Shown: in pieces, positions 1-64,000 of the stretch | How positions within the stretch are numbered: the stretch's first letter is position 1 | How the letters are laid out: the number at the start of each line of letters is the position of its first letter | Source: a virus | Lineage: Duplodnaviria; Heunggongvirae; Uroviricota; Caudoviricetes | Length of the DNA: 64,000 bases | Strand: one strand, 5' to 3' | IMG/VR virus record: IMGVR_UViG_2713896908_000007 | Program-made: the position numbers and the translations under genes | Notes under the pieces: model-generated | The model's input: the letters and a program-made list of their open reading frames with translations, nothing else | The model's database searches: none | Told to the model about the DNA's origin: nothing

Positions 1-12248: not shown

Positions 12249-13114
12249 TTAAGTTAATTCTTTCAGCGCCAGTACATGAAATGGCTGAAGCATTTAAGCG
12301 GGTATTCGCAAATGCAGATAATGTGGATGTTGTAGAAAAAACATTTGAAGCAATCCCGGAATTTGACTGCATGGTCAGTGCGGCAAACAGTTTCGGGCTA
12401 ATGGATGGCGGCGTTGACGCTGCCATTACTGCATTCTTTGGTACTCAGTTACAGACACGTGTTCAGAATCATATTCTTCGTGAATATCTTGGTGAGCAGC
12501 CTGTAGGCACTGCATTTGTTATTGAAACGGGGGATAACAACCATCCCTGGCTGGTACATGCGCCAACAATGCGCGTTCCGCTGACCATTGACGGAACAGA
12601 CGCTGTATATAACGCCACGTGGGCTGCTTTACTTGCCATCTTTCAGCACAATAAAAATGCAACGACAGACAGGAAAATAAAGACGGTGGTATTCCCTGCA
12701 ATGGGGGCCGGATGTGGTCAGGTGCCGTTTGAAAGTGTTGCCCGGCAGATGAAGCAGGCATGGGATAACTTTAATAAAAAAACAGAAGCAATTAACTGGG
12801 AATACGCACACTCCCGCCAGTTGGCAGTATTTAATACATGCGCGTACTGCCCGGGTACTCCTGTTTGTCGTTATGCGGATATTAAATATATTGGACTTGG
12901 CGATTACCGGACGTATTGCTTACGGTCGGGGCAGGTATGCATTAATCCTGAACATCAGGTTGATGACGTGCTGACTAATAATCGTTCTCGCCCGGGGGCG
13001 CATATGCATCAGATTAATCCGGTAAAATCCGTAGGTAATATTGCCATTGGCGCACACAGCCACGGAAGGAATATCACCATTGGTGCTCATTCCCATACCC
13101 CACATAAACAATAA
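12245..13114 (+). CDS. macro-domain protein with tail-fibre-like Cys-rich and IGAHxH C-terminus
   Basis: 289-aa ORF, ATGA overlap with fibre gene stop; macro signatures [40 protein letters not shown]-terminal GAHMHQ…IGAHSHG…IGAHSHTPH. Confidence 0.7.
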
Positions 13115-13138
13115 TTCTTTCTCTGATTAGAGGTGAAA

Positions 13139-13717
13139 ATGACTTTCAGAATGAGTGCTGAAGCACAAACCATTCGCGTATTTAATTATCTCGATGGTAC
13201 AAATGAATTTATTGGAGAAAGTGATGCCTATATTCCACCACATACAGGGCTTCCGGCAAACAGCACAGATATTGCTCCTCCTAAGATTCCAGCTGGTTTT
13301 GCCGCTATATTCGACACAACCCGAAACTTATGGAATTTAATAGAGGACCATAGAGGAAAAACTGTTTATCACACTGAAACAGGTGACGCTAAAACTATAT
13401 TTAAATTAGGCGCTTTGCCTGAGGATGTTACGTGCATTCCTCCTGATGATGAGTATCAGAAGTGGAATGGAAATCAATGGGTTACAGACGATGAGGCGAA
13501 GCATCAAGCTCAGATAACCTATGCAAACTCAAAGAAAAATGAGTTGTTAAAGCACGCAAGCGTAGAGATAGCGATCTTACAAGATGCTGTTGATTTATGT
13601 ATTGCAACAGATGAAGAGAAAGTTTTATTAAATGAATGGAAAAAATACAGAGTGCTTGTAAATAGGTTAAATGAAGATGACATCATTCAAATGAAAGTCC
13701 CTGAAATACCAGTTTGA
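13139..13717 (+). CDS. tfa: tail fibre assembly protein (lambda Tfa / P1 U family)
   Basis: MTFRMSAEAQTIRVFNYLDGTNEFIGESDAYIPPHTGLPANSTDIAPP… closely parallels lambda Tfa; ATG 13139 preferred over track GTG 13133. Confidence 0.9.
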   Translation: MTFRMSAEAQTIRVFNYLDGTNEFIGESDAYIPPHTGLPANSTDIAPPKIPAGFAAIFDTTRNLWNLIEDHRGKTVYHTETGDAKTIFKLGALPEDVTCIPPDDEYQKWNGNQWVTDDEAKHQAQITYANSKKNELLKHASVEIAILQDAVDLCIATDEEKVLLNEWKKYRVLVNRLNEDDIIQMKVPEIPV

Positions 13718-13733
13718 TTTATATATTAATAAG

Positions 13734-13770
13734 CCACTGTTGACAGGACTGTTTTACAGTGGTTTGTTTT
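13734..13770 (+). terminator. rho-independent terminator of tail-fibre operon
   Basis: Stem ccactgt/acagtgg followed by tttgtttt. Confidence 0.6.
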
Positions 13771-13771
13771 A

Positions 13772-14920
13772 TTATCCAAACCAATTTTCTAGAACATTTT
13801 CAAATTTATGGGTAACTTGCCACCATAAATAGTTCTCTAATACATATTTCTTTCCGTTATTTGCAATTTGTTCTAATTTTTCGGAGTGTAATGTTTCATA
13901 TATATCACTAGCTAAACTTTCTGGCAACATTGGTTCATTTATATGAAATCCTGTATGGTTATTTTTTACAAATTCAACCATTCCACCTCGAGTGCTAACT
14001 AAAACGGGTTTTCCTGCCCCCATAGCTTCTATAGCAACCATGCAGAACGGTTCTTGAAACTGAGATGGGATTACAACTAGATCGGCTATAGGATAGTAAC
14101 GGTACATATCATCTGGTTTTACCCCGCCAACAAGATGACAACGCGAACCAATAGTTCCAGCAAGTTCCCTTACTTGTTTTTGATATGCAGCTTTTTCTCC
14201 TTTATCTTTATTATTGTAGTCACCAACAACTACAAGTTCTATATTGTCACATGATTTTATCAATTTTTTAAACGCTTGTAATAGTAAAACAGTCCCTTTT
14301 TCAGGGGAGATCCTTCCCGCATAAAAGATAACTTTTTTCTCAGAGGGAATGCCTAAATCTTGTTTTGTTAGCGGGGGTAGCCCTTTATCTAGATTGTGTG
14401 GTTCTGTACCATTAGGAACTATACAAATTTCAGCGTCAGGAAGATGTTTTTCATAAAAATCCTTTAAATACTGACTTGGAACAAGCATTTTCACATTGCT
14501 ATCTAGCCCTTTCGGTGTAAAGGCATTATGCATATGCATTATCATTTTTGCGTCAGGAGCTTTCTCTCTAATTTGACGATAAAGTTTCATGCTGTTATGA
14601 ACAATAATAATGCTATCGTTTGTGATATTGAAATCTTTAGCAATGTTTAACACTCGTTGTGAATATGGAATAGGATCTATTCTGCTCCATTTTTGAAATA
14701 TCCGTTTATAAAGACGGCTAAACCCTATTCTATGGATAGAGCATCGCTCATTAACAATATCTTTTTCTGAGAAACCATCCTCTCGAATGCATGCTATACG
14801 ATTTGGTATTCTTGTTCTCTTTGCGACTTGATATATCCAAGTTTCAACAGCTGCTGCGCCACGAGGTGGTATTGAAAATATTGGTGTAACTGTAAATATT
14901 AATTTGTCAATCATGAGCAA
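13772..14920 (-). CDS. GT4-family (GT-B) glycosyltransferase
   Basis: 382-aa ORF; C-terminal EX7E-type motif region …VSTRGGMVEFVKNNHTGFHINEP…; AT-rich codon usage; TTG start overlapping upstream gene. Confidence 0.8.
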   Translation of the reverse strand: MLMIDKLIFTVTPIFSIPPRGAAAVETWIYQVAKRTRIPNRIACIREDGFSEKDIVNERCSIHRIGFSRLYKRIFQKWSRIDPIPYSQRVLNIAKDFNITNDSIIIVHNSMKLYRQIREKAPDAKMIMHMHNAFTPKGLDSNVKMLVPSQYLKDFYEKHLPDAEICIVPNGTEPHNLDKGLPPLTKQDLGIPSEKKVIFYAGRISPEKGTVLLLQAFKKLIKSCDNIELVVVGDYNNKDKGEKAAYQKQVRELAGTIGSRCHLVGGVKPDDMYRYYPIADLVVIPSQFQEPFCMVAIEAMGAGKPVLVSTRGGMVEFVKNNHTGFHINEPMLPESLASDIYETLHSEKLEQIANNGKKYVLENYLWWQVTHKFENVLENWFG

Positions 14921-15458
14921 CTATCCTCTTATAATCTTTTTCCTTTAAATGTTTTTTTGGGGTTGCGGGAGAGCCCGCATACATTGTATTAGCAGGAACA
15001 TCAGTATTTACAACGCTATTTGCAGCTATAACACTATTGTCTCCTATTTTTACACCTGGTAGCACAGTTGTATTTGCCCCAATCCAAACATTACGGCCTA
15101 TTTTTATTGGAGCGCAAATTGTTTCTTTGGGACGTTTGCTTGGTGTTAGTGGATGCGTGACAGTTGTTAATACAACGTTGGGGCCAATGGCAGAGTTACA
15201 TCCAATATCTATTGTTTTTGCATCGAGAAAAACACAATTTGCGTTAATGAAGACCTTTTTATCAATAATTATATTGCCATTCTCAAAATAAAATGGAGCT
15301 GTTATTGTTGAGTCTTCACTTACTTTAACTCCTGTTTTTTTTAATGTGATTAATTTTTTTCTTTTTGAGATCAAGGTATAATTAAATATATGTCTTGCTT
15401 TCTTTGCTTTCTTTTTTTGAAAAATTATATAGAAATAATATGTTAGCAAATCAAACAT
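14907..15458 (-). CDS. hexapeptide-repeat (LbH) sugar O-acetyltransferase (maltose/galactoside acetyltransferase family)
   Basis: …IGCNSAIGPNVVLTTVTHPL…IGRNVWIGANTTVLPGVKIGDNSVIAANSVV… hexapeptide repeats; Lys-rich N-terminus encoded by A7-A8 tracts. Confidence 0.8.
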   Translation of the reverse strand: MFDLLTYYFYIIFQKKKAKKARHIFNYTLISKRKKLITLKKTGVKVSEDSTITAPFYFENGNIIIDKKVFINANCVFLDAKTIDIGCNSAIGPNVVLTTVTHPLTPSKRPKETICAPIKIGRNVWIGANTTVLPGVKIGDNSVIAANSVVNTDVPANTMYAGSPATPKKHLKEKDYKRIVAHD

Positions 15459-15482
15459 TGTTGTTTTACTTCCATTTAAAAT

Positions 15483-15812
15483 TTAACTATCAAATGTGGC
15501 TCCTATTTCTCGCATTTTGTTAAGTATGATGTTTATTTCATTGCTACCGAGAGAAGTTTGGGCAGCTATGAAAAAAAGTATGTGCAATGACATAGATCTG
15601 TTATTTTCTTTGTTTATATATTTTCTCCACTGGCTATCGCTGCTGACCCCGGCTAGTTCTGCCATTTGATTCCCTGTATACCCAAGCGTTTCTTTGAATT
15701 GACGCAAATCTTGTGATTTGGGGGGGGTGTAGTTGTTTATTAACCTCATATTAAACCCATTATTGGTAAGCTTTCGTTGGTGTAATGGTAGCACCAATGG
15801 GGCTGCTGTCAA
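15483..15812 (-). CDS. small helix-turn-helix protein (putative regulator of the downstream acetyltransferase/GT genes)
   Basis: 109-aa ORF with TTG start (possible internal ATG start giving 88 aa); …LRQFKETLGYTGNQMAELAGVSSDSQWRKY… resembles an XRE-type HTH; AT-rich. Confidence 0.45.
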   Translation of the reverse strand: MTAAPLVLPLHQRKLTNNGFNMRLINNYTPPKSQDLRQFKETLGYTGNQMAELAGVSSDSQWRKYINKENNRSMSLHILFFIAAQTSLGSNEINIILNKMREIGATFDS

Positions 15813-15892
15813 GCGTCTTTTCTTTATAAATATAGGGAGCCATCAAAATCTGACATTAATTATCTATCGAAATATTTTGAATGACTGGTGAG

Positions 15893-15911
15893 AAGTTACT
15901 TTGCATACCAT
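15893..15911 (+). promoter_or_regulatory. candidate late promoter (AAGTTACTT-N4-TACCAT) for lydA-darA operon
   Basis: 9-bp inverted repeat plus -10-like hexamer about 30 nt upstream of the GTG start, which has an AGGAGG RBS. Confidence 0.5.
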
Positions 15912-15939
15912 TACCTCCTGACAACGTAGGAGGGAACTT

Positions 15940-16269
15940 GTGCTTGACACACAGGAATTAGCTCCAGTTGCTATTGCGCTCCTGCTTTCAGTAATTGGTG
16001 GGATAGGCACGTTCCTGATGGATGTCCGAGACGGTCGCCAGTCTGGCAATTTGTTGGGATTGGTTACGGAGATCTTTGTTGCAGTGACAGCTGGCGCGGT
16101 GGCGTACCTATTGGGGCAACACGAGGGCTGGGAGTTATCAATTACGTACTTAATGGTAACGATAGCCAGCAATAACGGTCATGAGGTGATTTCAGGGATG
16201 AAACGAGTGAATATCGATAGCATTCTGAATGTTCTTACAAGTTTGGTGAAAAAGGGAGGCGGGAAATGA
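15940..16269 (+). CDS. lydA: holin-like membrane protein (P1 LydA-like)
   Basis: 109-aa ORF, GTG start with AGGAGG RBS; three hydrophobic segments; position at head of the darA-type operon. Confidence 0.55.
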   Translation: MLDTQELAPVAIALLLSVIGGIGTFLMDVRDGRQSGNLLGLVTEIFVAVTAGAVAYLLGQHEGWELSITYLMVTIASNNGHEVISGMKRVNIDSILNVLTSLVKKGGGK

Positions 16270-16709
16270 TTGGCTGGGGTGTATGCGCTCTTGCGGCAGC
16301 CTTAGCTGATCGCTATTTGCTAAAACGCAAGGACATCACGAATTTAGAGCTTGGTGATGTGGAAATTAAACCGGGATTTATCCGGGTGCCGTTCAAATAT
16401 CGGTCTAAATTCCCGTTTTTGCGCGGTGCAACGGTCAGATATTGGCTCCGTGATGTTCAGAAGCCGACGACAGTGATTGAAGGCGAACAACGTTGCCTGA
16501 CGTCGGCTGAACAGGGCGAAAACAGTGAATGGTTGTACATACCCACTGAATATATGGGTAAAGGAGAACGACTGTGGCATTTCAACGTCATGGTTACGCA
16601 CGGCGACTCGTTCATTAACCCGTTGTATCGGATTTTCCCTGTTACTCAGCAAATCCGCAGAAGTTACGTAATAAATCTCGCACAGGATGTGTCAGATGAC
16701 GAAAAATAA
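16266..16709 (+). CDS. hypothetical protein (P1 LydB-like antiholin by position)
   Basis: 147-aa ORF, ATGA-coupled to the holin-like gene. Confidence 0.45.
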   Translation: MIGWGVCALAAALADRYLLKRKDITNLELGDVEIKPGFIRVPFKYRSKFPFLRGATVRYWLRDVQKPTTVIEGEQRCLTSAEQGENSEWLYIPTEYMGKGERLWHFNVMVTHGDSFINPLYRIFPVTQQIRRSYVINLAQDVSDDEK

Positions 16710-17298
16710 GTATGCAACGGTCGATTTTGACCAGGTTAATGAAAAGGGGCTTAAATCCCTTATCACGGCGATCAATAAAACCGGTGTTACGGTAATTGAG
16801 GTTGACTCCAGCAACCGCGCAACTACGAAAGATGGCGTTAAAGTTAAAACCGCAAAGTTGGTTCTTAACGACGGACAAATTCTTGCTATACAGGTAAATG
16901 ATACTGGCGATATATCGTCTGTGAAACTGAATGGAAAAGCTATTCCTAATGCTCAATCGCCAGATATCAAGACGCTTGGTACCGTCATGGGGCAAGCGGC
17001 CCACAAAAACGCTGCAAAATTCCAGAAATCACTGATCGCCAAAGCTAAACGTGTTGCCAATCCGGTAGACAAGAAACCGGCAGTTAAATCCAACTTTCAG
17101 CGCCTGCAAGAGGCAAAACAGCGGAATGCTCAGGTGGTTGCCGCTTATAAATCCGCGCAGAACTCGGTGTCTTTCAATCAACAGCAGATCACTGATTTGC
17201 GGGCGAAGCTGGATAAGGAGACAGGTCGACTCAATAACGAAAAGGCCAGGAATGGCGAACTCAAACGCCGTCTTAAGCAACTGAAAGCAGGAAATTAA
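16687..17298 (+). CDS. coiled-coil protein (P1 Hdf-like by position)
   Basis: 203-aa ORF (alternative ATG at 16696); local similarity to a segment of the downstream DarA-like protein (…KNAAKFQK… vs …KNSAKFQRAQKKKK…). Confidence 0.45.
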   Translation: MCQMTKNKYATVDFDQVNEKGLKSLITAINKTGVTVIEVDSSNRATTKDGVKVKTAKLVLNDGQILAIQVNDTGDISSVKLNGKAIPNAQSPDIKTLGTVMGQAAHKNAAKFQKSLIAKAKRVANPVDKKPAVKSNFQRLQEAKQRNAQVVAAYKSAQNSVSFNQQQITDLRAKLDKETGRLNNEKARNGELKRRLKQLKAGN

Positions 17299-17299
17299 C

Positions 17300-19219
17300 A
17301 TGGAACAGTTCAATATCAATAAAGGGGTGACGATCAAACCTGGGCTTGACGTGCTTCCCCCGCCAGTGACTGATGATGAATATCGCGCATTAATGGCCGG
17401 TGAGGACCGCTATCTGATGACGGAATCCAACACCCTGGAGGAAATCGAGGCTACGTTCTTCTATGACAAGCCGATCCACTGGTGTGCTACGGATTTACTG
17501 GAGGCGATTAGTTCTACTCGTTTGCAGTTACACCGGACCATGCAGGCATTTGTCCGGGCATTGAACCAGAAGCTGAATGGTACCGGAATCTCTGCGGGGA
17601 GTGATAAAACGGGGGATGTGGCCCAGAGCGGCGCGCGCGCGATCGGCGGCGCTGAAATTGGTCGGGCACGTAACGTTAACGGGCTGCCGGTCCTGCCAGC
17701 CATTATTCCGCTCAGTGATGGTCAGACTATCAGCATTTTGTTTCATAGCCCGACAGCGGAAAACCGGATCACCAATAGCGATACGCTGGTTGCTTTCCAG
17801 TTCTTACTGAATAAAAAAGACGTTACTCACACCGTTGCTCCGATGAGTGGACGTGATATGACGCTGGCGCAGGTCACCATGAAACTTGCCAACCTTGCAG
17901 AGAAAAACTCGGCAAAATTCCAGCGTGCGCAGAAGAAGAAAAAAGCCCTGGTTGATGAAATAACCCAACTACAGGCTGACAGTGACCAGAAAGAGGATGC
18001 CATGAGCGACCTCGCGGATCAGGTGGCAGCGGTAGAAGGCCAGAAGGCAGATCTGGAGCAGAAAATTAACGCGGTTGCTTCGGAAGCGGATTCTCTTTAT
18101 CAAGAAAATGAGCGTTTGCAGGCGGAGATTGAGCAGCTCAATCGCACTGGTGGGCGCGATACCATTGCTCCAACGGGGATGACTGGTGGGCACTCTCGCG
18201 CGCTGACGGATCGCCTTGCCAGTATCAAAAATCGTATGCATATGGACGGGGAAGCGACGCTCAGTAATGGTGCATCAATGAAGCAATTCATTGGGGACGG
18301 CAAAGGGTATGTCCAGTTAACCGATCCGGATGGCAGCGTGTACATGATCAAGGCTAAATCCATACAGGGTGTGGACATGGCAGATGCGATCGGCAAGCTG
18401 TTTAAAGCCTATAAAGCGGGTAACGTATCGGAATATCTGGTCCAACCAGAAGAGCCTAAACCGGAAAACGTCGAACCTGAACCAGCGGAAGATACCGGTA
18501 GCTCTTCGCCTGAACCAGAAGTCTCTGTAGGTGCATATCGATATGCCCTGCAAATGCGTCCGGCGGCCCCAGGCGCGATACCTGAAGGTAACAAAGCAAT
18601 TCTGCCGTGCCCTGATGAAGGTGACCCGTATTATGAATATGCGCGCTACGGCATTGTTACTTACGATACCCCGCTTTCTGATCAGCAAATGAGTGAGTAC
18701 GACCTGAAGTTATTGCCTCGCGAGGATTCTTTCGACTTCCTGGCGAAGACACTTACTAATGGTCCGTTTGGCAAATATGCACAAAAAGCTCTGGAGCTGG
18801 CCACCAGCTCACCAGACGAGTTCCGCGTAATGCTGAAAACTCAGTTTCAAAAAACTTTCCCCAATATTGCGTTTCCGGGGGGCGCAGGCACCGAGAAAAT
18901 GGTGCAGAGCATGATCAATGCATTGCAGGCCGAAGTCGGTGAGATTACTCAACCAGAATCGGCCCCGGAACAGCATGATGAAAAGGTTAGCGAAGCAGAT
19001 GCAGAGGCTAATAAAGCCATTGAATATCTCAATAACGTGATGGATATGCAAAGCACTGACATGGCGGAGATCCGCAACGCCAGGGGCAATGTCAGGGAAG
19101 CGATTGCTGCCCTTCAGGCTGCCGGACGTTTTGATGAAAACGAAGAGCTGGTTAACGGCGCAGCTCGCCACCTGGCTGATCTGCTGGTAGCAATCCAGAA
19201 AGCGGGAGGAGCGGCATGA
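17300..19219 (+). CDS. darA: antirestriction/head internal protein (P1 DarA-like)
   Basis: 639-aa ORF in the operon position and size expected for DarA; central coiled-coil; assignment by synteny from memory. Confidence 0.55.
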   Translation: MEQFNINKGVTIKPGLDVLPPPVTDDEYRALMAGEDRYLMTESNTLEEIEATFFYDKPIHWCATDLLEAISSTRLQLHRTMQAFVRALNQKLNGTGISAGSDKTGDVAQSGARAIGGAEIGRARNVNGLPVLPAIIPLSDGQTISILFHSPTAENRITNSDTLVAFQFLLNKKDVTHTVAPMSGRDMTLAQVTMKLANLAEKNSAKFQRAQKKKKALVDEITQLQADSDQKEDAMSDLADQVAAVEGQKADLEQKINAVASEADSLYQENERLQAEIEQLNRTGGRDTIAPTGMTGGHSRALTDRLASIKNRMHMDGEATLSNGASMKQFIGDGKGYVQLTDPDGSVYMIKAKSIQGVDMADAIGKLFKAYKAGNVSEYLVQPEEPKPENVEPEPAEDTGSSSPEPEVSVGAYRYALQMRPAAPGAIPEGNKAILPCPDEGDPYYEYARYGIVTYDTPLSDQQMSEYDLKLLPREDSFDFLAKTLTNGPFGKYAQKALELATSSPDEFRVMLKTQFQKTFPNIAFPGGAGTEKMVQSMINALQAEVGEITQPESAPEQHDEKVSEADAEANKAIEYLNNVMDMQSTDMAEIRNARGNVREAIAALQAAGRFDENEELVNGAARHLADLLVAIQKAGGAA

Positions 19220-19602
19220 CACTATCAGCTATTGAGTTAATGGACCTCAGCGATAAGTTGGATGCTCTGATGTCCAAAGCTGCTACCGCGAGTGGCATGG
19301 AGTTGCTGGATATCAGCGATGAAATTGACCAGATCATGCAACAGATGGGGTACGGCGCGTCCGGCGGCGGTAGTGGCGAGGAAAAACAACCTTCAGTACA
19401 TGATGGTGTGCCAAAACTGGTTGCTGATTTCCTGGCTGATAAATTCGTCGATCAGAGCACCGATGCATTTATCGGCACCTTGCAGGACTTGAGTCAATAT
19501 GTTGGCACATACATCGACCTGGACCAGGTTAAACAGCACACGGCGGCATGGATAGCCGCCAACATTAAAGAGGCTTCAGGTGTTCGCAGCAACTCTACAT
19601 GA
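19216..19602 (+). CDS. hypothetical protein (P1 DdrA-like by position)
   Basis: 128-aa ORF, ATGA-coupled to the DarA-like gene. Confidence 0.45.
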   Translation: MTLSAIELMDLSDKLDALMSKAATASGMELLDISDEIDQIMQQMGYGASGGGSGEEKQPSVHDGVPKLVADFLADKFVDQSTDAFIGTLQDLSQYVGTYIDLDQVKQHTAAWIAANIKEASGVRSNST

Positions 19603-19663
19603 GCTGTAGTTTTCGAAGATTCTCACAAGTTCATTTCGCGTAGGTATTTATTTAACCATTAAA

Positions 19664-19701
19664 GCCGAATGCGGCGGGCACACCACATTCGGCAATTTTT
19701 T
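19664..19701 (+). terminator. rho-independent terminator of lydA-darA operon
   Basis: Stem gccgaatg/cattcggc followed by aatttttt. Confidence 0.6.
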
Positions 19702-19735
19702 GAAAACTATCAATGAATTAAATAATCAGAGGGGC

Positions 19736-20839
19736 TTATTCCCACTCTTGCAGGAAACGCTGACCGTACTGGTCGGCTACCAGCAGTGCAGCATAAACCT
19801 GATCTGGCGTTGCGCCGCCAGGCATGTTGTGGATGGTTTCACCTTCTGCACATGCCGCTTCTGCGACAATCCGCATTTTCGCCGGGATATCTTCTTTAAT
19901 ATCCAGTTGTGCCAGGGTAATTGGCAGGCCGACAGCATGGCACAGCGCAGCTACGGTTTCGATTTCTTCAACTGGTGCGTTTTCCAGAACCAGTTGCGTC
20001 AGCGTACCGAATGCCACTTTCTCACCGTGATAATAGTGATGCGCATCCGGAATGGCCGTCAGGCCATTGTGCACCGCGTGCGCCGCCGCCAGGCCGCCGC
20101 TTTCAAAGCCCACGCCGCTCAAATAGGTGTTAGCTTCAATCACACGTTCCAGCGCCGGAGTCACCACATGCTGTTCAGCGGCAAGCATCGCTTTTTCGCC
20201 TTCTTCCAGCAGGGTGTTGTAGCACAGTTCAGCCAGAGCCAGTGCTGCCTGAGTACATTTACCGCCCGCCATCGTGGTTGCGCCGCTGCGGGAACAGGCA
20301 CGTGCTTCAAACCAGGTTGCCAACGCATCGCCAATACCCGCCGCTAACAGACGTGCAGGTGCGCCAGCAACAATTTTGGTATCCACAATGACGCGTTCCG
20401 GGTTGTTTGGCAGCATCAGATAACGTTCAAACTCACCATCATCGGTGTAGATAACGGAAAGGGCGCTGCAAGGTGCGTCGGTTGAGGCAATGGTTGGGGC
20501 AACTGCAACAGGAACGCCCATAAAGTGTGCCAGTGCTTTGGCTGTATCGAGGGTTTTACCTCCGCCGATTCCCAGAATTGCGCTACACTGAGCATTCTCT
20601 GCAATACCCCGCAGACGATCGATTTCATTTTGCGAACATTCACCGCCGAACGGGGCAATTTCTACCTCTATTCCAGCATCTTTAAAACTTTTCTCAATAT
20701 TAGTTTGAGCAAAACCTAACACAAATTTGTCACCTACCACCAACCAATGTTCTGCCAGCGGTTTCAGGTATTCACCCAGGCGATTAATGACATCTGCGCC
20801 TTGGATGTATTTACCCGGTGATTGAATGATGCGGTCCAT
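19736..20839 (-). CDS. gldA: glycerol dehydrogenase (iron-containing alcohol dehydrogenase family)
   Basis: 367-aa ORF; N-terminus [30 protein letters not shown]… as in enterobacterial Gld[12 protein letters not shown] nucleotide-binding motif; AAAGGAG RBS; host-like GC content. Confidence 0.9.
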
Positions 20840-20910
20840 AATTGCTCCTTTAGAGATGAGTTATGCTAAATGTTTTGTTATTCCCGGATGACCTTCTGTA
20901 TATATCTTAA

Positions 20911-20929
20911 GTCAACATTATAAGTTGAC
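20911..20929. promoter_or_regulatory. perfect palindrome GTCAAC-N7-GTTGAC upstream of gldA
   Basis: 6-bp inverted repeat with 7-bp spacer, about 75 bp upstream of gldA start; candidate regulator-binding site. Confidence 0.3.
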
Positions 20930-20989
20930 GCCAATATTCCGTAGAAGAGATGTTACTTCGCGAGCAGTATGACTCCATAGGTTTCTGAG

Positions 20990-21008
20990 ACGTTACTTTG
21001 CATATGAT
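20990..21008 (+). promoter_or_regulatory. candidate late promoter (ACGTTACTT-N4-TATGAT)
   Basis: 9-bp inverted-repeat motif plus -10-like hexamer about 135 nt upstream of the 562-aa ORF; a second weaker copy (ATGTTACTT) at 20950. Confidence 0.45.
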
Positions 21009-21142
21009 ATTGCTGAGGCAAATACATTCAATGCCGCATTTTTGTGAGATTTTAAGCCAATCTACATCACCATTAGGTAAGAGTATCTTTTTTTGGTGGT
21101 GATGGCGCAATGTATCAGTGGACAGCATAAGGTGTAACAGGG

Positions 21143-22831
21143 ATGTGTTTGAACGATCATACAGTTATGGCCACCAGCAGCGGCTACATCGGTGTGGCAC
21201 CGTATACCCGCTTGCTATTACATCAGGCATCCGGCATCAAAGATATTATTCACCTGATCAGGCTGCTTTCCCGTACAGATCCCCAGGATGAACAGCTTGT
21301 TCAAGTGCTTGCGCATTTTGTCCGAATGCCTGTTGCCGACGTGAAAAAATGGTGCCGATTATTCGGTATCAGCAATTCGTTACTTCGCGGATTGTTAAAT
21401 CACGCATCCTCCCTTGGGCGCGACGGATTTGATGAGATAGCGCAGGCGATAAAAAACGGAGATATGCCACCAGCTATTGACTGGTTTTCCATTCGCCCAA
21501 CCAGGGTGAAAGCATTCCTTAGTGCGGCGCAATCAGCATCACCATTGGCAGAAATGGTTCAGAGGTTGTCGCTCATATTCACAGATCATACCGCGTTCGG
21601 TGATCTGGCTCTGGACGAGATGAAAGAAGCCTCCATTCAGTGGGCCGCTCAACAAAATGAGGTTAACTCAGACTTCTTGCCAGCATTCAGGAAGGCCGTT
21701 AGTAAAGCGGATGATGCCCGTGGAATTCTGAAGGCATTTAAGGCATTGCAAAGTCGGGTTAATAAACATGTCGGTGATATCGATGGGGTAACGGCGGAAG
21801 GCAGGGATATCCTTAAAGAGCACGGCATAACGCCAGAGTTTATTGATGAGATCAGGACGGATATGCAGCGTGAGGTCGTATCGTCCCTGCAAATTGTAGC
21901 CAGAGCGTTGGCGGATGCTAATCCGAAGAGTGCGGCCATTGTTAACCGGGTTATTGGTGATATTGAAGCATCGGAGGGCATGGGGGCGCTGAAACTCTTC
22001 CTTTCGCGAGCGTTTAATCCTAACGGCAATATTCTCCCTGGCATTATTGGTGAGGCTAAAAGGTATGTCAGTGAAGAAGAACTTGAGCAGCTTGACCAAC
22101 TACTTAAGCGATTCTCATATAACCCGCAGACACGCTGGCAAATGAATCAGCGAAGTATGGGTTCGGTCCACGAGAAAGTGTTATCTGCCATGAACAGTGC
22201 GATCGCAAACTCATCCGTATCTGAAGAAAAAGCTCTTGAGTGGGCCGACTCTTTTATCACGGAAGAAGTGGAAGAAGCCCGCGCTGGACAGAATGGTGGG
22301 ATAGACCTGCGCAAGGAACTTGCTGATATTTATCGCCTGACCGGCGGTAAAATTTCGACCCTATCAAAGATAATTCACCACCAGGGAAGGGCATATGCAA
22401 ATCTTAATGGTATTGTTGCTGTCAATTTGAACGATGAAAATGCAAGCGCACTGTGGCACGAGCTTGGTCATCATCTTGAGTACAGTAACCCTGGTCTGTT
22501 AGAGAAAGCCAGGTCATTCCTGAAGGCCAATGTTGAAGGGGATAAGCCATCTTTCGTTAATATCGGTGGGCGTGGTAAACCTGAATGGTGCTTCAGATCT
22601 CGATTGAGTAATATTTATATGGCGAAGGTATACCCGCCAGCCTCAGTGAGTAACTCCGGGAAAATTCGGCAGAAAGCACCGACTATTTCCAAAACGTCAG
22701 CAACGGAAGTATTCTCTATGGCTCTTCAGTTGTATCATGACAAAGAGGCCGCTGCCGCATCACTGATGAATGGTGACGGATTGCTGGAACTGTTATTAGG
22801 TGTGGCAAAGGAGCTAAATAATGCAGATTAA
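21143..22831 (+). CDS. hypothetical protein with HExxH zinc-metallopeptidase-like motif (possible P1 DdrB counterpart)
   Basis: 562-aa ORF; …NASALWHELGHHLEYS… HExxH motif; own late-type promoter. Confidence 0.55.
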   Translation: MCLNDHTVMATSSGYIGVAPYTRLLLHQASGIKDIIHLIRLLSRTDPQDEQLVQVLAHFVRMPVADVKKWCRLFGISNSLLRGLLNHASSLGRDGFDEIAQAIKNGDMPPAIDWFSIRPTRVKAFLSAAQSASPLAEMVQRLSLIFTDHTAFGDLALDEMKEASIQWAAQQNEVNSDFLPAFRKAVSKADDARGILKAFKALQSRVNKHVGDIDGVTAEGRDILKEHGITPEFIDEIRTDMQREVVSSLQIVARALADANPKSAAIVNRVIGDIEASEGMGALKLFLSRAFNPNGNILPGIIGEAKRYVSEEELEQLDQLLKRFSYNPQTRWQMNQRSMGSVHEKVLSAMNSAIANSSVSEEKALEWADSFITEEVEEARAGQNGGIDLRKELADIYRLTGGKISTLSKIIHHQGRAYANLNGIVAVNLNDENASALWHELGHHLEYSNPGLLEKARSFLKANVEGDKPSFVNIGGRGKPEWCFRSRLSNIYMAKVYPPASVSNSGKIRQKAPTISKTSATEVFSMALQLYHDKEAAAASLMNGDGLLELLLGVAKELNNAD

Positions 22832-23126
22832 AATCGCAGCGCCATTAGGCGGAGATGCAATTATCGAATTTGATGATAATGAAGAAGTTTCCGGGCGTTT
22901 AAGCATTATCTCCGGTGACATTACCGAGGACATGATCGCTGAAGCCATAGCTGGAGCAAATCCCAATAGCTATATGGGATTCGTTAACTCCCTTGATGCT
23001 CCCGCAAGCGATGTTCTCCGAACGCTGCATCTTTACGCTGGCTGGTTTGTTGATTGGCCAGCAGTAGAGGGTGGCGATGAGGACGACGATGATTTCGGTG
23101 ATAATATTAATCAGATTATATTTTAA
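22821..23126 (+). CDS. small acidic protein
   Basis: 101-aa ORF overlapping the upstream stop (coupled); C-terminal EGGDEDDDDFGD acidic tail. Confidence 0.5.
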   Translation: MQIKIAAPLGGDAIIEFDDNEEVSGRLSIISGDITEDMIAEAIAGANPNSYMGFVNSLDAPASDVLRTLHLYAGWFVDWPAVEGGDEDDDDFGDNINQIIF

Positions 23127-23285
23127 CCCATATGAGATATAATCGTTCTAATGGCATAAAGTTAGATTGTTCTTATATTCGACTTTGTGCCATCATTAGG
23201 ACTAATCATTTAGGGGTTCTTTTAGGTAGAAATTTAGCAATACATGTTTAGTATGGCAATATTTTCTAAAGGAGTTAGGTAAAAA

Positions 23286-24164
23286 GTGAAAAGAATTATT
23301 CCTGATAAAAAATGGTTAAAAGAAGAAAGCAGTAAGCGACAAGTGCCATCAGAATGTCCCTATGCAAATTCATATCGATGTCCTAGATATCACGAAAGTG
23401 TTATTTTGTTCTCACAGATGCAAATGATTGATGGCATGTCATATAATAAAGAGAAGGAGTTGAAACAGTTCTGGGAGAGAACCGACCTCTCTTCTTTATG
23501 TAATGGAGAAACCCCGTTGGTCTCAAAAAATGATAAAGGCGGGATTTTCTCTATAGATAATTTCTGTCCAGAAATATCGTTTAGATATTTAGGTTACTAT
23601 GCAGACTATATGCTGAGATACATTGATGAAGATGCTCACACTATAGGGTATGGCATAGCTAAAAGAGATCAGAAAGAAAATGATTGGAAGTATGATTGGT
23701 CCGAGGTCAATGCTGTTTTCTATGAGGATTGTTACCTCTTTGAGAGAGTTAAACAATTCAATAAAGAACTTCATGATAGTTTCTTTAAAAGACTACATCC
23801 GAATATTGTAATGCAAATAAGTAGAATGGATAAGTGTTTGGACTCAAATGACCCAACCGGTGTTTTGCATGCGGCATCTAATATTCTAGAAACAATGGCT
23901 AAAGAAATATTAGATGATCCAAATGTATTAAATAAATCGTTTGGCTCTTTTTTTGAGAAGTTTAAAAAAGAGTCAAAGTTGCCGTTAGGGTTTATTAATG
24001 CAGTTAAAGATATTTATGACTTACGTAATAAAATACCTACTGCTGGTCATGGGGGGGTGGGGATGCCTGGGTTATCTTTATCTGATGCCATAATGATTGC
24101 TGCATCAACAAAGGCTATTGTAGAGATTGAGTACAGAAACATTGATGTGGCTGCTATTGATTGA
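23286..24164 (+). CDS. AT-rich accessory ORF, possible HEPN/Abi-like abortive-infection protein
   Basis: 292-aa ORF, GTG start with AAAGGAG RBS; markedly AT-rich versus flanks; N-terminal CPYANSYRCPRY Cys motif; C-terminal …DLRNKIPTAGHGG… R-x7-H motif reminiscent of HEPN/Abi_C. Confidence 0.5.
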   Translation: MKRIIPDKKWLKEESSKRQVPSECPYANSYRCPRYHESVILFSQMQMIDGMSYNKEKELKQFWERTDLSSLCNGETPLVSKNDKGGIFSIDNFCPEISFRYLGYYADYMLRYIDEDAHTIGYGIAKRDQKENDWKYDWSEVNAVFYEDCYLFERVKQFNKELHDSFFKRLHPNIVMQISRMDKCLDSNDPTGVLHAASNILETMAKEILDDPNVLNKSFGSFFEKFKKESKLPLGFINAVKDIYDLRNKIPTAGHGGVGMPGLSLSDAIMIAASTKAIVEIEYRNIDVAAID

Positions 24165-24204
24165 GCTAATATAGCGAGGTTCCTTTTTGTATCGTTCGAA
24201 TTAT

Positions 24205-24222
24205 CCCCGCCTGTCGGCGGGG
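24205..24222. terminator. GC-rich stem-loop between convergent genes (possible terminator)
   Basis: ccccgcc-tgtc-ggcgggg; no clear U-tract on either strand. Confidence 0.35.
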
Positions 24223-24228
24223 TATAAC

Positions 24229-25011
24229 TTAATCACTTTCTACCTCTTCCGTTGAGTTTTCCAATGCTGCGCGACACAATTTCCTGGCATTGGTTATAGC
24301 CACACTTTTTACCTCATCCGTCATTGTACAGGTAATGTACTGATCGAGTTCTTCAGCTCGGATGATGCTTTTCCCAATCATAAACTCTATTTGCCAGAGC
24401 AGATCGGCATCCATCGTCAGTATTTCAGCCTGGCCTTCTGGGCCTGCGGGGAAGCAAACATAAGACTGTTTGCCCAGGCCGATAACTCGACAACTTGCTT
24501 CAAGAATTGCACGCTTGAGGTCTGACTTTGTAACTGAAACAGGTTGATTTTCACCTGTGATTACGCCGTTGGCATGGACGTGGAAGGGCATGTAGCTTGA
24601 AATTCGCTCTACTTTCCATACGCCAGCAAGCGATCCTTCATGCAGCACAATGGGGGTAACCGCGAGTTTCATCTCACCATATAACTGCTGGCAGATAGCT
24701 GGATTGCTGAATACATCCAAAGGTTCACACTCAAACAGCGGTGCAATCTGCATGAGGTCCATCATGGTCATACCAGGGGTACGAGCAGTAATGAATCTGC
24801 GCATTCCAGTATCCATTGTGCGCCAGATAGCTACACCATGCTTTTTGCTCACTTCTTCAGTAAAGCCAAGGTGGCACATGATGGTTTTTTCGATAGCCAG
24901 ATCAGAGATAGAAACCTTTTCGCCTGGCACGCCATCATTATTGATGGTCACTTCGACACTCTGGCCATTACGTAGGCGGTATTGAATGGTTTTAGTATTT
25001 TGTGCTGTCAT
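24229..25011 (-). CDS. hypothetical protein (P1 IsaA-like by position)
   Basis: 260-aa ORF downstream of ssb on the same strand. Confidence 0.55.
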   Translation of the reverse strand: MTAQNTKTIQYRLRNGQSVEVTINNDGVPGEKVSISDLAIEKTIMCHLGFTEEVSKKHGVAIWRTMDTGMRRFITARTPGMTMMDLMQIAPLFECEPLDVFSNPAICQQLYGEMKLAVTPIVLHEGSLAGVWKVERISSYMPFHVHANGVITGENQPVSVTKSDLKRAILEASCRVIGLGKQSYVCFPAGPEGQAEILTMDADLLWQIEFMIGKSIIRAEELDQYITCTMTDEVKSVAITNARKLCRAALENSTEEVESD

Positions 25012-25208
25012 AGTCTTTTCTCTGCTTAAAAACTGATGTATTGCGCCTTCAGGTTGGTTAGGAATGTTTTCCCACCAGCGAAAGCAATATCTCGGGGTGT
25101 TCTATTCGTTAAAATCGCGTGCCATTGCCAACTTTGGCGTTTTTTAGCGAGTTCGTGCTTTTGTTGGCGCCTGGACCACCGCTTTTCTTTCAGTCGTTTT
25201 TTACACAT

Positions 25209-25697
25209 TCAAAACGGAATATCGTCGTCAAAGTCCATTGGAGGTTCGTTATTGGCATTGCTCTGAGGTTTACCGCCACCGCTGTATTGCTGGTGGTTTT
25301 GAGGTTGGTTCGATTGCCCCCAGCCATTTGAGGACTGCGAATCGTCACGGCGAGTGCCAATCATTTGCATGGTGCCACCCTGGCTGACGATAATTTCCGT
25401 CGTATAACGTTCTACACCGACGTCATCTGTCCACTTACGGGTTTTAAGTTTCCCTTCGATGTAGACCTGAGAACCTTTTCGTAAATACTCACTCGCAATT
25501 TCAGCAAGTTTTCCGAACAAAACGACTTTATGCCATTCTGTTTGCTCTTTCTGTTGGCCCGTTTGCTTGTCGCGCCATGATTCATTCGTTGCGATGCTGA
25601 GTCTTCCGACTGCGCCGCCATTTGGTATATATCTGATCTCCGGGTCTTGTCCCAGGGTACCAATCAGGATGACTTTGTTTACACCGCGTTGTGCCAC
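25209..25697 (-). CDS. ssb: single-stranded DNA-binding protein
   Basis: 162-aa ORF; OB-fold N-terminus [23 protein letters not shown]…, Gly/Gln-rich linker, acidic tip DFDDDIPF. Confidence 0.95.
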
Positions 25698-25716
25698 TTA
25701 TCTTACCTAATAAAAT

Positions 25717-25733
25717 AAATTAATTAGAGCAAT
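25717..25733 (-). promoter_or_regulatory. C1 operator (AAATTAATTAGAGCAAT)
   Basis: 16/17 match to ATTGCTCTAATAAATTT in reverse orientation, 20 bp upstream of ssb start. Confidence 0.6.
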
Positions 25734-25760
25734 AATGTATATCTTTGAAACGTAGCTAAC

Positions 25761-25779
25761 AAGTGATTTGCATTATCCT
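25761..25779 (+). promoter_or_regulatory. candidate late promoter (AAGTGATTT-N4-TATCCT) for lyz
   Basis: 9-bp inverted-repeat motif plus -10-like hexamer about 85 nt upstream of lyz. Confidence 0.45.
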
Positions 25780-25865
25780 GTGCCTTCTAAAGGGATCGAG
25801 TCAGTCGGTATTGGCTGTGAATGGGTGTTTGTCCTGGAGCGTAAAATTTCGCTTATGAGGTCTTT

Positions 25866-26423
25866 ATGAAGGGAAAAACAGCCGCAGGAGGCGGTGCAAT
25901 TTGCGCTATCGCGGTGATGATTACCATCGTGATGGGTAATGGCAATGTGCGAACCAACCAGGCGGGGCTTGAGCTGATTGGTAACGCTGAAGGTTGCCGA
26001 CGTGATCCATACATGTGCCCGGCAGGGGTATGGACTGACGGGATCGGTAATACACACGGGGTAACGCCGGGTGTGCGAAAAACAGACCAGCAAATCGCCG
26101 CTGATTGGGAAAAGAATATCCTGATCGCTGAACGCTGTATTAATCAGCACTTCCGGGGCAAAGACATGCCCGATAATGCCTTCAGTGCAATGACAAGCGC
26201 GGCATTCAATATGGGATGCAATAGCTTACGGACCTACTACAGCAAAGCGCGAGGCATGCGAGTAGAAACATCCATCCACAAGTGGGCGCAGAAAGGGGAA
26301 TGGGTGAATATGTGTAACCATCTCCCTGATTTCGTGAACAGTAACGGCGTGCCCTTGCGAGGTTTAAAGATTCGCCGTGAAAAAGAACGCCAGCTTTGCC
26401 TGACTGGGCTGGTCAATGAATAA
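25866..26423 (+). CDS. lyz: SAR endolysin (T4-lysozyme family), P1 Lyz-like
   Basis: 185-aa ORF; N-terminal Gly/Ala-rich signal-anchor-release segment; E…D…T catalytic spacing (ELIGNAEGCRRDPYMCPAGVWTDGIGNTHG). Confidence 0.9.
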   Translation: MKGKTAAGGGAICAIAVMITIVMGNGNVRTNQAGLELIGNAEGCRRDPYMCPAGVWTDGIGNTHGVTPGVRKTDQQIAADWEKNILIAERCINQHFRGKDMPDNAFSAMTSAAFNMGCNSLRTYYSKARGMRVETSIHKWAQKGEWVNMCNHLPDFVNSNGVPLRGLKIRREKERQLCLTGLVNE

Positions 26424-26670
26424 ACTCCGGCAGCTCCGCCGACTTTCGACAATGAAGTTATCGCTGGCGGCGATAGTTTTTGACTCGATTTTCATGGCGG
26501 TATATGTGCTCAATGAGACGTGGCCACTGGAACCGCTATTATATGCCGGGCTTCGGCTGTGCCTGACATTTTTGAGCATGGCTGCAAGATTGATGCAGCA
26601 GAAAGAAACCGCTTCAGATTGTCCACGCCGTGCGGTGCGCAAATATATGGCACGCAGGCGAAAGCGATAA
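26416..26670 (+). CDS. small membrane protein downstream of lyz (possible lysis accessory)
   Basis: 84-aa ORF overlapping the lyz stop; two hydrophobic segments and basic C-terminus. Confidence 0.45.
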   Translation: MNKLRQLRRLSTMKLSLAAIVFDSIFMAVYVLNETWPLEPLLYAGLRLCLTFLSMAARLMQQKETASDCPRRAVRKYMARRRKR

Positions 26671-26683
26671 TAGTTAACGAGAA

Positions 26684-26709
26684 CCCCGGCAGCCGCCGGG
26701 GTTATTTTT
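26684..26709 (+). terminator. rho-independent terminator
   Basis: ccccggc-agcc-gccgggg followed by ttattttt. Confidence 0.65.
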
Positions 26710-26714
26710 GGTGG

Positions 26715-27734
26715 TTATTTAAATGGATTGATTGAATTATTAAACGTGATGATGCTTGTCTCACACGGTGCCTGGACGTTAGCCGCTTGCGGAACCTCCT
26801 TAATTTTCTTGGTGACAGGCAAGTTGCGTGCTCCAACTTTGATCAGAGATTCGAAAAGTGTGGCAACGATTTTTGCATCACCAGGTTCTTTGAGGCGGAA
26901 TGCGTCTTTTTGGGCGGCGGAGACGAAGATTGGGAGGTTATCCAGTTCGTCTTGCATCGCTGCCAGCACATCATCGCGGATACCCGCTGTTTCCTCCAGC
27001 AAAGCGATTCGCGCTTCAGCATCTGCGATCTTGGCCATTGCTTCGAGGTGGCGGCCCTGGCTTTCGAGTAGTGCAGTTTCCAGTTCTGCCGTACGCTCTG
27101 TCGCCTCCACCATCATTTCCAGTTCAGCCATTTTGCCGTAATGGGATATAACGGCCTGCACTGACTCGTCGGAGTACCCATGCGCCGCCAGGGACTCTGC
27201 CAGTAAGGATTTAGAATCCGCGCTTTCAAACATTCCGGCGCTGGCAGGATGATCCAGGCTGATATAGTTCGGCGTTGTCACATAATCCACACCATGGAAG
27301 CTGGTGGTTACAGCGATTTTCCCGGACTCACGCCCGCCAGTGGCCCAGCTCCAGCCACCAGCTCGGCTTTCGATCATCGCGGCGACAATTTTACCCGGCT
27401 CTGTGTTAAGAATTTCCTGTGTATGGGTAACGATTCCGTTGTCGTCAACAGATATAGCCACTGTGCGGCACGCTGGAACATTGTCGATTACGACCGGGCG
27501 ACCTTCCACCATGATCACGCTGGTTTCTGGTACTTCCAGTTTGCCGGTCAGCTGTCGGCGACCGTGACCGTAATAGCCGAAAAGCTCACCAAGGCGTAAA
27601 CCTTCCTGAGTTTCCTTGCTTTCAAGCATGGTCTTAACCGCGCTTAATACATACTGTCGCCCGTTCTGGCGACCTTTTCGAGCATTGCTATAGAGACAAA
27701 AGCGGTCAGTGACCGTTTTCAAAACATCAGTCAT
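26715..27734 (-). CDS. pro: head morphogenesis protein (protease/scaffold-like; P1 Pro-like by position)
   Basis: 339-aa ORF with C-terminal coiled-coil; lies in the darB-prt-pro-lyz arrangement remembered for P1. Confidence 0.55.
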   Translation of the reverse strand: MTDVLKTVTDRFCLYSNARKGRQNGRQYVLSAVKTMLESKETQEGLRLGELFGYYGHGRRQLTGKLEVPETSVIMVEGRPVVIDNVPACRTVAISVDDNGIVTHTQEILNTEPGKIVAAMIESRAGGWSWATGGRESGKIAVTTSFHGVDYVTTPNYISLDHPASAGMFESADSKSLLAESLAAHGYSDESVQAVISHYGKMAELEMMVEATERTAELETALLESQGRHLEAMAKIADAEARIALLEETAGIRDDVLAAMQDELDNLPIFVSAAQKDAFRLKEPGDAKIVATLFESLIKVGARNLPVTKKIKEVPQAANVQAPCETSIITFNNSINPFK

Positions 27735-29009
27735 TATATTGCCCTCCAGCTACCTTACCTAATGTCTGTTGGTATATTGGCTTTGATAACATTTTCGTCC
27801 GTGTATTCATTTATATACTCATTAGTTTCAATGTATTATATAGAACATGAAGCGTGCCTATAAATATCGATTCTATCCAACTCCCGAACAAACCGAGCTA
27901 TTAGCCCGGACTTTTGGGTGTGTGCGTTTTGTCTATAACAGCCTCCTTCGCTGGCGTACCGATGCATACTACGCACGCCATGAGAGGGTCGGCTATGCAC
28001 AAGCCAGCGCCAAATTAACGGCACTGAAAAAAGAACCAGAATTCGCTTGGCTGAATGACGTTTCCTGCGTCCCCCTCCAGCAGTCTCTGCGCCACCAACA
28101 AACGGCTTTTGCTAACTTTTTCGCCGGGCGTGCTGCATACCCAGTTTTTAAGAGCAAGCGGCATAAACAGGCCGCAGAACTAACTGCCAGCGCATTTAAA
28201 TACCGTGACGGCAAGCTGTACATGGCAAAGAGCAAAGAGCCGTTAGATGTTCGCTGGAGCCGTCCGTTGCCGTCTGCTCCATCCACTGTCACTATCACCA
28301 GGGATGCTGCCGGACGATATTTTGTATCCTGTCTCTGCGAGTTTGAGCCTGTATCACTGCCGATCACCGTTTCCACGGTCGGCATTGATATTGGTTTAAA
28401 AGATTTGTTCGTCACCGATACCGGTTTCAAAACTGGCAATCCTCGACACAACGCTAAATACGCGAAGCGATTAGCAGTGTTACAGCGCAGATTGAGCAAG
28501 AAACAAAAAGGCTCAAAGAACCGCGCCAAAGCACGTTTAAAGGTTGCCCGCCTCCACGCGAGAATAGTCGATTGTCGGATGGATAACCTGCATAAGTTGT
28601 CCCGCAAACTGATTAACGAAAACCAAGTTGTTTGCGTCGAATCCCTTAAAGTGAAAAACATGATCCGTAACCCGAAGCTGTCTAAAGCAATAGCTGACGC
28701 AGGCTGGAGCGAACTTGTACGCCAACTCCAGTACAAAGGAGAATGGGGTGGACGTAGCATTGTCGCTATCGACCAGTATTTCCCTTCTTCCAAACGTTGC
28801 AGCAGTTGCGGCTTCACCATGCAAAAAATGCCTCTTAATATTCGTAAATGGCACTGCCCGGAATGTGGCGCAGAGCATGATCGTGATATTAACGCGGCCC
28901 GTAATATAAAAGCTGCCGGGCTGGCAGTGTTAGCCCTTGGAGAGTCTGTAATTCCTAAGCCGCTTCATGTGGTTTAGGTCGGACTCTGTGAATTGGGAAT
29001 GTTTGCCGT
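27735..29009 (+). mobile_element. IS200/IS605-family TnpB-only element (boundaries approximate)
   Basis: Single tnpB ORF in opposite orientation between two co-directional head genes; no tnpA; ends not resolved. Confidence 0.4.
27847..28977 (+). CDS. tnpB: TnpB (RuvC-like RNA-guided nuclease of IS200/IS605 family)
   Basis: 376 aa; OrfB N-terminus MKRAYKYRFYPTPEQ…; RuvC motifs GIDIGLKD, ESLKV, CPECGAEHDRDINAARNI with CxxC…CxxC zinc finger. Confidence 0.9.
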   Translation: MKRAYKYRFYPTPEQTELLARTFGCVRFVYNSLLRWRTDAYYARHERVGYAQASAKLTALKKEPEFAWLNDVSCVPLQQSLRHQQTAFANFFAGRAAYPVFKSKRHKQAAELTASAFKYRDGKLYMAKSKEPLDVRWSRPLPSAPSTVTITRDAAGRYFVSCLCEFEPVSLPITVSTVGIDIGLKDLFVTDTGFKTGNPRHNAKYAKRLAVLQRRLSKKQKGSKNRAKARLKVARLHARIVDCRMDNLHKLSRKLINENQVVCVESLKVKNMIRNPKLSKAIADAGWSELVRQLQYKGEWGGRSIVAIDQYFPSSKRCSSCGFTMQKMPLNIRKWHCPECGAEHDRDINAARNIKAAGLAVLALGESVIPKPLHVV

Positions 29010-30740
<1,731 letters not shown>

Positions 30741-30773
30741 TTAATTAGAATAATTCGCATCGTGTTTTAACGG

Positions 30774-30792
30774 AATTTAACACTAGTCACTT
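30774..30792 (-). promoter_or_regulatory. candidate late promoter (AAGTGACTA-N4-TAAATT) for prt; near-palindromic, possibly bidirectional
   Basis: Motif in the 75-bp prt/darB divergent intergenic region. Confidence 0.45.
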
Positions 30793-30806
30793 GTTAAGGA
30801 TTACCA

Positions 30807-33800
30807 ATGAACAAGCTATCTATGGGGGTGTTTCGCTGTTCAAGCGTCAGCGAAATATTGAAATATATTAGGGCAATAACATCTCACCGAGCGCCGATTA
30901 AATACGGCGTGGAAAAGGTGGAAGGCAAAAGCTATGACCGACTGCGCCGGGAGGCGAATCAGAAGGCGATAGATTTGCTTAATTCGCTGGTGGACGGCGC
31001 GACACTGACAGATGAACAGCGCCAGATCCTGGCTGGGTACACCGGTGAAGGCGGCATTGGCGGGTCCGTCTCCGAATATTACACACCAAAGCCGATCGCT
31101 GAAGGTGTCTGGGAGATCATGAAGCTCTACGGCGCGGACGTAGGTAACACTCTGGAACCATCGGCGGGAACCGGCGTTTTTAATGAGACAAAACCGGTTG
31201 GTACGGTGATGACCGCGACTGAGATCAGCAGTGTTTCCGGTCGTATAAACCAGTTGTTACACCCGGAAGACAGCGTACAGATTTCCCCGTTCGAACAGCT
31301 GGCTATAAGCACGCCTAACGATTCATTCGACCATGTTGTGGGTAACGTTCCGTTCGGCGGTCGTGATAACACACGCAACATCGATAAGCCTTACGCAGAA
31401 GAAACGGACATGGGTTCTTACTTCATGCTCCGCATGCTGGACAAGATAAAGCCAGGCGGATTCATGTGCGTGATTGTGCCGCCGTCCATTGTTTCAGGTT
31501 CAAACATGAAGCGGTTACGCCTGCGCCTATCACGGAAAGCTGAATTTCTTGGTGCCCACCGCTTGCCTACCGGTACTTTTGACGCAAACGGGACCAGTAC
31601 AGTCGTTGATGTGGTGCTGATGCGCAAACATCCGGCAGAGATGGCTGAGAAAATCCCCCAGGTGGATGAAAGCACTCTTGAATCGGCAAATGTGCTTTGG
31701 CCAACGTTTATTTCAGGCAAGTGGTTTGAAAAGGACGGACGCCGGTTTGTTCATGGTGCCCAGGAAAAGGGCTTCCAGGGGCGTATTGAGGTTCGTGCCG
31801 ACGGGCAGATTGATAACCAGGCTCTTAAAACGAAGCTGATTCATCGTTTCGAAAGTCGTATCGACTGGTCTTTGCTCGATATGGCTGAACCGTCACCGAC
31901 CGCAGATGTTGTTGATGAAGGGGAAATGCGCCTGATTAATGGCGTATGGCAAAAATATGCTGGTGGTCGCTGGATTGAAGCTGATGCTGGTAAGGAGCTT
32001 AAGATTGATGCTGCCAGTTATGGCGCGGATAGCTGGGAGGCTCTTCAGCGTAACCTGACTACAACAGAAGGCCGTCTCGGTATGACATTTACCCAGATGG
32101 CAAATGTCCGCGATAAGTACACCACATCAATCAGCGACGATATGGTGCAGCTGGTGGACTGGATTAACAGCCAGCCTGAAAAATACCGTGAACGCTTGTA
32201 TCGCGGGGCGATGATTGGCCGGATGTTAATTGAATATCAGGACATGAAGGCCGCCGGGCATAGTGCTGAACAAATCGAACAGCAGCGCCTTTCTCTGGTA
32301 TCCCGTTTGCAGGCAGAGATTGATCGCTTTGGTAATCCTGGTCGCGGTCCTATAGCGAAATTGTCGGGGAGCGGTGCGCGCGCCTGGTTTGCTTTCCGTG
32401 GTGCGATTAAGCTGGATGGCACTATTTCTGACGAGCTGACAGGAAAGCTGGTTACGCATGATTCCAGCGCCAGTTATGACTCCACCAGCTATCAGGACAC
32501 CCTGCGTTATCTCTATAGCGATCTTACCCGCGATCCAATCCAGCTCGATGATTTCCGCCTTGCGTTTACCGGCGAACTGCCAGCCAGTGATGAAGAGTTG
32601 CTTAATTTATTGGCCAGCACCCCTGGTATTGCGGTTTCACCGTATGGCGGGATTGTTCCGTTCGCCCGCGCCACCAGCGGCGACATTAACGAGATAGTGG
32701 CTCCAAAACAGGAATTTCTTGCCACACTCCCCGACGGTCCAGTAAAGAACAACGTCCTTAATCAGCTGGCAGCGATCGAAGAGAAGCGCATCAAGACGCC
32801 AGCAGAGAATATCCGGTTTAAGCTCAATAGCCGTTGGTTTGACCGTTCCGTCATTCTGGAATTTTTGCAGGAAAACGGCTATCCGGATCTGCGCTATGTG
32901 CAGTCAGTGCAGCTGGAAGGCGACGAAATGGTTTCTGACACCTATCACGGTGGTGATGGTCTGTTCGTCGGGCACCGATACGGTGTCGTCCAGCGCAAGG
33001 ATAAAGAAACAGGCGAGATCCGCTACGAGTGGGACCGTAAATCAGGTGAAAACGCGACCGGGTTCCCGGCACAGCTGGAAAAGTATCTCAATGGTGCGCG
33101 TATCGGTGGCAAAGATAGCGCGACGGCGAACGGCTACCGCGAGCAGATGGCACTGCTTGAGGACCAGTTCAATAAGTGGATCAAGACGCACGATCGCTAC
33201 GATGAACTGGTTGCCAAATACAACGATGTGTTCAATAGCAATATCCCGTATGAACACTCTGGCGATCCGCTTGGGTTGAAGGGATTAAGCGGTAAGCGCC
33301 AGCCATTTGATTACCAGAATAGCGAGGTGCGCCGACTGTCCGAAGATGGGCGCGGCATCTTGGGCTTCGGCACCGGGCTGGGTAAAACCACGACCGCGCT
33401 GGCGCTTGAGGCGTTCAACTATGAGAACGGTCGCTCCACCCGTACTGCTTATGTAGTGCCTAAATCAGTGCTGGAAAACTGGTATTACGAAGCAAAAGAG
33501 TTCCTGAGTGAAGAGGCATTCAGTAACTACCTGTTCGTTGGTCTTGATGTGCTGATGGATGGCGATCAGATTCGCCAGGTGCCGGTGCTCGACGAGAACG
33601 GTAAACCTGTCCTTGGCGCTGATGGCGCTCCCGTTATGCGCGATGCTCTTAAACTGGCAGATGAAGCCACTATCACAGCAAGGATGAACGCGATTCCGCA
33701 CTCAAATTACCGTGCAGTCGTGTTTACCAAAGAACAATACGCCCGCATTCCGCTACGTGATGACACCGTAGATGAGCATGCACAAGACATGCTTTATGAC

Positions 33801-36581
33801 TTCGTTGCTGCCGGACGTGTGGCCAGCGCAATGGATTCCGACTCCCACCGCAAAGAGGCGGCGCGTCGCCGGGTATTGTCGGAGTATTCAGATACCGGTA
33901 CCGAAAAAGCAGAGAAGTATCCGTACTTTGAGGATATGGGCTTCGACAGCGTGATTGCTGACGAAGGCCACAACTACCGCAATAGCTATAAAAATGGTCG
34001 CGAAGCGTCACAGCTGGCCTATCTGCCCACCAGCGCGGTGGCGCAATCGGCGCGAGATATGGCAATCAAAAACGCGTACCTGATGAAAAAGAATGGCGGG
34101 CGCGGGCCGGTTCTCCTGAGTGCAACGCCAGTCGTTAACACCCCGATCGATGCATACAACATGCTTTCTCATGTTCTGCCGAAGGAATACTGGCAGAAGA
34201 TGGGGATCTACGGTCCTGATGACTTCGTTAAATTCTTCGGCAAGACCAGGCTGGAAACGGTACAGAAAATCAGCGGTGAAGTTGAAGAAAAAATGGCGCT
34301 GGTGGGCTTTGAAAACCTTGATGCGCTGCGCGGCATATTCCATCGCTGGACAACGCTTAAAACAGCGGAAGACGTTAAGGATACCGTGGAGATCCCGGAG
34401 CTGGACGAGCACCAGCAGGATGCACCACTTACTGAAGAACAACTGGCGGCGTATGAAGAATTGCGTCAGCAGGCGGAAGCGGCGGCCAAAGCCAACAATG
34501 GCGTAACGACCTCGGTCAATGAAGACGGCGTGATTGAGCACGAGAAAGCCCGTCCGATCTTCTCAATAATCAGGGATATGGACCGCGTATGTACTGACAT
34601 GGACCTGTACTATCGCCGGATCACCTATCGTTTCCTGCCGGAGTACGCCGATGCGGTGCAGCAGCTGGCGGACAGTTTGCCTAAACAAGCCACCAGCGAA
34701 GACGACGACAGTGATGATTCAATCACGCAGCAATCGCAATACTCCCTGATAGATAAGGGCGAGTTTATTCAGTTGCAGGTTCCGGAAGCGTTCGAGCAGG
34801 AAGTGAATAAGCGCCTGGCCAGGTTTGGCATTGACGAACAGACCGTAACTCACCCCGTTACGCCCAAATACGCGAAGCTGATTGCCACGCTGAAGGAGTT
34901 TTTCCCGGAAGGTAAGCAAATCATCTTCACCGATGAAAAAACGCAGCACCAGAAGCTCAAGCGCATTATCTGCAATGCTCTTAACCTTGAACCTTCAAAG
35001 GTGGGGATACTGAATGCTCAGACGGTTGCCGAGGCAGGTAAAACCGGTAAGAAACTGAAAGCGGTTAAACCGCCGAAAGAGTTACCGGATGAACCAACAG
35101 ATGCACAGATAGCGAAATACAACGAGCAAATGGCTCTGTATGACGCCTATATCGCGCAGCAAAATGAAATGTCGCTGGGCGGGCTGGAAAAGATTGCTGC
35201 CGACTTCCAGGAGGGCCGGACTCCGATCATCATCTGCAACAAAAAGGCAGAGGTGGGTATCAACCTGCATCGAGGAACGACTGACATCCATCATCTGACG
35301 TTGCCATGGACACCAGCCAGTATCGCACAGCGTAACGGTCGCGGTGCCCGAGTTGGCTCCAACCGTGCAAGCGTTCGCGTTCACTACTACTGCGGCAAGG
35401 GTTCTTTCGATGAATACCGACTGAAGACGCTGAAGCGTAAAGCAGGCTGGATCTCCGATATCCTCCGTTCAGATAAGTCAGAAATGGAGAACGCCGACGC
35501 CAACGATATGATCGAAATGCAGATGTATACCGCTAAGGATGATGGCGAACGTCTGGCAATGATGCAGGTTCAAATGGATAAGGCGAAAGCCGCGCAACGC
35601 GCTCGCCAGAAAGAACAGGCTACTATCGACCTTCAGAACTACATCAAGGCGCAGCACGCAGCTGGTGAGGATGTGGAGGTGCTTACCGCTGAATTAGAGC
35701 GAAGCAAAGCGGAACTTGAAAAGACCACCGCCGACGTCGCCAAATTCAAACAGGCGGTAATGGCCAAAGCAGCTGATAACGCAGACTGGAAAGCCCGCTG
35801 GGGTAGCGTCCATCACACAGACCGTACGTTGTTAGCACAGTATCGCGCGTCGTTGAAAAGCGCCATTCAGCGCAAGGCTAATATCTCTCAAGCCATCTCC
35901 CGCTATGAGAAATTATTGAACCGTACTCAGAAGGCCGCGACGGATATCAAACGCCTGCGCCCGCTGGTGGAGGATGCAATAAATAAAGGCATTATGGATG
36001 TTGATCCTGACTTGGTTAACCATGCGAGTGAGTTCCTTGTTATCGGCGATCGCTCATGGCGTGTAGGCCAATACTACGATTGTGCCGGTGATATCGTTCG
36101 CATTAAGTCGCTGGACTTCGACAGCCAGCGCGCAGACGTGGAGATTATCTTTACCTTCAAAGGTACCAAATCGGGTAACTGGGATGTGAAGACGCTGGAT
36201 AAACAGGTTGATGTAACTCCCGATGAAGATGCTGTTATGCAGAAAATCAGTGGTGGCGTCTCCATCGCCGGGATTAACGACATCATTTCCTGTGACGATT
36301 TCTACCGTTTCCAGCAGCGCGGCATGATCAAAATCACTGACTCATACGGCGTTCAGACTACAGAGTCAGGCTATAGCATTGATTTTGTTGGTACCTATAC
36401 GGACCCACTGAAGCATGCGGTTTACCCGGATCGCCGTGACGGCGCGCTGAAGTCGTCAATTGCAAAATGGGTGCTTGGTATGATGTCGGAAGGGAATAAC
36501 CGCCAGATCCGTTCGGCAGAAACATTCCTGGTTGAACTGTTTGGCTCCAATTATGGCGATGGGAGATACGCTATCCCCTGA
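30807..36581 (+). CDS. darB: antirestriction methyltransferase-helicase (P1 DarB-like)
   Basis: 1924-aa ORF; N6-adenine methyltransferase motifs (EPSAGTGVF, GNVPFGG); SF2 helicase motifs (GTGLGKTT, VIADEGH, QRNGRGAR). Confidence 0.85.
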   Translation: MNKLSMGVFRCSSVSEILKYIRAITSHRAPIKYGVEKVEGKSYDRLRREANQKAIDLLNSLVDGATLTDEQRQILAGYTGEGGIGGSVSEYYTPKPIAEGVWEIMKLYGADVGNTLEPSAGTGVFNETKPVGTVMTATEISSVSGRINQLLHPEDSVQISPFEQLAISTPNDSFDHVVGNVPFGGRDNTRNIDKPYAEETDMGSYFMLRMLDKIKPGGFMCVIVPPSIVSGSNMKRLRLRLSRKAEFLGAHRLPTGTFDANGTSTVVDVVLMRKHPAEMAEKIPQVDESTLESANVLWPTFISGKWFEKDGRRFVHGAQEKGFQGRIEVRADGQIDNQALKTKLIHRFESRIDWSLLDMAEPSPTADVVDEGEMRLINGVWQKYAGGRWIEADAGKELKIDAASYGADSWEALQRNLTTTEGRLGMTFTQMANVRDKYTTSISDDMVQLVDWINSQPEKYRERLYRGAMIGRMLIEYQDMKAAGHSAEQIEQQRLSLVSRLQAEIDRFGNPGRGPIAKLSGSGARAWFAFRGAIKLDGTISDELTGKLVTHDSSASYDSTSYQDTLRYLYSDLTRDPIQLDDFRLAFTGELPASDEELLNLLASTPGIAVSPYGGIVPFARATSGDINEIVAPKQEFLATLPDGPVKNNVLNQLAAIEEKRIKTPAENIRFKLNSRWFDRSVILEFLQENGYPDLRYVQSVQLEGDEMVSDTYHGGDGLFVGHRYGVVQRKDKETGEIRYEWDRKSGENATGFPAQLEKYLNGARIGGKDSATANGYREQMALLEDQFNKWIKTHDRYDELVAKYNDVFNSNIPYEHSGDPLGLKGLSGKRQPFDYQNSEVRRLSEDGRGILGFGTGLGKTTTALALEAFNYENGRSTRTAYVVPKSVLENWYYEAKEFLSEEAFSNYLFVGLDVLMDGDQIRQVPVLDENGKPVLGADGAPVMRDALKLADEATITARMNAIPHSNYRAVVFTKEQYARIPLRDDTVDEHAQDMLYDFVAAGRVASAMDSDSHRKEAARRRVLSEYSDTGTEKAEKYPYFEDMGFDSVIADEGHNYRNSYKNGREASQLAYLPTSAVAQSARDMAIKNAYLMKKNGGRGPVLLSATPVVNTPIDAYNMLSHVLPKEYWQKMGIYGPDDFVKFFGKTRLETVQKISGEVEEKMALVGFENLDALRGIFHRWTTLKTAEDVKDTVEIPELDEHQQDAPLTEEQLAAYEELRQQAEAAAKANNGVTTSVNEDGVIEHEKARPIFSIIRDMDRVCTDMDLYYRRITYRFLPEYADAVQQLADSLPKQATSEDDDSDDSITQQSQYSLIDKGEFIQLQVPEAFEQEVNKRLARFGIDEQTVTHPVTPKYAKLIATLKEFFPEGKQIIFTDEKTQHQKLKRIICNALNLEPSKVGILNAQTVAEAGKTGKKLKAVKPPKELPDEPTDAQIAKYNEQMALYDAYIAQQNEMSLGGLEKIAADFQEGRTPIIICNKKAEVGINLHRGTTDIHHLTLPWTPASIAQRNGRGARVGSNRASVRVHYYCGKGSFDEYRLKTLKRKAGWISDILRSDKSEMENADANDMIEMQMYTAKDDGERLAMMQVQMDKAKAAQRARQKEQATIDLQNYIKAQHAAGEDVEVLTAELERSKAELEKTTADVAKFKQAVMAKAADNADWKARWGSVHHTDRTLLAQYRASLKSAIQRKANISQAISRYEKLLNRTQKAATDIKRLRPLVEDAINKGIMDVDPDLVNHASEFLVIGDRSWRVGQYYDCAGDIVRIKSLDFDSQRADVEIIFTFKGTKSGNWDVKTLDKQVDVTPDEDAVMQKISGGVSIAGINDIISCDDFYRFQQRGMIKITDSYGVQTTESGYSIDFVGTYTDPLKHAVYPDRRDGALKSSIAKWVLGMMSEGNNRQIRSAETFLVELFGSNYGDGRYAIP

Positions 36582-37560
36582 AGCAATTCAGGAGAAAATA
36601 GCGGATGCGATCGCCAGAATGCCGGAAAAAACAAACCAGGGGGCTACTCGTAACGGGGATTCTGAACTTGAAGTCACCAATGCCATTTTCGGTACCAATG
36701 AGTTCCGGGCGTCAGATTATGAGATCACCACAGCACAGTTTGGCACCATTGGCATTTACAGCAATAAAGACGAGATCAAGCAGGCAATGGACGCAGCAAG
36801 TGCGCGCATTGCAGCAGAACGGAAAGCCAATCTGAATCATGCAGTCGCCGCGCTGACTCAATCGTGGGTAACAGCAATCAGGGAGGCCGCCACCACAGGA
36901 AAAATCACACCGGCAATTGCGGATGTCGTAAACGACGGCTCTAAATTTATGGATGCCTATCAAATGGATGCGGTGCAGTTGCCATCAGCCTATGGCCAAC
37001 TCAGCTATCGCATGACCTACAACCTGGTATCAATGTTTTCCGACCTTGCCATCCTTGGGCTGGTGGACCTTAACGAGGTTACGCCGGAATTGCTCAGCAT
37101 GCGCAAGAACCATGTGGAGATATTGCACAGAATTAACACGGTACTTTCCGGGCGCACCGATGAAGAGAAACAGGCAGACGCTGATCGGATAAACCTAGCC
37201 CTTGGCAACATCACGGAGGAAGAAATTGCCGCCAGAAACGAGAAACAAGAAGAGTTATCATCAATACAGGGTGATGCCACCAGCATAGCTCAGTCTCTTG
37301 GTCTGAATTATCGCGTATCCACCGCCGACCTGAAGATGATGTACGCACCAAAATTCGCCGCTGGCGAGGTATTTGGGCTTCAGGAAGCCTCAGGCATGAA
37401 AGGCGTTCTTTTCCGTGCGAAAGACGCAATCAAGGCGAAATTCGGCGCTCGCTGGCTGCCAGCGAAGGCGAAGAACAGCGATTTCCCGGGTAACTGGTGG
37501 ATTATCGAGACAAAACACAACGTGGCGGACGTTCTGGCCGTCATCCAACAATACGCATAA
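36553..37560 (+). CDS. downstream ORF overlapping DarB-like 3-prime end (separate gene or frameshifted DarB C-terminal segment)
   Basis: Track ORF 36532..37560 (342 aa, TTG); first ATG at 36553; +1 frame relative to DarB-like ORF with 29-50 nt overlap. Confidence 0.45.
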   Translation: MAMGDTLSPEAIQEKIADAIARMPEKTNQGATRNGDSELEVTNAIFGTNEFRASDYEITTAQFGTIGIYSNKDEIKQAMDAASARIAAERKANLNHAVAALTQSWVTAIREAATTGKITPAIADVVNDGSKFMDAYQMDAVQLPSAYGQLSYRMTYNLVSMFSDLAILGLVDLNEVTPELLSMRKNHVEILHRINTVLSGRTDEEKQADADRINLALGNITEEEIAARNEKQEELSSIQGDATSIAQSLGLNYRVSTADLKMMYAPKFAAGEVFGLQEASGMKGVLFRAKDAIKAKFGARWLPAKAKNSDFPGNWWIIETKHNVADVLAVIQQYA

Positions 37561-37581
37561 CAGGAGCGCCCGGTTCGCCGG

Positions 37582-38034
37582 GTGTCGCATAATATGGCCA
37601 CACTATCTGATACAATAAAACCGAATAAAACATATCTTGAGGCGGTACTCCGTACAGCGTTGTTAGGAAAGACAGAAGACGAATACGTTGATTTCTTCCT
37701 GTCAGGGCTACGCGGGCGATTACTGAAAAATCCCCGCCTGTACCGCAGCTATGGTCCATACTGGCCGGAAATTAAAAAATTATTACTGGAGCGCGGTTAT
37801 GGTAATTTCGGTCGTCTCGTTGACCGTGACGTTCGCAAAATTTACCGTTATGACCGCCCGGCGCTAACACTCATAGCCGCGACGCTCTACAGCCAGGAGC
37901 GTTTTGATAATGGTCAGATATACTCAGCCTGGCATTTACTGCCAGTGCCTGAAGAAGTTGACGACCAGGACTATGAGTTTGAGTCTTACGATTTGGAAGT
38001 TGAAGCCTTGGCACAGGCTGGAGAGAAAACTTGA
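37582..38034 (+). CDS. hypothetical protein
   Basis: 150-aa ORF, co-directional, 21 nt after previous stop. Confidence 0.5.
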   Translation: MSHNMATLSDTIKPNKTYLEAVLRTALLGKTEDEYVDFFLSGLRGRLLKNPRLYRSYGPYWPEIKKLLLERGYGNFGRLVDRDVRKIYRYDRPALTLIAATLYSQERFDNGQIYSAWHLLPVPEEVDDQDYEFESYDLEVEALAQAGEKT

Positions 38035-38279
38035 AAAAGCGATACTACACAGTAAAGCATGGGACGCTACGAGCATTACAAGAGTTTGCTGACAAGCATA
38101 ACGTTGAGGTGCGCAGGGAAGGGGGAAGTAAAGCTCTGCGCATGTACCGTCCTGACGGAAAATGGCGGACGGTCGTCGATTTCAAAACTAACAGCGTTCC
38201 CCAGGGCGTCCGCGACCGGGCATTCGAAGAATGGGAGCAGATCATCATAGATAATGCATTGCTTCTGAATGCTGATTAA
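38031..38279 (+). CDS. lxc: small regulatory protein (P1 Lxc/Bof-like by size and position)
   Basis: 82-aa ORF, ATGA-coupled; P1 Lxc is remembered as 82 aa at this position. Confidence 0.5.
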   Translation: MKKRYYTVKHGTLRALQEFADKHNVEVRREGGSKALRMYRPDGKWRTVVDFKTNSVPQGVRDRAFEEWEQIIIDNALLLNAD

Positions 38280-38290
38280 TGGTTTTGTTT

Positions 38291-38325
38291 CCCGGTATCG
38301 TATTATACCGGGAAATATCTTTTTA
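38291..38325 (+). terminator. stem-loop, possible terminator
   Basis: cccggtat/ataccggg stem; T-run begins 7 nt after the stem. Confidence 0.4.
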
Positions 38326-38327
38326 TA

Positions 38328-38735
38328 TTAACCCGCGGCTGCAATTAGTGCTGACCCAACCGCCAGTGTGGTGACAAGGCCTATAATGACCACTGTCGCT
38401 GTTACCCCTCCTGCAACAGCAGCTCCAGTCTTTGTTTTGGATAACTCTTTCTTTTCTAGAGAAATGATTTCACCCATAGGAATAGACTGGTTGTTAATAC
38501 CATTGATATATTGTGGGGTAACTTTCGATACTGTCATTTCACCTTCGCTACCTGATTTTAACTTGTATTTAATTAGGTCACCAGCATATATCGGCGGCTC
38601 CGTTAAATAATAGGTACTTCTTTCAAGATTTTTCTGCTGTATGTTAACTCCCTGATAAGACTGACATCCACATAACACAAGCGATAAAATTAGCGTTGTC
38701 AGTAATTTTCTTTTGTTTTTTATCATTGCCAGCAC
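38328..38735 (-). CDS. AT-rich lipoprotein with C-terminal Gly/Ala-rich membrane segment
   Basis: 135-aa ORF; signal peptide with lipobox-like LVLCGC; C-terminal AVAGGVTATVVIIGLVTTLAVGSALIAAAG; AT-rich with AT-rich upstream region. Confidence 0.6.
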   Translation of the reverse strand: MLAMIKNKRKLLTTLILSLVLCGCQSYQGVNIQQKNLERSTYYLTEPPIYAGDLIKYKLKSGSEGEMTVSKVTPQYINGINNQSIPMGEIISLEKKELSKTKTGAAVAGGVTATVVIIGLVTTLAVGSALIAAAG

Positions 38736-38860
38736 TCCTTCTCCTTTTCTTTGTATAGCTAAAACACATTATTTATTCTTGTCAAATAGTTTTGAGTTTG
38801 AGAGTGAGGTTTGCGTGACGACGCTCTAAAAGTTGCAGATAGCGGTAAAGATAATTTTAT

Positions 38861-39502
38861 TTACAATATGTTACCTTTTCCGGTAAGTATGCCTTGCGGT
38901 ACTTTACTTTCCCCCATTAGTTGAGTGGCATGAATGATATTAATAAATGACATTAGTTGTGATGAACTCTTATTAACATTTATCTCTCCTGCCATTGCCC
39001 TAATGTAGTCGGCGCTTGCAACGTTGTTATATTCCGTTGCGAAGCAGCATAACAACGTCAGAACGTGCTCTGTCGTTATTTCGCTCCAGTTGATGTTGAA
39101 AAATTCATCGCCTTTTTTGTCATGTTCGGAATCGAAGATGCTTTGGTGGAGGATGTATTTGCCGGATTCCTTGCGCGGTAACTTGATCGCTTTCTGGCGT
39201 TCCAATTCCTTGTAAATCTGCATTGCTTCAATCAGTACCGGCCTGCCGTTCATGAAGGGATCGCGCAACCTTACACGCTGGCCAACTCGACCAGTAATAA
39301 AGCTGTTTTCCTCTTCCACCAGCACGATAAAACCCTTTTCCTCTTTTTCTCGCAATTCGCGCAGCAGCTGGAGTTCCATATCGCGGCGGCGTTCAGGGTA
39401 GCTGGTCCGCTCAGCCATTATCAGCTCGTTATTGATCCATGCAGCAGTCATTGACGCCGGTTTGCCGACGTTCATCGAAACAACGCATATTTTCTTATCC
39501 AT
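38861..39502 (-). CDS. mat: particle maturation protein (P1 Mat-like by synteny)
   Basis: Track ORF extends to 39649 but a late-promoter motif lies at 39633-39651; ATG at 39502 (MDKKIC…) with GGGGG RBS preferred. Confidence 0.5.
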   Translation of the reverse strand: MDKKICVVSMNVGKPASMTAAWINNELIMAERTSYPERRRDMELQLLRELREKEEKGFIVLVEEENSFITGRVGQRVRLRDPFMNGRPVLIEAMQIYKELERQKAIKLPRKESGKYILHQSIFDSEHDKKGDEFFNINWSEITTEHVLTLLCCFATEYNNVASADYIRAMAGEINVNKSSSQLMSFINIIHATQLMGESKVPQGILTGKGNIL

Positions 39503-39632
39503 AGCGCCCCCTACAAAAAAGAAAAGCCACCAGCGGCGGCTTAGCAATACAACTGAAGGTAGCGCCCGGTACTCAGACTGTGCCGTCCATGGAATATTTG
39601 AAAAGGGATCCATCCGTACCGGGCGTGTGATG

Positions 39633-39651
39633 ATTCTGACTGAAGTCACTT
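39633..39651 (-). promoter_or_regulatory. candidate late promoter (AAGTGACTT-N4-CAGAAT) for mat
   Basis: Perfect AAGTGACTT palindrome 40 nt downstream of ref stop. Confidence 0.45.
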
Positions 39652-39691
39652 GTCAGTTGTCAATCATTTATTATTAAAAATAATATATTTA

Positions 39692-40252
39692 TTAGTGCAT
39701 GACGTTTGCCATCTCGTAAGCGTCAGCCAGCAACTCCATCTCTGACTTGTTCAGCAAGGTGAATTCTTTCTTGCCTCCAACCACACCATCGGCATGAACA
39801 GGGACCAGCCAGGGGTATTTTGCTCTTACTTCAGCCGGTGCTGCATGCTGGTGGTGCCATCTACAAAGAGGCAATTGCTTTTTATGACAACCCGGCGCGG
39901 TACGACCGGCGATATGGTGCAGAGACACCTCATTAGATATTACTCCATGCATATAGCAGGCAATGCAGGGGAGAGCGCCAAGAGCATTGGCGATGCGCCG
40001 TTCCTCCGCCGTTGGTGTTCTCCCCTTCAAGCCACGAGATTTTATTTTTACCGCGCTTTTCCGCGTTTTGCTGGCTGGTGGGCGTTCTTTCTGTTTAGCG
40101 ATACGGCGGTCGATAGTATCCCGCATTTTCTGATATTGAGATTCTCGCCAGACCGGATCAGCCAACTTCTCCCGTTGCCGAGCGATCGCTCGTTCTCTGG
40201 CTGCCTTCTGCCACTTACGGTGCTGTTCAATTTTTTGTTCGATTGTTTTCAT
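39692..40252 (-). CDS. ref: HNH-family recombination enhancement nuclease Ref
   Basis: 186-aa ORF; MKTIEQKIEQHRKWQKAARERA… with HNH-type core …SLHHIAGR…CRWHHQ…; position cre-cra-ref-mat as in P1. Confidence 0.85.
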   Translation of the reverse strand: MKTIEQKIEQHRKWQKAARERAIARQREKLADPVWRESQYQKMRDTIDRRIAKQKERPPASKTRKSAVKIKSRGLKGRTPTAEERRIANALGALPCIACYMHGVISNEVSLHHIAGRTAPGCHKKQLPLCRWHHQHAAPAEVRAKYPWLVPVHADGVVGGKKEFTLLNKSEMELLADAYEMANVMH

Positions 40253-40255
40253 AAG

Positions 40256-40283
40256 GTAAAAAAAAGGCGGCCTTTAGGCCGCC
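40256..40283 (-). terminator. hairpin plus U-tract immediately upstream of ref start (terminator/attenuator-like)
   Basis: ggcggcc-ttta-ggccgcc followed on the minus strand by nine T, ending 4 nt before the ref ATG. Confidence 0.45.
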
Positions 40284-40350
40284 AATGATTTCAAAGGAGT
40301 AGGTAATGGCCATGTGTTCGTAGTTGACTCACGCCACCTCTAAATTATAA

Positions 40351-40367
40351 CAACAAATTAGAGCAAT
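40351..40367 (-). promoter_or_regulatory. C1 operator-like site upstream of ref
   Basis: caacaaATTAGAGCAAT; 11-bp core ATTAGAGCAAT conserved. Confidence 0.5.
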
Positions 40368-40473
40368 GATAGCTATTTTATTTATCGCGAATCACATTCT
40401 TTCACTTTGGCACCTATGTGCTATACTCGTTCTTGATTGATTGGATGCGGAATACAAACCCGCTTTTTTGTGC

Positions 40474-40502
40474 AGCCTGGCTCCTTGCCAGGCTTTTTTT
40501 AT
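40474..40502 (+). terminator. plus-strand terminator overlapping the cra 3-prime end
   Basis: agcctggc-tcctt-gccaggct followed by seven T; a weaker hairpin plus T6 lies at 40446-40470. Confidence 0.5.
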
Positions 40503-50173: not shown

Positions 50174-50242
50174 CCTGTCACCTACTGATTAGCCCATGTC
50201 AACTAATCAACGTCGAATATAATACCCTCGATTAAAGAAATA

Positions 50243-50259
50243 GCAATACATTAGAGCAA
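50243..50259 (-). promoter_or_regulatory. C1 operator-like site upstream of lpa
   Basis: caatacATTAGAGCAAT, 14/17, 70 bp upstream of the lpa-like start. Confidence 0.5.
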
Positions 50260-50261
50260 TT

Positions 50262-51305
50262 TTATCTAACGCTCGACGAATGACTTGTGATAGCGCCGAC
50301 TCCAAGCGCGTAATCAAAGAACAATCGTTGATGCATCGCCAGCCTACCGTGCGTCTTCTCCCAATTATCGCGGTCACGCTCAATATCACGCTGGCATGAC
50401 TGGCACAGAGGAATAGCATAAATGTCATGCGCGCATAATCGACTATGACGAACGATATAAGGCGTAATGTGAGCGCCAGCTCCCGCAGCTCCACAGCCAC
50501 AGCATGGACGGGAAGCCACAAAATCCATGTACTCGGGCAATTTTAGCAATTGAAGTTTTGGTATTTTGAAATGCGCCATGCCAGGGTCGGAGTCAACATC
50601 CACAGGGCATACTTTTGCACGCATCGGCGCGGCGCGTTCTTCCATCATCTGAACATATGCTGTAGCGCGATCGTCATACGGGCGAATATCCGCCTCTTTC
50701 AGAGGTCCGCTATCCTGCGTTGCAGCCCTCACCTTATTTATTGATATACGGCAGACTTCTTCCGGCATGAGGTGGATCATGTTGCGCATGAAAGCCCACC
50801 AGCACAGCTCCTGAATACTTAAATCATGACCATCAGAAAGGCCCATTTCCTGACGAGCGACATCCAGTATCCAGTTAACGCGATTATTATGCAGCGTTTC
50901 TTTCAGCTCATTAAAACCACGCATCCGGTAATGATTATCGTGATGCCAGCACAACAACACCGCGCTGTTGTCTCGTTCAGCGTGGACAATATGGTTGTCA
51001 CACCAGCTACGATCTGCGGCCTGGCATTGCCCCTCTTTCCTGCGCAACCACGCCACCAGCGCGTCAATTCCACCAATACGGCGAAACAGTTCATCGCTGT
51101 TAAAAAACGGCTGCAACGCCTCATTTGTTGCCATAGTTTGCTCGGAAACAACGAGGCCGTCGTCCATGTGCTCGATTAACTCACGCGGCACCGGCTCCAT
51201 AATAAATTTACGGCCAGCCTCCACCAGCTTTCTGACTTCCTGATCCACTTTGAATGTGGCGACGCCAAGCTCTTTTTGTACAAAGGGAGTAATTACGGCT
51301 TTCAC
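50262..51305 (-). CDS. hypothetical Cys-rich protein (P1 PdcB-like by position)
   Basis: 347-aa ORF downstream of doc; C-terminal Cys cluster. Confidence 0.5.
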
Positions 51306-51332
51306 ATCACACCTTTCATCACTGATTTGGCT

Positions 51333-51533
51333 TTATCTGCTGCCCGGCATTTTCTGTTTAAGCACAACCATTTCCTGACGGCATAACACAGCAATAGCGG
51401 TCCTGGCACCAATTTGCTTACCAACCAGGTATTGCTTTACCTTGCGGCGACTCACGCCATCAAGAAGCATCTTTAACGCTTCACGGGACAATTTGTTGTA
51501 TTTGCGTGCCATTAATCTACTCCGCAGAACCAT
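51333..51533 (-). CDS. small basic protein downstream of doc
   Basis: 66-aa ORF overlapping the doc 3-prime end. Confidence 0.35.
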
Positions 51534-51897
51534 ACAATCTACGTAACGTGTCGGCGACAGAAGATACAGATATCTCGCCAGTCGCAGCGCCTACAGTAAG
51601 GTCTGCCAGTTCAGGTGAATCAAATACCTGCACCCCGTTACGGCGTAGAAATAGCAGCGCACTGTTTAGCGCGGTACGCTTATTGGCATCATTGAATATA
51701 TGCCCTCTCGCTGTAGCCACCAGGTAGGTGGCGGAGACTTCGAAAAGGTCGGTGATCTCTTCGTAGGCAACTCTGGCCTGAACTCTCCCGATAATGGCCT
51801 CTGCCCTACCCGGATCTGACATTCCCGGCAGGCCGCCGTAGCGGCTTATATTCGCATCATGAAGCGCAATAAGTTCTTCCGGTGATATATGCCTCAT
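51517..51897 (-). CDS. doc: Doc toxin (Fic-domain kinase) of phd-doc addiction module
   Basis: 126-aa ORF matching P1 Doc from memory ([26 protein letters not shown]…); overlaps phd stop. Confidence 0.93.
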
Positions 51898-52118
51898 TAT
51901 CGGTTAACCAGTTCCTTGTTGGTGGAGTCCAGGGTGTCAAACAGGGATGCAAATTCAGCATCCAGCGCCGCTTTTTTGTAGGCTTCGAAAGTGGCCTTGC
52001 TGACAATTACGGCTGATTCACGGCCTCTGCGGATGATTTCAACCTCTTCCCCTGCTTCAACATTATTGAGCACTTCGCTAAGGTTGCCGCGTGCGGTACG
52101 GAAGTTAATGGATTGCAT
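51897..52118 (-). CDS. phd: Phd antitoxin
   Basis: 73-aa [31 protein letters not shown]… (track start 52124 is an upstream GTG). Confidence 0.93.
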
Positions 52119-52124
52119 AAACAC

Positions 52125-52150
52125 CTCGTGTACTCGTTATGTGTACACAA
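52125..52150. promoter_or_regulatory. phd-doc promoter/operator region with GTGTAC(AC) palindromes
   Basis: cgtGTGTACtcgttatGTGTACACaa directly upstream of phd; Phd/Doc autoregulation at palindromic operators is established for P1. Confidence 0.5.
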
Positions 52151-52294
52151 TTATAAACTTCACAAGCATAAAGCACCAGCACTTTGCAGCTTAACAAAAC
52201 TCTAGGCAGGTCATTCGTTGCCTAATATCCGAACTACTAAAGCATCAGAGTTGCTGTAGAATCACCGCCAATTACATAAGCCTGAAATAAGTGG

Positions 52295-53857
52295 ATGAAA
52301 ATGACAAGTATTCAACAACGTGCAGAGCTTCATCGTCAAATCTGGCAAATTGCTAACGATGTCAGGGGTTCGGTCGATGGATGGGATTTTAAGCAATACG
52401 TTCTGGGCGCACTTTTCTACCGTTTTATCAGCGAAAATTTTTCCAGTTATATGGAAAATGGTGATGACAGCATCTGTTATGCGGCACTTGATGACGGCAT
52501 TATTACTGATGACATTAAAGACGATGCCATCAGAACCAAAGGCTACTTCATCTACCCCAGTCAGCTTTTCTGCAACGTAGCGGCGAAAGCAAATACCAAT
52601 GACAGACTGAATGCAGATTTAAATAGTATCTTCGTTGCTATCGAAAGCTCTGCTTACGGTTACCCTTCAGAAGCTGACATCAAAGGTTTGTTTGCTGATT
52701 TTGATACAACCAGTAACCGCCTGGGTAACACCGTTAAGGATAAAAATGCCCGCCTGGCTGCGGTTCTGAAAGGGGTCGAAGGGTTAAACCTTGGTGACTT
52801 CAATGAACATCAGATTGACCTGTTCGGTGATGCCTATGAGTTCCTGATTTCTAACTATGCGGCAAATGCCGGTAAGTCAGGCGGTGAGTTCTTTACACCG
52901 CAGCACGTCTCCAAGCTGATTGCACAACTGGCTATGCACGGGCAGACCCACGTTAACAAAATCTACGACCCGGCCGCGGGTTCCGGTTCGCTGTTGTTGC
53001 AGGCTAAAAAGCAGTTTGATAACCATATCATTGAAGAAGGCTTTTTCGGACAGGAAATCAACCATACGACCTATAACCTGGCACGTATGAACATGTTTTT
53101 GCACAACATCAACTACGACAAGTTTGATATCAAGCTGGGCAATACGCTGACTGAACCGCACTTCAGAGATGAAAAACCGTTTGATGCCATCGTCTCTAAC
53201 CCGCCGTATTCGGTGAAATGGATTGGCAGCGATGACCCGACGCTGATTAACGATGAACGTTTTGCCCCGGCTGGCGTTCTGGCCCCCAAATCCAAAGCTG
53301 ACTTTGCGTTTGTACTACATGCGCTGAACTATCTTTCGGCCAAAGGTCGCGCCGCGATTGTCTGCTTCCCGGGTATTTTTTACCGTGGCGGCGCGGAGCA
53401 GAAAATCCGTCAGTATCTGGTTGACAATAACTATGTCGAAACCGTGATTTCACTGGCACCGAACCTGTTCTTTGGCACCACCATTGCCGTAAATATTCTG
53501 GTGCTGTCTAAACATAAAACGGATACCAAAGTTCAGTTTATTGACGCCAGCGAACTGTTCAAAAAAGAGACTAACAACAACATCCTGACCGATGCCCATA
53601 TCGAAAAAATTATGCAGGTATTTTCCAGCAAGGAAGATGTTGCTCATCTGGCGAAATCTGTCACGTTTGAGACCGTTGTCGCGAATGACTATAACCTGTC
53701 GGTAAGCAGCTATGTGGAAGCGAAAGATAACCGCGAAATTATCGATATCGGTGAGCTGAATGCTGAGCTGAAAACCACGGTCAGCAAAATCGACCAGTTG
53801 CGCAAAGATATTGATGCGATTGTGGCTGAAATTGAAGGCTGCGAGGTGCAGAAATGA
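52295..53857 (+). CDS. hsdM: type I restriction-modification methyltransferase subunit HsdM
   Basis: 520 aa; SAM motif [11 protein letters not shown] and catalytic NPPY (SNPPYSVKW). Confidence 0.95.
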
Positions 53858-55074
53858 GCGAGATGAGTTATCTGGAAAAATTGCTGGATGGGGTTGAGGT
53901 TGAGTGGTTGCCATTGGGGGAAGTCTCAGCCTTAAGAAGAGGCAGAGTTATGTCAAAGGGATATTTAACTGAAAATTTTGGCCCATATCCTGTCTATAGC
54001 TCTCAAACTGCAAATAATGGGAAAATAGGTTCTATCAATACCTTCGATTTTGATGGCGAATATATAAGCTGGACAACAGATGGCGCAAATGCAGGCACTG
54101 TGTTCTATCGAACAGGTAAATTTTCAATAACTAATGTTTGCGGCCTGATTACATTAAAAAGTAAATACCCATTAATCTACAAATTTCTGTTTTACTGGCT
54201 AACAATAGAAGCCAAAAAACATGTTTACTCAGGAATGGGAAACCCCAAGTTAATGAGTCATCAGGTTGAAAATATACCTGTACCAATCCCCTGCCCGGAT
54301 AATCCGGAAAAATCCCTTGCCATCCAGTCTGAAATCGTTCGGATTCTGGATAAATTTACTGAGCTTACAGCTGAGCTTACAGCTGAGCTTACAGCTGAGC
54401 TTACCATGCGTAAAAAACAGTACAACTACTATCTTGACCAGTCGCTAAGTTTTAAAGAGGGTGAGGTCGAGTTGAAAACGTTGGGAGAGATGGGGACACT
54501 TATAAGAGGCAAACGCTTTGTGAAATCCGACATAATTCCCAAGGGAGTACCGTGTATTCACTACGGTGAAATGTATACCCATTACCGCATCTGGGCGGAT
54601 AAAGCAAAATCGTATATCTCTGTTGAATTAGCGTCCAAGTTAAGAAAAGCCTCATGCGGAGATGTTGTTTTTGTCTCTGCGGGTGAAACAATTGCAGATA
54701 TTGGTCGTGGAACAGCCTGGTTAGGCGATGAAGATGTTGTTATTCATGACGCATGTTTTTTCTATAAAAGTTCATTGAACCCCAAGTATGTGGCCTACTT
54801 CTCAAGAACAAATTTCTTCCACGATCAGATTAAAAAATCGATCTCTTCGGGGAAAATTTCTGCCATCAATGCCAAAGGCTTTGAAAAAGTGATTATTCCA
54901 GTTCCTTCACCAGAAGAACAAGCACGCATCGTTGCTTTCTTGGACAAATTCGACACATTGACAAGCTCCATCACCGAAGGCTTACCCCGTGAAATAGAAC
55001 TACGCCAGAAGCAGTACGAGTACTATCGTGATTTACTGTTCAGTTTCCCAAAACCTGAAGCTGTCAGTAATTAA
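53854..55074 (+). CDS. hsdS: type I restriction-modification specificity subunit HsdS (type IC-like with TAEL repeats)
   Basis: 406 aa; two target-recognition halves separated by a central region with three TAEL repeats; ATGA-coupled to hsdM. Confidence 0.92.
54361..54405 (+). repeat. 12-bp tandem repeat (gagcttacagct x3 plus partial) encoding TAEL repeats in hsdS
   Basis: Direct reading; repeat number of this element sets target spacer length in EcoR124-type type IC systems. Confidence 0.85.
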
Positions 55075-55195
55075 TTGACCATTGCTACCGACCGGGCCAC
55101 CTTAACACCCGGTCAGTATATAGACTATTTTTTACACGCTGGAAGTCACCATTAACGCCCTTCCGGCCCTTGCCAGACGGCACAAAGGATACGCT

Positions 55196-58100
55196 ATGAC
55201 TCATCAAACACACACCATTGCTGAATCCAATAACTTTATCGTTCTTGATAAATACATCAAAGCTGAGCAAACAGGCGACAGCTATCAGAGCGAATCGGAC
55301 CTGGAACGTGAACTGATTCAGGACCTGCAAAATCAGGGCTATGAATTTATATCCGTAAAATCACAGTCAGCGATGCTGGCCAACGTTCGGGAACAGCTTC
55401 AGAGCCTCAATGGTGTGATGTTTAATGACAGAGAGTGGCGGCGTTTCACGGAGCAGTATCTGGACAACCCGAGCGATGGCATTCTGGATAAGACCCGTAA
55501 AATCCATATCGACTATATTTGCGACTTTATTTTTGATGACGAGCGACTTGAGAACATCTATTTGATAGATAAAAAGAATCTCATGCGCAATAAGGTGCAG
55601 ATTATCCAGCAGTTTGAACAGACGGGTTCTCATGCTAACCGTTATGACGTCACGATCCTGGTTAATGGTTTACCGCTGGTGCAAATCGAACTAAAAAAAC
55701 GCGGGGTGGCGATTCGTGAGGCTTTCAACCAGATACATCGTTACAGTAAAGAGAGTTTTAACAGCGAAAATTCCCTGTTTAAGTATCTGCAACTGTTTGT
55801 CATTTCTAACGGCACCGATACCCGTTACTTTGCCAACACCACAAAGCGCGATAAAAACAGTTTTGACTTCACAATGAACTGGGCGAAATCAGACAACACG
55901 CTGATTAAAGACCTCAAAGACTTTACCGCTACCTTTTTCCAGAAACATACTCTGCTGAATGTTCTGGTGAACTACAGCGTTTTTGACAGTAGTCAGACGC
56001 TACTGGTGATGCGACCGTACCAGATTGCAGCTACCGAACGAATTTTATGGAAAATCAACAGTTCCTATAAAGCGAAAAACTGGTCCACTCCCGAAAGTGG
56101 TGGCTTTATCTGGCACACCACCGGTTCCGGTAAAACACTGACCAGCTTTAAAGCCGCGCGTCTGGCAACAGAACTGGACTTTATTGATAAAGTCTTCTTC
56201 GTGGTCGACAGAAAAGACCTCGATTACCAGACGATGAAGGAATATCAGCGTTTTTCGCCAGACAGCGTCAACGGCTCGGAAAATACCGCAGGACTTAAAC
56301 GAAATCTGGATAAGGACGATAACAAAATTATCGTCACCACTATTCAGAAACTCAATAACCTGATGAAAGCAGAAAGCGACCTGCCTGTATACAATCAGCA
56401 AGTGGTGTTTATATTTGATGAATGTCACCGCAGCCAGTTTGGAGAAGCACAGAAAAACCTGAAGAAGAAATTCAAACGCTATTATCAGTTTGGTTTTACC
56501 GGCACACCTATTTTCCCGGAAAACGCCTTAGGCTCAGAAACAACCGCCAGCGTATTTGGCCGTGAATTGCATTCATATGTTATTACCGATGCGATTCGTG
56601 ACGAAAAAGTGCTCAAATTCAAGGTGGACTACAACGATGTGCGGCCACAGTTTAAGTCTTTAGAGACAGAAACTGACGAGAAAAAACTGAGTGCGGCTGA
56701 AAATCAGCAGGCGTTTCTTCATCCCATGCGTATTCAGGAAATCACGCAATATATCCTGAACAACTTCCGCCAGAAAACCCACCGTACTTTCCCTGGTTCC
56801 AAAGGTTTTAATGCCATGCTGGCAGTAAGCAGCGTGGATGCTGCAAAAGCCTATTATGCGACGTTTAAACGGTTACAAGAGGAAGCCGCTAATAAATCTG
56901 CAACTTATAAACCGCTGCGTGTTGCGACAATCTTCTCCTTTGCCGCTAATGAAGAACAAAATGCCATTGGTGAAATTTCCGATGAAACTTTTGATACCAG
57001 CGCAATGGACAGCAGTGCTAAAGAGTTTCTTGACGCTGCAATTCGTGAGTATAACAGCTATTTTAAAACTAACTTCAGCACCGACGGTAACGGTTTTCAG
57101 AACTACTATCGTGATTTAGCCCAACGGGTTAAAAATCAGGATATCGATCTGTTAATTGTCGTTGGGATGTTTTTAACCGGCTTCGACGCTCCAACATTGA
57201 ACACGCTATTCGTCGATAAAAACTTGCGTTTTCACGGCCTGATGCAGGCATTTTCCCGCACCAACCGTATTTATGATGCAACTAAAACCTTCGGTAATAT
57301 CGTCACTTTCCGCGATCTGGAACGCTCAACCATCGATGCCATAACGCTGTTTGGTGACAAAAACACCAAAAATGTAGTGTTAGAAAAGAGTTATGCAGAG
57401 TATATGGAAGGCTTTACTGATGCTGCTACTGGTGAAGCTAAGCGCGGCTTTATGGCAGTAGTTGCAGAACTGGAACAACGGTTCCCTGACCCTGCCAGTA
57501 TTGAAAGTGAAAAAGAGAAGAAAGACTTCGTTAAACTGTTTGGTGAATACCTGCGTACCGAGAACATCCTGCAAAACTATGATGAATTTGCCACGCTGAA
57601 AGCCCTGCAACAAATCGATCTTAGCGATCCTGTTGCAGTAGAAAAATTCAAAGCAGAACATTATGTGGATGATGAAAAGCTCGCTGAATTGCAAACAATT
57701 CGTCTCCCTGCTGATCGCAAGATTCAGGATTATCGTTCTGCCTATAACGATATTCGCGACTGGCAGCGCCGTGAGAAAGAAGCTGAGAAAAAAGAGAAAT
57801 CAACCATTGACTGGGATGACGTAGTTTTTGAGGTCGATTTGCTGAAGTCTCAGGAAATAAACCTGGATTATATCCTTGGACTGATTTTCGAACACAACAG
57901 ACAAAATAAAGGCAAGGGCGAAATGATCGAAGAGGTCAAACGCTTAATTCGTTCAAGCCTAGGGAACCGTGCTAAAGAGGGCTTGGTGGTCGATTTTATT
58001 CAGCAAACGAACCTGGATGATTTACCAGATAAAGCCAGTATCATTGAGGCATTCTTTACGTTTGCTCAACGCGAACAGCAACGTGAAGCAGAAGCATTGA

Positions 58101-58312
58101 TAAAAGAAGAAAATCTCAATGAAGAAGCAGCAAAACGCTATATTCGCACGTCTTTAAAACGCGAATACGCCACCGAAAATGGCACAGAATTAAACGAAAC
58201 ATTACCAAAACTTAGTCCGTTGAATCCGCAATATAAAACGAAAAAACAGGCAGTTTTCCAGAAAATCGTCTCGTTTATTGAGAAGTTTAAAGGCGTAGGC
58301 GGAAAAATATAG
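55196..58312 (+). CDS. hsdR: type I restriction endonuclease subunit HsdR
   Basis: 1038 aa; Walker [17 protein letters not shown]-like FDECHRSQ, C-terminal helicase motifs. Confidence 0.95.
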
Positions 58313-58328
58313 CCCAATTCGTGTTTTT

Positions 58329-58356
58329 CTTGCGGGTTCTTAATTAAACCCGCAAG
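58329..58356. other. perfect 10-bp stem-loop after hsdR
   Basis: cttgcgggtt-cttaatta-aacccgcaag; no U-tract. Confidence 0.5.
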
Positions 58357-58391
58357 AGCTCGTGGGGTTCCAAATGGCTAATATACTCCCA

Positions 58392-58478
58392 TTACCCATG
58401 CGCGACGATGCCGCCAAAAGTGATAGAGAACAGCCAGAAATAGATCGCGGCCATAATGATTTTGAATGCCGTGTTCAT
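58392..58478 (-). CDS. candidate 28-aa hydrophobic peptide (MNTAFKIIMAAIYFWLFSITFGGIVAHG)
   Basis: ATG preceded by AGGAG; antisense between hsdR and the following terminator; below the ORF-track size cut-off. Confidence 0.3.
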   Translation of the reverse strand: MNTAFKIIMAAIYFWLFSITFGGIVAHG

Positions 58479-58506
58479 ATCCTCAGCTCCTGTGATTGAT
58501 TGGATA

Positions 58507-58537
58507 CATGCCGCGCCTTGCGGCATGTTTTTATTTT
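58507..58537 (+). terminator. rho-independent terminator downstream of the hsd operon
   Basis: catgccgc-gcctt-gcggcatg followed by tttttatttt. Confidence 0.6.
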
Positions 58538-58559
58538 CACCATCTCTGTTTAAAAATCA

Positions 58560-58576
58560 AGTTTTATTAGAGCAAT
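58560..58576 (-). promoter_or_regulatory. C1 operator (agTTTTATTAGAGCAAT)
   Basis: 15/17 to consensus; overlaps the stop of the adjacent phosphatase-like gene and faces the hsd insertion. Confidence 0.5.
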
Positions 58577-59082
58577 TATTGTTGATAAAGAAGCGCATTT
58601 TCATACTCCCTGACCATTAACGTAAGTACGCCGTGACTCCTGAAAACACGCGCCACTTCAATCTTATCTTCCAGCGCGAACGCAATTTTACTTAGACCAA
58701 TTTTCTTCAGGAGATCAATCTTTGCTGGACCGTCATTTCTGTCATCGGTGGCAGGACGCATAGATAGCAAAGGCTCAGCCCCGTTTGTTACGTGCTTCCG
58801 CAGCCAGGCTCGTGTTTTATCCCTTGCGATCTCACAGCGCCCGGTTACAAACCAGACCGTGTAAACGTTAAATAACTGGCGCACCATATCAATAACTGGA
58901 GTTATGGGAGTATCGGTGTCACAGGCGAGATTAAACTCGTTCCAGTCCTTTGTTAATGCACCTTTACCTGGTGGCGGAAGCAAATGCAGTCTGTCTTCAG
59001 TTGCCTCTGATATTGTTCCATCAATATCAACTATGACGATATACGGACGTTCATGGTGTGCGTGTTGGTTGAAAATACTCAA
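58576..59082 (-). CDS. HAD-superfamily phosphatase-like protein
   Basis: 168-aa ORF; HAD motif I IVIVDIDGT. Confidence 0.55.
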   Translation of the reverse strand: MSIFNQHAHHERPYIVIVDIDGTISEATEDRLHLLPPPGKGALTKDWNEFNLACDTDTPITPVIDMVRQLFNVYTVWFVTGRCEIARDKTRAWLRKHVTNGAEPLLSMRPATDDRNDGPAKIDLLKKIGLSKIAFALEDKIEVARVFRSHGVLTLMVREYENALLYQQ

Positions 59083-59154
59083 ATGCCCTCCTCATTGGAC
59101 GAAAAAAATGCTGGTGGGCGCACTCCACCAGCATTAAAAGTGACACTGTAACTA

Positions 59155-60417
59155 TCAGCGAACGTAAATAGTGCCGCCGTTCTCTTTTTCCCATGCATCG
59201 CTACGTGCATAGCAAACATCGAGAAGTCTTCTTGCCGCTGTTTCCTCTAAACCCAATTCGACAACCAACTGCTCATGACGGCGGGTAACCACATCAAACA
59301 GGGTATGCAACCCTTTAGTTGCCAGATCATCAATGAATTCCGGTTCGAACGGCAGCTCTGCATCTGCCAACATAACCTCTTGCGCCCACTCAACTCGACG
59401 GACCAGTTCCGGGCGGCGGCTTTCCATCTCTTTACAGATCAATTCATGGAAGAACTCTACCCAACCCTCCGGCTGGAACTCGCGGAAAATGGCCAACGGC
59501 TGGAAGTTTGGCATCAACCATTCGTTGATCCGGATATCAATGGCATAGCCCATGTCGCAGCAGAACTGATAAGCAAAGTCCAGCTTAGAAACGATATAAG
59601 GACGCTCGTTATTGAACTCTTTAGGCGATGAGATCCCATAAGCCAGGAGGCGCGGGAAGAAGGAGATTTGCCCTAACGTCGGATGAAGTTTGCTTGCAGG
59701 GAAACGGCGCTCAGTAATGCCATACATTTCCTTCTTGAGCGTCGCAAATTTGGCATTCTCATTAACCAGCGCGGTAACCTCTGCTTTTTTATTAGCAAAT
59801 GCCACGCGCGCTTCGCTTGCATCTTTAATAGTTTTTTTGAGCTGTTGGTTAAGGTCGGCGACCTGCTTACGCAGTTCCTGTCGCTCGCTTTTAGCTTTGT
59901 TATAGCGTTTCTCAAGGTTAAAAGGATCAAGTTTCATGATCTCTTTATATTGAGATTTTAGCGTTGAAATCTGTGAGTTCCGCAGTTCAACCATCGCGGT
60001 CATTTCATTGAGTTTTGTTTCCAGCTCAATGCTTATACGTTCGGCATTATCAGCACGCTGGTTGGCGTCATGCGTCGCATCGTCGATCGCGTCCTGTTGC
60101 TGGCGTTTCAAATGTTCAATTTGCAGCTGAAGCTCTTCAATTTCTTTACCCTTCAGACCGAGATCCAACTGCATATTTTCAGCTGCATCTACCAGGTCGT
60201 TATGGCTATCAGCTTCTGCGTTATAAACATCAATAAGCTGTGCATGGAGCATCTCTGCTGACTGAACCGCATTATCAAAAAAACGAGCTGTGAGGTCATC
60301 ACAACTAACGCGGCGTTGCGCGGCCCGGATGTTCTGGATAATGGCCGGGATACCGGCATTCAGGACATCAGGGATAGATACATTTTCGATTGATTGGTTT
60401 TGTGCTGAAGTGCTCAT
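59155..60417 (-). CDS. hypothetical protein with N-terminal coiled-coil
   Basis: 420-aa ORF; heptad-rich residues about 90-230; no catalytic motif recognised. Confidence 0.55.
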   Translation of the reverse strand: MSTSAQNQSIENVSIPDVLNAGIPAIIQNIRAAQRRVSCDDLTARFFDNAVQSAEMLHAQLIDVYNAEADSHNDLVDAAENMQLDLGLKGKEIEELQLQIEHLKRQQQDAIDDATHDANQRADNAERISIELETKLNEMTAMVELRNSQISTLKSQYKEIMKLDPFNLEKRYNKAKSERQELRKQVADLNQQLKKTIKDASEARVAFANKKAEVTALVNENAKFATLKKEMYGITERRFPASKLHPTLGQISFFPRLLAYGISSPKEFNNERPYIVSKLDFAYQFCCDMGYAIDIRINEWLMPNFQPLAIFREFQPEGWVEFFHELICKEMESRRPELVRRVEWAQEVMLADAELPFEPEFIDDLATKGLHTLFDVVTRRHEQLVVELGLEETAARRLLDVCYARSDAWEKENGGTIYVR

Positions 60418-60651
60418 TTCAAAGTTCCGTATTAGCTTGTTCTTCGGTCATTTTTCCTAAGTATGAAGGTGGAAGGACTACGCAATTTGTATCCAGCCCC
60501 TCACCTATGGCAGCCTGTAAAATTCTGGCTAAGGTGAGCCTCTTGTTGCGATACCTGGTGATGACATGCCTGATACCGCCGGTCGGCGTAACAAAGGCGA
60601 TCAGCCAGTAGTGATATTTCCGTCGGAATGGCCACATAGTGTACCTTGCAG

Positions 60652-60717
60652 ATTGCTCTAATAAAAAACGTGATGAGTGTACATCACGTTTTAAAAATAT
60701 GGAATTATTAGAGCAAT
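60652..60717. promoter_or_regulatory. bipartite C1 operator (two inverted sites flanking a palindrome)
   Basis: ATTGCTCTAATAAAAAA (60652-60668) and reverse ggaATTATTAGAGCAAT (60701-60717) flank the palindrome aacgtgatg-agtgta-catcacgtt; upstream of the 420-aa gene. Confidence 0.55.
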
Positions 60718-60718
60718 A

Positions 60719-61420
60719 TTATTCTGATTCTCGCTCAAAAAATGAGCTGATAAGGGGAAGCCAATCCTCTGACACTTCGCGAGGTCGCGGTTTGCCGTGG
60801 AAAAAGATTATTCGGCAGTCTTTTGGTAATGCCCCATTCCCCCTGGAGTAACGCGCGCTCGCATATTTTGAACCAGGTTCCACAACATCGGCCTTGTAAC
60901 TTACAAACCATCCTGGATACAGATCCTGAAATGCTGGTGTATCATCGCCCATAACCTTCCGTAAGAACCCCTGATCACCCCAGCACTCAGTAGTGACACA
61001 ACGAGAAATCCAACCTTCCGGATCTTGCCAGAATGAACTCCAGATATGCGCTTTAACACTATTTGGTATCCACAGGGCACCGCTGCCACGATATTGTGGA
61101 TGGTAAAAATCCCTAAGCATGGTGAAGCTGGTTGGTGGATGCTCTAGGATTGGGCGTATATCACCGGCAATAACCGTGTCCAAATCCAGATAGAACAGAT
61201 CATCGGTTATATCCGGTCGGAACAACTCGATTTTCGCCCACCAGCCACGGCACTTTTGCCACTGGTTGATCAATGGGACAACTTTGACGCCAGGTACATG
61301 TAAACGCTTCAGGTCTGTCAGGCAAATAATTTCATAGCCTTTTGGCAGTTGATTAACCAGCCACTGCACATCGGAAGCGTTATAGTCACCACCAGAGCGA
61401 AAAACTAAAGCAATCTTCAT
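60719..61420 (-). CDS. hypothetical protein, nucleotide-sugar transferase-like (DxD motif)
   Basis: 233-aa ORF; …[11 protein letters not shown]… DxD-type motif; fold assignment tentative. Confidence 0.45.
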
Positions 61421-62109
61421 GCTGCACCATCACCTTTCACTTTCATCAATGTCAGGTTTCCGCAAAATACGGCACCAGTGTCGATATACTGCTGATTCCA
61501 GAATGTCTTCGGGCTTTTCACCGGAGTGTGACCAAAGATAAAACGATCTGCGCCCGAAATTTCGCCACCAATATCATCCATCGAATCACTGATACGCTCG
61601 CGCGCCCAGACAACGTTGAAAAGCGGCACCTCCTTACCGAATTGGTATTCATTATCCGGATAGTCGGCATGGGCTATAACGATAGTTTCTTGCCCGGTGT
61701 TCAACTCAATGATATAGGGCAGTCGTCTTACCAACTCCACCAGCGCCCTGGCTAATATTTCCTGATCAGCGTCCAGCATGAAGAACCATTGACCGCCATT
61801 CATTAGCCAGTTATTCACGTTGCCATCAGGACTTAACGCATCGAGCATCAACAGCTCATGGTTCCCCACTACTGCCCTGAACCAGGGCATCTGCAATAGT
61901 TCCAGACATTCGACATTTTCAGTACCGCGATCGATAAGGTCGCCGACCGATATCAGTAAATCCTGCGCCGGGTCAAAATCCACACGATGGAGTTCGGACA
62001 TCAGTCTGGTGTAGCAACCATGCAGATCACCAACAACCCAGACATTCCTGTATTTGGTACCGTCGATACGGTGATAAATTGTGGGTGCCATCATGTATTC
62101 TTCAGCCAT
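61417..62109 (-). CDS. Ser/Thr protein phosphatase (PPP/lambda-phosphatase family)
   Basis: 230-aa ORF; metallophosphatase motifs GDLHG, GDLIDRG, GNHE. Confidence 0.85.
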
Positions 62110-62717
62110 TCTTTAAGAGTCATCTGCGGAATACCTCCCATTTTCCCGCATGAAACAACGTCAATCCGTTCACGCGCAGACTGGAATAACAAAGGCAGGT
62201 GACTTAGATTTTTTGGCGTGCCGCCGGAGTGAACGCGTGGTTCTTGTGTAGCGTCAACGCCCACCAGGGCGACATGTTTGAATCCGATATGGAAAGCCAG
62301 GTTCAGAGCACCATATGCACTATTGCCGCTGGCAATTTCATTCTCATCTTCGCAAAGGCCGAAATGTGCGGACCAGCGCCACGCCCACCACTCGGGAGAA
62401 TTCGTATTTTTTGGCTCCGTGCCGCGTTCAGCCACACGACGGAAGCACAGAACGCCATCTCTGACTTCACGTTCTTTAACATCGGGTAGTGCCATGCAAT
62501 AACAAACACCACGGCGACGGCGGCCACGACCAACGCGCCGCATATTGTCTGGGGATGGATCAAGGGTGAAAAAATAAGAAGCGCGGTTAAGCCAGTCGAT
62601 GGCCCCATTGACCGCTATAATCGGCACTCCGCGCGGCGCAACAAAGTTTGCGGCGCTTGGGCCACTGCCGACGATAATAACGCGATCACTGCCTCTAAAT
62701 TTATTCTTGGGAAACAT
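62091..62717 (-). CDS. GSGPS-motif Rossmann-like protein (paralog 1)
   Basis: 208-aa ORF; …[13 protein letters not shown]…[10 protein letters not shown]…; paralogous to the next ORF. Confidence 0.5.
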
Positions 62718-63277
62718 TGAATTGCACTGCTCCTACTTGCATTCAAAATATGTAAATCTGCGTGTTTTTTGCGGGTATCCAGGAACTGCTGTTGCCATTT
62801 TGAAATAGACACCTGCGTTGGATTCCGTAGGGCTTGAGGGTGCGCACCATGCCAATGGAGGCCGTTTTGCAGAGAACAGTCATAACCGACTAATACAACT
62901 ACTTCAGCCCCTGACTCTGCCGCCAGACTGATAGCCTGCGCGCCGCTATTTACCCCTTCAGCTGGTCCACAGTATCGCCTGTACTCCAACGAAAATGATT
63001 TCGCCGCCGCCAGGTTGGCTGTCACTTTGCGGAATCTCCCTTCCGGTATGATGGATCCGTATTGCTTCCACCATGACAAATCACCTGCGTATAAGGCATA
63101 AATGTCATCGAACATCTGCCAGGAATTGTTGACCGCGATGATTGAACAGCCAGTTTTTTCTATAGCAGCACAGTCCTCACGAGTGAGTGACGGACCGCTA
63201 CCGATACAAAAAACCGTCTTAGTCGCCCGGGGCGGTATGTTCATTCTCAGCTGCAAATTCGGCCTCCAGGCGAGCAT
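62615..63277 (-). CDS. GSGPS-motif Rossmann-like protein (paralog 2)
   Basis: 220-aa ORF (possible internal start at 63244); …VFCIGSGPSLTRED…IIAVNNSWQM…; overlaps paralog 1 by 103 nt in another frame. Confidence 0.5.
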   Translation of the reverse strand: MLAWRPNLQLRMNIPPRATKTVFCIGSGPSLTREDCAAIEKTGCSIIAVNNSWQMFDDIYALYAGDLSWWKQYGSIIPEGRFRKVTANLAAAKSFSLEYRRYCGPAEGVNSGAQAISLAAESGAEVVVLVGYDCSLQNGLHWHGAHPQALRNPTQVSISKWQQQFLDTRKKHADLHILNASRSSAIQCFPRINLEAVIALLSSAVAQAPQTLLRRAECRL

Positions 63278-63440
63278 TCATTTCAGCGATTACCGGGTCC
63301 ACTACAGCATCTGTTTCCTGTTCATTACGCGGCATGACCGATGCCAGCGATTCATAATTAACCTTGGATGACACGATTATTCTCCCGATGTTAAGGTGCG
63401 CTACCTCAAAGGACGGCAATGCACTAATTAATTTATTATT

Positions 63441-64000
63441 TTAAGCAGCGGACAACCACTTGTCGCCGTTCAATACATGCTCAATAGCCTCGCCTTTTTT
63501 AAGGCTTATGTATTCCAGGATGGCGGTTATCGCTTGTTCTGCACCATACGCAAGAACGACGTGGTAACCTTCCTCTTTAAGTCTGCGCATCCAAGCGATC
63601 TGCTCTTTCGTCGGGGCTTTACCATTTGGTTCTTTAAGCTCAATTCGCATGCCGTGATAAATGCCACATGCTTTATCGAGACTCATGTCCGGATAGCCTT
63701 TTTTCTGCCCTTCAGCCTTCATTTTCCCGGCGGTTGCTTTTGAACGCTTCCCTCCGTTAGGCGTTGCATGCAACAGCTCATAGATTTCAGGGTGCTTGCG
63801 TTCGAAGTAATCAAAAATGAAAACCTGTTCGAAGTGCTCGCAATTTCCGTCGCGCAGATCTGGGTTCTTTGCCAGTGCTGCAAGTGCCTTCGCATGTGGC
63901 GAAACTTCTTTTACCGGCCCAAGCGATAAGAATGGATCCTTTTGGTTTTTTGGTCTGGACCACCCCTTATTTCTACGCTCACTAAAAGCCTGAAACTCTT
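63441..64000 (-). CDS. VRR-NUC-like nuclease domain protein (5-prime end outside window)
   Basis: Reading frame open to the window edge; …HATPNGGKRS…GQKKGYPDMSL…RIELKEPNGKAPTKEQIAWMRRLKEEGYHVVL… resembles a PD-(D/E)xK VRR-NUC core. Confidence 0.6.
   Translation of the reverse strand, partial: EFQAFSERRNKGWSRPKNQKDPFLSLGPVKEVSPHAKALAALAKNPDLRDGNCEHFEQVFIFDYFERKHPEIYELLHATPNGGKRSKATAGKMKAEGQKKGYPDMSLDKACGIYHGMRIELKEPNGKAPTKEQIAWMRRLKEEGYHVVLAYGAEQAITAILEYISLKKGEAIEHVLNGDKWLSAA

Follow-up and report, generated by a model that had tools for sequence, protein, structure and literature searches.

The window that we analysed, a 64,000-nucleotide stretch of a P1-like phage-plasmid, carries a minus-strand cassette (13772–15749) with a tail-fibre assembly gene on one side and the lydA late promoter on the other. 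Its three genes encode, in 5′ to 3′ order, a small XRE-like protein, an O-acetyltransferase and a glycosyltransferase (GT) (Table 1); the three open reading frames (ORFs) are those described in an earlier sequence-only reading of this DNA, and the cassette contains no further ones. That reading called all three genes overlapping, which applies to the GT and acetyltransferase genes (8 nt, counted from the GT ATG) but not to the small ORF, which is separated from the acetyltransferase gene by a gap of 24 nt. As it also stated, the cassette is convergent with S, the macro-domain gene and the U-like gene, divergent from LPdar, and richer in A and T than its flanks. The GC content is 35.1% in the cassette versus 47.2% in the window, and 27–39% versus 45–55% when cassette and flanks are compared in 400-nt segments. 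The waa outer-core genes match this low GC content, with R2 waaK at 37%. An Rfam search of 12–24 kb gave no structured RNA match.

Table 1 Features of the tail-fibre and cassette region (positions in the window)
Feature	Position	Strand	Evidence
Orphan recombination site cixR, within gene S	10167..10190	+	24/24 identical to P1 cixR
Exchanged distal portion of tail fibre gene S	10355..12248	+	P1 nucleotide homology ends at 10354
Macro-domain gene inside tail-fibre operon	12245..13114	+	Pfam Macro 2.2e-19; phrog_2613 1.3e-136
U-like tail fibre assembly gene	13133..13717	+	Pfam Caudo_TAP 4.9e-32
Hairpin and U-run between convergent operons	13728..13775	+	−21.3 kcal/mol, z −4.7
WaaK-family GT4 glycosyltransferase	13772..14914	−	NF012028, 657.9 bits vs cut-off 618
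Left-handed β-helix O-acetyltransferase, Maa/LacA/NodL group	14907..15458	−	Hexapep 7.4e-15
Small XRE-like protein, first cassette gene	15483..15749	−	88 aa
Sigma-70-type promoter-like site	15785..15812	−	TTGACA-16-TACCAT, TG before −10
P1 late promoter LPdar, divergent from cassette	15893..15911	+	Identical to annotated P1 LPdar

The adjacent tail-fibre operon is itself only partly that of P1. Gene S as a whole spans approximately 8817–12248, and its tip shows 68–74% protein identity to the side tail fibres of the lambdoid elements Chlobot, 2H10, mEp332 and ev099. The tip is thus lambda-Stf-like and not that of P1, and the LPS-core receptor that the sequence-only reading had attributed to a P1-like phage is therefore unproven for this element. 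Lambdoid-like side fibres need not have LPS receptors, an observation that counts against the functional proposal made below. The macro-domain gene adjoins the same GT and acetyltransferase genes in the plasmid pEA32_4 and in IMG/VR contigs, and the U-like assembly protein is only 36% identical to P1 U. The hairpin that separates the convergent operons is likely to be the terminator of the S operon: on the plus strand none of 200 shuffled sequences was as stable, whereas the minus strand is weak (z −0.7). A consensus scanner did not call it.

The cassette proteins

The GT aligns over its full length with the NCBIfam WaaK/RfaK model NF012028 (residues 3–381 on profile positions 1–379) and scores above the curated cut-off. 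Its ORF covers 13772–14920 when read from a TTG, and the ATG at 14914, giving 380 residues, is likely to be the true start. The EX7E motif (E288..E296) is invariant across 10 sequences, and the C-terminal domain is of the GT1 type (Glycos_transf_1, 3.5e-37). Identity reaches 60% over the full length to WaaK of the E. coli R2 waa cluster and 54–59% to the Salmonella-type enzymes, within an overall range of 54–63% for WaaK proteins of waa clusters, versus 67–72% to prophage copies. Relatives with at least 67% identity are all phage-borne or in a small chromosomal islet, and those with at most 63% all have a GT8 gene on one side and waaL on the other. The GT gene itself sits beside tail-fibre genes on a phage-plasmid, not next to waaL.

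A distance tree of 23 WaaK copies with 200 bootstraps groups the phage and islet copies in one clade (128/200), sister to R2-type WaaK (191/200), with Salmonella-type WaaK outside this grouping; support for the monophyly of the phage clade is only moderate. A common Salmonella protein, P0032, was considered as the canonical Salmonella WaaK and rejected, its genomic context being that of a prophage remnant. In a tblastn search of a phage collection, no close GT homologue was found in an isolated, sequenced phage, and the sole matches, at 55–59% identity, came from a chromosomal contig of Salmonella and from a phage deposit that is a 1.7-kb fragment.

Conservation is uneven along the protein, with 68–72% identity to the waa-cluster WaaKs in the N-terminal half and 51–55% in the C-terminal half; the N-terminal half contains no clade-specific changes. 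A dN/dS of 0.07–0.11 indicates purifying selection. The GT shares with chromosomal WaaK of E. coli R2 and Salmonella the NCBIfam family, the length and the EX7E motif, and the two align from end to end; it differs in belonging to a separate mobile clade and in its phage-plasmid setting, where its partners are an acetyltransferase gene and the small XRE-like gene. We predict from this homology that it is an LPS core α-GlcNAc transferase. WaaK (RfaK) is an α-1,2-GlcNAc transferase whose action completes the outer core. The O-antigen ligase depends on the terminal GlcNAc side branch that the known enzyme attaches (PMC13293308).

The 183-residue acetyltransferase is a hexapeptide-repeat, left-handed β-helix (LbH) protein (also Hexapep_2, 1.1e-11), with LacA (1.3e-27) and Maa as its best PDB relatives. 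Its ‘VTHPL’ aligns with ‘TGHPV’ of LacA (1kqa), which keeps the histidine of the LacA GHPV stretch, presumably the catalytic His115. Scores fall far below the equivalog cut-offs for Maa (103.4 bits versus 314) and LacA (101.8 versus 347), and the protein is evidently a member of this family only, not an ortholog of either enzyme. It is also under purifying selection, with a dN/dS of 0.14–0.18.

The small ORF was listed as 15483–15812 from a TTG start, but homologues place the true start at the ATG at 15749, and the TTG at 15812 is part of the −35 hexamer of the promoter-like site. There are 102 homologues of 86–90 residues; in other prophages, copies with 63–66% identity stand ahead of a gene for a GT, WaaZ, an OafA-type enzyme or an LbH enzyme. 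The HTH_31 model scores 16.9 bits, below its cut-off of 27, and an NCBIfam search gave no match. The AF2 model has five helices (pLDDT 81.6), and its top Foldseek matches are all XRE HTH proteins (SinR, CapH, Aca1 and C proteins; probability at most 0.99, E at least 0.05, TM 0.4–0.7). Among the identities proposed by the earlier reading, the LbH O-acetyltransferase and the GT4 glycosyltransferase stand and the small protein is XRE-like, but its HTH assignment is weak by sequence and consistent only by predicted fold. We consider the small protein a probable DNA-binding regulator of the cassette.

None of the three proteins matched a PADLOC defence-system model. The GT does match the Pfam GT4-conflict model, a match that carries no extra meaning because it is common to chromosomal WaaK proteins, and the idea that the cassette is a defence system was rejected.

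Exchange of the tail-fibre module and spread of the cassette

The cassette lies where P1 has U′, Sv′, cin and lydC. Homology to P1 resumes at 15880, leaving a replaced block of 10355–15879 that is larger than the sequence-only reading stated. That reading was correct in finding no cin (tblastn with P1 Cin gave no match in the whole window) and no inverted alternative fibre segment (no long inverted repeat within 8–17 kb). A search of the window for lydC matched only its paralogue lydA. The description as a cargo replacement holds in that cin and the C segment, together with lydC, have given way to the cassette; it was not a simple swap, however, and the fibre tip, macro-domain gene, assembly gene and cassette have evidently been exchanged together.

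The cixR site in S is the sole cix match in the window, against a chance expectation of 0, and judging from its identity to P1 it is a relic of a lost Cin/C-segment inversion system. A relocated cin or a second cix site was rejected, neither being present within the 64 kb. As in the P1 switch, the locus lies between S and lydA, and it keeps cixR together with the constant part of S; unlike P1, it has lost the invertase, the second cix site, U′, Sv′ and lydC, which leaves the element with one fixed fibre type. A complete Cin/C-segment system, in which an invertase gene is combined with a pair of inverted cix sites on either side of alternative fibre ends, is absent.

Among P1-like plasmids the cassette is rare, occurring in 13 of 476 matching plasmid records in PLSDB. 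Any match was found in 10 of 5,426 E. coli genomes, 9 of which have most of the cassette. In PLSDB the assembly gene never occurs without it (13 P1-like records plus pEA32_4). The plasmid pEA32_4, a phage-plasmid with a P2-like tail, shares the whole block of macro-domain, assembly, GT and acetyltransferase genes (GT 92% identical in amino acids). At three chromosomal sites, Salmonella prophages have the small gene and GT gene convergent on assembly and fibre genes. In prophages of other genera the small-gene homologue precedes another LPS enzyme, namely WaaZ (TIGR04437, 318 bits versus a cut-off of 200), an OafA-type (Acyl_transf_3) O-acetylase or the same LbH acetyltransferase, each of these sister cassettes again convergent on tail-fibre genes. 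Comparable placement after tfa, in the same convergent orientation, is seen for the LbH acetyltransferase gene ‘sacF’ of JL22 and a phrog_1962 glycosyltransferase gene of the lambdoid Chlobot; the proteins differ, however, with only 40% identity over 70 residues for JL22 sacF. The location of P2 Z/fun and sopE, after tail-fibre assembly genes, is similar.

Some copies are broken, by a 1-bp deletion in the GT gene of pEA16-1_1 and by ISKpn26 insertion in two plasmids. Together with the rarity of the cassette and the reduction to a remnant, in the present element, of a 51-residue gene and a hairpin found upstream in other prophages, such damage would fit a passive passenger, an LPS-gene fragment brought in by recombination at the fibre tip that decays without benefit to the phage. 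We regard this as distinctly unlikely, as dN/dS stays at 0.07–0.18 across lineages that are 12–33% apart in DNA, and the same arrangement, with differing enzymes, recurs in several genera and on three kinds of backbone: P1-like, P2-like-tail and Mu-like prophage.

Proposed function and control

We instead favour, with a probability of roughly 0.6, a functional LPS-core-modifying moron operon that is part of the tail-fibre module. The sequence-only reading had proposed modification of surface polysaccharide, and homology now points more sharply to LPS, the GT being of the WaaK family. An unrelated substrate class is not indicated by homology, and the enzymes of sister cassettes next to fibre genes are likewise of LPS type.

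In the proposed mechanism, the cytoplasmic WaaK-type GT would use UDP-GlcNAc as donor and attach α-GlcNAc to the outer core's terminal glucose on lipid A-core before the latter is flipped across the inner membrane; donor and acceptor are suggested by the 60% identity to R2 WaaK and the better-conserved N-terminal half. The Maa/LacA/NodL-type enzyme would then O-acetylate a sugar hydroxyl, plausibly on the added GlcNAc. The LPS core is a receptor or co-receptor of many coliphages and also the attachment site of O-antigen. A changed core would present a different target to core-binding phages and to the O-antigen ligase, which could mask receptors or exclude superinfecting phages from the lysogen. 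This last step is suggested by the constant linkage to receptor-binding genes; a role in superinfection exclusion is a tentative proposal that we place somewhat short of an even chance.

The enzymes might instead act on another envelope glycan, one assembled at the cytoplasmic face (Und-P-linked O-antigen units, enterobacterial common antigen or colanic acid), as an unusual, non-Gtr form of serotype conversion. The acetyltransferase scores approximately 1e-20 against the WcaF (colanic acid) and WbbJ (O-antigen) models, and one sister cassette has an OafA-type O-antigen acetylase. Moreover, Salmonella and E. albertii, hosts of many copies, already have a chromosomal waaK. A further enzyme with identical specificity would be redundant in these hosts, a point in favour of some other acceptor. 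Against this stand the full-length similarity of the GT to R2 WaaK, best kept in the N-terminal half, the inner-core enzyme WaaZ in another sister cassette and the absence from the cassette of a flippase, polymerase or Gtr partner, and we judge such a substrate unlikely.

On the LPS-core reading, the cassette would be expressed in lysogens. The operon would be transcribed from its own sigma-70-type promoter, against the late operons and independently of the P1 late activator. The promoter-like site has the best score in 13.0–16.3 kb (10/12 consensus match), in an AT-rich region where the number of such sites is not above shuffled expectation. Control by the P1 C1 repressor or late activator was rejected, as there is no P1 C1 operator within 13–16.5 kb and no late-promoter box on the minus strand. 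A role confined to the lytic phase, in aid of the virion or burst and without converting the lysogen (the enzymes might, for example, mark debris against adsorption of progeny or glycosylate a phage component), would suit the position between two late operons and the GT4-conflict match, as well as the other prophages, in which the small gene directly follows the upstream hairpin with no room for a promoter and upstream read-through is therefore needed. We consider it the least probable of these readings: no late box faces the cassette, all three P1-type boxes being on the other strand, chromosomal WaaK proteins match the GT4-conflict model equally, and LPS synthesized at a late stage of infection would probably have little effect on an outer membrane already in place.

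Known systems and significance

LPS lysogenic conversion is textbook knowledge for the O-antigen. Like the gtrABC modules of P22 and Shigella phages and the Oac/OafA modules, the present cassette consists of temperate-phage accessory genes predicted to decorate LPS, with effects on phage adsorption; unlike them, it encodes soluble, cytoplasmic-type core-assembly enzymes, whereas those systems act on the periplasmic side, where membrane proteins and a lipid carrier serve to modify O-antigen. GtrC-like membrane proteins are the subject of ref. PMC8259012. None of the three cassette ORFs matched GtrA, GtrB or GtrC (flippase, bactoprenol glucosyltransferase and membrane GtrC).

The ecf operon of plasmid pO157 includes a core GlcNAc transferase (WabB). 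In E. coli O157:H7, this operon has been described as plasmid genes proposed to alter LPS structure (PMC2811833). The likeness, drawn from description, is that of a mobile replicon with proposed LPS-altering genes; unlike the present element, pO157 is a virulence plasmid, not a phage, and has no tail-fibre link. Our literature search on wabB with pO157 found nothing, and searches on waaK/rfaK with prophages, P1-like cargo and lysogenic conversion through core modification did not reveal a study of this cassette. The literature that we searched contains no description of LPS-core editing by phage-borne versions of host core-assembly enzymes.

A broader generalization is more doubtful than the exclusion role: that temperate myoviruses of Enterobacterales share a hitherto undescribed modular receptor-editing cassette, in which a conserved XRE-like gene for 88 residues and, downstream of it, interchangeable cytoplasmic enzymes for the LPS core (WaaZ, a paralogue of WaaK, an OafA-type acetylase or an LbH acetyltransferase) are exchanged with the fibre tip, and that the phage WaaK clade may have evolved a new acceptor. 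The conserved small gene offers a simple search handle for more such cassettes. With a phage-plasmid as its vehicle, this WaaK moves among E. albertii, E. coli, E. fergusonii and Salmonella, and it could alter the host range of phages, the serotype that is expressed and core typing done in silico. If the generalization is true, the phage would carry its key together with a tool for altering the lock, and a new acceptor would yield core glycoforms that are made by no chromosomal waa cluster.

The replaced block

In P1, the gene order is R, S, U, U′, Sv′, cin, lydC, late promoter LPdar and lydA, and lydC-cin-Sv′-U′-U-S is one of eight variable regions in a published survey of P1-like phage-plasmids (PMC9603915). 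The window is a P1-like phage-plasmid whose nucleotide homology to P1 ends at 10354, inside S, and restarts at 15880, just ahead of LPdar. In the 5.5-kb block replaced between them, S has a new tip, followed by a macro-domain gene, a U-like assembly gene and a three-gene minus-strand cassette: a small gene, an O-acetyltransferase gene (AT) and a glycosyltransferase gene (GT). The sequence-only reading, in which cargo replaces cin and the C segment, was thus right that the cin region is gone, but the exchange is larger, including the S tip, macro and assembly genes. Its observation that a cin recombinase and an inverted alternative fibre segment are missing is confirmed: tblastn gave no match to Cin in the entire 64-kb window, the sole match to a lydC query was the paralogue lydA, and no long inverted repeat was found. 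Because these are absent and there is only one cix site, the inversion system has been lost; the orphan cixR is a fossil of a P1-type host-range switch.

Features of the window and of comparison loci
Feature	Position	Strand	Remarks
Orphan cixR site	10167-10190	+	24/24 identical to P1 cixR; inside S, without partner or invertase
Macro-domain gene (ADP-ribose-binding or hydrolase type)	12245-13114	+	Pfam Macro 2.2e-19; phrog_2613
Macro-gene observation, locus L019	647-1528
Hairpin and U-run	13728-13775		Good predicted terminator for the S operon, z -4.7; weak in the opposite direction
GT gene	13772-14914	-	ATG start
AT gene	14907-15458	-	8-nt overlap with GT gene
Small gene	start 15749	-	Most likely ATG 15749, not TTG 15812; homologues in other genera align from that Met
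Promoter-like site	15812-15785	-	TTGACA-16-TACCAT with TG; best in 13.0-16.3 kb
Dehydrogenase gene	19736-20839	-	Iron-type alcohol/glycerol dehydrogenase
GC-rich island	~19800-20600		55-58% GC
Late-promoter-like box	20990-21008	+	After dehydrogenase gene
51-residue ORF	L009 7465-7620; L022 6263-6412; L060 4787-4936; L065 4794-4931

All three cassette ORFs were confirmed and, as the sequence-only reading had noted, are AT-richer than their surroundings (35.1% GC, compared with 47.2% for the window). The overlap that it reported for all three genes holds between AT and GT, but not for the small gene, which is 24 nt away from AT. E. albertii plasmids are 99.9% identical to the window in the cassette region.

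Within the tail-fibre operon, the macro gene follows S and precedes the assembly gene, and the C-terminal part of its product has His-x-His repeats resembling the end of S. Macro domain and assembly protein form one fused protein in a Salmonella prophage remnant adjoining pagK. Elsewhere in the window, the dehydrogenase gene, named gldA in a near-identical plasmid, is a further cargo insertion; it coincides with the GC-rich island and stands where ddrB begins in P1.

A mobile WaaK-family glycosyltransferase

Homology searches with the three ORFs, as had been proposed, placed GT in an LPS GlcNAc-transferase family and AT among hexapeptide-repeat enzymes. GT scores 657.9 bits against NF012028 (lipopolysaccharide N-acetylglucosaminyltransferase; curated cut-off 618) and retains the GT4 EX7E motif. 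An E. coli relative (60% identity) is flanked by a GT8 gene and waaL inside a waa cluster, the expected setting of R2-type waaK. Scanning a single genome from each species yielded 24 loci, which were classified by reference panel together with loci obtained earlier and viral contigs. Among the classified loci, all GT copies with at most 63% identity are in waa clusters, and all those with at least 67% are phage-borne or in small chromosomal islets. The latter include Salmonella prophages at three different insertion sites, where small gene and GT converge on assembly and fibre genes, a prophage remnant adjoining pagK, an islet adjoining umuDC that includes the small gene, an islet adjoining a Mor gene without a small-gene homologue, and further copies on IMG/VR viral contigs.

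Neighbour-joining groups the mobile copies in a single clade (128/200 bootstraps), sister to the R2-type enzymes (191/200). Identity to waa enzymes is 68–72% in the N-terminal half and 51–55% in the C-terminal half, which holds all six mobile-clade-specific sites; in GT-B enzymes, the acceptor is usually bound by the N-terminal half. Purifying selection acts on both enzymes, with dN/dS of 0.07–0.11 for GT and 0.14–0.18 for AT. In the otherwise 99.9% identical E. albertii plasmid pEA16-1_1 (L001, NZ_CP117651.1), loss of 1 bp from a T-run at window-equivalent 14192 frameshifts GT, through either real decay or sequencing error, and ISKpn26 is inserted inside the cassette in two plasmids (NZ_CP117630.1 and NZ_CP104510.1).

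In the E. albertii type strain (L046) and E. whittamii (L041), the chromosomal waa genes are ordered as in Salmonella: waaY, then another gene, waaK and convergent waaL. This order may explain why E. albertii was not typable by an E. coli core-typing tool (PMC13293308).

Partner genes and candidate control signals

Among solved structures, AT is closest to LacA and Maa, with the His of the LacA GHPV stretch aligned, but it scores far below the equivalog cut-offs of both. Relatives 65–68% identical lie directly after fibre and assembly genes in Mu-like Salmonella prophages, and a Cedecea homologue (54%) follows an assembly gene. The small protein, previously described as HTH, has only a sub-threshold match to HTH_31; its AlphaFold model (22 homologues; five helices; pLDDT 81.6) has XRE-type HTH proteins as leading Foldseek matches, but with E values of at least 0.05. 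None of the three proteins matched known defence models.

Homologues of the small protein (102, of 86–90 residues) head a wider family of loci. The small gene is followed in Citrobacter braakii by a WaaZ Kdo-III transferase gene (TIGR04437, 318 bits; cut-off 200) converging on assembly-gene remnants, in Serratia marcescens by an Acyl_transf_3 O-acetylase gene convergent with a fibre gene, and in Cedecea by the gene for the LbH acetyltransferase, AT. Conserved 5′ of it in Salmonella, Citrobacter, Serratia and Cedecea is a 51-residue ORF with a C-terminal membrane anchor, reduced in the window to a remnant at about 15760–15812. After this ORF, a strong GC-rich hairpin with U-run stands ~14 nt ahead of the small-gene start codon, leaving no space for a promoter, which suggests read-through or attenuation control in those other-genus loci. 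In further phages, the corresponding position after tfa is taken by unrelated enzymes, a different LbH enzyme in JL22 and a phrog_1962 glycosyltransferase in lambdoid phage Chlobot.

Five C. braakii loci (L060–L064) share one chromosomal site by slp together with a right-hand remnant (51-residue ORF, small gene, WaaZ gene, assembly-gene fragments), and differ in the left flank (CbtA/CbeA island, P4-like element, P2-like prophage, SIR2 gene, DEAD helicases). The site looks like an integration hot spot.

Within 13.0–16.3 kb of the window, promoter-like sites are as frequent as in shuffled sequence. The plus strand has all three P1 late-promoter boxes of the window, at 8322, 15893 and 20990. Twelve C1-operator-like sites (up to 3 mismatches to the P1 consensus; 0.26 expected by chance) spread over 25717–63434, as would be expected for a P1-like immunity network; none is close to the cassette.

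Linkage to the receptor-binding module

A counterpart of the stretch that runs from the macro-gene end to AT, by way of the assembly gene and GT, is present in pEA32_4, an E. albertii phage-plasmid of 49.5 kb that has a P2-like tail and an IncFII-type RepA; DNA identity is 85%, and protein identity 92% for GT and 67% for AT. The proposed check of other P1-like genomes found the whole region in 13 P1-like PLSDB records; at megablast sensitivity, no PLSDB record had the window's assembly gene without the cassette. Ten of 5,426 complete E. coli genomes had a match, all on plasmids, nine with most of the cassette.

The most economical reading is that the cassette is an LPS-core-modifying accessory operon, mobile together with the receptor-binding module. 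The analysis establishes the family membership of GT, the phage-specific clade, the link with fibre genes and the purifying selection, and the donor and acceptor sugars of GT, the AT target, lysogen expression and any exclusion phenotype are inferred. The earlier premise of a P1-like phage with an LPS-core receptor stands for the phage but not so readily for the receptor, the fibre tip being 68–74% identical to lambdoid side fibres. The cassette genes already carry automatic RefSeq names; a literature search turned up no publication on waaK genes carried by phages. Since a waaK gene is already present in Salmonella and E. albertii (54% identical to GT in the E. albertii type strain), the phage enzyme may use another acceptor, or be important chiefly in hosts with other types of core. 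WaaK adds the terminal GlcNAc branch required by the O-antigen ligase (PMC13293308), so a mobile copy could also affect O-antigen display.

Follow-up and report, generated by a model that had tools for sequence, protein, structure and literature searches.

Adenine tracts at the 5′ end of a phage-plasmid-borne sugar O-acetyltransferase gene: a probable by-product of clustered lysine codons, with one length-variable A8 run

Results

A three-gene island in a P1-like phage-plasmid

Positions 14907..15458 of the window (the whole 64,000-nucleotide stretch of DNA that was analysed, to which all coordinates refer) carry, on the minus strand, a gene for a sugar O-acetyltransferase of 183 aa, in which a three-helix N-terminal domain is followed by a left-handed β-helix of the LacA/Maa type. 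It is the middle one of three minus-strand genes, encoding, in this order, an XRE regulator, the acetyltransferase, and a WaaK-like glycosyltransferase. The first operon gene (15483..15749, minus strand) specifies an 88-aa XRE-type helix-turn-helix (HTH) protein that matches phrog_20491 (E = 5e-25) and, weakly, HTH_31, the latter over residues 36-66 of a 109-aa ORF version of the gene. This longer version would start at a TTG at 15812, which we dropped in favour of the ATG at 15749, because that TTG falls within the TTGACA hexamer of a site resembling a promoter, and because several records call the protein at 88 aa. The site in question, TTGACA-16-(TG)TACCAT (15785..15812, minus strand), lies upstream of the ATG and agrees with the consensus at 10 of 12 positions; promoter-like sites are no commoner in the region overall than in its shuffles, and this one is a consensus match only. 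The third gene (13772..14914, minus strand) encodes a GT4 glycosyltransferase of the WaaK-type LPS N-acetylglucosaminyltransferase subfamily, matching Pfam Glycos_transf_1 and, over its full length (residues 3-381; 657.9 bits against a cut-off of 618), the WaaK/RfaK family model PRK15484 of NCBIfam. Its ATG overlaps the stop codon of the acetyltransferase gene: ATGATTGA.

The island has a GC content of 24-39%, compared with ~50% in its flanks. A macro-domain gene and a tail-fibre assembly gene lie on one side and lydA/lydB/darA, with lysis genes among them, on the other; these neighbours identify the element as a P1-like phage-plasmid. With plasmids of E. albertii the region shares 99.9% identity, and with those of E. 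coli and E. fergusonii 98.5%, the exact acetyltransferase protein being on record once, from E. albertii; from sequence comparison, we assign the host element to the P1-like phage-plasmids of Escherichia albertii. When the operon was searched against the INPHARED phage collection by megablast, no match was returned. In a chromosomal prophage of Salmonella, a tail fibre gene, a macro-domain gene, a tail-fibre assembly gene, the glycosyltransferase gene and the acetyltransferase gene occur together, both enzymes being ~66% identical to those described here, and a Mu-like Salmonella prophage carries the acetyltransferase gene alone adjoining tail-fibre genes. An 88-aa gene beside the orthologous Salmonella module was considered as the counterpart of the XRE gene and ruled out, as the two are not homologous. 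Location and content of the operon are those usual for a lysogenic-conversion module, the predicted target of which would be the LPS core. The LPS core is the receptor region of P1.

The lysine-rich N-terminus belongs to the conserved fold

The preliminary description of the locus, made from the DNA letters alone, had named the gene product an LbH acetyltransferase, an identity borne out by matches obtained with Pfam, NCBIfam, phmmer and Foldseek. The Pfam Hexapep model matched with E = 7e-15 (54 bits against a cut-off of 27), and an AF2 model built with 27 homologues (pLDDT 92) folded the repeat region into a regular short-strand coil at pLDDT 94-98. The best NCBIfam matches were Maa and LacA, i.e. 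maltose and galactoside O-acetyltransferases (E ~ 1e-29), with scores of 103.4 bits for Maa and 101.8 bits for LacA, compared with equivalog cut-offs of 314 and 347, respectively. The enzyme is thereby classified as a member of a subfamily related to Maa/LacA, neither Maa nor LacA proper. This subfamily is enterobacterial and prophage-borne, has members of 168-183 aa, and is paired with a WaaK-like glycosyltransferase beside tail-fibre genes.

The same description had called the lysine-rich N-terminus unusual, a view that did not hold. When compared with solved structures by phmmer, residues 9-175 align to LacA/Maa with the lysine-rich segment included (alignments start at residue 9-17), KRKKLI of the present protein being paired with KRKELI of S. 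aureus SACOL2570; the NeuO structure 3jqy matches residues 44-166 (E = 7e-10). The AF2 model places helices at residues 2-13, 18-27 and 32-41 (pLDDT 87-94), and Foldseek superimposes it on Maa/LacA with TM-scores of 0.78-0.82 and 34-38% identity over 158-171 columns (~170 of the 183 residues). An N-terminal helical domain is thus indicated by phmmer, the AF2 model and Foldseek alike. The N-terminus is kept in 25 homologues down to ~40% identity, with K or R at matching positions. Homologues at 50-67% identity, from Salmonella, Serratia, Cedecea, Erwinia, Morganella and others, retain the basic clusters within the common pattern M..L.YYF..L.KK...A.R..FN....SK(K/R)K..IL.K.G, and the His of the T-H-P motif is invariant among homologues. 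Since homologues at this distance have the same pattern, the lysine-rich N-terminus is a conserved structural feature of the subfamily, corresponding to the three-helix domain that is also found in LacA/Maa. A membrane anchor, as a hydrophobic-then-basic N-terminus might suggest, is an unneeded assumption for a segment that aligns with, and folds like, the helices of soluble LacA/Maa.

Four A-tracts and two further repeats

The preliminary description had listed three tracts in the 5′ coding region, namely T8 (15335-15342), T7 (15354-15360) and T7 (15412-15418) on the plus strand; all are present in the sequence, and the peptides it quoted (QKKKAKKA, KRKK and LKKT) are correct on translation of ORF 15458..14907. 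On the coding (minus) strand, tract 1 is an A7 run (15412..15418; sense nt 41-47) within CAA AAA AAG, encoding Q14 K15 K16, tract 2 an A7 run (15354..15360; sense nt 99-105) within AGA AAA AAA, encoding R33 K34 K35, and tract 3 an A8 run (15335..15342; sense nt 117-124) within TTA AAA AAA ACA, encoding L39 K40 K41 T42. At codons 14-16, tract 1 contains the heptamer A_AAA_AAG in frame; tracts 2 and 3 give A_AAA_AAA. A fourth A7 run near the 3′ end (14952..14958, minus strand), which had been overlooked, encodes part of P-K-K-H near the C-terminus and is invariant among relatives. The gene also contains two in-frame copies of the 9-nt tandem repeat AAAGAAAGC (15397..15414, minus strand), encoding K-K-A-K-K-A. 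In the HTH gene, a C8 tract (15720..15727, minus strand; G8 on the plus strand) lies within ACC CCC CCC AAA at codons 8-11. The interval 14952-15727 holds six of the 22 homopolymer runs of at least 7 nt in the whole 64-kb window.

Tract number and length follow from the encoded lysines

Judged against nucleotide composition, the A-runs are clustered. With mononucleotide shuffling, at least three runs in the first 130 nt arise with P = 0.002 and four runs in the whole acetyltransferase gene with P = 0.0006, and shuffling of codon order gives P = 0.005 for the run cluster. A synonymous shuffle, which permutes the gene's own codons (for Lys, 18 AAA and 5 AAG) and keeps the protein fixed, puts the mean at 1.9 runs for the first 130 nt, and three or more are reached with P(≥3) = 0.24. 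Nor does the longest run, of 8, exceed expectation (P(max ≥ 8) = 0.78), an A11 run appearing in 46% of synonymous shuffles. Repeats longer or commoner than coding predicts, as would mark a contingency locus, were thus not seen when set against synonymous shuffles, and because these yield similar counts and lengths, the excess of tracts comes from clustered lysines and not from codon choice.

Orthologues give a similar picture. At ~66% identity, the position of the A8 run is broken in all three orthologues (TCC AAG GTT, CGC AAT ACT and CGT AAA GCT). Tract 1 reads A5, A8 or A7, and tract 2 either A8 or a run interrupted by AGA, CGT or AAG; in the orthologue on a 49-kb E. albertii plasmid, ATG AAA AAG stands in place of the tract-1 heptamer. 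No tract is conserved at the same site, with tracts 1 and 2 intact in some orthologues and interrupted in others, and A7-A8 runs arise at other lysine clusters. As far as these alignments go, the runs track lysine clusters and local codon choice, no single tract being conserved. All four orthologues examined have at least one A7-A8 run in the first 45 codons, and the keeping of such runs in this interval could reflect selection for mutability, beyond the effect of lysine clusters alone.

The A8 run varies in length among close relatives

Plasmid, E. coli-genome, Logan, NCBI and IMG/VR sources supplied the relatives of the locus. They were gathered by DNA similarity, by exact look-ups of neighbouring proteins, which do not hinge on the state of the acetyltransferase gene, and by a pattern search in viral, metagenome and genome collections, with A6-A11 permitted at tract 3. 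After duplicate removal, positions 13720-15900 were scanned in 40 samples for one-base indels by run length. Variants numbered 0 in 1130 tract-samples for 4-nt runs, 3 in 724 for 5-nt runs, 0 in 107 for 6-nt runs, 0 in 159 for 7-nt runs, and 5 in 79 for 8-nt runs. Tract 3 was A7 in 3 of 39 samples (CP070291, ERR14335060 and GCA_027567895) and was the sole tract polymorphic within the gene in good assemblies, tracts 1 and 2 having a length of 7 in all 40 of these neutrally sampled relatives. The C8 run of the HTH gene was C7 in 2 of 40 samples (CP045689 and CP148313), one of an E. albertii-type and one of an E. coli-type background. An A9 allele of tract 3 was found in none of the 39 samples, and good assemblies show only −1 alleles. 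The earlier suspicion that the listed tracts are prone to slippage therefore finds support at the A8 run and none at the A7 runs: in the comparison of tract lengths among related genomes, which had been proposed as a check, only the 8-nt run varies in good assemblies and the 7-nt runs are constant.

Repeat length at tract 3 (A8 or A7) differs, and shifts the reading frame, among samples that are 98-99.9% identical. The A7 allele of CP070291, a finished plasmid, is retained in version 2 of the record (CP070291.2); three further similar places were found for the A7 allele of the Logan assembly ERR14335060 and one for that of GCA_027567895, whose sister assemblies from the same project, GCA_027565915 and GCA_027564935, have A8. 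The A7 alleles occur on three SNP backgrounds, as told by positions 14351 (G/A) and 15857 (T/C), by lydB variants, and by a 9-nt duplication in CP070291. [quoted passage not shown] The duplication in CP070291, an E. albertii plasmid (L005/L031/L044), raises the AAAGAAAGC repeat to three copies and adds KKA.

A 52-aa remnant ORF downstream of the frameshift served as a marker of the OFF state, in a search biased towards broken alleles; it was present in three contigs from E. albertii and in five short ones of E. coli type. Of three E. coli-type contigs read, one was noisy with five homopolymer indels, one had tract 2 as A6 (L063) and one had tract 1 as A8 (L064); changes at the two A7 tracts were seen solely in such single, metagenome-type Logan contigs. 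Full-length proteins were found on 28+124+91+41+22+20 contigs, compared with a handful carrying the remnant ORF. Neither the predicted OFF peptides (45, 48, 44, 44 and 35 aa) nor the in-frame 186-aa three-repeat allele was found in the collection by exact look-up; as such short ORFs are probably rarely called, the missing OFF peptides are not evidence of absence. N-terminally "partial" proteins of 115-169 aa were considered as frameshift products and rejected as contig ends, three samples breaking at the identical base. Elsewhere in the window, an A8 and an A9 run (40258-40265 and 48455-48463) both stand beside terminator-like hairpins; their plasmid matches are 87-93% identical, and the net length differences of 1-2 nt (at most 5 over truncated alignments) are not assignable to the tracts.

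Frameshifts remove the β-helix, and the operon carries other lesions

A gain or loss of one base at any of the three 5′ tracts leaves a product of 25-45 aa and removes the whole β-helix. The A7 allele of tract 3 encodes a 45-aa stub (MFD...LKKQELK), and the C7 allele of the HTH gene a 31-aa product. Given the stop/start overlap with the next gene, A7 alleles would probably also lower expression of the glycosyltransferase. A recurrent −1 change at the 5′ end of the operon's first enzyme gene is a pattern that also fits a contingency locus.

Other lesions were found among the relatives. A copy of IS5/ISKpn26 is inserted in the 3′ end of the acetyltransferase gene in CP117630, and a second copy adjoins the glycosyltransferase gene in CP104510. 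Lesions of the glycosyltransferase gene comprise truncation by IS1 and frameshifts at T5 and G5 runs and elsewhere; in CP070291, acetyltransferase and glycosyltransferase are both broken. In one E. coli clade, a nonsense change cuts the acetyltransferase to 172 aa, which is probably harmless, since this is the usual length of the Salmonella homologues. Overall, the pattern of lesions looks like erosion of the operon under weak selection.

Discussion

The evidence is most readily reconciled, and we think probably correctly, by regarding the tracts as a by-product of lysine codons, among which the A8 run acts as an ordinary slippage hot spot that generates null alleles. Conserved basic clusters in the three-helix N-terminal domain would be the source of Lys-Lys pairs. 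In this low-GC and presumably horizontally acquired gene, ~78% of lysines are AAA, and for that reason a Lys-Lys pair beside a codon that ends or starts with A would read as A7-A8. The A8 run would lose one A by replication slippage often enough for ~8% of the sampled relatives to carry an A7 null allele, and 7-nt A-runs would be an order of magnitude more stable and effectively fixed. The A7 null alleles would then represent mutational loss under weak selection in an operon that is predicted to modify the host LPS core, a situation nearer to Listeria inlA than to a dedicated reversible switch.

The preliminary description had instead envisaged on/off switching of the enzyme. A true contingency locus, in which the A8 run and perhaps the C8 run of the regulator gene are kept for reversible slipped-strand switching of an LPS-modifying operon, would produce lysogen populations in which receptor or antigen state differs between cells, in the manner of NeuO on CUS-3. 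Such a reading can draw on the change from A8 to A7 in 3 of 39 neutral samples and on three SNP backgrounds, on that from C8 to C7 in 2 of 40 and on two backgrounds, on the position of the tract early in the gene, where OFF products are 45 aa long, and on a stop/start overlap that would carry the effect into the glycosyltransferase. The NeuO precedent is documented (PMC8653822), and Orsi et al. view 5′ poly(A) tracts as general inactivation switches (PMC2831843). We nevertheless consider it rather unlikely: null alleles do occur, but eight bases are short for a switch, the alleles in good assemblies are −1 only with no A9 among them, tract count and length are those expected from codon usage, the A8 run is missing from orthologues, and intact alleles far outnumber OFF alleles. 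Irreversible lesions (IS insertions and other frameshifts) occur too, and CP070291, with both genes broken, has the look of decay. An extended form, in which the operon is a mobile contingency module of P1-like phage-plasmids, with C8 and A8 as independent slipped-strand switches and the glycosyltransferase translationally coupled, seems to us unlikely. If it were true, lysogens would be heterogeneous for LPS-core acetylation and GlcNAc addition, and would in turn vary in how susceptible they are to host defences and to phages that bind the core, among them P1-like ones.

That the length variants are homopolymer sequencing or assembly errors, leaving no real polymorphism and tracts without consequence, appears quite improbable. 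The stretch is technically difficult, in that short-read contigs of many samples break in its AT-rich 5′ part; five homopolymer indels fall within 950 nt of one clearly noisy Logan contig (L062), and in CP148313, for which no more than 67 features are annotated, 2.8 kb contain four indels. However, the A7 allele comes from three separate sources (a finished plasmid, an NCBI draft and a Logan assembly), the neighbouring 7-nt runs are correct in all A7 records, and the 9-nt duplication of CP070291 is not a homopolymer error. Most improbable of all is programmed recoding, i.e. transcriptional slippage on the A-runs, or −1 ribosomal frameshifting at the A_AAA_AAG of tract 1, that would yield a second product or tune the yield. 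The heptamer A_AAA_AAG is the dnaX slippery site of E. coli, and it is present here as CA[A AAA AAG] in the zero frame at codons 14-16. Yet every shifted frame stops at 25-45 aa in total and, with the shifted frames stopping at once, recoding has no second ORF to reach; by eye, the stretch (79% A+T) contains neither an upstream SD-like element nor a G+C-rich downstream stem, and the heptamer is not conserved in the orthologue of the 49-kb E. albertii plasmid. A run of at least 9 A/T, or an X_XXY_YYZ heptamer accompanied by stimulators and an alternative ORF, was not found at these tracts. The longest run, at 8 nt, is also below the threshold of ~9 nt (PMC1088944), the length from which selection against slippage in bacterial genomes is usually evident (PMC1088944).

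The literature searched held no mention of this locus or its A8/A7 polymorphism; frameshifting at a 5′ homopolymer is a kind of feature already well known. If the A8 run is a mutational weak point only, frameshifted or contig-broken copies of the operon are to be expected in the annotation and surveillance of P1-like phage-plasmids, and runs of lysine codons should not be taken as regulation. The phage-plasmid has been reported in ~41% of UK E. albertii isolates (bioRxiv 10.1101/2025.09.12.675607). If, on the other hand, the switch reading were true, Escherichia would have two mobile contingency loci with an LbH O-acetyltransferase, neuO on CUS-3 and the present one, which could influence how antigenic the LPS core is and whether phage receptors are available. 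The operon itself, which is common to Salmonella prophages, is a plausible candidate for a lysogenic-conversion or superinfection-exclusion module and, as such, is more interesting than its tracts.

Comparison with known systems

With LacA and Maa (PDB 1kqa, 1ocx, 3ftt and 3nz2), the acetyltransferase shares the same fold over ~170 residues, N-terminal helices included. It differs from them in scoring far below the equivalog cut-offs and in being paired with a WaaK-like glycosyltransferase beside tail-fibre genes.

As a precedent for switching, the preliminary description had pointed to phage-borne O-acetyltransferases, which holds for one case, that of NeuO. This enzyme, which O-acetylates polysialic acid in E. 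coli K1, is encoded by prophage CUS-3; its gene carries 14-39 copies of AAGACTC and needs only a few generations to switch (PMC8653822). Both enzymes are prophage-type, acetyl-CoA-dependent hexapeptide-repeat O-acetyltransferases with detectable sequence similarity, both genes adjoin a tail gene (that of the endosialidase in the case of NeuO), and in both a 5′ coding-region repeat determines the reading frame. [quoted passage not shown] The N-terminal domain is LacA/Maa-like here and a poly-psi domain in NeuO, and the likely substrate is the LPS core here, as opposed to the capsule for NeuO.

In Listeria monocytogenes inlA, a 5′ poly(A) tract is in frame as A7 and frameshifted as A6 (Orsi, Bowen, Wiedmann 2010, PMC2831843). 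The inlA frameshift has at least two origins, and its rates of 4e-8 to 5.5e-7 (within 1e-8 to 1e-6) are ~1000-fold above that of point mutation (PMC2831843). Unlike the inlA tract, which lies at codons 3-5, the A8 run described here lies at codons 39-42; the gene is phage-plasmid-borne, and its OFF alleles are rarer (~8%, compared with 18 of 79 lineage II isolates; PMC2831843). What the two have in common is a short A-run early in a gene related to the cell surface, the coexistence of in-frame and −1 alleles in close relatives, a frameshift of repeated origin (probably so in the present gene), and a very short product.

A variable C8 run in the first gene of the operon

The first gene of the operon, which encodes an 88-aa XRE-type regulator (15749..15483, minus strand), carries a homopolymer run of its own: a G8 at 15720-15727, read as C8 in the sense strand (ACC CCC CCC AAA) and covering codons 8-11. 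In two finished plasmids of different backgrounds, CP045689 and CP148313, we found this run to be shortened to C7, an allele for which the predicted regulator product is only 31 aa long. Variability of the C8 run was on a par with that of the A8 tract in the acetyltransferase gene. An 8-nt G/C run is also conspicuous in this low-GC island, where G+C content is ~40% locally and falls to a minimum of 24% nearby.

Two further long A-runs of the window, A8 at 40258-40265 and A9 at 48455-48463 (the latter neighboured by a TnpB gene of the IS200/IS605 type), look like terminator tails, as both are intergenic and adjoin a G+C-rich hairpin. Among relatives, net alignment length differs at these two positions by 1-2 nt (≤5 nt, in truncated alignments), a difference that may or may not lie in the runs themselves.

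Sequence variation at both ends of the acetyltransferase gene

At the 5′ end of the acetyltransferase gene, an in-frame tandem repeat comprising two copies of the 9-nt unit AAAGAAAGC (15397-15414; K-K-A-K-K-A) overlaps tract 1. In CP070291, a plasmid of E. albertii, the unit is present three times, which lengthens the loop joining helices 1 and 2 by one KKA. Many short-read assemblies have a contig end within codons 1-50 of the acetyltransferase gene (~15300-15420), with 'partial' acetyltransferases beginning at codons 15, 20, 30, 36, 39, 46 and 51, and with an identical break base common to three samples. These contig ends probably stem from low coverage or ambiguous extension across an A-rich stretch of 24% GC; alternatively, they may reflect tract heterogeneity within samples.

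At the 3′ end, the acetyltransferase stop and glycosyltransferase start codons overlap (14907-14914; ATGATTGA), an arrangement that suggests translational coupling of the two genes. This overlap is abolished in one E. coli clade by a G-to-T change at ~14941, the resulting premature stop yielding an acetyltransferase of 172 aa, which is the length of the Salmonella homologues. Immediately before the 3′ A7, at 14959, the window has C in its sense strand (CCA, Pro), whereas all other relatives have T (CTA, Leu). The exact acetyltransferase of the window is on record once, in a single E. albertii contig of 99,393 bp.

Damage to the operon was recurrent among relatives. In CP117630, IS5/ISKpn26 is inserted at the 3′ end of the acetyltransferase gene, and in CP104510 it adjoins the glycosyltransferase gene, which is truncated by IS1 in JCANKX01. 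Frameshifts in the glycosyltransferase lie at 14192, within a run of five T, in CP117651 and at 13850 in CP148442.

The acetyltransferase and glycosyltransferase genes in Salmonella prophages

Between a tail-fibre gene and a tail-fibre assembly gene, the window encodes a 289-aa macro-domain protein (12245-13114; Pfam Macro, E=2e-19), a position that is kept in a Salmonella chromosomal prophage. A putative ADP-ribose-binding or -hydrolysing domain is oddly placed among tail-fibre genes.

The acetyltransferase and WaaK-like GT4 pair (13772-15812) recurs at ~66% identity in this Salmonella chromosomal prophage, where macro-domain and tail-fibre-assembly genes likewise adjoin it, and a Mu-like Salmonella prophage has the acetyltransferase without the GT4, again adjoining tail-fibre genes. 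The pair resembles a portable module, with a putative role in LPS-core conversion, that is linked to tail-fibre cassettes.

Follow-up and report, generated by a model that had tools for sequence, protein, structure and literature searches.

Why would an intact gene of bacterial central metabolism lie antisense within the late region of a phage? The locus considered here lies in a 64-kb window (the whole stretch of DNA analyzed, 64,000 nucleotides) with a P1-like backbone that includes genes for the head, the tail, lysis and the Dar system. The earlier note on this DNA had recognized a glycerol dehydrogenase gene, gldA, and had left it as an auxiliary metabolic gene, a captured host fragment or a junction created by recombination or assembly. 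Our preferred reading, to which we give a probability of roughly three in four, is that gldA belongs to a moron, i.e., an autonomous transcription unit carried as cargo, which a lineage of P1-like phage-plasmids acquired once, long ago, together with a compensating late promoter.

An intact gldA in a split Dar operon

The features that define the locus are as follows.

19736..20839, minus strand: gldA, intact, 367 aa, bifunctional L-1,2-propanediol/glycerol dehydrogenase
19575..21126: inserted segment, ~1552 bp (1.55 kb), relative to empty-site P1-like plasmids
19216..19602, plus strand: ddrA, 128 aa (121 aa in P1 and empty-site plasmids)
21143..22831, plus strand: ddrB, short allele, 562 aa, HELGHH kept, begins at the conserved ddrB ATG

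With 749.5 bits over residues 1 to 365 of 365, the GldA protein exceeds the 700-bit cutoff of the NCBIfam equivalog NF047954, and Pfam PF00465 (Fe-ADH) and PF13685 are found on the identical protein. Aligned from end to end with the E. coli GldA of known structure (PDB 5ZXL), it shows 96% amino acid identity, and D171, H254 and H271 lie within stretches identical to 5ZXL, all 16 differences falling elsewhere. These three residues (E. coli numbering) are the metal-binding catalytic residues of glycerol dehydrogenase. Judged by the equivalog score and the catalytic residues, the predicted product is a GldA. An AGGAG ribosome-binding site (RBS) precedes the ATG by 5 nt, and the earlier description of a full-length gene with its own RBS is borne out.

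By blast and base-level comparison of the junctions with those of P1 and the empty-site plasmid CP063732, backbone homology ends at 19574 and restarts at 21127. The insert (junction k-mers AAAGAGGCTTCAGGTG and GGACAGCATAAGGTG) stands in place of 3 bp, 4 bp upstream of the ddrA stop codon in the junction alignment, and its junctions show at most 3 to 4 bp of microhomology. The backbone on both sides is collinear with P1, which disposes of the idea that the segment is an ordinary chromosome-plasmid boundary. Since ddrA and ddrB belong to the same operon, being separated by 12 bp in P1 and contiguous in CP063732, gldA does not sit between two Dar-region operons, as had been proposed; rather, in this P1-like phage-plasmid of Escherichia albertii the insert separates ddrA from ddrB and splits the single operon lydA-lydB-hdf-darA-ddrA-ddrB.

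Because backbone homology stops at 19574, the last 9 codons of ddrA (19575-19602) are unlike those of P1 and empty-site ddrA; the tail reads KEASGVRSNST-stop here and KEFSGVINHST-stop in a second allele group. Of the 18 gldA-bearing loci examined, 16 have kept an intact ddrB open reading frame (ORF); the other two (L086 and L092) carry an IS911-like insertion.

The segment has none of the features of a transposon, IS element or integron cassette: it lacks a transposase, has neither terminal inverted repeats nor a target duplication, and a repeat scan for terminal inverted or flanking direct repeats returned nothing above chance-level matches of 9 to 22 nt. The only conserved ORF inside it is gldA. 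A 73-aa ORF (20907-21128, minus strand) was discarded as a gene because indels in the sister alleles L092 and L004 break its frame. Searches gave no Rfam match between 19300 and 21400 (E ≤ 1) and no PADLOC defense match for GldA or its neighbors. The GC content of gldA (53.0%) is close to that of chromosomal gldA (54 to 55%), in agreement with the host-like composition noted before, whereas the insert flanks have 38 to 40% GC and the flanking backbone has 47.5 to 49.8%.

Origin, age and distribution of the insert

Identical junctions are present in 15 complete E. albertii P1-like plasmids, which are of avian and human origin (USA and Poland) and include two replicon types, and in at least 24 further draft contigs; the insert is missing from ~480 other P1-like plasmids and from 19 phages. 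The exact GldA protein occurs on 35 contigs, the longest of at most 103 kb, and among those listed the arrangement ddrA-gldA-ddrB was found in 10 of 10 places. The earlier note had allowed that chromosomal gldA reads might have been misjoined into a plasmid contig, an assembly artifact that seems natural enough given that a central-metabolism gene is unexpected in a phage late operon and that gldA is also on the chromosome of the species. However, the same junctions were recovered independently, the complete plasmids coming from different laboratories; this copy and the chromosomal gldA of E. albertii share just 87.9% identity; and the insert exists as two alleles, ~3% apart, that have co-diverged with the backbone. 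A chimera is thus next to impossible. Between the two allele groups, identity is 97.0 to 97.2% in the insert and 97.1 to 97.6% in the flanking backbone, values indicating that the cargo gene is old, has been stably and vertically inherited, and has diverged in step with the backbone.

The position at which gldA left its chromosomal setting can be read from a short remnant upstream of the gene.

20840..20872, minus strand: 33 bp comprising the fsaB 3' end (last codons, stop) and the native gldA RBS, AGGAG

This remnant was seen by alignment with the fsaB-gldA junctions of seven chromosomal loci, and homology to Escherichia chromosomes, which delimits the captured segment, extends from the gldA stop codon to 20872. 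Since the 33 bp include the end of fsaB, the remnant shows, as judged from the alignment, that the source of the gldA core was an Escherichia-type chromosomal ptsA-fsaB-gldA operon. Together with the placement of the gene within Escherichia gldA, it also identifies gldA as a host-derived metabolic gene on a virus, as is expected of an auxiliary metabolic gene.

Nucleotide identity of the phage-plasmid gldA is 87.9 to 89.6% to all Escherichia chromosomal gldA genes, with E. albertii at the lower end, and ~83% to those of Citrobacter. In a neighbor-joining tree, the phage-plasmid copies and that of pZ1323 form a clade with 100% bootstrap support inside Escherichia (100%), and this clade is sister to the E. 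albertii chromosome in just 10.5% of replicates. Among 80 gldA loci from GTDB species representatives, no donor chromosome was found: none exceeded 89.6% nucleotide identity and none had the same flanks. The flanks (19575-19735 and 20873-21126) gave no "distant" blastn match in phages or in all complete E. coli genomes, and outside the 15 E. albertii plasmids they matched only two IncF-type plasmids. The phage-plasmid gldA forms a separate deep branch within Escherichia, and the "host-type" label first given to it holds for the genus but not for the present host.

These data also bear on whether the gldA of the present host was captured recently, in a manner resembling specialized transduction, and has been hitchhiking neutrally ever since. 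The Escherichia-type sequence, the fsaB remnant, the native RBS and the near-chromosomal GC content would all fit such an event. In contrast, dS is 0.48 to 0.61 to every Escherichia species representative, E. albertii included; the gene branches deeply and separately; the chromosomal flank is gone beyond 33 bp; and dN/dS is 0.10 within the phage-plasmid clade, where every copy is intact. We regard recent capture as very improbable. More specifically, gldA is intact in all 18 phage-plasmid loci examined, with no stop codons or frameshifts in the copies examined, dN/dS is 0.04 to 0.05 relative to chromosomes, and the within-clade ratio derives from 8.3 nonsynonymous versus 25.7 synonymous differences. 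By these substitution ratios, gldA has been kept by purifying selection.

Parts of the unit have also traveled. On the IncF-type plasmid pEA32_1, the cassette is accompanied by ~90 bp from the 5' end of ddrB that extend across the short-ddrB deletion junction, a configuration indicating that pieces of the unit moved from phage-plasmids to IncF-type plasmids. Gene exchange between P1-like phage-plasmids and plasmids has been reported (PMC10879196).

Predicted regulatory elements within the insert

The terminator and late promoter that the earlier note had placed at the edges of neighboring operons are both present, but they are not native operon boundaries, as both lie inside the inserted segment.

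19664..19693, both strands: two-way terminator-like hairpin, GCCGAATGCGG-N8-CCACATTCGGC
15893..15911, plus strand: LPdar, the native late promoter of the lydA-darA-ddrA(-ddrB) operon, AAGTTACTT-TGCA-TACCAT
20990..21008, plus strand: late-promoter-like site facing ddrB, with Lpa-box ACGTTACTT, spacer TGCA and -10 element TATGAT
20873..21126: AT-rich regulatory flank, ~38% GC, with divergent promoter candidates
20947..20961: second copy of GAGATGTTACTT, in the flank upstream of gldA
20911..20929: palindrome GTCAAC-ATTATAA-GTTGAC, a possible operator

On the minus strand, the hairpin lies 42 nt past the gldA stop codon and folds with -24.5 kcal/mol (z, -5.9), its 13-bp stem being followed by the short T-tract UUUAAUGGUU; on the plus strand, it folds with -18.1 kcal/mol (z, -3.6) and is followed by AATTTTTTG. 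The stem is preserved in the IncF copy L004, where an A-T pair replaces a C.A mismatch. The unit is thus predicted to have its own terminator. If P1 antiterminates its late transcripts, which is possible, the hairpin need not be polar for the late operon.

P1 has 11 late promoters with an Lpa-binding 9-bp inverted repeat, and its ddrA and ddrB are nonessential (PMC10695390). The LPdar of this phage-plasmid matches the annotated P1 LPdar exactly. We searched for the 9-bp inverted repeat AAGT(T/G)ACTT near position -22, 4 nt from a TANNNT -10 element. Matches with no mismatch were found at LPdar (15893) and at 8322, and the site in the insert has 1 mismatch in the 12 specified positions; the core GTTACTT-N4-TANNNT has 3 matches in the window versus 0.08 expected. 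The insert site and LPdar are identical at 18 of 20 positions over TGAGA(A/C)GTTACTTTGCATA and also share the 4-nt spacing to a TANNNT -10 element and the orientation relative to the Dar genes. The two differ in that the Lpa-box of the insert has one mismatch in the inverted repeat (ACGTTACTT versus AAGTTACTT) and in that the insert site lies within foreign DNA, its homology to LPdar being confined to the core. Every phage-plasmid allele preserves the motif, whereas in the two non-phage (IncF) plasmid copies it is degenerate. Its sequence fits an Lpa-dependent late promoter, and activation by Lpa is predicted.

That a terminator and a late promoter flank the insert and that ddrB is retained raises the question of whether the insert acts primarily on the Dar system, uncoupling ddrB from ddrA by placing it under a separate late promoter, with gldA as a passenger. 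DdrB has been reported to modulate restriction sensitivity (PMC12810830). Nevertheless, gldA is itself under purifying selection, the sub-lineage in which the IS911-like element knocks out ddrB has kept gldA intact, and the cassette persists on IncF plasmids that keep merely ~90 bp of ddrB. These observations make a primary effect on the Dar system improbable.

A further possibility is that gldA is a true auxiliary metabolic gene of lytic growth that, for example, rebalances NAD+/NADH or drains glycerol or dihydroxyacetone. Consistent with this idea, the gene lies in the late region, is under selection and has a promoter region that overlaps the late-promoter-like element. However, the only Lpa-box motifs in the flank point away from gldA, and a search of the flank on the gldA strand yielded no late-promoter motif. 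Moreover, gldA is antisense to late transcription, and converging late transcripts would therefore oppose it. P1-like elements exist mostly as plasmids, and for such a life a cargo gene driven by sigma-70 is the simpler account. A lytic role is accordingly unlikely.

The sigma-70 promoter candidates for gldA lie in the same flank. The palindrome singled out by the earlier note is indeed present, and its spacer on the gldA strand reads TATAAT (20922 down to 20917), the top -10 candidate for gldA, with a poor -35 element. Its significance did not hold up: perfect inverted repeats with 6-nt arms and spacers of 0 to 10 nt occur 1.28 times per 300 bp in the window. Because this class occurs at chance frequency, an operator function is only a conjecture. 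The arms are invariant across cassette copies, with A/G variation in the spacer, but the surrounding flank is conserved at least as well. An exact-pattern scan for the motif returned no match in IMG/VR and one in the metagenome collection, identical to plasmid pZ1323HEC0477-2. A generic sigma-70 scan identified a single weak 9/12 site (TTGAAT-16-TATCAT, 21031-21004, minus strand), versus 2.9 expected by chance. By eye, the sequence at the gldA RBS, ATTGCTCCTTTAGAGAT, resembles a P1 C1 operator, agreeing at 11 of 17 positions with what we take to be the consensus; this reading was dropped because the same sequence is found at the chromosomal fsaB-gldA junction.

A probable moron with metabolic cargo

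A moron, in the concept of Juhala and Hendrix, is an extra unit with its own promoter and terminator that lies between genes adjacent in related phages; morons are often deviant in composition and often expressed from the prophage. By position and base composition, the gldA insert appears to be such a unit. It lies between ddrA and ddrB, which are neighbors in P1 and ~480 related plasmids, is oriented opposite to the operon, and combines its own hairpin, a flank with promoter candidates and deviant GC content with a lack of mobility genes. Two properties set it apart from known morons: it brings a housekeeping dehydrogenase instead of a gene for virulence, exclusion or defense, and the unit carries a phage-type late promoter that apparently re-drives the downstream phage gene.

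The accessory cargo reported for P1-like phage-plasmids consists of resistance genes such as blaCTX-M and mcr-1 (PMC9600943, PMC9603915, PMC10879196). The gldA unit resembles this cargo in belonging to the same element family, in being non-phage cargo carried in the plasmid state and in showing signs of exchange with conjugative or mobilizable plasmids. In contrast to it, gldA lies outside all eight reported highly variable regions (PMC9603915), has no associated IS elements, integrons or transposons, and goes back to an old acquisition followed by vertical inheritance, not to a recent one. The chromosomal E. coli gldA (ptsA-fsaB-gldA; 5ZXL) shares with the phage-plasmid copy, besides the high protein identity, the RBS and the fsaB end; the phage-plasmid copy differs by ~11% nucleotide divergence from every chromosomal allele and by having left ptsA-fsaB for a new promoter region and terminator. 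The earlier view of gldA as a chromosome-derived central-metabolism gene, antisense in the Dar region, that behaves as phage-borne cargo is upheld.

As for promoter use, the timing of expression and any benefit to the host, we infer the following course for the moron. Illegitimate recombination would have brought the unit into the darA antirestriction operon at the point where ddrA meets ddrB, the core of the unit (the 33-bp fsaB end with native RBS and the gldA coding sequence [CDS]) lying between two AT-rich flanks. Upstream of gldA, the flank probably contains a sigma-70 promoter, for which the TATAAT inside the GTCAAC/GTTGAC palindrome is the candidate. GldA would then be made in the plasmid-prophage state and provide E. 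albertii with a second, differently regulated glycerol/1,2-propanediol dehydrogenase, a form of lysogenic conversion. The downstream hairpin would end the gldA transcript and, on the other strand, transcription from LPdar just past ddrA; the resulting polarity on ddrB may be offset by the insert's own Lpa-type late promoter, which is aimed at ddrB. Thereafter the unit descended with its phage-plasmid, and parts of it also reached IncF-type plasmids.

A more detailed version is tentative and, in our estimate, somewhat doubtful: that the unit is a selected lysogenic-conversion module of an E. albertii-associated lineage, that the Lpa-dependent promoter repairs polarity and that one CDS was overwritten by an E. 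coli allele after later export to IncF plasmids. An intact gldA is also present on the chromosome of the E. albertii species representative, which makes a benefit from a second copy less obvious.

If this more detailed version is correct, carriers of the unit would have a second GldA free of the regulation of the ptsA-fsaB-gldA operon, and the handling of glycerol, dihydroxyacetone, methylglyoxal or 1,2-propanediol could change in the bird or human gut. The unit would also exemplify a moron that brought, or evolved, a compensating phage promoter. The locus suggests that a late operon can tolerate an insert that brings a terminator at one end and a phage late promoter at the other. It further shows that P1-like phage-plasmids can carry ordinary central-metabolism genes over long periods, beyond resistance and defense cargo, and it records the passage of genes from a phage-plasmid into conjugative plasmids. 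With a single gene, defined junctions and natural empty-site relatives, the system is tractable for studying both the effect of a phage-borne dehydrogenase on the lysogen and the tolerance of late operons to insertions. Morons and phage-plasmid cargo are well-known phenomena, and the practical impact is limited. A literature search for gldA or glycerol dehydrogenase in E. albertii or in phage-plasmids returned nothing relevant; in GenBank records, the gene is already annotated.

A gldA insert within the darA operon of a P1-like phage-plasmid

Since positions 15880-23127 are collinear with the phage P1 darA operon (lydA, lydB, hdf, darA, ddrA, ddrB, hxr; 96-97% identity) and the Escherichia albertii plasmids NZ_CP117651.1 and p2RM10705 (CP045689.1) are 100% identical over 18600-22200, the element is, judged by sequence, a P1-like phage-plasmid of E. 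albertii. Homology to P1 and to CP063732, an empty-site E. coli plasmid, stops at 19574 (...AAAGAGGC) and restarts at 21127 (ATAAGGTGTAACAGGGATG...). Given that only 3 bp (GGT or AGC) separate these points in the empty site, where ddrA and ddrB are 12 bp apart, the insert measures ~1552 bp. It alters the 3' codons of ddrA (128 aa versus 121 aa); the start codon of ddrB (21143) is unaffected. The gldA gene, ribosome-binding site, palindrome, GC shift, terminator and late promoter described in the earlier note were all found, but gldA does not lie between two Dar-region operons as proposed there: a single operon has been split, and the terminator and late promoter belong to the insert.

Features of the insert and of ddrB
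19664-19693, both strands: terminator-like hairpin, from fold energies
19736-20839, minus strand: gldA ORF, 367 aa
20911-20929: palindrome GTCAAC-N7-GTTGAC, an inverted repeat
20990-21008, plus strand: late-promoter-like site ACGTTACTT-TGCA-TATGAT, nearly identical to the P1 late promoter LPdar
Equivalent to 22161-22163: IS911-like insertion in a related gldA-bearing phage-plasmid (L086, NZ_CP126910.1; 6565-7818 of that locus)

The insert recurs with identical junctions in 15 complete E. albertii P1-like plasmids of two replicon types, which trace to human and wild-bird sources in the USA and Poland, and the exact GldA protein is present on 35 contigs (longest, ≤103 kb), which excludes an assembly artifact. 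A chromosome-plasmid boundary is likewise excluded, with collinear P1 backbone on both sides; the order darA-ddrA-gldA-ddrB was seen in 10 of 10 places among those listed for the exact protein. The insert was absent from all 19 P1-like phage records and all ~480 other P1-like plasmids searched; its site falls in none of the eight variable regions reported from P1-like phage-plasmids (PMC9603915), and we found no published description of gldA in E. albertii or phage-plasmids. Because no transposase, terminal repeats or flanking repeats were found in or around the insert and junction microhomology is ≤3-4 bp, its sequence points to illegitimate recombination. Directly at the left junction, a local cluster of substitutions makes the ddrA C-terminal tail (19572-19602) differ sharply between phage-plasmid allele groups (KEASGVRSNST versus KEFSGVINHST); both tails have the same length and frame and share the S-G-V and S-T residues.

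Origin, age and likely role of gldA

Homology to Escherichia chromosomes takes in the gldA coding sequence and the 33 bp upstream of it, ending exactly at the stop codon. These 33 bp hold the fsaB 3' end (final codons and stop) and the native AGGAG site, so the source was an Escherichia-type ptsA-fsaB-gldA operon; Citrobacter is unlike the insert at the fsaB-gldA junction. The earlier description of gldA as host-type holds at the genus level only, since the gene is 87.9-89.6% identical to that of every Escherichia species representative (dS, 0.48-0.61), with 87.9% for the E. albertii chromosome, and neither the phage collection nor 5,426 E. coli genomes contained a match to the two AT-rich flanks (38-40% GC). 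In a neighbor-joining tree, the phage-plasmid copies and that of the E. coli plasmid pZ1323HEC0477-2 formed a clade (100% bootstrap) inside Escherichia (100%), and only 10.5% of replicates placed this clade as sister to the E. albertii chromosome. By these comparisons, gldA is not a recent capture from its present host. Since the two insert allele groups, ~3% apart, are as diverged as the neighboring backbone (97.0-97.2% versus 97.1-97.6% identity), the alignments indicate a single old insertion followed by vertical descent.

GldA scores 749.5 bits (cutoff, 700) against the NCBIfam equivalog model for bifunctional L-1,2-propanediol/glycerol dehydrogenase and aligns over its full length with the E. 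coli GldA of known structure (5ZXL), the 16 substitutions lying outside the stretches with D171, H254 and H271. Its GC content is 53.0%, versus 47.5-49.8% for the surrounding backbone; GC3 (0.486) is slightly below that of chromosomal alleles (0.51-0.53), consistent with a long stay on the element. Against chromosomal alleles, dN/dS was 0.04-0.05; within the phage-plasmid clade it was 0.10 (8.3 nonsynonymous versus 25.7 synonymous differences), and gldA was intact in every phage-plasmid copy examined. We conclude that gldA is a genuine and recurrent cargo gene, of long standing and maintained by selection.

A classical moron is a foreign unit between otherwise adjacent phage genes, with its own promoter and terminator and, often, deviant composition. 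The insert's apparent anatomy matches this definition: it is foreign, lies in opposite orientation between otherwise adjacent ddrA and ddrB, and differs in composition, with its own terminator-like hairpin and a flank that holds a candidate promoter. Lysogenic conversion is its most likely function: the plasmid prophage would produce a second GldA, regulated otherwise than the chromosomal operon. Chromosomal gldA is also intact in the E. albertii species representative, so an advantage of the extra copy is not obvious. This type of feature is already known, and gldA is a fresh example, of more interest for the putative late promoter that would offset the split and for the export to IncF plasmids.

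Candidate transcription signals and ddrB

The hairpin lies 42 nt after the gldA stop codon and folds at -24.5 kcal/mol on the gldA strand (z, -5.9) and -18.1 kcal/mol on the plus strand, where AATTTTTTG follows. It appears placed to end LPdar transcripts just past ddrA; P1 may antiterminate, which bears on its polarity. The diverged IncF copy retains the stem, with an A-T pair in place of the C.A mismatch.

The palindrome by itself is unremarkable, because perfect inverted repeats with 6-nt arms and 0- to 10-nt spacers number 1.28 per 300 bp in the window. Its spacer reads TATAAT on the gldA strand (20922-20917) and is the best -10 candidate for gldA, but the accompanying -35 is weak; a generic promoter scan gave one 9/12 site only, not above chance. 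A gldA promoter at the spacer is therefore a candidate.

The defining element of late promoters in P1 is a 9-bp inverted repeat of this kind, to which Lpa binds (PMC10695390). LPdar (15893-15911, plus strand) reads AAGTTACTT-TGCA-TACCAT, and the insert site, which points toward ddrB, matches it at 18 of 20 positions over TGAGAnGTTACTTTGCATAn. The core pattern has 3 matches in the window versus 0.08 expected; the full 12-position pattern with ≤1 mismatch also has three, LPdar being among the other two. The motif is unchanged across phage-plasmid alleles save one flanking base and degenerate in both non-phage plasmid copies (ACATGACTT-TGTA in pEA32_1; +1 spacing in pZ1323HEC0477-2). The ddrB ORF from the conserved ATG (562 aa) is intact in 16 of 18 gldA-bearing loci examined. 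We infer that this candidate promoter maintains late control of ddrB after the operon split. Two Lpa-box-like motifs lie 40 bp from each other (20947-20961, GAGATGTTACTTCGC; 20987-21001, GAGACGTTACTTTGC); only the second has the canonical 4-nt spacing to a -10, and the first is GTAACTT in both non-phage plasmid copies.

The ddrB gene (21143-22831) is a short in-frame allele (562 aa versus 995 aa in P1) without the equivalent of 4032-5335 in the P1 locus; the deletion is expected to take out most of the N-terminal DdrB-ParB region, and the HELGHH metallopeptidase motif is retained. This allele is independent of the insert, since gldA-less plasmids such as CP063732 carry it. RefSeq tables list no CDS there, probably owing to pseudogene annotation. 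In one sub-lineage (L086 and L092), a 1254-bp IS911-like element of the IS3 family (OrfA/OrfB) interrupts ddrB, with gldA intact; a 3-bp overlap at the insertion point suggests target duplication.

Spread to other plasmids and possible neighboring cargo

The conjugative IncF plasmid pEA32_1 of E. albertii (NZ_CP117601.1; locus L004, 8001-9627) carries the cassette span 19595-21218. Because this includes ~90 bp of the ddrB 5' end, crossing the short-ddrB deletion junction, the copy derives from a P1-like element. The gldA coding sequence of this copy shares 96.7% identity with an E. coli allele and grouped with it in 97% of bootstraps, and the flanks beside it are cassette-like (~88-90%), which indicates overwriting by chromosomal gldA through gene conversion. 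The pattern points to phage-plasmid-to-plasmid transfer and then conversion. The E. coli plasmid pZ1323HEC0477-2 carries gldA with 176 bp of upstream flank, and the sole metagenome match is identical to it. Such spread agrees with a report that genes move between P1-like phage-plasmids and plasmids (PMC10879196). In pEA32_1, the cassette is neighbored by relE/HTH on one side and yacAB toxin-antitoxin modules on the other.

Just upstream of lydA, in the slot that holds lydC/cin in other P1-like elements, a low-GC block (~13772-15458, minus strand; 27-39% GC) encodes a GT4 lipopolysaccharide N-acetylglucosaminyltransferase-like protein and a hexapeptide acetyltransferase and may be serotype-converting cargo. 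The hxr-ssb slot is variable: here it holds ORFs of 292 aa (23286-24164, plus strand; ~34% GC) and 260 aa (24229-25011, minus strand), neither with a Pfam, NCBIfam or PADLOC match, and in sister plasmids other genes, including a Tad2-like (PF11195) protein, an OmpC-type porin or IS911.

Follow-up and report, generated by a model that had tools for sequence, protein, structure and literature searches.

The 64,000-nucleotide stretch of DNA analysed here (the window) is a P1-like phage-plasmid, 100% identical to the Escherichia albertii plasmid pEA16-1_1 and sharing 96-97% identity with phage P1 across the ddrB-hxr...isaA-ssb-lyz region. In blastn comparisons, homology to P1 ends at position 23127, the hxr stop, and returns at 24222, just past the stop of isaA. 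Between these breakpoints we found an AT-rich insert of 1094 bp (23128-24221; GC content 0.355) in place of 1704 bp of P1 that carry isaB and IS1. The first-pass annotation had drawn the borders of this island correctly and had placed it where P1 harbours IS1, which the alignment confirmed. Comparison with P1 identified the two anchor genes of the slot as hxr on the left (22821-23126, plus strand) and isaA on the right (24229-25011, minus strand). Because the final ~25 bp of hxr are unlike those of other P1-like elements, the left recombination junction was placed there. The isaA gene encodes 260 amino acids in the window and its siblings versus 320 amino acids as annotated in P1, a gap that probably reflects another start-codon choice or a difference at the 5′ end.

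The insert harbours an open reading frame of 292 amino acids on the plus strand (23286-24164 including the stop codon; WP_029791854.1), which every source annotates as 'hypothetical protein' and of which no mention was found in the literature searched. Its start codon is a GTG at 23286. This start is credible since all homologues start at the aligned position, several of them with ATG, and since an AAGGAG sequence is located at 23269-23274. The GC content is 0.354 for the ORF, 0.308 for the 159-bp spacer upstream of it (23127-23285, plus strand) and 0.472 for the whole window, in which only 2.45% of all 879-bp segments are as AT-rich as the ORF. Together with the P1 breakpoints, these values support the earlier proposal that the ORF is compositionally foreign. 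The same proposal gave the ORF its own AT-rich promoter region, of which the AT-richness was found, while the promoter amounts to a weak sigma-70-like match in the spacer (23151-23179) that is not above chance. Control by the P1 repressor C1 was also considered and rejected, as the island contains no C1 operator and the nearest one, Ossb at 25717, is located outside. A region of approximately 110 bp upstream of the gene is conserved in the copies from Salmonella, P2-like prophages and Pectobacterium, but not in the window.

A GC-rich hairpin (CCCCGCC-TGTC-GGCGGGG; 24205-24222) is located between the convergent ORF and isaA. The 86-nt region around it folds with -25.1 kcal/mol (z = -3.0), and the hairpin has no T-run on either strand. 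In a relative with an empty slot, a bidirectional terminator (TCCCGCC-AATC-GGCGGGA, followed by T8) is found between the convergent hxr and isaA. The stem-loop noted after the ORF is thus real, but its assignment to the foreign island was dropped, as it positionally matches the bidirectional hxr/isaA terminator of the backbone. In relatives with other cargo, this cargo is located to the right of the terminator on the minus strand. The window has its cargo on the other side, to the left and on the plus strand, and hxr and the ORF are not separated by a terminator.

To see how widely the island occurs, we searched several sequence collections. No match to the island DNA was found in 50,697 phage records. 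It is present in four PLSDB plasmids, from E. albertii, E. fergusonii and E. coli hosts, and in five of 5426 complete E. coli genomes, each time on a plasmid. Since only four of the 511 PLSDB plasmids with this backbone segment have the island, the gene does not belong to the conserved P1 backbone. In a large assembly collection, 484 blocks have the exact protein in their index, and all contexts examined there show the same hxr|gene|isaA|ssb locus.

As had been suggested, we surveyed the equivalent locus in P1-like phage-plasmids and found that its cargo varies between unrelated genes. The slot between hxr and isaA contains either nothing (29 bp, the terminator only), an unrelated 364-aa gene, YjjJ (a HipA-family toxin), isaB with IS1, or the 292-aa gene. 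In some relatives isaA is replaced as well, and the cargo is then an anti-phage dGTPase or an OmpC/NmpC porin. Unrelated alternative cargoes are thus found between the same two conserved anchors, as in the cargo hotspots of prophages and phage-plasmids. The P2 (gpA-gpQ) and P4 prophage hotspots (Rousset et al. 2022, PMC9122126) are likewise short loci between two conserved anchors, whose cargo, defence genes among it, turns over rapidly; the P1 slot differs from them in that it also takes non-defence cargo (OmpC, IS1). No description of the hxr|isaA slot of P1 as a defence hotspot was found in the literature searched. In the sibling P1-like contig L031, a Tad2-like (anti-Thoeris family) gene is located between isaA and ssb (9727-10428). 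With dGTPase, YjjJ, OmpC and Tad2-like genes in the hxr-ssb interval of L003, L016, L031 and others, defence and anti-defence cargo share this neighbourhood.

A homology search with the 292-aa protein returned about 29 clusters of full-length relatives of about 288 amino acids with 44-73% identity, from Pectobacterium, Serratia, Hafnia, Salmonella, Vreelandella, Shewanella and Vibrio. A profile search against 1.84 billion cluster representatives gave 576 matches and revealed that the protein consists of two independent modules. In a local hmmsearch of 177 sequences, 30 contained both the N- and the C-terminal domain, 119 only the C-terminal and 28 only the N-terminal domain. Elsewhere, the C-terminal domain is found together with WD40 propellers, pentapeptide repeats, an AAA_16 ATPase or AbiJ_NTD4-like regions, at the C-terminus and sometimes at the N-terminus of these proteins. 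Both domains are therefore independently shuffled modules, and such shuffling is typical of conflict systems. PADLOC and PHROGs gave no match for the 292-aa protein, NCBIfam gave noise only (aldolase, E about 0.04), and neither domain had a relative among PDB sequences in profile searches.

The C-terminal domain (amino acids 166-292; 23781-24161, plus strand) was delimited by alignments and a structure model. The final AlphaFold model, made from a 136-sequence alignment of the family with N-only and C-only relatives, reached a pLDDT of 90.4, up from 62 in a poor initial model based on 25 sequences. In this model, the domain is composed of helices 172-186 and 190-209, an insert helix (219-229), helix 234-249, a loop (250-264) and a last element at 265-291. 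A Foldseek search against the PDB gave HEPN proteins as all top seven matches (probability 0.91-1.00), and the HEPN domains of MtlR and sacsin were among the structural matches. The HEPN domain has been described as a four-helix up-down bundle, often with an insert between helices 2 and 3 (Anantharaman et al. 2013, PMC3710099), and the model agrees with this description on every point. An effector fold at the C-terminus, on which the first-pass annotation had staked its proposal, is thus predicted by both the model and the Foldseek search.

HEPN superfamily members are recognised by an R-x(4-6)-H motif, an acidic residue in helix 2 that is typically part of E-x3-[KR], and metal-independent RNase activity. 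In the C-terminal domain, N173, R180, E202, K206, F222, R247, P251, H255 and G256 are invariant, also in sequences only 34-49% identical to that of the window. Two motifs stand out, E-T-[ML]-A-K and R-N-x6-H-G. The first, E202-T-M-A-K206 (23889-23903, plus strand), is an invariant E-x3-K located in HEPN helix 2 (190-209) when the model is compared with the published description (PMC3710099). The second (24024-24053, plus strand) was assigned by its invariance, constant spacing and position in the model, in which R247 closes helix 234-249, N248 is next to it and H255 is located in the loop 250-264. The spacing between R and H is seven residues, constant across 111 C-terminal domains, which is longer than the R-x(4-6)-H of the superfamily. 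The R...H motif with a longer spacing that had been read from the sequence is therefore real. According to the model, the C-terminal domain has a HEPN fold with the catalytic-type residues E202-x3-K206 and R247-N-x6-H255 in canonical positions. Some HEPN domains are non-catalytic, and families without catalysis have lost the motif (PMC3710099). It appears very improbable to us that the domain is inactive, serving as a binding or regulatory factor like the MtlR-like and sacsin-like HEPN domains that are among its structural matches or persisting as a decaying remnant, a reading to which the non-canonical R-H spacing would lend itself, given that R, N, H, G, E and K are invariant in more than 100 divergent C-terminal domains and that the exact protein is identical across all 484 blocks of the assembly collection.

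We compared this domain with known abortive-infection families. The resemblance to Abi_C/HEPN effectors noticed at first holds for the HEPN fold, but the match to Pfam Abi_C (PF14355) is sub-threshold, covering residues 235-280 of the window protein with 13.9 bits (E 0.06) versus a gathering threshold of 24. Sub-threshold Abi_C matches were obtained for 13 of 25 family members (best E 4.4e-4). Among the relatives, P0004 scores 20.7 bits and P0231, an E. coli fragment of a close relative named 'abortive infection family protein' by NCBI, scores 23.7 bits. Moreover, the PADLOC AbiJ model matches the C-domain protein P0040 (E 9e-4). The consensus of the wider C-domain family has no match to Abi_C. 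In HMMER searches, neither the window protein nor its N-only relatives matched AbiJ-NTD1-5, and only P0029, which has a different N-terminus, matches AbiJ NTD4. Judged by these sequence comparisons, the C-terminal domain fits best as a HEPN family that borders on Pfam Abi_C without belonging to it.

AbiJ proteins combine a conserved HEPN C-terminus with swappable N-terminal domains that are also paired with TIR and other effectors (PMC3710099), and the same organisation was found here. AbiJ (Abi-859) is of similar size (282 versus 292 amino acids) and, like the gene of the window, a single-gene unit in mobile elements. Both have a C-terminal HEPN domain with R-N...H-G and E-x3-K, and it is the motif region that the weak matches to Abi_C and to the PADLOC AbiJ model cover. 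The window protein is unlike AbiJ in its R-H spacing of seven, its sub-threshold Abi_C score and its four-cysteine N-terminal domain outside AbiJ-NTD1-5. The mechanism of AbiJ itself is still unknown (PMC13064643). HepS from the Salmonella Gifsy-1 prophage (PDB 9oik) is triggered by the siphovirus tail tip protein J and acts on tRNA anticodon loops (PMC13043305). No sequence similarity to HepS was detected, and HepS lacks the four-cysteine N-terminal domain. By analogy, AbiJ would be the closest architectural and HepS the closest mechanistic precedent.

The N-terminal alpha/beta domain (amino acids 1-163; 23286-23774, plus strand; from alignments and the structure model) has seven invariant residues: W10, C24, C32, C94, P95, E96 and C149. 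The codons of the four cysteines are at 23355, 23379, 23565 and 23730 (plus strand). The N-terminal Cys motif pointed out by the first-pass annotation is real and conserved, as C24 and C32 are two of these four. The family of this domain comprises at least 589 sequence clusters. It has no counterpart in Pfam, PADLOC or the PDB, no fold match was among the PDB matches listed by Foldseek, and the BFVD viral structure library gave nothing meaningful. Elsewhere, its partners are TIR_2, a CAP12/Pycsar-type TIR (PADLOC PDC-S35), a single transmembrane helix with or without further sequence, and tails of ~40 amino acids. In a census of 187 N-domain proteins, which is a biased sample, 44 had a HEPN domain, 49 a transmembrane segment, 66 a short tail and three a TIR domain, and 20 were bare. 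The short forms, with a tail or a single transmembrane helix, are the commonest family members. A conserved tail of ~40 amino acids with the pattern KPxFxG[IV]...W ends many N-domain proteins (P0116, P0124, P0132, P0146, P0172 and about 30 others), and others end in a single transmembrane helix. Proteins with only the N-terminal domain also adjoin Gabija-like genes or are located in mobile regions. Judging from the domain architectures, the N-terminal domain is presumed to be a sensor or regulatory module. With its four cysteines it is probably metal-binding, and because of the invariant glutamate and a DEID patch it could itself be an enzyme.

The genomic contexts of the homologues were then compared. 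In V. cholerae, the homologue P0021 is a single-gene superintegron cassette between 140-nt repeats; it is probably not the N16961 allele, since only six contigs carry P0021. Cassettes of the V. cholerae chromosomal integron have been experimentally shown to encode anti-phage systems (bioRxiv 10.1101/2024.07.02.601686). Among these, Taranis and Esos are small single-gene cassettes with Abi_C- or HEPN-like domains, which by their description resemble the window protein; unlike the window protein, Taranis reportedly has an AbiJ_NTD5-like N-terminus (bioRxiv 10.1101/2024.07.02.601686). In P2-like prophage contigs from IMG/VR, the homologue is located between the replication gene gpA and the portal gene, an interval that is a validated P2 anti-phage hotspot (PMC9122126). 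The Salmonella homologue belongs to a prophage, in which it comes after the gene for tail-fibre assembly and has DUF4145 and GT4-conflict genes beside it. The Serratia homologue adjoins Gabija-like genes, and those of Pectobacterium and Shewanella are located in islands with an integrase or resolvase (an integrase island in Pectobacterium). In every host the gene has a GC content of 0.33-0.35, including the Serratia locus with a GC content of 0.55.

A search for a conserved partner gene across these contexts was negative. The DUF4145 neighbour is confined to one Salmonella/Serratia block that is 96.6% identical, a 217-aa neighbour is confined to the P2-like prophage contigs, and the downstream genes are otherwise unrelated. 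Without a neighbour that is conserved from one context to the next, the gene is autonomous, and it moves alone among phage-plasmids, prophage hotspots, integron cassettes and defence islands. The 217-aa neighbour (L033, 5117-5770, minus strand) is itself HEPN-type with the motif KVRNCIVHANG (R-N-x4-H), and the DUF4145 neighbour is a HEPN-type protein of 232 amino acids (L005, 9181-9879; L012, 9176-9874). A homologue next to another HEPN-type protein was thus seen twice, which may be functional or mere crowding of the hotspot.

Taken together, we consider it probable that the ORF, which the P1-like phage-plasmid carries as cargo in a variable slot, was acquired horizontally and is a self-contained, single-protein gene for abortive infection or exclusion of the AbiJ type. 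The contents of this slot in other P1-like elements (dGTPase, YjjJ, OmpC, the 364-aa gene or nothing) also count for this reading. For this candidate we infer sensing, RNase activity, an RNA target and protection. The four-cysteine, probably metal-binding N-terminal domain would keep the HEPN nuclease inactive and would respond to a cue from an infecting phage or another mobile element. Activation, probably by HEPN dimerisation as in other HEPN RNases, would then lead to the cutting of cellular RNA (tRNA, rRNA or mRNA). The resulting stop of translation would abort the cycle of the invader, to the gain of the lysogen population and the resident phage-plasmid.

Two-component arrangements of other RNase systems were looked for and rejected. 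In type III toxin-antitoxin Abi systems (AbiF or AbiQ-ToxIN; AbiV has recently been assigned to type III as well), an antitoxin RNA is specified beside the toxin gene, classically by direct repeats in tandem upstream of it. We found no tandem repeats in 22800-24400 and no Rfam match. An MNT-HEPN pair was rejected as well, with no minimal nucleotidyltransferase adjacent to the ORF; its neighbours, hxr and isaA, are without a Pfam match on record. These searches bear on a second reading, in which the protein is an addiction or stabilisation toxin whose HEPN RNase kills or arrests cells that lose the plasmid, or acts on competing plasmids or P1-like elements, and so serves maintenance of the element. 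We regard this as unlikely: with neither an MNT gene nor a conserved neighbour, upstream repeat RNA or Rfam match, no antitoxin candidate was found, and plasmid addiction has no bearing on the copies in integrated prophages or on the one that stands alone as an integron cassette.

The arrangement of the locus allows a further reading, in which the gene serves the phage life cycle or counter-defence. Read-through from the late dar/ddrB-hxr operon would express a nuclease that cleaves host RNAs as a shut-off, or RNA components of defence systems, during lytic growth. The ORF is indeed co-oriented with hxr without a terminator in between, and the terminator that directly follows hxr in empty-slot relatives has its counterpart here in the hairpin after the cargo gene. 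Relatives also have anti-defence genes in this region: L031 carries the Tad2-like one, and the antirestriction operon dar is located upstream. Even so, such a role seems quite improbable. Established anti-phage hotspots and settings outside phages (an integron cassette, chromosomal islands) also harbour homologues, the architecture matches that of Abi-type proteins, and the presence of the gene in only four of 511 backbone plasmids indicates that it is dispensable for the life cycle. An addiction toxin, a nuclease for phage benefit and an inactive HEPN domain all fit the contexts and the conservation less well than an abortive-infection gene does.

It is already established that a swappable N-terminal domain can be joined to an AbiJ-type HEPN domain in a mobile-element hotspot. 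Neither the four-cysteine N-terminal domain nor the fixed R-x7-H spacing was found in the libraries or literature searched, and the same holds for the P1 slot in the role of a hotspot for cargo. If active, the candidate gene would add a phage-plasmid-borne single-protein HEPN abortive-infection system to the repertoire of Escherichia. It would also offer, with E. coli and a P1-like element, a tractable entry to a large N-domain family common to HEPN, TIR and membrane effectors. Knowing what the N-terminal domain senses would explain many 'hypothetical' genes of defence islands, and the P1 hxr|isaA interval is a place to mine for more cargo. More tentatively, the N-terminal domain might be an undescribed and widespread module for sensing infection or for regulation, possibly dependent on metal or redox state, that gates at least three unrelated classes of effectors (HEPN RNases, TIR domains and membrane helices), with the hxr|isaA slot as an unrecognised hotspot of defence and anti-defence genes; we hold this wider idea to be somewhat doubtful as a whole.

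Further features were observed elsewhere in the window. The only other comparably AT-rich stretch is found at 13772-15458 (minus strand), with a GC content of about 0.33-0.37 over ~13000-15300. Located just past the tail-fibre assembly gene, it encodes a glycosyltransferase-like protein of 382 amino acids and a hexapeptide-type acetyltransferase of 183 amino acids (DapH/DapD/GlmU-related annotation). The stretch may represent a second cargo slot, occupied by a cassette for surface modification or conflict. An ORF of 289 amino acids (12245-13114, plus strand) begins where the 1172-aa tail-fibre ORF ends. The NZ_CP117651.1 record labels this ORF a macro domain-containing protein and has it between the genes for the tail fibre and for tail-fibre assembly; a macro domain (ADP-ribose-binding or -hydrolase) is unusual at such a position.

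In the region 19736-22831, P1 homology starts only at 21185, and a chromosomal-type gldA gene encoding glycerol dehydrogenase is located upstream (19736-20839, minus strand). The antirestriction-operon gene ddrB is an ORF of 562 amino acids (21143-22831) versus 995 amino acids in P1 and sibling plasmids. Given this length and the start of the P1 homology, ddrB appears to have been truncated by an insertion. Finally, a TnpB-family (IS200/IS605 OrfB) RNA-guided endonuclease gene of 376 amino acids (27847-28977, plus strand) is inserted between the head genes pro and prt, whereas in sibling P1-like elements a TnpB gene is found elsewhere, between ddrA and ddrB.

Follow-up and report, generated by a model that had tools for sequence, protein, structure and literature searches.

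Organization of the prophage and its C1 sites

The DNA analysed here is a stretch of 64 kb (the window) that matches P1, P7 and P1-like phages at 93–98% identity by megablast and is collinear with P1 in reverse orientation. It encodes a C1 repressor together with both of its accessory proteins, Lxc (Bof) and Coi:

42727–43898, plus strand: coi (42727–42936) and c1 (43047–43898), encoding the C1 repressor and its inactivator
38031–38279, plus strand: lxc (bof), encoding the C1 corepressor

C1 is identical to P1 C1 (C1.100) at 281 of 283 positions (~99%), Coi at 68 of 69 and Lxc at all 82. Sixteen C1 sites are present in the window, 13 of which align with features labelled 'phage repressor C1' in the P1 record AF234172, namely Ossb, Omat, Oref, Oc1a–e, Olpa, OpmgT, OpmgRa/b and Oppp:

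25717–25733, minus strand: Ossb (former Op21), 16/17 to the consensus, 19 nt upstream of the ssb start codon; identical to P1 21015–21031, flanks 99% identical
39685–39701, minus strand: Omat (former Op2b), overlapping the end of ref, upstream of mat; 17-mer identical to P1 2628–2645
40351–40367, minus strand: Oref (former Op2a), 13/17, within the promoter region of ref; aligns with P1 1962–1978
42388–42404, minus strand: Oc1e (former Op99e), before lox-cra-cre; identical to P1 94724–94740
42472–42488, plus strand: Oc1d (former Op99d), filling the P1coi spacer (TTGACA at 42466–42471); identical to P1 94641–94657
42764–42780, plus strand: Oc1c (former Op99c), inside coi; identical to P1 94349–94365
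42936–42963, both strands: bivalent operator Oc1ab (former Op99a,b) over Pc1, made up of the overlapping Oc1a (42936–42952, plus; identical to P1) and Oc1b (42947–42963, minus; 1 nt different from P1)
50244–50260, minus strand: Olpa (former Op94), 70 nt upstream of lpa; identical to P1 89904–89920
58560–58576, minus strand: OpmgT (former Op88), adjoining the stop codon of pap and accompanied by the PpmgT promoters; aligns with P1 84293–84309
60652–60668, plus strand: OpmgRb (former Op86b), 14 nt before the start codon of pmgR; region 98.5–99% identical to P1 82201–82217 and surroundings
60701–60717, minus strand: OpmgRa (former Op86a), immediately following the stop codon of pmgQ and overlapping the -35 of the predicted PpmgR; identical to P1 82152–82168
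63418–63434, plus strand: Oppp (former Op83), core kept and both flanks variable (72 contigs); aligns with P1 79435–79451

The remaining three sites, 30861, 40827 and 45604, have no annotated P1 operator at the aligned position in AF234172. The sites fit the consensus ATTGCTCTAATAAATTT at 12–16 of 17 positions and share a near-invariant core, GC(T/A)CTAAT; the exceptions are 30861, with C at core position 6, and Oc1b, which matches at 10/17 here and likewise in P1.

Enrichment and positional conservation of the sites

The 64 kb were scanned with the consensus ATTGCTCTAATAAATTT, allowing up to three mismatches, with 100 dinucleotide-preserving shuffles as control. Twelve matches were found, against a shuffle mean of 0.26 and maximum of 2, and none of the 100 shuffles reached 12. 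The main position weight matrix (PWM) gives fifteen sites at 16–26 bits, the next best scoring 11.5 bits. A PWM scan with P1 operators had been suggested in an earlier note on this DNA; a matrix built independently from four P1 operators outside the homologous span of the window (Oc4, OrepL, Orlf and O26) recovers 12 sites at 15 bits or more, versus 1.03 in first-order Markov simulated sequences.

Such matches could be chance occurrences of an AT-rich word, an explanation that might fit the weakest sites only (30861, and 40351 at 13/17), and the crude four-operator matrix does lead one to expect about one site of at least 15 bits per window. As an account of the whole set, chance is exceedingly improbable and is refuted by the enrichment (12 versus 0.26) and by positional homology to annotated operators; the sites also recur at equivalent places in a phage that has proteins ~50–90% identical to those of the window. 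The diverged Cronobacter phage JK004 (C1 77% identical) has strong sites upstream of ref, c8, cra/coi, c1, lpa and ssb, downstream of pap, paired in the pmgQ-pmgR interval, and inside the 5' end of darB.

The earlier note had listed 11 sites and proposed a dispersed P1-type C1 regulon, and both proposals hold: all 11 sites exist, each named site aligns with an AF234172 operator, C1 is that of P1 at the 99% level, and the genes said to follow the sites (ssb, ref, cra/cre, coi-c1, lpa and the right-end genes on the pap/pmgR side) were assigned correctly. Ten of the 11 are among the consensus matches (25717, 40827, 42388, 42472, 42936, 45604, 50244, 58560, 60652 and 60701), the lpa site starting one nucleotide later than the 50243 given. 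The eleventh, 40351, is a site (PWM 16.1 bits) that had been credited with 14–16 of 17 positions; its sequence, ATTGCTCTAATTTGTTG, matches at 13. The site at 42472 had been placed inside a TTGACA promoter, and TTGACA indeed abuts it (TTGACA-ATTGCTCTAATAAATTA-TAGCTT), so that the operator fills the spacer. Five sites were absent from that list: 30861, 39685 (Omat), 42764 (Oc1c), 42947 (Oc1b) and 63418 (Oppp). Two others, 45604 and 40827, had been listed without explanation; the first is part of a second immI module, the second goes with c8.

We conclude, with a probability of about 0.9, that the window is a P1-like plasmid prophage whose C1 lysogeny repressor has these sites as its dispersed operators.

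The predicted C1 regulon

P1 carries 22 dispersed C1 operators with the same consensus (PMC8546580). Regulatory function of the sites in the present element is assigned by homology: given the near-identity of the proteins, C1 would bind every asymmetric 17-bp site, Lxc would strengthen that binding, and Coi and the Ant proteins would inactivate C1, as is established for P1. Bound C1 would, again as in P1, overlap or sit just downstream of sigma-70 promoters. Those annotated in P1 near the homologous sites are P1coi, Pc1, P2ref, P2ssb, Plpa, PpmgR and PpmgT, few of which a simple promoter scanner detects alone. In a lysogen, C1 would silence ssb, ref, mat, cra-cre, coi, c1 itself and the late-gene activator lpa, as well as the pmgR-pmgS operon, the ppp operon and immI.

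The network is known, textbook P1 biology with minor local variations. It shares with the P1 C1 regulon (immC; Op2a/b, Op21, Op83, Op86a/b, Op88, Op94 and Op99a–e; AF234172, Lobocka et al. 2004) the repressor (99%), the corepressor, the anti-repressor and the 17-bp asymmetric consensus, and its 13 operators lie at the same positions with mostly identical sequence, the Op86 pair and the palindrome inside it among them. Unlike P1, the window has a weaker Oref (13/17), an Op88 that faces hsd and not pmgT, and an additional Op51-type operator with a second immI module. Unlike both P1 and P7, which have CTATAAT, its operator core before c8 is intact. In JK004 the ref gene is preceded by a site of 25.8 bits.

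The ref leader and the palindrome between the Op86 operators

Two hairpins accompany C1 operators at ref and between pmgQ and pmgR:

40266–40283, minus strand: attenuator (intrinsic terminator) of the ref leader, with the sequence GGCGGCC-TAAA-GGCCGCC and then T8
60665–60692, minus strand: hairpin with an 11-bp stem, AAAACGUGAUG/CAUCACGUUUU, followed by UUUUUUAUU on the minus strand; probable intrinsic terminator after pmgQ

In the window, P1 and JK004 the ref gene has the same layout of operator and promoter, a leader of ~55 nt and a conserved terminator just before the start codon, the terminator being conserved in P1 and kept in JK004 with compensatory changes. It corresponds to the attenuator that Windle et al. 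1988, a paper cited in PMC4713147, mention in their title. This arrangement (Windle, Laufer and Hays 1988), with a C1 operator/promoter and then a leader terminator, serves as a model for the Op86 hairpin. Op86 differs from ref in that its hairpin starts at the very position of the predicted -10 and shares its U-tract with another operator in inverted orientation.

The palindrome AACGTGATG-N6-CATCACGTT occurs once in the window, at 60667–60690, between the inverted operators, and the operator-palindrome segment is itself identical to P1. The hairpin that contains it folds at -13.4 kcal/mol (z-score -6.3; no shuffle folds as well), has only 4 G-C pairs in its stem and is followed by U6AUU on the strand carrying pmgQ and pmgR; the A-rich tail of OpmgRb is the complement of this U-tract. 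It begins 27 nt past the pmgQ stop codon (60719–60721), i.e. at the 3' end of a transcription unit, and goes unreported by a simple terminator scan. Two stem pairs are changed on both sides in three diverged sequences, including an alternative allele and JK004, and the one-sided stem changes of JK004 yield three G-U pairs on the sense (minus) strand; this evidence for conserved pairing comprises only three independent hairpin variants. Since the compensatory changes keep the pairing in relatives, the most likely role of the palindrome is Rho-independent termination of the pmgN-pmgQ operon upstream. The earlier note was right about an inverted operator pair flanking a palindrome, while the palindrome itself behaves as a conserved RNA hairpin or terminator and not as part of the operator.

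Two other roles for the palindrome were weighed. It might be an attenuator in the leader of a C1-controlled pmgR transcript, by analogy with the operator/promoter and leader terminator at ref in the window, P1 and JK004, and with the second immI module, where a terminator in the isrK-like RNA likewise follows an operator and promoter. This appears unlikely, as the sole promoter annotated in P1, PpmgR (-35 in Op86a, 17-nt spacer, -10 TAAAAC), ends 1–2 nt into the 5' arm of the hairpin, and its transcripts would therefore not hold the whole stem; the 5' arm overlaps the predicted -10, so that transcripts initiated at PpmgR would lack the full hairpin. A start site inside the hairpin is itself tentative, as the P1 record gives PpmgR by prediction only and its -10 (TAAAAC) is weak. 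Much less probable still is a double-stranded DNA site for a dimeric regulator, or a cruciform, cooperating with two flanking C1 molecules. The operators form a perfect 13-bp inverted repeat around the perfect 9–11 bp dyad, and paired changes in the arms would also be expected had the half-sites co-evolved with a binding protein. Yet the palindrome is found once in 64 kb even at 3 mismatches and lies off-centre between the operators, 0 nt from one and 12 nt from the other; moreover, the three G-U pairs of JK004 in the sense RNA would be A-C mismatches in DNA or on the other strand, and on the sense strand the stem runs into a U-tract. The Op86 pair would clamp the predicted PpmgR, Op86a at the -35 and Op86b shortly before the pmgR start codon.

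Op88 and the hsd cassette

Downstream of OpmgT the window departs from P1:

58506–58528, minus strand: Op88 leader hairpin
58478 down to 58392, minus strand: unannotated hydrophobic ORF of 28 codons; peptide identical in P1 (84393–84479)
52195–58387, plus strand: hsdM-hsdS-hsdR type IC restriction-modification cassette, replacing P1 84483–87969 (pmgT to humD)

The cassette encodes the Pfam domains EcoR124_C, T1R_D3-like, HSDR_N, N6_Mtase and Methylase_S, and its HsdR has a full-length match to EcoR124I HsdR (PDB 2w00; 2259 bits). About a quarter of P1-like contigs carry it. The junctions, at P1 87970 and 84482, are the limits of homology noted in the P1 record for the flanks of EcoDXXI and R124/3. 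Unlike the P1-flanked EcoR124I and EcoDXXI loci, the cassette here lies in an otherwise complete P1-like prophage backbone. It is an allelic replacement of pmgT-humD, not the simple insertion previously proposed. The site at 58560 had been described as orphaned against that insertion; it has lost the pmgT operon, but it is only partly orphaned because the conserved 28-codon ORF still follows. A diverged homologue of this ORF follows the Op88 equivalent in JK004.

Op88 may conceivably still function in hsd elements, controlling the small ORF and, on induction, driving antisense transcription of hsdR. The operator core is intact in the window, the 28-codon ORF is identical to that of P1, and the hsd junction falls just past its stop codon, and all hsd-type contigs that were examined keep the ORF at full length. 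In this direction the leader hairpin lacks a U-tract, so that transcripts could read on into hsdR. Other observations make continued function doubtful. The window copy has four promoter-region changes; its Op88 tail reads AAAACT, versus AAATCT in P1, and the promoter spacer has a 1-nt deletion. Among contigs that are phylogenetically non-independent, the core is mutated in 5/18 of the hsd type versus 2/48 of the pmgT type (Fisher p = 0.014), the core or -35 in 8/18 versus 3/48 (p = 0.0008), and the peptide is altered in 11/17 versus 3/48. As core, -35 and peptide are mutated more often than in pmgT-type contigs, the pattern suggests relaxed constraint at Op88 in hsd-type elements.

A second immI-type module between c1 and pacB

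The site at 45604 adjoins a module with the following features:

45604–45620, minus strand: Op51 (Oc4)-type operator with a P51a-like promoter, 15/17, immediately after the pacB stop codon; aligns with P1 Oc4/P2c4
43931–45529, minus strand: second immI-type module, between c1 and pacB, with isrK-like RNA, C4 RNA, icd paralogue and ant paralogue
45451–45529, minus strand: isrK-like RNA with terminator (Rfam isrK, 58 bits)
45319–45406, minus strand: C4 antisense RNA (Rfam RF01695, 75 bits versus a gathering score of 45), upstream of the icd and ant paralogues
45043–45264, minus strand: icd paralogue of the second immI module
43931–45046, minus strand: ant paralogue, 55% identical to P1 Ant1, with a KilAC domain

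P1 has no homologue of this operator at this place, and the simple promoter scanner reports no promoter there. The operator would drive this second c4-icd-ant unit, which is an insertion between c1 and pacB. The module has the same order as P1 immI (Oc4/Op51, P51a/P51b, c4, icd, ant1/2): operator, C1-controlled promoter, constitutive promoter, C4 RNA, icd and ant. It differs in adjoining c1, whereas P1 immI adjoins sim/kilA, and in having a D6-like leader, ~87% identical to the immI region of phage D6, and an Ant with an ORF6N middle domain. Where P1 has the a1/b1 element, the window module has the isrK-like RNA with its own terminator; no Rfam match to the c4-a1b1 target element was found upstream of its c4, while such matches are present at the canonical immI of P1 and pHNTH9F11-2.

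An ant insertion between pacB and c1, with two short ORFs and an ant gene, has been described in the P1-like plasmids RCS47 and pTZ20_1P (Venturini et al. 2019, PMC6906374). Plasmids of this type have the same insertion site and gene content as the window, and RCS47 and JL22 are 92% identical to it across the module. The regulatory region adjoins pacB in ~215 of 703 matching plasmid records; in the records inspected, the C1 operator, isrK-like RNA and C4 RNA of the module are unannotated.

Operator positions at c8 and darB

The last two sites lie at positions unannotated in P1:

40827–40843, minus strand: operator (15/17) lying between cre and c8, 16 nt before the start codon of c8; PWM 24.7 bits
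30861–30877, minus strand: candidate operator in the first 25 codons of darB, toward prt; ATTGCCCTAATATATTT, PWM 19 bits, C at core position 6

The c8 operator is also unannotated in P7, and both P1 and P7 have ATTGCTATAAT there. Of 27 viral contigs, 19 have an intact core, and JK004 retains ATTGCTCTAATAATTTA at the equivalent position although its flanks are unalignable. The simple promoter scanner reports no promoter at 40827. At the darB site P1 reads ATTGCCCTAATGTATTT and JK004 ATTGCTCTAATAAATCT, and viral contigs have CCCTAAT or CACTAAT variants; a C at core position 6 occurs in no annotated P1 operator. Conservation here could stem from the protein alone, because the site is in coding sequence. 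From these comparisons, 40827 and 30861 appear to be operator positions kept in a distant relative and degraded or unannotated in P1.

Tentatively, natural P1-like plasmids may have a C1 regulon that exceeds the one annotated in laboratory phages: the c8 and darB/prt operators, both near-consensus in JK004, would on that ground be ancestral and degraded in P1/P7, and the c8 position would be a C1-repressed site in the majority of wild elements, with P1/P7 having a constitutive promoter in its place. If so, c8, a putative lysogeny-establishment gene, would have an altered mode of expression. At the c8 site, a single C-to-A change converts the core TGCTCTAAT to TGCTATAAT, a perfect extended -10 element.

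The C1 operator network and its P1 counterparts

The dispersed C1 operator network of the window is the known C1 regulon of phage P1. Searching the window with the consensus ATTGCTCTAATAAATTT at three or fewer mismatches yields 12 matches against 0.26 expected from shuffles. A position-weight matrix built from the annotated P1 operators separates 15 sites (16–26 bits) from all other positions in the window (11.5 bits or less), and an independent matrix, made from four P1 operators that lie outside the window's homologous span, finds 12 sites of at least 15 bits, compared with 1.03 in simulated sequences. All 11 positions listed in the earlier note are real, with two corrections: the site given as 50243 begins at 50244, and that at 40351 agrees with the consensus at 13 of 17 positions rather than 14–16. 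The sites at 30861, 39685, 42764, 42947 and 63418 were absent from that list. C1 operators are annotated in the P1 GenBank record as protein-binding features, and comparison of window sites as 137-bp segments aligned to P1 gives the following identities:

25717, Ossb (Op21)
39685, Omat (Op2b)
40351, Oref (Op2a)
42388, Oc1e
42472, Oc1d, in the spacer of the TTGACA promoter P1coi
42764, Oc1c
42936 and 42947, the bivalent Oc1ab
50244, Olpa (Op94)
58560, OpmgT (Op88)
60652, + strand, OpmgRb (Op86b)
60701, - strand, OpmgRa (Op86a)
63418, Oppp (Op83)

The majority of the aligned operators are identical to their P1 counterparts. This alignment supports the earlier interpretation of a dispersed P1-type C1 regulon, as well as the placement of the site at 42472 inside a TTGACA promoter, and the observation is confirmed. 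P1 has 22 dispersed C1 operators with the same consensus (PMC8546580). Given these operator identities and the published consensus, the core finding was already known and the main claim is not new; the literature basis is the GenBank annotation and citations within PMC8546580 and PMC4713147. Recovery of this regulon in a P1-like plasmid matters very little by itself. The additional findings are of modest use for the annotation of P1-like plasmids, of which Enterobacteriaceae carry hundreds. Oc1e (42388–42404) and Op88 (58560–58576) have in common both the operator and a subsequent TTGATTTTT segment, a likeness that suggests a repeated operator-promoter cassette.

Relationship of the element to P1

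P1, P7, SJ46, RCS47 and other Punavirus genomes match window positions 20000–64000 at 93–98% identity (megablast against phage records). Local alignment to P1 (AF234172) places the window in reverse orientation, with collinearity broken by a handful of insertions and replacements:

21185–42327, P1 26188 down to 1
42328–43897, P1 94800 down to 93232
45626–64000, P1 93204 down to 78869

The C1 repressor is identical to P1 C1.100 at 281 of 283 residues, its inactivator Coi to that of P1 at 68 of 69, and the corepressor Lxc at 82 of 82; P1 operator specificity is therefore reasonably transferable to the window.

Several other differences were observed. A 705-bp segment (38280–38984) containing a single 135-codon ORF with no Pfam match stands in place of the EcoP1 type III res-mod genes (P1 3345–9749), so that the window lacks the type III system of this locus but has a type IC system elsewhere. 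At ~36561, 14 bp are missing by comparison with P1, which breaks darB into two ORFs (1924 and 342 codons) and points to a probable pseudogene or else to an error in the assembly. Two solo TnpB genes (IS605 OrfB/Cas12f-like) are present at 27747–29024 and 48386–49720; one sits at the prt/pro gene overlap, where an 18-bp duplication leaves both genes intact, and the other is flanked by lpa and the pacA late promoter.

A distant relative and two operator positions not annotated in P1

Because nearly all public relatives are >95% identical across the operator regions, the diverged Cronobacter phage JK004 was scanned; its C1 is 77% identical and its other proteins 49–89% identical. High-scoring sites occur before ref, c8, ssb, lpa and c1, 3’ of pap and within the 5’ end of darB, together with a divergent pair at cra/coi and a convergent pair between pmgQ and pmgR. 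These predicted sites are a phylogenetic footprint of the operator network, and they raise the standing of two candidate sites, before c8 and in darB, adding two conserved operator positions missing from the reference P1 and P7 records.

The first, at 40827 (ATTGCTCTAATTATTTT, 24.7 bits), lies 16 nt 5’ of the c8 start codon. At this position P1 and P7 instead have ATTGCTATAAT, with no operator annotated there, and JK004 has ATTGCTCTAATAATTTA at the equivalent position between unalignable flanks. Among 27 viral contigs the core is intact in 19 and the P1 allele is present in 8; cre-ward sequence is highly variable, whereas the operator and c8-ward sequence are conserved. The P1 allele reads as TGCTATAAT, a candidate extended -10 element.

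The second, at 30861 (ATTGCCCTAATATATTT), occupies darB codons 19–24 and is directed toward prt. It was first read as a chance match in coding sequence and was upgraded only once the JK004 homologue was found: JK004 carries ATTGCTCTAATAAATCT in these codons, the core differing by a synonymous change in an Arg codon. P1 has ATTGCCCTAATGTATTT, as do most viral contigs. A C at position 6 occurs in none of the annotated P1 operators, and C1 binding at 30861 in the window is thus uncertain. An operator-like word, ATTATTCTAAT (30745–30765, - strand), is located just 5’ of the prt start in the ribosome-binding region and is kept in JK004; its variant core recurs elsewhere, at JK004 24822 and in some Omat alleles.

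The Op86 pair and its palindrome

The earlier note described a bipartite inverted operator pair at 60652/60701 around a palindrome. This arrangement is present and corresponds to Op86b and Op86a, which together make up an inverted repeat of 13 bp with no mismatch; identity to P1 over 60643–60777 is 99%, and complete over the operator-palindrome-operator portion. The inner palindrome has 11-bp arms (60665–60675 and 60682–60692), abuts Op86b and lies 12 nt from Op86a. The search of genome contigs for the Op86 pair returned two Escherichia loci only, and one allele dominates the viral-contig set.

Several features indicate that the palindrome is most likely the intrinsic terminator of the upstream pmgN-pmgQ operon, adding a probable terminator between two operators to the annotation of this locus. 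First, its folding energy as RNA (-13.4 kcal/mol) is equalled by no shuffle. Second, UUUUUUAUU directly follows the hairpin on the - strand, the strand of pmgQ and pmgR, and this U-tract is the complement of the unusual A-rich tail of Op86b. Third, covariation, drawn from one alternative allele plus JK004, preserves the stem: the allele AACATGGTG/CACCATGTT, found in four viral contigs, keeps it via two compensatory pair changes, as does JK004, whose three one-sided stem changes give G-U pairs on the - strand and A-C mismatches on the opposite strand. One-sided singleton variants are about evenly divided between strands and were unused for strand inference. A simple promoter/terminator scanner missed both the Op86 hairpin and known P1 promoters, which was not counted against them. 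The palindrome was rejected as a repeated regulator site, as no second copy occurs in the window even at three mismatches.

A promoter, PpmgR, is predicted here in the P1 record (AF234172): the -35 falls within Op86a, and the -10 (TAAAAC) extends into the 5’ arm of the hairpin. Transcripts from this predicted promoter would be without the complete hairpin. It is possible that the palindrome is instead an attenuator, as in ref, whose leader in the window, P1 and JK004 has a conserved terminator after Oref and before the start codon. The ref-leader terminator (40266–40283, - strand) is a strong GGCGGCC-TAAA-GGCCGCC-T8 structure whose JK004 copy contains compensatory changes. The title of Windle et al. 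1988 names this arrangement for ref, and the 40266–40283 terminator is probably the attenuator described there.

Op88 and the hsd cassette

Adjacent to Op88, a non-P1 segment (52195–58387) comprises hsdM, hsdS and hsdR, with HsdR matching that of EcoR124I over its full length. By local alignment it replaces P1 84483–87969 (pmgT to humD), and its junctions coincide with the homology limits noted in the P1 record for the EcoDXXI and R124/3 hsd flanks. Among viral contigs including this region, pmgT lies next to Op88 in 48 and the hsdR end in 18, so hsd is a common allele and not an insertion peculiar to the window. The order downstream of Op88 is:

58506–58528, leader hairpin
58478 down to 58392, - strand, hydrophobic 28-codon ORF (MNTAFKIIMAAIYFWLFSITFGGIVAHG), unannotated and preceded by a strong ribosome-binding site

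The hsd junction falls just past the ORF stop codon. The peptide is identical in P1 (84393–84479, where AF234172 has no CDS) and in 45 of 48 pmgT-type contigs, and JK004 encodes a diverged homologue after its Op88 equivalent. The description of 58560 as orphaned against the hsd insertion is therefore only partly right: pmgT-humD has been replaced, but a conserved ORF, a new addition to the annotation, is still downstream. The Op88 core is mutated in 5/18 hsd-type versus 2/48 pmgT-type contigs (Fisher p = 0.014), and the core or -35 in 8/18 versus 3/48 (Fisher p = 0.0008), which is suggestive of relaxed constraint in hsd-type contigs, although the contigs are related.

On the + strand, a T-run comes directly after the 58506–58528 hairpin, which thus resembles a terminator for transcription from hsdR. 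P1 has the same hairpin despite having no hsd genes, which suggests that the two arrangements, that with hsd and that of P1, may be equally old.

A second immI module next to c1

In P1, c1 and pacB are adjacent and nothing is equivalent to the site at 45604, which lies in a 1.7-kb insertion (43898–45625) in the window. A gene insertion between pacB and c1 has already been mentioned in print (PMC6906374); the RNA genes and operator of this pacB-side module have no annotation in the records inspected. The RNAs are:

45319–45406, - strand, C4 antisense RNA (Rfam, 75 bits)
45451–45529, - strand, isrK-like Hfq-binding RNA ending in a strong terminator (Rfam, 58 bits)

Paralogues of icd and Ant lie 3’ of these RNAs, the Ant paralogue being 371 aa long and 55% identical to P1 Ant1, with ORF6N and KilAC domains. 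The first 45 nt of the module, containing operator and promoter, align with Oc4/Op51, the operator of P1 immI, and promoter P51a, and the remainder of the leader is ~87% identical to the immI region of phage D6. Together, the Oc4/P51a-like start, the C4 RNA and the icd and Ant paralogues show that the 45604 operator belongs to a second module of the immI type. Unlike canonical P1 immI, which contains the c4-a1b1 target element, this module has the isrK-like RNA in its place, just 5’ of C4. What these features add is the anatomy of a further antirepressor module under C1 control, located beside c1 and equipped with C4 and isrK-like RNAs of its own.

RCS47, JL22 and vB_EcoM-673R5 have the second module alongside the canonical one. 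Plasmid pHNTH9F11-2 also has both, its canonical immI giving C4 plus c4-a1b1 matches; IS26 has rearranged this plasmid, however, and it is a different element from that in the window. The second-immI regulatory region adjoins pacB in ~215 of 703 matching plasmid records.

Follow-up and report, generated by a model that had tools for sequence, protein, structure and literature searches.

TnpB-only insertion sequences of the IS1341 type are believed to rely on mobilisation in trans, and the hairpin at the left end (LE) of such elements is the binding site for the TnpA transposase. The TnpB nuclease of ISDra2 has the TAM TTGAT. For ISGst, the TAM corresponds to the motif that flanks LE, and TnpB promotes retention of the element (Meers et al., 2023). 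In this study, we considered a tnpB gene that lies antisense among the late head genes of a P1-like phage-plasmid, carried within a 64,000 nt stretch of Caudoviricetes DNA (termed the window).

Judged by its gene content and alignments, the element is a member of the IS200/IS605 family of the IS1341 type (tnpB plus omega-RNA, with no tnpA), and is related at approximately 80% identity to ISEc42 and to the gipA element of Gifsy-1. An IS607-type assignment was rejected, as the NCBIfam IS607_TnpB model gives 171 bits where its cut-off is 350 and there is no adjacent recombinase gene. In PGAP annotation the gene already bears the label 'RNA-guided endonuclease TnpB family protein', and the presence of TnpB is in itself routine. 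The arrangement as a whole is, we believe, probably best explained by an immobilised tnpB/omega-RNA insertion in the prt/pro overlap that has donated a Shine–Dalgarno (SD) sequence to pro, is crossed by read-through transcription and carries a TnpB that is still working.

The insertion site and expression of pro

The features that define the junction are as follows.

26715–27734, minus strand: pro (head processing), 339 aa, intact (ORF; P1 annotation)
27730–27734, plus strand: target/TAM 5′-GTCAT, family consensus TTCAT (P1 empty site; LE flanks of relatives)
27742–27747, minus strand: SD-like GGAGGG, contributed by LE, 7 nt upstream of the pro ATG (direct reading)
27835–27864, minus strand: putative outward sigma-70-like promoter toward pro, TTTATA-18-TATAAT (consensus scan, 10/12)
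29010–30731, minus strand: prt (portal), 573 aa (ORF; P1 comparison)
30774–30792, minus strand: P1 late promoter LPpro, −22 box and −10 (exact 19-nt match to P1 annotation)

Alignment with the uninterrupted junction of P1 and with approximately 40 relatives places the element at 27735–29029 (1,295 bp) and fixes its ends to the nucleotide. The empty site in P1 reads GTCAT followed directly by TATCG (in wider context, ...CAGTCAT followed by TATCGTTTCC), and the occupied site reads GTCAT, 1,295 bp of element and TATCG, with no target-site duplication. The first-pass annotation had drawn the element from 27735 to 29009; the left bound stands, and the right bound moves to 29029. Its distances from tnpB to the pro ATG (112 bp) and to the prt stop (32 bp) are correct, as is the antisense orientation, but the element is not placed between the two genes. 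Instead, the insertion falls in the last codons of prt, and the prt stop at 29010–29012 belongs to the right end (RE) of the element. More precisely, the insertion point coincides with the 5′ boundary of the pro ATG and precedes the prt stop by two codons, with TCAT on the plus strand; CAT at 27732–27734 within the target is this ATG read on the opposite strand. The same target, TCAT or TTCAT, is found in 27 relatives, where the flank adjoining LE reads T/C/A/G-TCAT and the element is placed 3′ of the target without terminal inverted repeats.

In P1, prt and pro overlap by 8 nt (ATGACTGA), and in the window the element parts the two genes. RE supplies the last six prt codons and the stop, and the C-terminus of Prt, which is ...KEGNDND* in the 569-aa P1 protein, is altered in that the final ND* becomes IDNCPP*. 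The pro ORF begins directly beside LE. The product had been called protease-like, a description that is loose, as the annotation of P1 describes Pro as a head-processing protein. At the P1 empty site a GAGGG sequence lies 9 nt upstream of the pro ATG, and in the window this place is taken by the GGAGGG from LE. Translation of pro would thus start from the element-borne SD rather than through coupling to prt.

The insertion had been proposed to cut pro off from the prt late promoter, and the sequence agrees: LPpro is intact upstream of prt, and the element lies between it and pro. No late promoter other than LPpro was found upstream of the prt–element–pro unit, and the 19-nt LPpro core has one exact match. 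A search of the element (27701–29060, both strands, up to three mismatches) found no −22 box on the minus strand, from which pro is transcribed, and an internal late promoter for pro was dropped on this ground. One weak late-promoter-like site with three mismatches is present at 28101 on the plus strand. Because the only late promoter sits upstream of prt, pro most likely depends on read-through from LPpro across the element, in which case transcription would run antisense to tnpB, possibly assisted by the outward sigma-70-like promoter in LE. Five weak terminator-like sites occur on the minus strand inside the element and count against read-through. The question of how pro is transcribed, raised in the first-pass annotation, finds an answer here: the element adjoins the ATG and donates the SD, and the sole late promoter is upstream of prt.

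A similar arrangement recurs in the family. Among 27 family loci, 19 have GGAGG or GAGG located 6–8 nt away from the ATG that forms part of the TAM, and across the family the target TTCAT usually coincides with the ATG of an antisense gene, whose SD and whose upstream neighbour's stop are replaced by the element ends. Such a pattern would account for the survival of these elements within operons and phage morphogenesis modules. A literature search retrieved no paper on this start-codon/SD pattern or on TnpB in P1-like phage-plasmids.

TnpB, its predicted omega-RNA and the left end

The element itself comprises the following parts.

27735–27846, plus strand: LE, degenerate, GC 32%, without a subterminal hairpin (DNA fold; alignment to relatives)
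27810–27839, plus strand: sigma-70-like promoter for tnpB, TTTATA-18-TATTAT (consensus scan, 9/12 matches; putative function)
27847–28977, plus strand: tnpB, 376 aa, antisense to pro and prt (ORF call)
28900–29029, plus strand: predicted omega-RNA scaffold, made up of the final 78 nt of tnpB and RE (covariance model)
28978–29029, plus strand: RE, terminal ...GTCAA (conservation boundary in 36 relatives)
29030–29045, plus strand: putative omega-RNA guide template TATCGTTTCCCTCTTT (flank sequence; guide use by analogy with ISDra2/ISGst)

Pfam, NCBIfam and structural comparisons agree with the earlier description of a 376-aa TnpB with complete RuvC motifs and a zinc finger. The protein matches HTH_OrfB_IS605 (PF12323), OrfB_IS605 (PF01385) and Cas12f1-like_TNB (PF07282), all above gathering thresholds, in the order N-terminal HTH, OrfB_IS605 (RuvC) and zinc-ribbon. 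It scores 358 bits with the NCBIfam guided_TnpB model (cut-off 100), and 394 bits with IS200_TnpB, slightly below the 425-bit 'exception' cut-off. Its alignment to ISDra2 TnpB (8bf8/8exa/8h1j) extends over residues 3–365 (262 bits, E = 7e-77) and places the catalytic triad D181/E265/D347 opposite D191/E278/D361 of ISDra2; the CxxC...CxxC zinc finger (C318/C321/C337/C340) is likewise intact. A TldR-type, nuclease-dead domesticated TnpB was rejected on the basis of this intact triad. The ORF is uninterrupted in all six carriers examined, and its long-term dN/dS against relatives is 0.085–0.116. Together with the omega-RNA scaffold described below, the intact triad and zinc finger and a dN/dS of approximately 0.1 indicate a TnpB that looks functional. 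Changes within the lineage comprise 10 synonymous and 11 nonsynonymous sites; by our own estimate from these few sites, dN/dS is roughly 0.35, a value that relaxed selection could also produce. Two plasmids show a split match, and tnpB may be interrupted there.

The tnpB mRNA may be leaderless, because the −10 box of the predicted promoter ends 7 nt ahead of the ATG and an SD is absent. The spacing between promoter and ATG is alike in relatives (TTGCAT..TAGTAT..8 nt..ATG).

An omega-RNA had been expected at the 3′ end of tnpB, and a covariance search of this region bears this out, locating the scaffold. The model was trained on 36 relatives only, with the window sequence left out, and matches the window over its full length with 127.1 bits (E = 1e-34) and 30 of 32 pairs standard. 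The predicted helices occupy 28912–28928, 28934–28997 (three nested stems) and 29000–29021, and the region has an RNA MFE z-score of −3.5. Covariation in the family confirms this structure: 95.7% of cells are paired, compared with 36–50% when the partners are slid, and 110 double-sided changes are present in 37 sequences versus 22.5 ± 3.9 in shuffles. A search of Rfam (E ≤ 1) over 27000–30000 gave no match, because the curated omega-RNA families do not cover the TnpB clade to which this element belongs.

The RE is conserved through GTCAA in the 36 relatives, whose sequences diverge directly beyond. Its hairpin (29000–29008/29013–29021, nine pairs) is homologous to the family hairpin, and the window keeps all nine pairs by way of two double-sided changes and three G.T wobbles. 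The statement that the element has no clear terminal hairpins is thus correct for LE, which has none, and not for RE. The flank beyond RE, TATCGTTTCCCTCTTT, when preceded by TCAT constitutes the empty prt/pro junction of P1 relatives that lack the element, and the only near match to TAM plus guide in the window is the element's own junction, where TCAA stands in place of TCAT.

The LE has fared differently. It starts with TATATTGCCCTCC, which resembles the CAGAATGCCTCC of relatives, and its identity to relatives is 55–64%, compared with 79–86% for the ORF. Five relatives have GC-rich LE hairpins of 8–25 bp with DNA folding energies of −10 to −28.5 kcal/mol, whereas the window LE folds with −1.5 kcal/mol (z +0.76) and has no subterminal hairpin; the family 3′ arm GGGCGGGG has become TGTTGGTA. 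Both ends have diverged more than the divergence of the ORF predicts.

The absence of tnpA noted by the first-pass annotation holds for the window. A tblastn search of the 64 kb with an IS200 TnpA probe returned nothing below E = 1, a scan of all window ORFs for the HUH..Y motif gave no tnpA candidate, and there is no room for such a gene between the element ends, as an autonomous IS605 or IS200 element would have.

Distribution and proposed retention of the element

The element is present in 39 of the 489 E. coli genomes that carry a P1-like pro gene, and all 39 show the pro–LE junction. Its frequency among P1-like plasmids is about 5–8%. In PLSDB, the 25 carrier plasmids, drawn from three Escherichia species, are 100% identical in LE, and in IMG/VR the same junction is occupied by the element in three contigs and empty at 87 sites. 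A 'distant' blastn search of PLSDB with LE and an exact scan of IMG/VR for LE 31-mers returned the P1 site only, and the same 31-mer scan of metagenome contigs returned nothing. Every copy of the lineage in E. coli genomes, PLSDB, IMG/VR and phage records thus resides at the single prt/pro junction, not at several sites as would be seen with an active mobile element. The site is empty in P1 and in approximately 92–95% of P1-like relatives, which upholds the original interpretation as a tnpB-only IS200/IS605-type insertion with nucleotide-defined ends; an old domesticated gene, as first pictured, would have TnpB in all relatives and no defined ends. In our reading, a single insertion event placed the element in the overlap of prt and pro in a P1-like phage-plasmid.

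Copies of the element differ by 0–0.7% among five of six carriers and by 1.1–1.5% for the sixth. The carrier flanks differ by 1.0–1.8% and share haplotypes with plasmids that lack the element, and the carriers do not form a tight flank clade. Such mosaic flanks fit nuclease-driven homing and ordinary recombination of P1-like plasmids alike, and no nuclease is needed for the latter. The record for carrier phage vB_EcoM-673R5 was left out of the SNP counts as it has many indels; this phage was defined in silico, and the carriers are known here as sequences. Substitutions at the empty site cluster at guide positions +2 to +4 (24 of 80 contigs without the element). Across the TAM and guide seed, three of 12 free positions are variable versus 0.6 expected (Poisson p ~0.03), a weak excess that is confounded by relaxed constraint on the C-terminal tail of Prt and serves as a lead only.

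As the LE hairpin has decayed and the lineage is seen at one site only, this non-autonomous element, probably an immobilised IS200/IS605 insertion (IS1341-type, ISEc42-related), appears better described as immobilised than as currently mobile. Excision or movement by a TnpA transposase would no longer be possible, because the hairpin bound by TnpA is gone. TnpB and its omega-RNA (guide TATCGTTTCCCTCTTT, TAM TCAT) probably still act as they do in ISDra2 and ISGst. The nuclease would then cut the uninterrupted junction of sister or co-resident P1 genomes, and recombinational repair after cutting would restore or copy the element. Empty-site cutting followed by repair would explain both the purifying selection on the gene and the RNA and the presence of the element on diverged backbones. 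The locus is a natural case in which LE, where the transposase binds, has degenerated and the nuclease and guide RNA have been preserved, and so separates a role in retention or homing from transposition in a phage-plasmid that meets relatives lacking the element. This role is directly testable with P1 genetics.

A bolder version, which we regard as unlikely, holds jointly that the ends of the family are adapted for harmless residence in operons and that the window cassette serves as a gene drive or exclusion nuclease. The TAM would supply the start codon ATGA(A), LE would carry the SD, and the RE TCAA would give a TGA stop. The cassette would cut TCAT plus TATCGTTTCCCTCTTT in co-infecting relatives and be copied in by recombination, and the common empty-site variants TCTCGTTT and TACTGTTT would represent escape alleles.

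It is quite improbable, in our judgement, that the element is an inert passenger whose end happens to restore the ribosome binding site and whose tnpB and omega-RNA are too young to have decayed. In favour of a passenger, the copies are young, with differences of no more than 0.7% among five of the six carriers. Nonsynonymous changes within the lineage also slightly outnumber synonymous ones (11 versus 10), and only 5–8% of P1-like elements carry the insertion. Decay has not been uniform, however: LE has 32% GC and no hairpin, whereas the ORF has a dN/dS of approximately 0.1, and the RE hairpin retains all nine pairs through double-sided changes. The excess divergence of the ends over the ORF may pre-date insertion into P1, which weakens the case against an inert passenger.

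Mobility at present through TnpA provided in trans, for example by IS200-type elements of the host or of the plasmid, is very improbable. It would accord with the general view of IS1341-type elements, and on one carrier plasmid an IS200C tnpA lies 115 nt from the 3′ end of pro. Some genomes also harbour several copies of relatives, Serratia proteamaculans CBSDS_009 with five loci being an example. Against it stand the missing LE hairpin, the single junction occupied by all copies, the lack of tnpA in the window and the divergence of both ends beyond the expectation from the ORF.

We give hardly any credence to an exapted TnpB that excludes or degrades P1 relatives lacking the element or regulates late genes in the manner of TldR: its guide template does match their junction, an immobilised LE with conserved nuclease and RNA resembles domestication, and substitutions cluster at +2 to +4, but the intact RuvC triad speaks against a nuclease-dead regulator, a minority of P1-like elements carry the insertion, and the +2 to +4 variants fall in the last, probably unconstrained prt codons, with a weak excess.

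Comparison with related elements

Beyond P1-like elements, the closest relatives are 80–86% identical. GenBank record ON470615.2 of a carrier phage annotates the element in the window as ISEc42, a name that we equate, tentatively, with what is probably the single-copy ybhB–bioA element of E. coli B2 strains (CFT073). ISEc42 is likewise tnpB-only, belongs to the same length class, encodes a 376-aa TnpB, has the target TTCAT and an RE ending in GTCAA, and in the CFT073-type copy lies antisense at a start codon, that of ybhB. This copy differs from ours in that the ORFs share approximately 81% nucleotide identity, the ends are unaligned in megablast, and the chromosomal element has an intact LE hairpin whereas the window copy has none.

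The gipA element of Salmonella prophage Gifsy-1 (AF246666) is also tnpB-only, with 79.7% nucleotide identity, and it too is antisense between co-directional phage morphogenesis genes (gpZ and gpU homologues). There the CAT of the TAM is the gpU start codon, and the terminal TCA of RE is the gpZ stop codon. In contrast to the window element, it has a perfect 25-bp LE hairpin (−28.5 kcal/mol, z −7.6). It also occupies a clean ATGA stop/start overlap that leaves the flanking proteins unchanged, whereas at the P1 site the C-terminus of Prt has undergone a six-residue replacement because the overlap is 8 nt. The gipA product is annotated 'Peyer's patch-specific virulence factor GipA'.

A second element of this kind is present in the window.

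48386–49724: TnpB-only insertion sequence, approximately 80% identical to ISEc46 of phage RCS47

It lies antisense between the co-directional P1 genes lpa and pacA, has an omega-RNA predicted to be of the same family (69 bits, model R1) and an RE that supplies the stop of the upstream gene. In this case the LE hairpin is intact, and the element is absent from P1 and from vB_EcoM-673R5. No gene is severed from its promoter, as the insertion is downstream of lpa and upstream of LPpac.

With ISDra2 (PDB 8EXA, 8BF8, 8H1J) and ISGst, the element shares protein architecture and catalytic residues, a predicted omega-RNA that covers the tnpB 3′ end and RE with its guide drawn from the flank, a TAM that is also the transposon target, and a proposed role in retention by cutting the empty site. 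It differs in its TAM (TCAT/TTCAT, against TTGAT for ISDra2), in having no cognate tnpA and in its decayed LE.

Exact ends and the inserted gene

The window is a P1-like phage-plasmid and is 100% identical over 27500-29300 to the Escherichia albertii plasmid pEA16-1_1 (NZ_CP117651.1). In P1, and in most relatives of the phage-plasmid, the prt/pro junction is uninterrupted, with a prt/pro overlap of 8 nt (ATGACTGA) in P1. The comparison with this junction proposed by the first-pass annotation gave defined ends and no target duplication at them. Specifically, the aligned P1 empty junction reads ...CAGTCATTAT/CGTTTCC, and the window has ...GTCATTAT/ATTGCCC on the left and ...TTGTCAATAT/CGTTTCC on the right. 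This alignment alone leaves the ends ambiguous by 3 nt. However, the 36 family members at other sites (hereafter relatives) that were taken from genomes, plasmids and phages share a right end up to ...GGGGAGCAGTCAA and diverge directly after it, and therefore the element can be placed at 27735-29029 (1,295 bp), terminating in GTCAA and flanked on the left by GTCAT. The left boundary first assigned (27735) is thereby retained and the right one moved from 29009 to 29029. The left flank in relatives is TTCAT or, less often, C/A/G-TCAT, which points to TCAT/TTCAT as the target; following Meers et al., for whom the nuclease TAM is the transposon target motif, it is also the probable TAM.

26715-27734, - strand: pro, head processing, 339 aa
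27847-28977, + strand: tnpB ORF, 376 aa, between pro and prt
29010-30731, - strand: prt, portal
27864 to 27835, - strand: outward sigma-70-like promoter, TTTATA-18-TATAAT (consensus scan)

These positions and strands confirm a gene antisense between pro and prt, at the distances originally reported (112 and 32 bp). The 376-aa ORF has all three TnpB Pfam domains, scores 394 bits with NCBIfam IS200_TnpB, 358 bits with guided_TnpB (cut-off 100) and 171 bits with IS607_TnpB, the weakest of the three profiles, and aligns over residues 3-365 with ISDra2 TnpB, whose structure is solved (262 bits). In that alignment D181, E265 and D347 are the counterparts of ISDra2 D191, E278 and D361, and the zinc-finger cysteines are C318, C321, C337 and C340. 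By profile and alignment, the ORF is a TnpB; a TldR-type dead nuclease was rejected because the three acidic residues are intact. An IS200 TnpA probe and an HUH..Y motif scan found no tnpA in the window, in agreement with the first reading. Homology places the element in the IS200/IS605 family, as a tnpB-only (IS1341-type) form. The original interpretation holds with corrected boundaries.

Within 27810-27847 a promoter-like site ends 7 nt before the tnpB ATG, and there is no Shine-Dalgarno sequence (SD); the site overlaps a divergent -10 (TATAAT) on the - strand. Because the same geometry recurs at the relatives' tnpB promoter-like sites, it suggests that the tnpB mRNA may be leaderless.

Consequences for prt and pro, and a family-wide pattern

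The insertion point lies inside prt. On the - strand ...AAC GAT A/AT GAC TGA becomes ...AAC GAT A/TT GAC AAT TGT CCG CCA TAA, the P1-type C-terminus ...KEGNDND is lost (ND-stop becomes IDNCPP-stop), and the prt stop codon (29010-29012) is part of the IS right end. The CAT of the TAM is at the same time the pro start codon (ATG on the - strand, 27732-27734). The left end adjoins it with no base between, reads GCTGGAGGGCAATATA/ATG on the - strand and supplies GGAGGG 7 nt upstream of that ATG; in P1 a GAGGG stands 9 nt upstream.

The P1 late promoter LPpro has an exact 19-nt match at 30774-30792 (- strand). No late-promoter-like box with three or fewer mismatches was found on the pro (-) strand of the IS, its sole such site being weak, with 3 mismatches, on the + strand at 28101, and a consensus scan found only weak terminator-like sites on the - strand within the IS. 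We propose that read-through transcription would cross the IS antisense to tnpB and so reach pro, which would be translated from the IS-borne SD rather than through coupling to prt. The outward sigma-70-like promoter could add transcription toward pro.

While defining the ends we noticed a wider pattern at the left junctions of family loci L004-L075 (e.g. L004:490-520, L007:488-520, L012:687-720): the target TTCAT, read on the opposite strand, usually gives the ATGAA with which an antisense host gene starts. Of the 27 loci whose target is of the TCAT type, 21 have an antisense ORF of 100 codons or more beginning at the TAM's ATG, 17 show a native SD 4-11 nt before this ATG once the empty site is reconstructed, and 19 have GGAGG/GAGG 6-8 nt before it, provided by the left end. 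In all four cases with annotation (pro, ybhB, trbC and Gifsy-1 gpU), the TAM's CAT coincides exactly with the annotated start codon. At four or more loci where the upstream ORF is long, the upstream antisense gene ends on the TCA of the right end's terminal TCAA, which is its stop codon; in Gifsy-1 the right end supplies the TGA (CGA TGA to CGT TGA). A Halomonas-type subgroup has no SD in its left end, yet is sited at start codons, and therefore the SD is not universal in the family. No description of this start-codon, SD and stop pattern was found in the searched literature.

Guide RNA and decay of the left end

No Rfam family matches the region of the predicted omega-RNA, the guide RNA from the tnpB 3′ end and right end. 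We aligned the 240 nt that finish with the terminal GTCAA from the window and 36 relatives, and RNAalifold on these 37 sequences gave a hairpin in the IKAAGLAV codons, a stem of three tiers across the tnpB stop codon, and the right-end hairpin. In this structure 95.7% of cells are paired, compared with 36-50% when partners are slid by 1-3 columns; double-sided changes occur in 21 of 47 pairs and in 110 cells, against 22.5 +/- 3.9 in shuffles, none of 500 reaching 110. A covariance model built from relatives only, with the window left out (last 130 nt, 32 pairs), matches 28900-29029 (+) over its full length at 127.1 bits (E 1e-34), with 30 of the 32 pairs standard, and the window RNA alone folds with z = -3.5. 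Covariation and this model thus bear out the omega-RNA anticipated at the tnpB 3′ end.

The guide template would be 29030-29045 (TATCGTTTCCCTCTTT). TCAT followed by this sequence is the empty prt/pro junction of IS-free P1, and in the window, itself a carrier, the only near match to TAM plus guide has TCAA where the TAM would stand. IS-free P1-like contigs (IMG/VR loci L101-L180, with L099 and L100) are polymorphic exactly at guide positions +2 to +4: TCAT/TATCGTTT occurs 56 times, TCAT/TCTCGTTT 22 and TCAT/TACTGTTT 2, and in L100, an E. coli plasmid, the TAM is changed to CCAT as well. No other common variant was found at the free positions -4 to +8 or +25 to +100, the search pattern having fixed the bases between them; the closest ones observed lie at -48 and +101. 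The variants at +2 to +4 could be escape alleles, or could simply reflect a relaxed Prt C-terminal tail.

The relatives' left end carries a GC-rich hairpin (e.g. CCTCGGCC-TTCA-GGCCGGGG), often lengthened by GCCTCC/GGAGGC, with folds of -10 to -28.5 kcal/mol. That of Gifsy-1 gipA (L007:494-569), a perfect 25-bp hairpin at -28.5 kcal/mol (z -7.6), is far longer than the others. In the window the GC content of the left end is 32% and its fold energy -1.5 kcal/mol, the z-score being positive; the 5′ arm (ACCTTACCT) is kept and the 3′ arm changed to TGTTGGTA. The earlier statement that clear terminal hairpins are lacking therefore stands for the left end and fails for the right, where a nine-pair hairpin is present.

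Identity by region; the relatives-versus-relatives pairs are equally diverged in the ORF
Region; window versus relatives; relatives versus each other
Left end; 55-64%; 61-89%
ORF; 79-86%; 81-86%
Right end; 65-75%; 81-94%

The right-end hairpin has diverged in sequence, and yet none of its nine pairs is lost: two have changed on both sides (C-G to G-C, C-G to U-A) and three are G.U/G.T wobbles, which fits selection at the RNA level. The left end's first nucleotides are retained, including CCCTCC, the SD for pro. The dN/dS of tnpB against five relatives is 0.085-0.116, and the ORF is intact in all six carriers (P1-like plasmids or contigs with this IS lineage), with 10 synonymous and 11 nonsynonymous variable sites; among them the left end has no changes and the right end two. 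Our reading is that the TnpA-binding left end is probably dead, and that the omega-RNA, tnpB and SD appear to remain under selection.

The window carries a second insertion:

48386-49724: second TnpB-only IS, with tnpB (393 aa) at 48503-49684, + strand

It lies antisense between pacA (47108-48301, -) and lpa (49721-50173, -), shares about 80% identity with ISEc46 of phage RCS47, and is not in P1 or vB_EcoM-673R5. Its left-end hairpin is intact (CCCTCGCCC-AATG-CGGGCGGGG), and model R1, the relatives' omega-RNA model, matches its 3′ end (49604-49724, 69 bits, E 6e-18). The GTCAC at the tip of its right end provides the lpa stop codon, the last codon changing from ATC to ATG, and at the junction 5 nt (ATCAG) are replaced relative to P1.

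Distribution and relation to known elements

Among complete E. coli genomes, 489 have a P1-like pro 5′ end, and in 39 of these pro is joined to the left end; a search of E. coli with the element alone (at least 95% identity) likewise returned 39 copies. The remaining matches are relatives at about 81%, nearly all a single chromosomal copy in the ybhB/bioA interval of B2 strains (e.g. CFT073). The 112-nt left end is present in 25 PLSDB plasmids (E. coli, E. albertii, E. fergusonii), all 100% identical, and no diverged relatives of it were found there; IMG/VR holds three carriers at the prt/pro junction versus 87 empty sites, and a metagenome scan for an exact left-end 31-mer found none. As all copies in these genomes, plasmids and contigs lie at one junction, the lineage appears to be known from one insertion event only. 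An old domesticated gene, found in all relatives at this site with undefined ends, is at odds with the common empty sites and the defined ends, and mobile insertion is the better reading of its origin. Current mobility is not supported; of the features of a functional transposon, the element lacks a left-end hairpin and signs of more than one insertion site.

Five of the six carriers have IS copies 0-9 nt apart over 1,295, and the sixth is 14-19 nt from these; divergence in the flanks (1,020 nt of pro, 1,702 nt of prt) is 1.0-1.8%. A carrier is often nearer to IS-free plasmids than to other carriers: on the prt side the E. fergusonii carrier has 10 differences from IS-free YZLc4 and 23 from the window. 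Haplotypes diverge already about 100 nt from either junction. These comparisons show the IS on recombining, mosaic backbones, with which TnpB-driven homing would be compatible.

Several records have peculiarities of their own. In the carrier NZ_CP027133.1 (L092:3643-4101) an IS200C tnpA (Y1 transposase) has inserted between lydD and pro, at 115 nt from the 3′ end of pro, and might supply TnpA in trans in some hosts. The IS match is split into two places in CP100027.1 and NZ_CP142045.1 (matches H85, H86, H216); in the latter the left end and right-end junction are about 5.4 kb apart, which suggests that another insertion, of about 4 kb, interrupts tnpB there. The vB_EcoM-673R5 record (L002, ON470615.2), a phage defined in silico, has the same insertion, with prt and darB split and tnpB annotated from an internal start. 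Because indels defeat position-wise comparison, the assembly appears to be of low accuracy. The window's variable region at about 14900-20900 (L010:7408-13340) holds non-phage cargo by the annotation of the identical E. albertii plasmid, including gldA (glycerol/propanediol dehydrogenase) and a DapH/DapD/GlmU-related acetyltransferase.

Taken together, a decayed TnpA-binding end with a conserved nuclease and guide RNA, a putatively donated ribosome-binding site, and a predicted guide matching IS-free P1 relatives offer an inexpensive test case for a TnpB function that is uncoupled from transposition. The element would probably function as ISDra2/ISGst-type TnpB elements do. By sequence identity its nearest named relatives are ISEc42, the name given to the element in GenBank ON470615.2, the element being about 81% identical to the chromosomal B2 copy, and the Gifsy-1 gipA element (79.7% identity), which likewise lies antisense between two phage morphogenesis genes.

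Follow-up and report, generated by a model that had tools for sequence, protein, structure and literature searches.

A P1-type darB gene probably split by a private 14-bp deletion in an Escherichia albertii phage-plasmid

Do two overlapping reading frames in a P1-like phage-plasmid of Escherichia albertii represent two genes, or are they the halves of one? The 64,000-nt stretch that we analyzed (hereafter, the window; IMG/VR record IMGVR_UViG_2713896908_000007) corresponds to draft contig BBWC01000018.1 of assembly GCA_001515045.1. In it, a long frame resembling DarB of phage P1 runs into a second, shorter one. A preliminary description of the locus, made from the sequence alone, left three options: a real Ulx-like gene that overlaps the end of darB, a frameshift that costs DarB its C terminus, or a sequencing indel. 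Our results favor the second option. We consider it likely that the two overlapping frames are one P1-type darB split by a private 14-bp deletion, and that the gene is now probably a young pseudogene or an allele of much reduced function.

Results

The two-frame layout reported in the preliminary description is real. ORF1, a plus-strand frame of 1924 aa opened by ATG, is followed on the same strand by ORF2 (36532..37560; 342 aa from its mechanical TTG start at 36532, with the first in-frame ATG at 36553), and the two overlap by 50 nt counted from the TTG or 29 nt counted from the ATG. Given that (36532 - 30807) mod 3 = 1, ORF2 lies in the +1 frame relative to ORF1. The gene caller used for the source assembly also placed two genes here, of 1924 and 335 aa, and the exact 1924-aa product is present in one assembly only. 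Both frames, moreover, correspond to DarB (Table 1). Specifically, in tblastn alignments, P1 DarB residues 1-1918 mapped to 30807-36560 at 98.9% identity, and residues 1920-2255 mapped to 36550-37557 at 96.7% identity, with the identity of ORF2 to DarB being unambiguous from about G1924. The fragments also abut on phrog_1685, a PHROG profile of DarB length (2278 positions), where ORF1 occupies positions 1-1931 and ORF2 occupies positions 1936-2278. Judged from these alignments, the adjacency of ORF1 and ORF2 is not chance. The size of about 250 kDa given for P1 DarB in the preliminary description was right (2255 aa, 251.4 kDa; PMC9024508). One continuous polypeptide of ~2220-2255 aa with the conserved C-terminal module is not encoded in the window, where the DarB frame is lost past residue 1918.

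Table 1. Coordinates of darB, its junction, and neighboring genes in the window
Feature	Position	Strand	Remarks
hdf, darA, ddrA	16687..19602	+	Each aligns over the full length of the P1 protein
gldA (iron-containing alcohol/glycerol dehydrogenase)	19736..20839	-	Sits where P1 has the ddrB 5' half
ddrB remnant	21143..22831	+	DdrB residues 448-995 only
prt (portal protein)	29010..30731	-	Divergent from darB, as in P1
darB 5' fragment (ORF1)	30807..36581	+	DarB residues 1-1918, six out-of-frame residues (GRYAIP), and TGA
darB 3' fragment (ORF2)	36553..37560	+	Colinear with DarB residues 1920-2255 (tblastn)
Deletion junction	36561..36562	+	14 bases absent; sole indel in 6.75 kb of darB
CCC_TGA, new ORF1 stop	36576..36581	+	+1 shifty stop
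ulx	37594..38034	+	Intact, 146 aa, 98.6% identical to P1 Ulx; phrog_1629
lxc (modulator of C1)	38031..38279	+	Intact; confirms darB-ulx-lxc synteny

The lesion that separates the two frames is simple. A global alignment of the window with P1 darB contained 133 mismatches and a single indel, namely, 14 bases absent at 36561/36562 that read TAATCGCGTCATAT in P1 and TAATCGCGTCATAC in plasmid pEA16-1_1, the nearest relative. Alignment to P1 DarB across the junction, proposed in the preliminary description as a check, thus resolves one gene split by this deletion, and, with the 14 bp being the only indel relative to either P1 darB or that of the nearest relative, a frameshift that cuts off the C terminus is supported. 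The shift falls after DarB residue 1918, into the +1 frame, and a stop follows six codons on.

Reference genes bear this out. darB is uninterrupted, at 2224-2255 aa, in phages P1, P7, and SJ46, Cronobacter phage JK004, and plasmid pEA16-1_1, and all five continue past the point at which ORF1 stops, contrary to the scenario, entertained earlier, of a reference DarB that ends at the equivalent position. In JK004, with 84% aa identity, DarB is a single 2224-aa ORF that shows no indel across residues 1900-2255 and is 89% identical in its last 55 residues. The complete plasmid pEA16-1_1 is 99.948% identical to the window over 45.9 kb (window positions 10999-56908) and shares with it a near-identical backbone, the inserted gldA, and the shortened ddrB. 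In pEA16-1_1, darB is open over all of its 6768 nt (NZ_CP117651.1, WP_273819654.1). The window darB departs from that gene in the 14-bp deletion and in two SNPs (A342T and L1569I). The window carries the derived state at one of these two SNPs, a count too small to inform on relaxed selection.

Among the phage, plasmid, and E. coli records that span the site, we did not encounter the shortened junction, all full-length matches to the junction query being 114 nt, versus 100 nt in the window. Likewise, three contig collections (genome, viral, and metagenome contigs) returned no match to the exact deleted junction, while the undeleted junction occurred in 85 viral and 2 genome contigs. When the deletion endpoints were examined for microhomology, a direct repeat, or a convincing hairpin, none was found (fold z = -0.67). 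This pattern is also what might be seen if darB were intact in the strain and the 14 bases had dropped out when the draft contig was assembled or its gaps were closed: the junction occurs in a single draft WGS assembly (GCA_001515045.1) and is absent from every other collection searched, pEA16-1_1 differs at this point by the 14 bp alone, and no microhomology or repeat is at hand to account for a biological deletion. However, the remainder of the contig is very clean, with 9 SNPs and one single-T homopolymer indel being the only other differences from the complete plasmid in 45.9 kb; at that indel, it is the window that keeps an intact ORF (382 aa) and the complete plasmid that has a broken one. 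Short-read or consensus errors do not usually remove 14 bp from nonrepetitive sequence, and independent darB lesions and losses are frequent in the same plasmid lineage, as detailed below. An artifact of this kind is, hence, unlikely in our estimation, and the sequencing indel of the preliminary description is the less likely option because the contig is otherwise clean and 14-bp deletions are atypical as read errors.

Around the split gene, the genomic context is that of P1, with prt divergent from darB and with ulx and lxc downstream; ulx starts 34 nt past the darB stop, the same spacing as in P1. The Ulx-like overlapping gene was refuted, as ORF2 comprises the C-terminal 336 residues of DarB and matches DarB profiles only. 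ORF2 as Ulx was accordingly rejected, the real ulx being a separate intact gene.

The recognizable enzymatic domains all fall within ORF1. Specifically, an N6-adenine methyltransferase domain (Pfam PF02384, aa 145-290, E = 1e-7, and PF07669, both above gathering scores) is followed, on its C-terminal side, by an SNF2/SF2 helicase core (PF00176 and PF04851 at aa 833-911; PF00271 at aa 1455-1517). ORF2 had no sequence match in Pfam, NCBIfam, or the PDB. An AlphaFold model of the last 525 residues of DarB was poor, having a mean pLDDT of 41.9, with only the last ~90 residues near or above 70, and a Foldseek search of the PDB with this C-terminal model gave no matches at E <= 0.001.

Could the C-terminal module nevertheless be made as a separate protein that cooperates with the truncated DarB? 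The in-frame ATGs of ORF2 at 36553 and 36559 overlap the end of ORF1, a layout that can allow termination-reinitiation, and the source assembly's caller did call ORF2 as a gene. Yet the split is not seen in any relative, and within a set of 5.8 billion proteins, the homologues of ORF2 are all P1-type DarB (>=72% identity over the aligned parts), most of the named ones being "helicase, partial," with no stand-alone ORF2 family among them. Further, no Shine-Dalgarno sequence precedes any in-frame ORF2 start (duplex energies of -1.5 to -3.3 kcal/mol), although this measure discriminates poorly because some real P1 genes also score low on it. To be delivered, moreover, the ORF2 fragment would need the N-terminal capsid-targeting signal, which it does not have (PMC9024508). 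We regard a functional division into two genes as hardly credible.

The deletion has also left ORF1 with a peculiar ending. Positions 36573-36582 read ATC CCC TGA A, the +1 reading of which (CCT GAA ...) is the ORF2 frame, and a tRNA-Pro slip from CCC to CCT would enter it. Hence, a shift-prone site stands at the end of the zero-frame ORF, as in programmed frameshifting, but as an accidental result of the deletion. The frameshift might, on this basis, be partly suppressed, with a +1 slip at CCC_UGA restoring the frame and giving some near-full-length DarB (2250 aa). In silico, the slip yields one 2250-aa ORF in which VIASYGDTLSP (11 residues) is replaced by GRYAIP (6 residues) and which is otherwise identical to the relative's DarB outside the junction, save for the two substitutions within the N-terminal 1918 residues; the junction peptide diagnostic of this product is GRYAIPEAIQEK. 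CCC_UGA is especially prone to +1 shifting in E. coli, and examples include E. coli pheL and the tail genes of Listeria phages, but frameshifting at the bare site is generally <=2% and is undetectable for some E. coli genes (PMC3082878). A P1 virion contains about 40 copies of DarB (PMC9024508). At <=2% frameshifting, fewer than one of these copies per virion would therefore be the product of a slip. A stimulatory element at a suitable distance is missing, as the GGGAG created by the junction ends 10 nt upstream of the CCC. In prfB, the stimulator is spaced about 3 nt upstream. Neither the two-frame layout nor the shift site is conserved among the homologues in the junction-spanning phage, plasmid, and E. 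coli records or in the three contig collections, and the site, an accidental by-product of the deletion, is conserved nowhere in the collections searched. We conclude that CCC_TGA is incidental and not a programmed recoding site and that leaky rescue through it is very improbable. Scarcely better are the prospects that the lesion is not fully inactivating, with a few ribosomes making a 2250-aa DarB that perhaps retains some anti-restriction activity; if true, translation would here "correct," by chance, an indel in the gene for a giant virion protein.

Discussion

Taken as a broken darB, the locus would yield, as its main product, a truncated DarB of 1924 aa that is without the conserved 337-aa C-terminal module. 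The capsid-targeting signal of DarB is its N-terminal 30 aa (PMC9024508), a region retained in ORF1, to which P1 DarB aligns gap-free from residue 1. Because this signal, the methyltransferase, and the SNF2-type helicase appear to be kept, the truncated protein is probably still packageable. A product of ORF2, if made by reinitiation, would be without the N-terminal packaging signal and, therefore, would not be carried in the virion to the next host. It is in this next host that DarB acts. Given the truncation and an unpackageable 3' product, darB is thus in all likelihood a pseudogene of recent origin or an allele with severely reduced function. As far as sequence can tell, the region holds a gene that is simply broken or, with lower probability, misassembled; it is not a new overlapping gene.

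The wider lineage provides a context in which such a lesion would be at home. Among the records listed, the plasmid group in which ddrB is cut to residues 448-995 is seen only in E. albertii. We examined 11 plasmids with the truncated ddrB: darB is intact in one, frameshifted in one (the window), and interrupted by Q52* in one, while darB and ulx are deleted together in 3/11, and a fimbrial operon takes the place of darB in 5/11. Since most of the related E. albertii plasmids have lost darB, through deletion, replacement, or nonsense mutation, a real and tolerated pseudogenizing mutation is the most likely origin of the split, and the repeated complete loss of darB in these relatives would fit a tolerated lesion in the window. 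P1 DdrB assists in adding DarB to the capsid (PMC9024508 Table), and the loss of darB is probably tolerated because the lineage already has a truncated version of this gene that aids DarB loading. The link between the losses of ddrB and darB is suggestive rather than proven, however, as pEA16-1_1 keeps a fully intact darB beside its truncated ddrB, and p2RM9976 has a frameshifted darB despite an intact ddrB. That darB is mostly gone or damaged in the E. albertii plasmids with the truncated ddrB suggests that the DarB branch of P1 anti-restriction is dispensable or decaying in this host lineage. A broader reading, which we hold to be improbable, would have the DarB arm (ddrB, darB, and ulx) undergoing stepwise dismantling in E. 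albertii P1-like plasmids after the insertion of gldA into ddrB.

These findings have consequences for annotation. The 1924-aa and 335-aa products belong in a single entry, a disrupted darB (pseudogene), rather than in separate entries for a methylase-helicase and a hypothetical protein, and the 335-aa ORF should not count as a new overlapping gene. The truncated allele would also offer a natural test of the need for the 337-aa C-terminal module of DarB.

Compared with known systems, the window shares its lesion with none of the other damaged darB genes. p2RM10507 carries Q52*; p2RM9976 carries a -2 frameshift that leaves frames of 1491 and 810 aa; and in NZ_CP027199.1, darB has an IS3000 insertion. 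All three are inactivating lesions that arose independently in this 6.8-kb gene of plasmid prophages, they are unlike that of the window in position and type, and the 14-bp deletion is present in none of them. Like known shifty-stop sites, ORF1 ends in CCC_UGA with the remainder of DarB in the +1 frame, but unlike them, the site arose by mutation, is not conserved, and is without a known stimulator. Finally, P1 DarB (AAQ13985.1; 2255 aa, 251 kDa) is a virion-packaged methyltransferase-helicase that guards incoming DNA from the type I restriction systems EcoB and EcoK. The window darB has in common with it the N terminus, the methyltransferase domain, and the SNF2 helicase domains (98.9% and 96.7% aa identity across the two fragments), and it differs from it in that the frame is interrupted after residue 1918, with the last 337 residues encoded in a different one.

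A probable deletion divides darB

The locus is the well-described P1 gene darB with a private frameshifting deletion in it. The two overlapping ORFs of the preliminary description stand in the ORF list, with ORF2 in the +1 frame relative to ORF1 and an overlap of 29-50 nt, and gene prediction on the source assembly had yielded the same pair (1924 and 335 aa). The exact 1924-aa product is recorded solely in GCA_001515045.1, on contig BBWC01000018.1 (99,393 bp), of which the window forms positions 30001-94000. Among phage records (megablast), P1, P7, SJ46, RCS47 and others match 30000-38500 at ~98% identity and 97% query cover. In P1 (AF234172), the gene order is prt (divergent), darB, ulx, lxc, with a darB of 6768 nt (2255 aa) and a ulx of 441 nt that begins 34 nt past the darB stop. 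The closest complete record is the Escherichia albertii plasmid pEA16-1_1 (NZ_CP117651.1), whose darB is an unbroken 6768-nt ORF annotated as 'N-6 DNA methylase'.

Features of the window discussed in the text
Feature	Position	Strand	Description
ORF within which the T-run lies	13772-14920	-	382 aa, glycosyltransferase
gldA	19736-20839	-	glycerol/propanediol dehydrogenase, Fe-ADH family; in place of ddrB 5' half
ddrB remnant	21143-22831	+	residues 448-995 only; 5' 447 codons missing
pro	26715-27734	-	prohead protease
TnpB gene	27847-28977	+	IS200/IS605 family, RNA-guided endonuclease
prt	29010-30731	-	portal; 573 aa (569 aa in P1)
ORF1	30807-36581	+	1924 aa, ATG start
N6_Mtase	aa 145-290 of ORF1		domain
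SNF2/ResIII	aa 833-911 of ORF1		domain
Helicase_C	aa 1455-1517 of ORF1		domain
ORF2	36532-37560	+	342 aa from TTG; earliest in-frame ATG 36553
ulx	37594-38034		intact, next gene after darB
Second TnpB gene	about 48523-49698		
hsdM + hsdS	~52315-55500		type I restriction-modification, per pEA16-1_1 annotation

Global alignment of 30807-37560 with P1 darB gave 133 mismatches and a single indel, a gap of 14 bases between 36561 and 36562, where P1 has TAATCGCGTCATAT. This sole indel supports the earlier suggestion of a frameshift that truncates the C-terminus. Against pEA16-1_1, positions 10999-56908 show 99.948% identity to 45,923 bases; besides nine SNPs and a T-run that differs in length by one T, the two are separated only by this 14-bp gap (TAATCGCGTCATAC). 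The frame changes after DarB residue D1918, from which ORF1 continues GRYAIP and stops, while the rest of DarB, from G1924/D1925, lies in the +1 frame as ORF2. Two independent tests gave the same picture: tblastn placed P1 DarB residues 1-1918 on ORF1 and 1920-2255 on ORF2, and both cover one PHROG profile (positions 1-1931 and 1936-2278, respectively). Further, Cronobacter phage JK004, despite a protein identity of only 84%, encodes its DarB in a single 2224-aa ORF, free of indels between residues 1900 and 2255. Another earlier suggestion, that ORF2 is a Ulx-like overlapping gene, is therefore excluded; ORF2 is the DarB C-terminus, and ulx is separate and intact downstream.

The window differs from P1 in other places too. 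The prohead protease and portal genes overlap in P1, and in the window a TnpB gene is inserted between them. The P1 type III res/mod genes are missing from their place beside lxc, and type I genes are present further along. Three of the nine SNPs relative to pEA16-1_1 cluster at 55060-55493.

Distribution and origin of the deletion

With a 100-nt probe that has the junction at its centre, matches came from 15 phage records, 603 plasmid records and 619 E. coli genome records. Full-length matches all span 114 nt in the subject, and thus the 14 bases are present in every one of them; the other matches cover half of the probe only. The exact 36-nt deleted junction had 0 matches in genome, viral and metagenome contig collections, whereas the undeleted junction, searched as a positive control, turned up in 85 contigs of the viral and 2 of the genome collection. 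Nearly all of the best 60 plasmid matches to whole darB span exactly 6768 nt. Judging from these sequence records, the deletion is private to GCA_001515045.1.

Confinement to a single assembly speaks for an artefact, and a search of the deletion endpoints for microhomology, repeats or a convincing hairpin found none, which also leans that way. However, the contig is otherwise near-identical to the finished plasmid pEA16-1_1, and at the other indel it is the window that keeps the glycosyltransferase ORF intact, while the finished plasmid has a broken copy. Read and consensus errors, moreover, do not typically remove 14 bp from unique sequence, and the decay of darB among E. albertii plasmids (below) fits a real, tolerated pseudogenising mutation. 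We therefore regard the deletion as probably real and an artefact as considerably less probable. The T-run, at 14192, has one T more in the window and is the only other indel relative to pEA16-1_1, where the ORF is split into 111 + 249 aa; its homologue in p2RM10705 is annotated as a lipopolysaccharide N-acetylglucosaminyltransferase.

Expected products of the broken gene

All recognisable catalytic domains lie inside ORF1. DarB is directed into the P1 capsid by a signal in its first 30 residues and is loaded last among the Dar proteins, at ~40 copies per virion (PMC9024508). With signal and domains retained, the 1924-aa product would still be expressed under the darB promoter and might be packaged as well. 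The part lost is a 337-residue C-terminal module, for which no family or fold assignment was found. Its conserved length, its identity to JK004 (73%, and 89% over the last 55 residues) and its codon differences from P1 (11 synonymous, 8 non-synonymous) suggest that it is needed, and from this conservation we infer a null or strongly impaired allele. No Shine-Dalgarno sequence precedes any in-frame start of ORF2, whose product would be without the capsid-targeting signal. DarB acts in cis on incoming DNA in the next host (PMC5512222); thus, even if termination-reinitiation made some ORF2 product, it would not be delivered there.

One potential route to rescue is the new ORF1 stop itself, CCC_TGA at 36576-36581, whose +1 frame is exactly that of ORF2. 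In E. coli, CCC_UGA is well known as a +1 'shifty stop', at which frameshifting is generally <=2% and rises to 15% only in a special 5' context (PMC3082878). In silico, the slip yields one 2250-aa ORF that differs from pEA16-1_1 DarB by A342T and L1569I in the N-terminal 1918 residues and is otherwise the same outside the junction, which reads GRYAIP instead of VIASYGDTLSP. Since frameshifting at <=2% would give <1 molecule per virion, meaningful rescue is unlikely. The shifty stop arose by accident through the deletion and is conserved nowhere, and a programmed frameshift was rejected because the two-frame arrangement is likewise unconserved.

State of darB in related E. albertii plasmids

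In the window, hdf, darA, ddrA and ulx are full-length, and gldA adjoins a truncated ddrB. The order ddrA-gldA-ddrB' is shared by 16 plasmid records, of which the 15 listed all come from E. albertii. We surveyed the darB locus in 11 members, window included, examining nine E. albertii records (CP045689.1, NZ_CP034163.1, NZ_CP043269.1, NZ_CP117591.1, NZ_CP117679.1, NZ_CP043260.1, NZ_CP034164.1, CP043244.1 and NZ_CP030784.2). darB is intact in pEA16-1_1, frameshifted by 14 bp in the window and interrupted by a nonsense mutation at codon 52 (Q52*) in p2RM10507; it is cleanly deleted with ulx, so that lxc directly follows prt, in p2RM10705, p06-3542 and pEA36_1, and replaced by a fimbrial operon in p2RM9974, pEA4_97, p2014C-4015-2, p2RM15115 and 2012EL-1823B. 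The fimbrial operon is of Pap/Pef type and replaces darB + ulx, with an annotated remnant ORF of ~65 aa kept in two of the five. These states suggest that this E. albertii plasmid lineage can dispense with the DarB branch or that the branch is in decay there, a link that is suggestive only, given a small survey of phylogenetically non-independent events.

Disruption also occurs elsewhere. The E. albertii plasmid p2RM9976 (NZ_CP043264.1), with an intact ddrB (995 aa), carries an independent -2 frameshift, giving ORFs of 1491 + 810 aa over a darB span of 6766 rather than 6768 nt (positions 1001-7766 of the extracted segment), and in a plasmid of E. coli the gene is broken by an IS3000 insertion. 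As a rough comparison only, 489 of all plasmid records contain prt and 441 a near-full-length darB.

Annotation of the locus

The finding of a split darB is real and ordinary, and its main value is for annotation; a minor lead is that P1-like plasmids of E. albertii may be losing the DarB arm step by step. Three PHROG families (phrog_21007, phrog_21829 and phrog_29705, with profiles of 857, 462 and 780 positions) are partial DarB sequences, which indicates that a number of deposited phage genomes have a piecemeal darB annotation; ON470615.2 and ON470617.2, for example, list 5-6 hypothetical proteins for the region. Relative to the known DarB family, the locus shares domains, N-terminus and synteny, whereas its polypeptide is interrupted, which makes it a disrupted DarB member and no new kind of gene arrangement.
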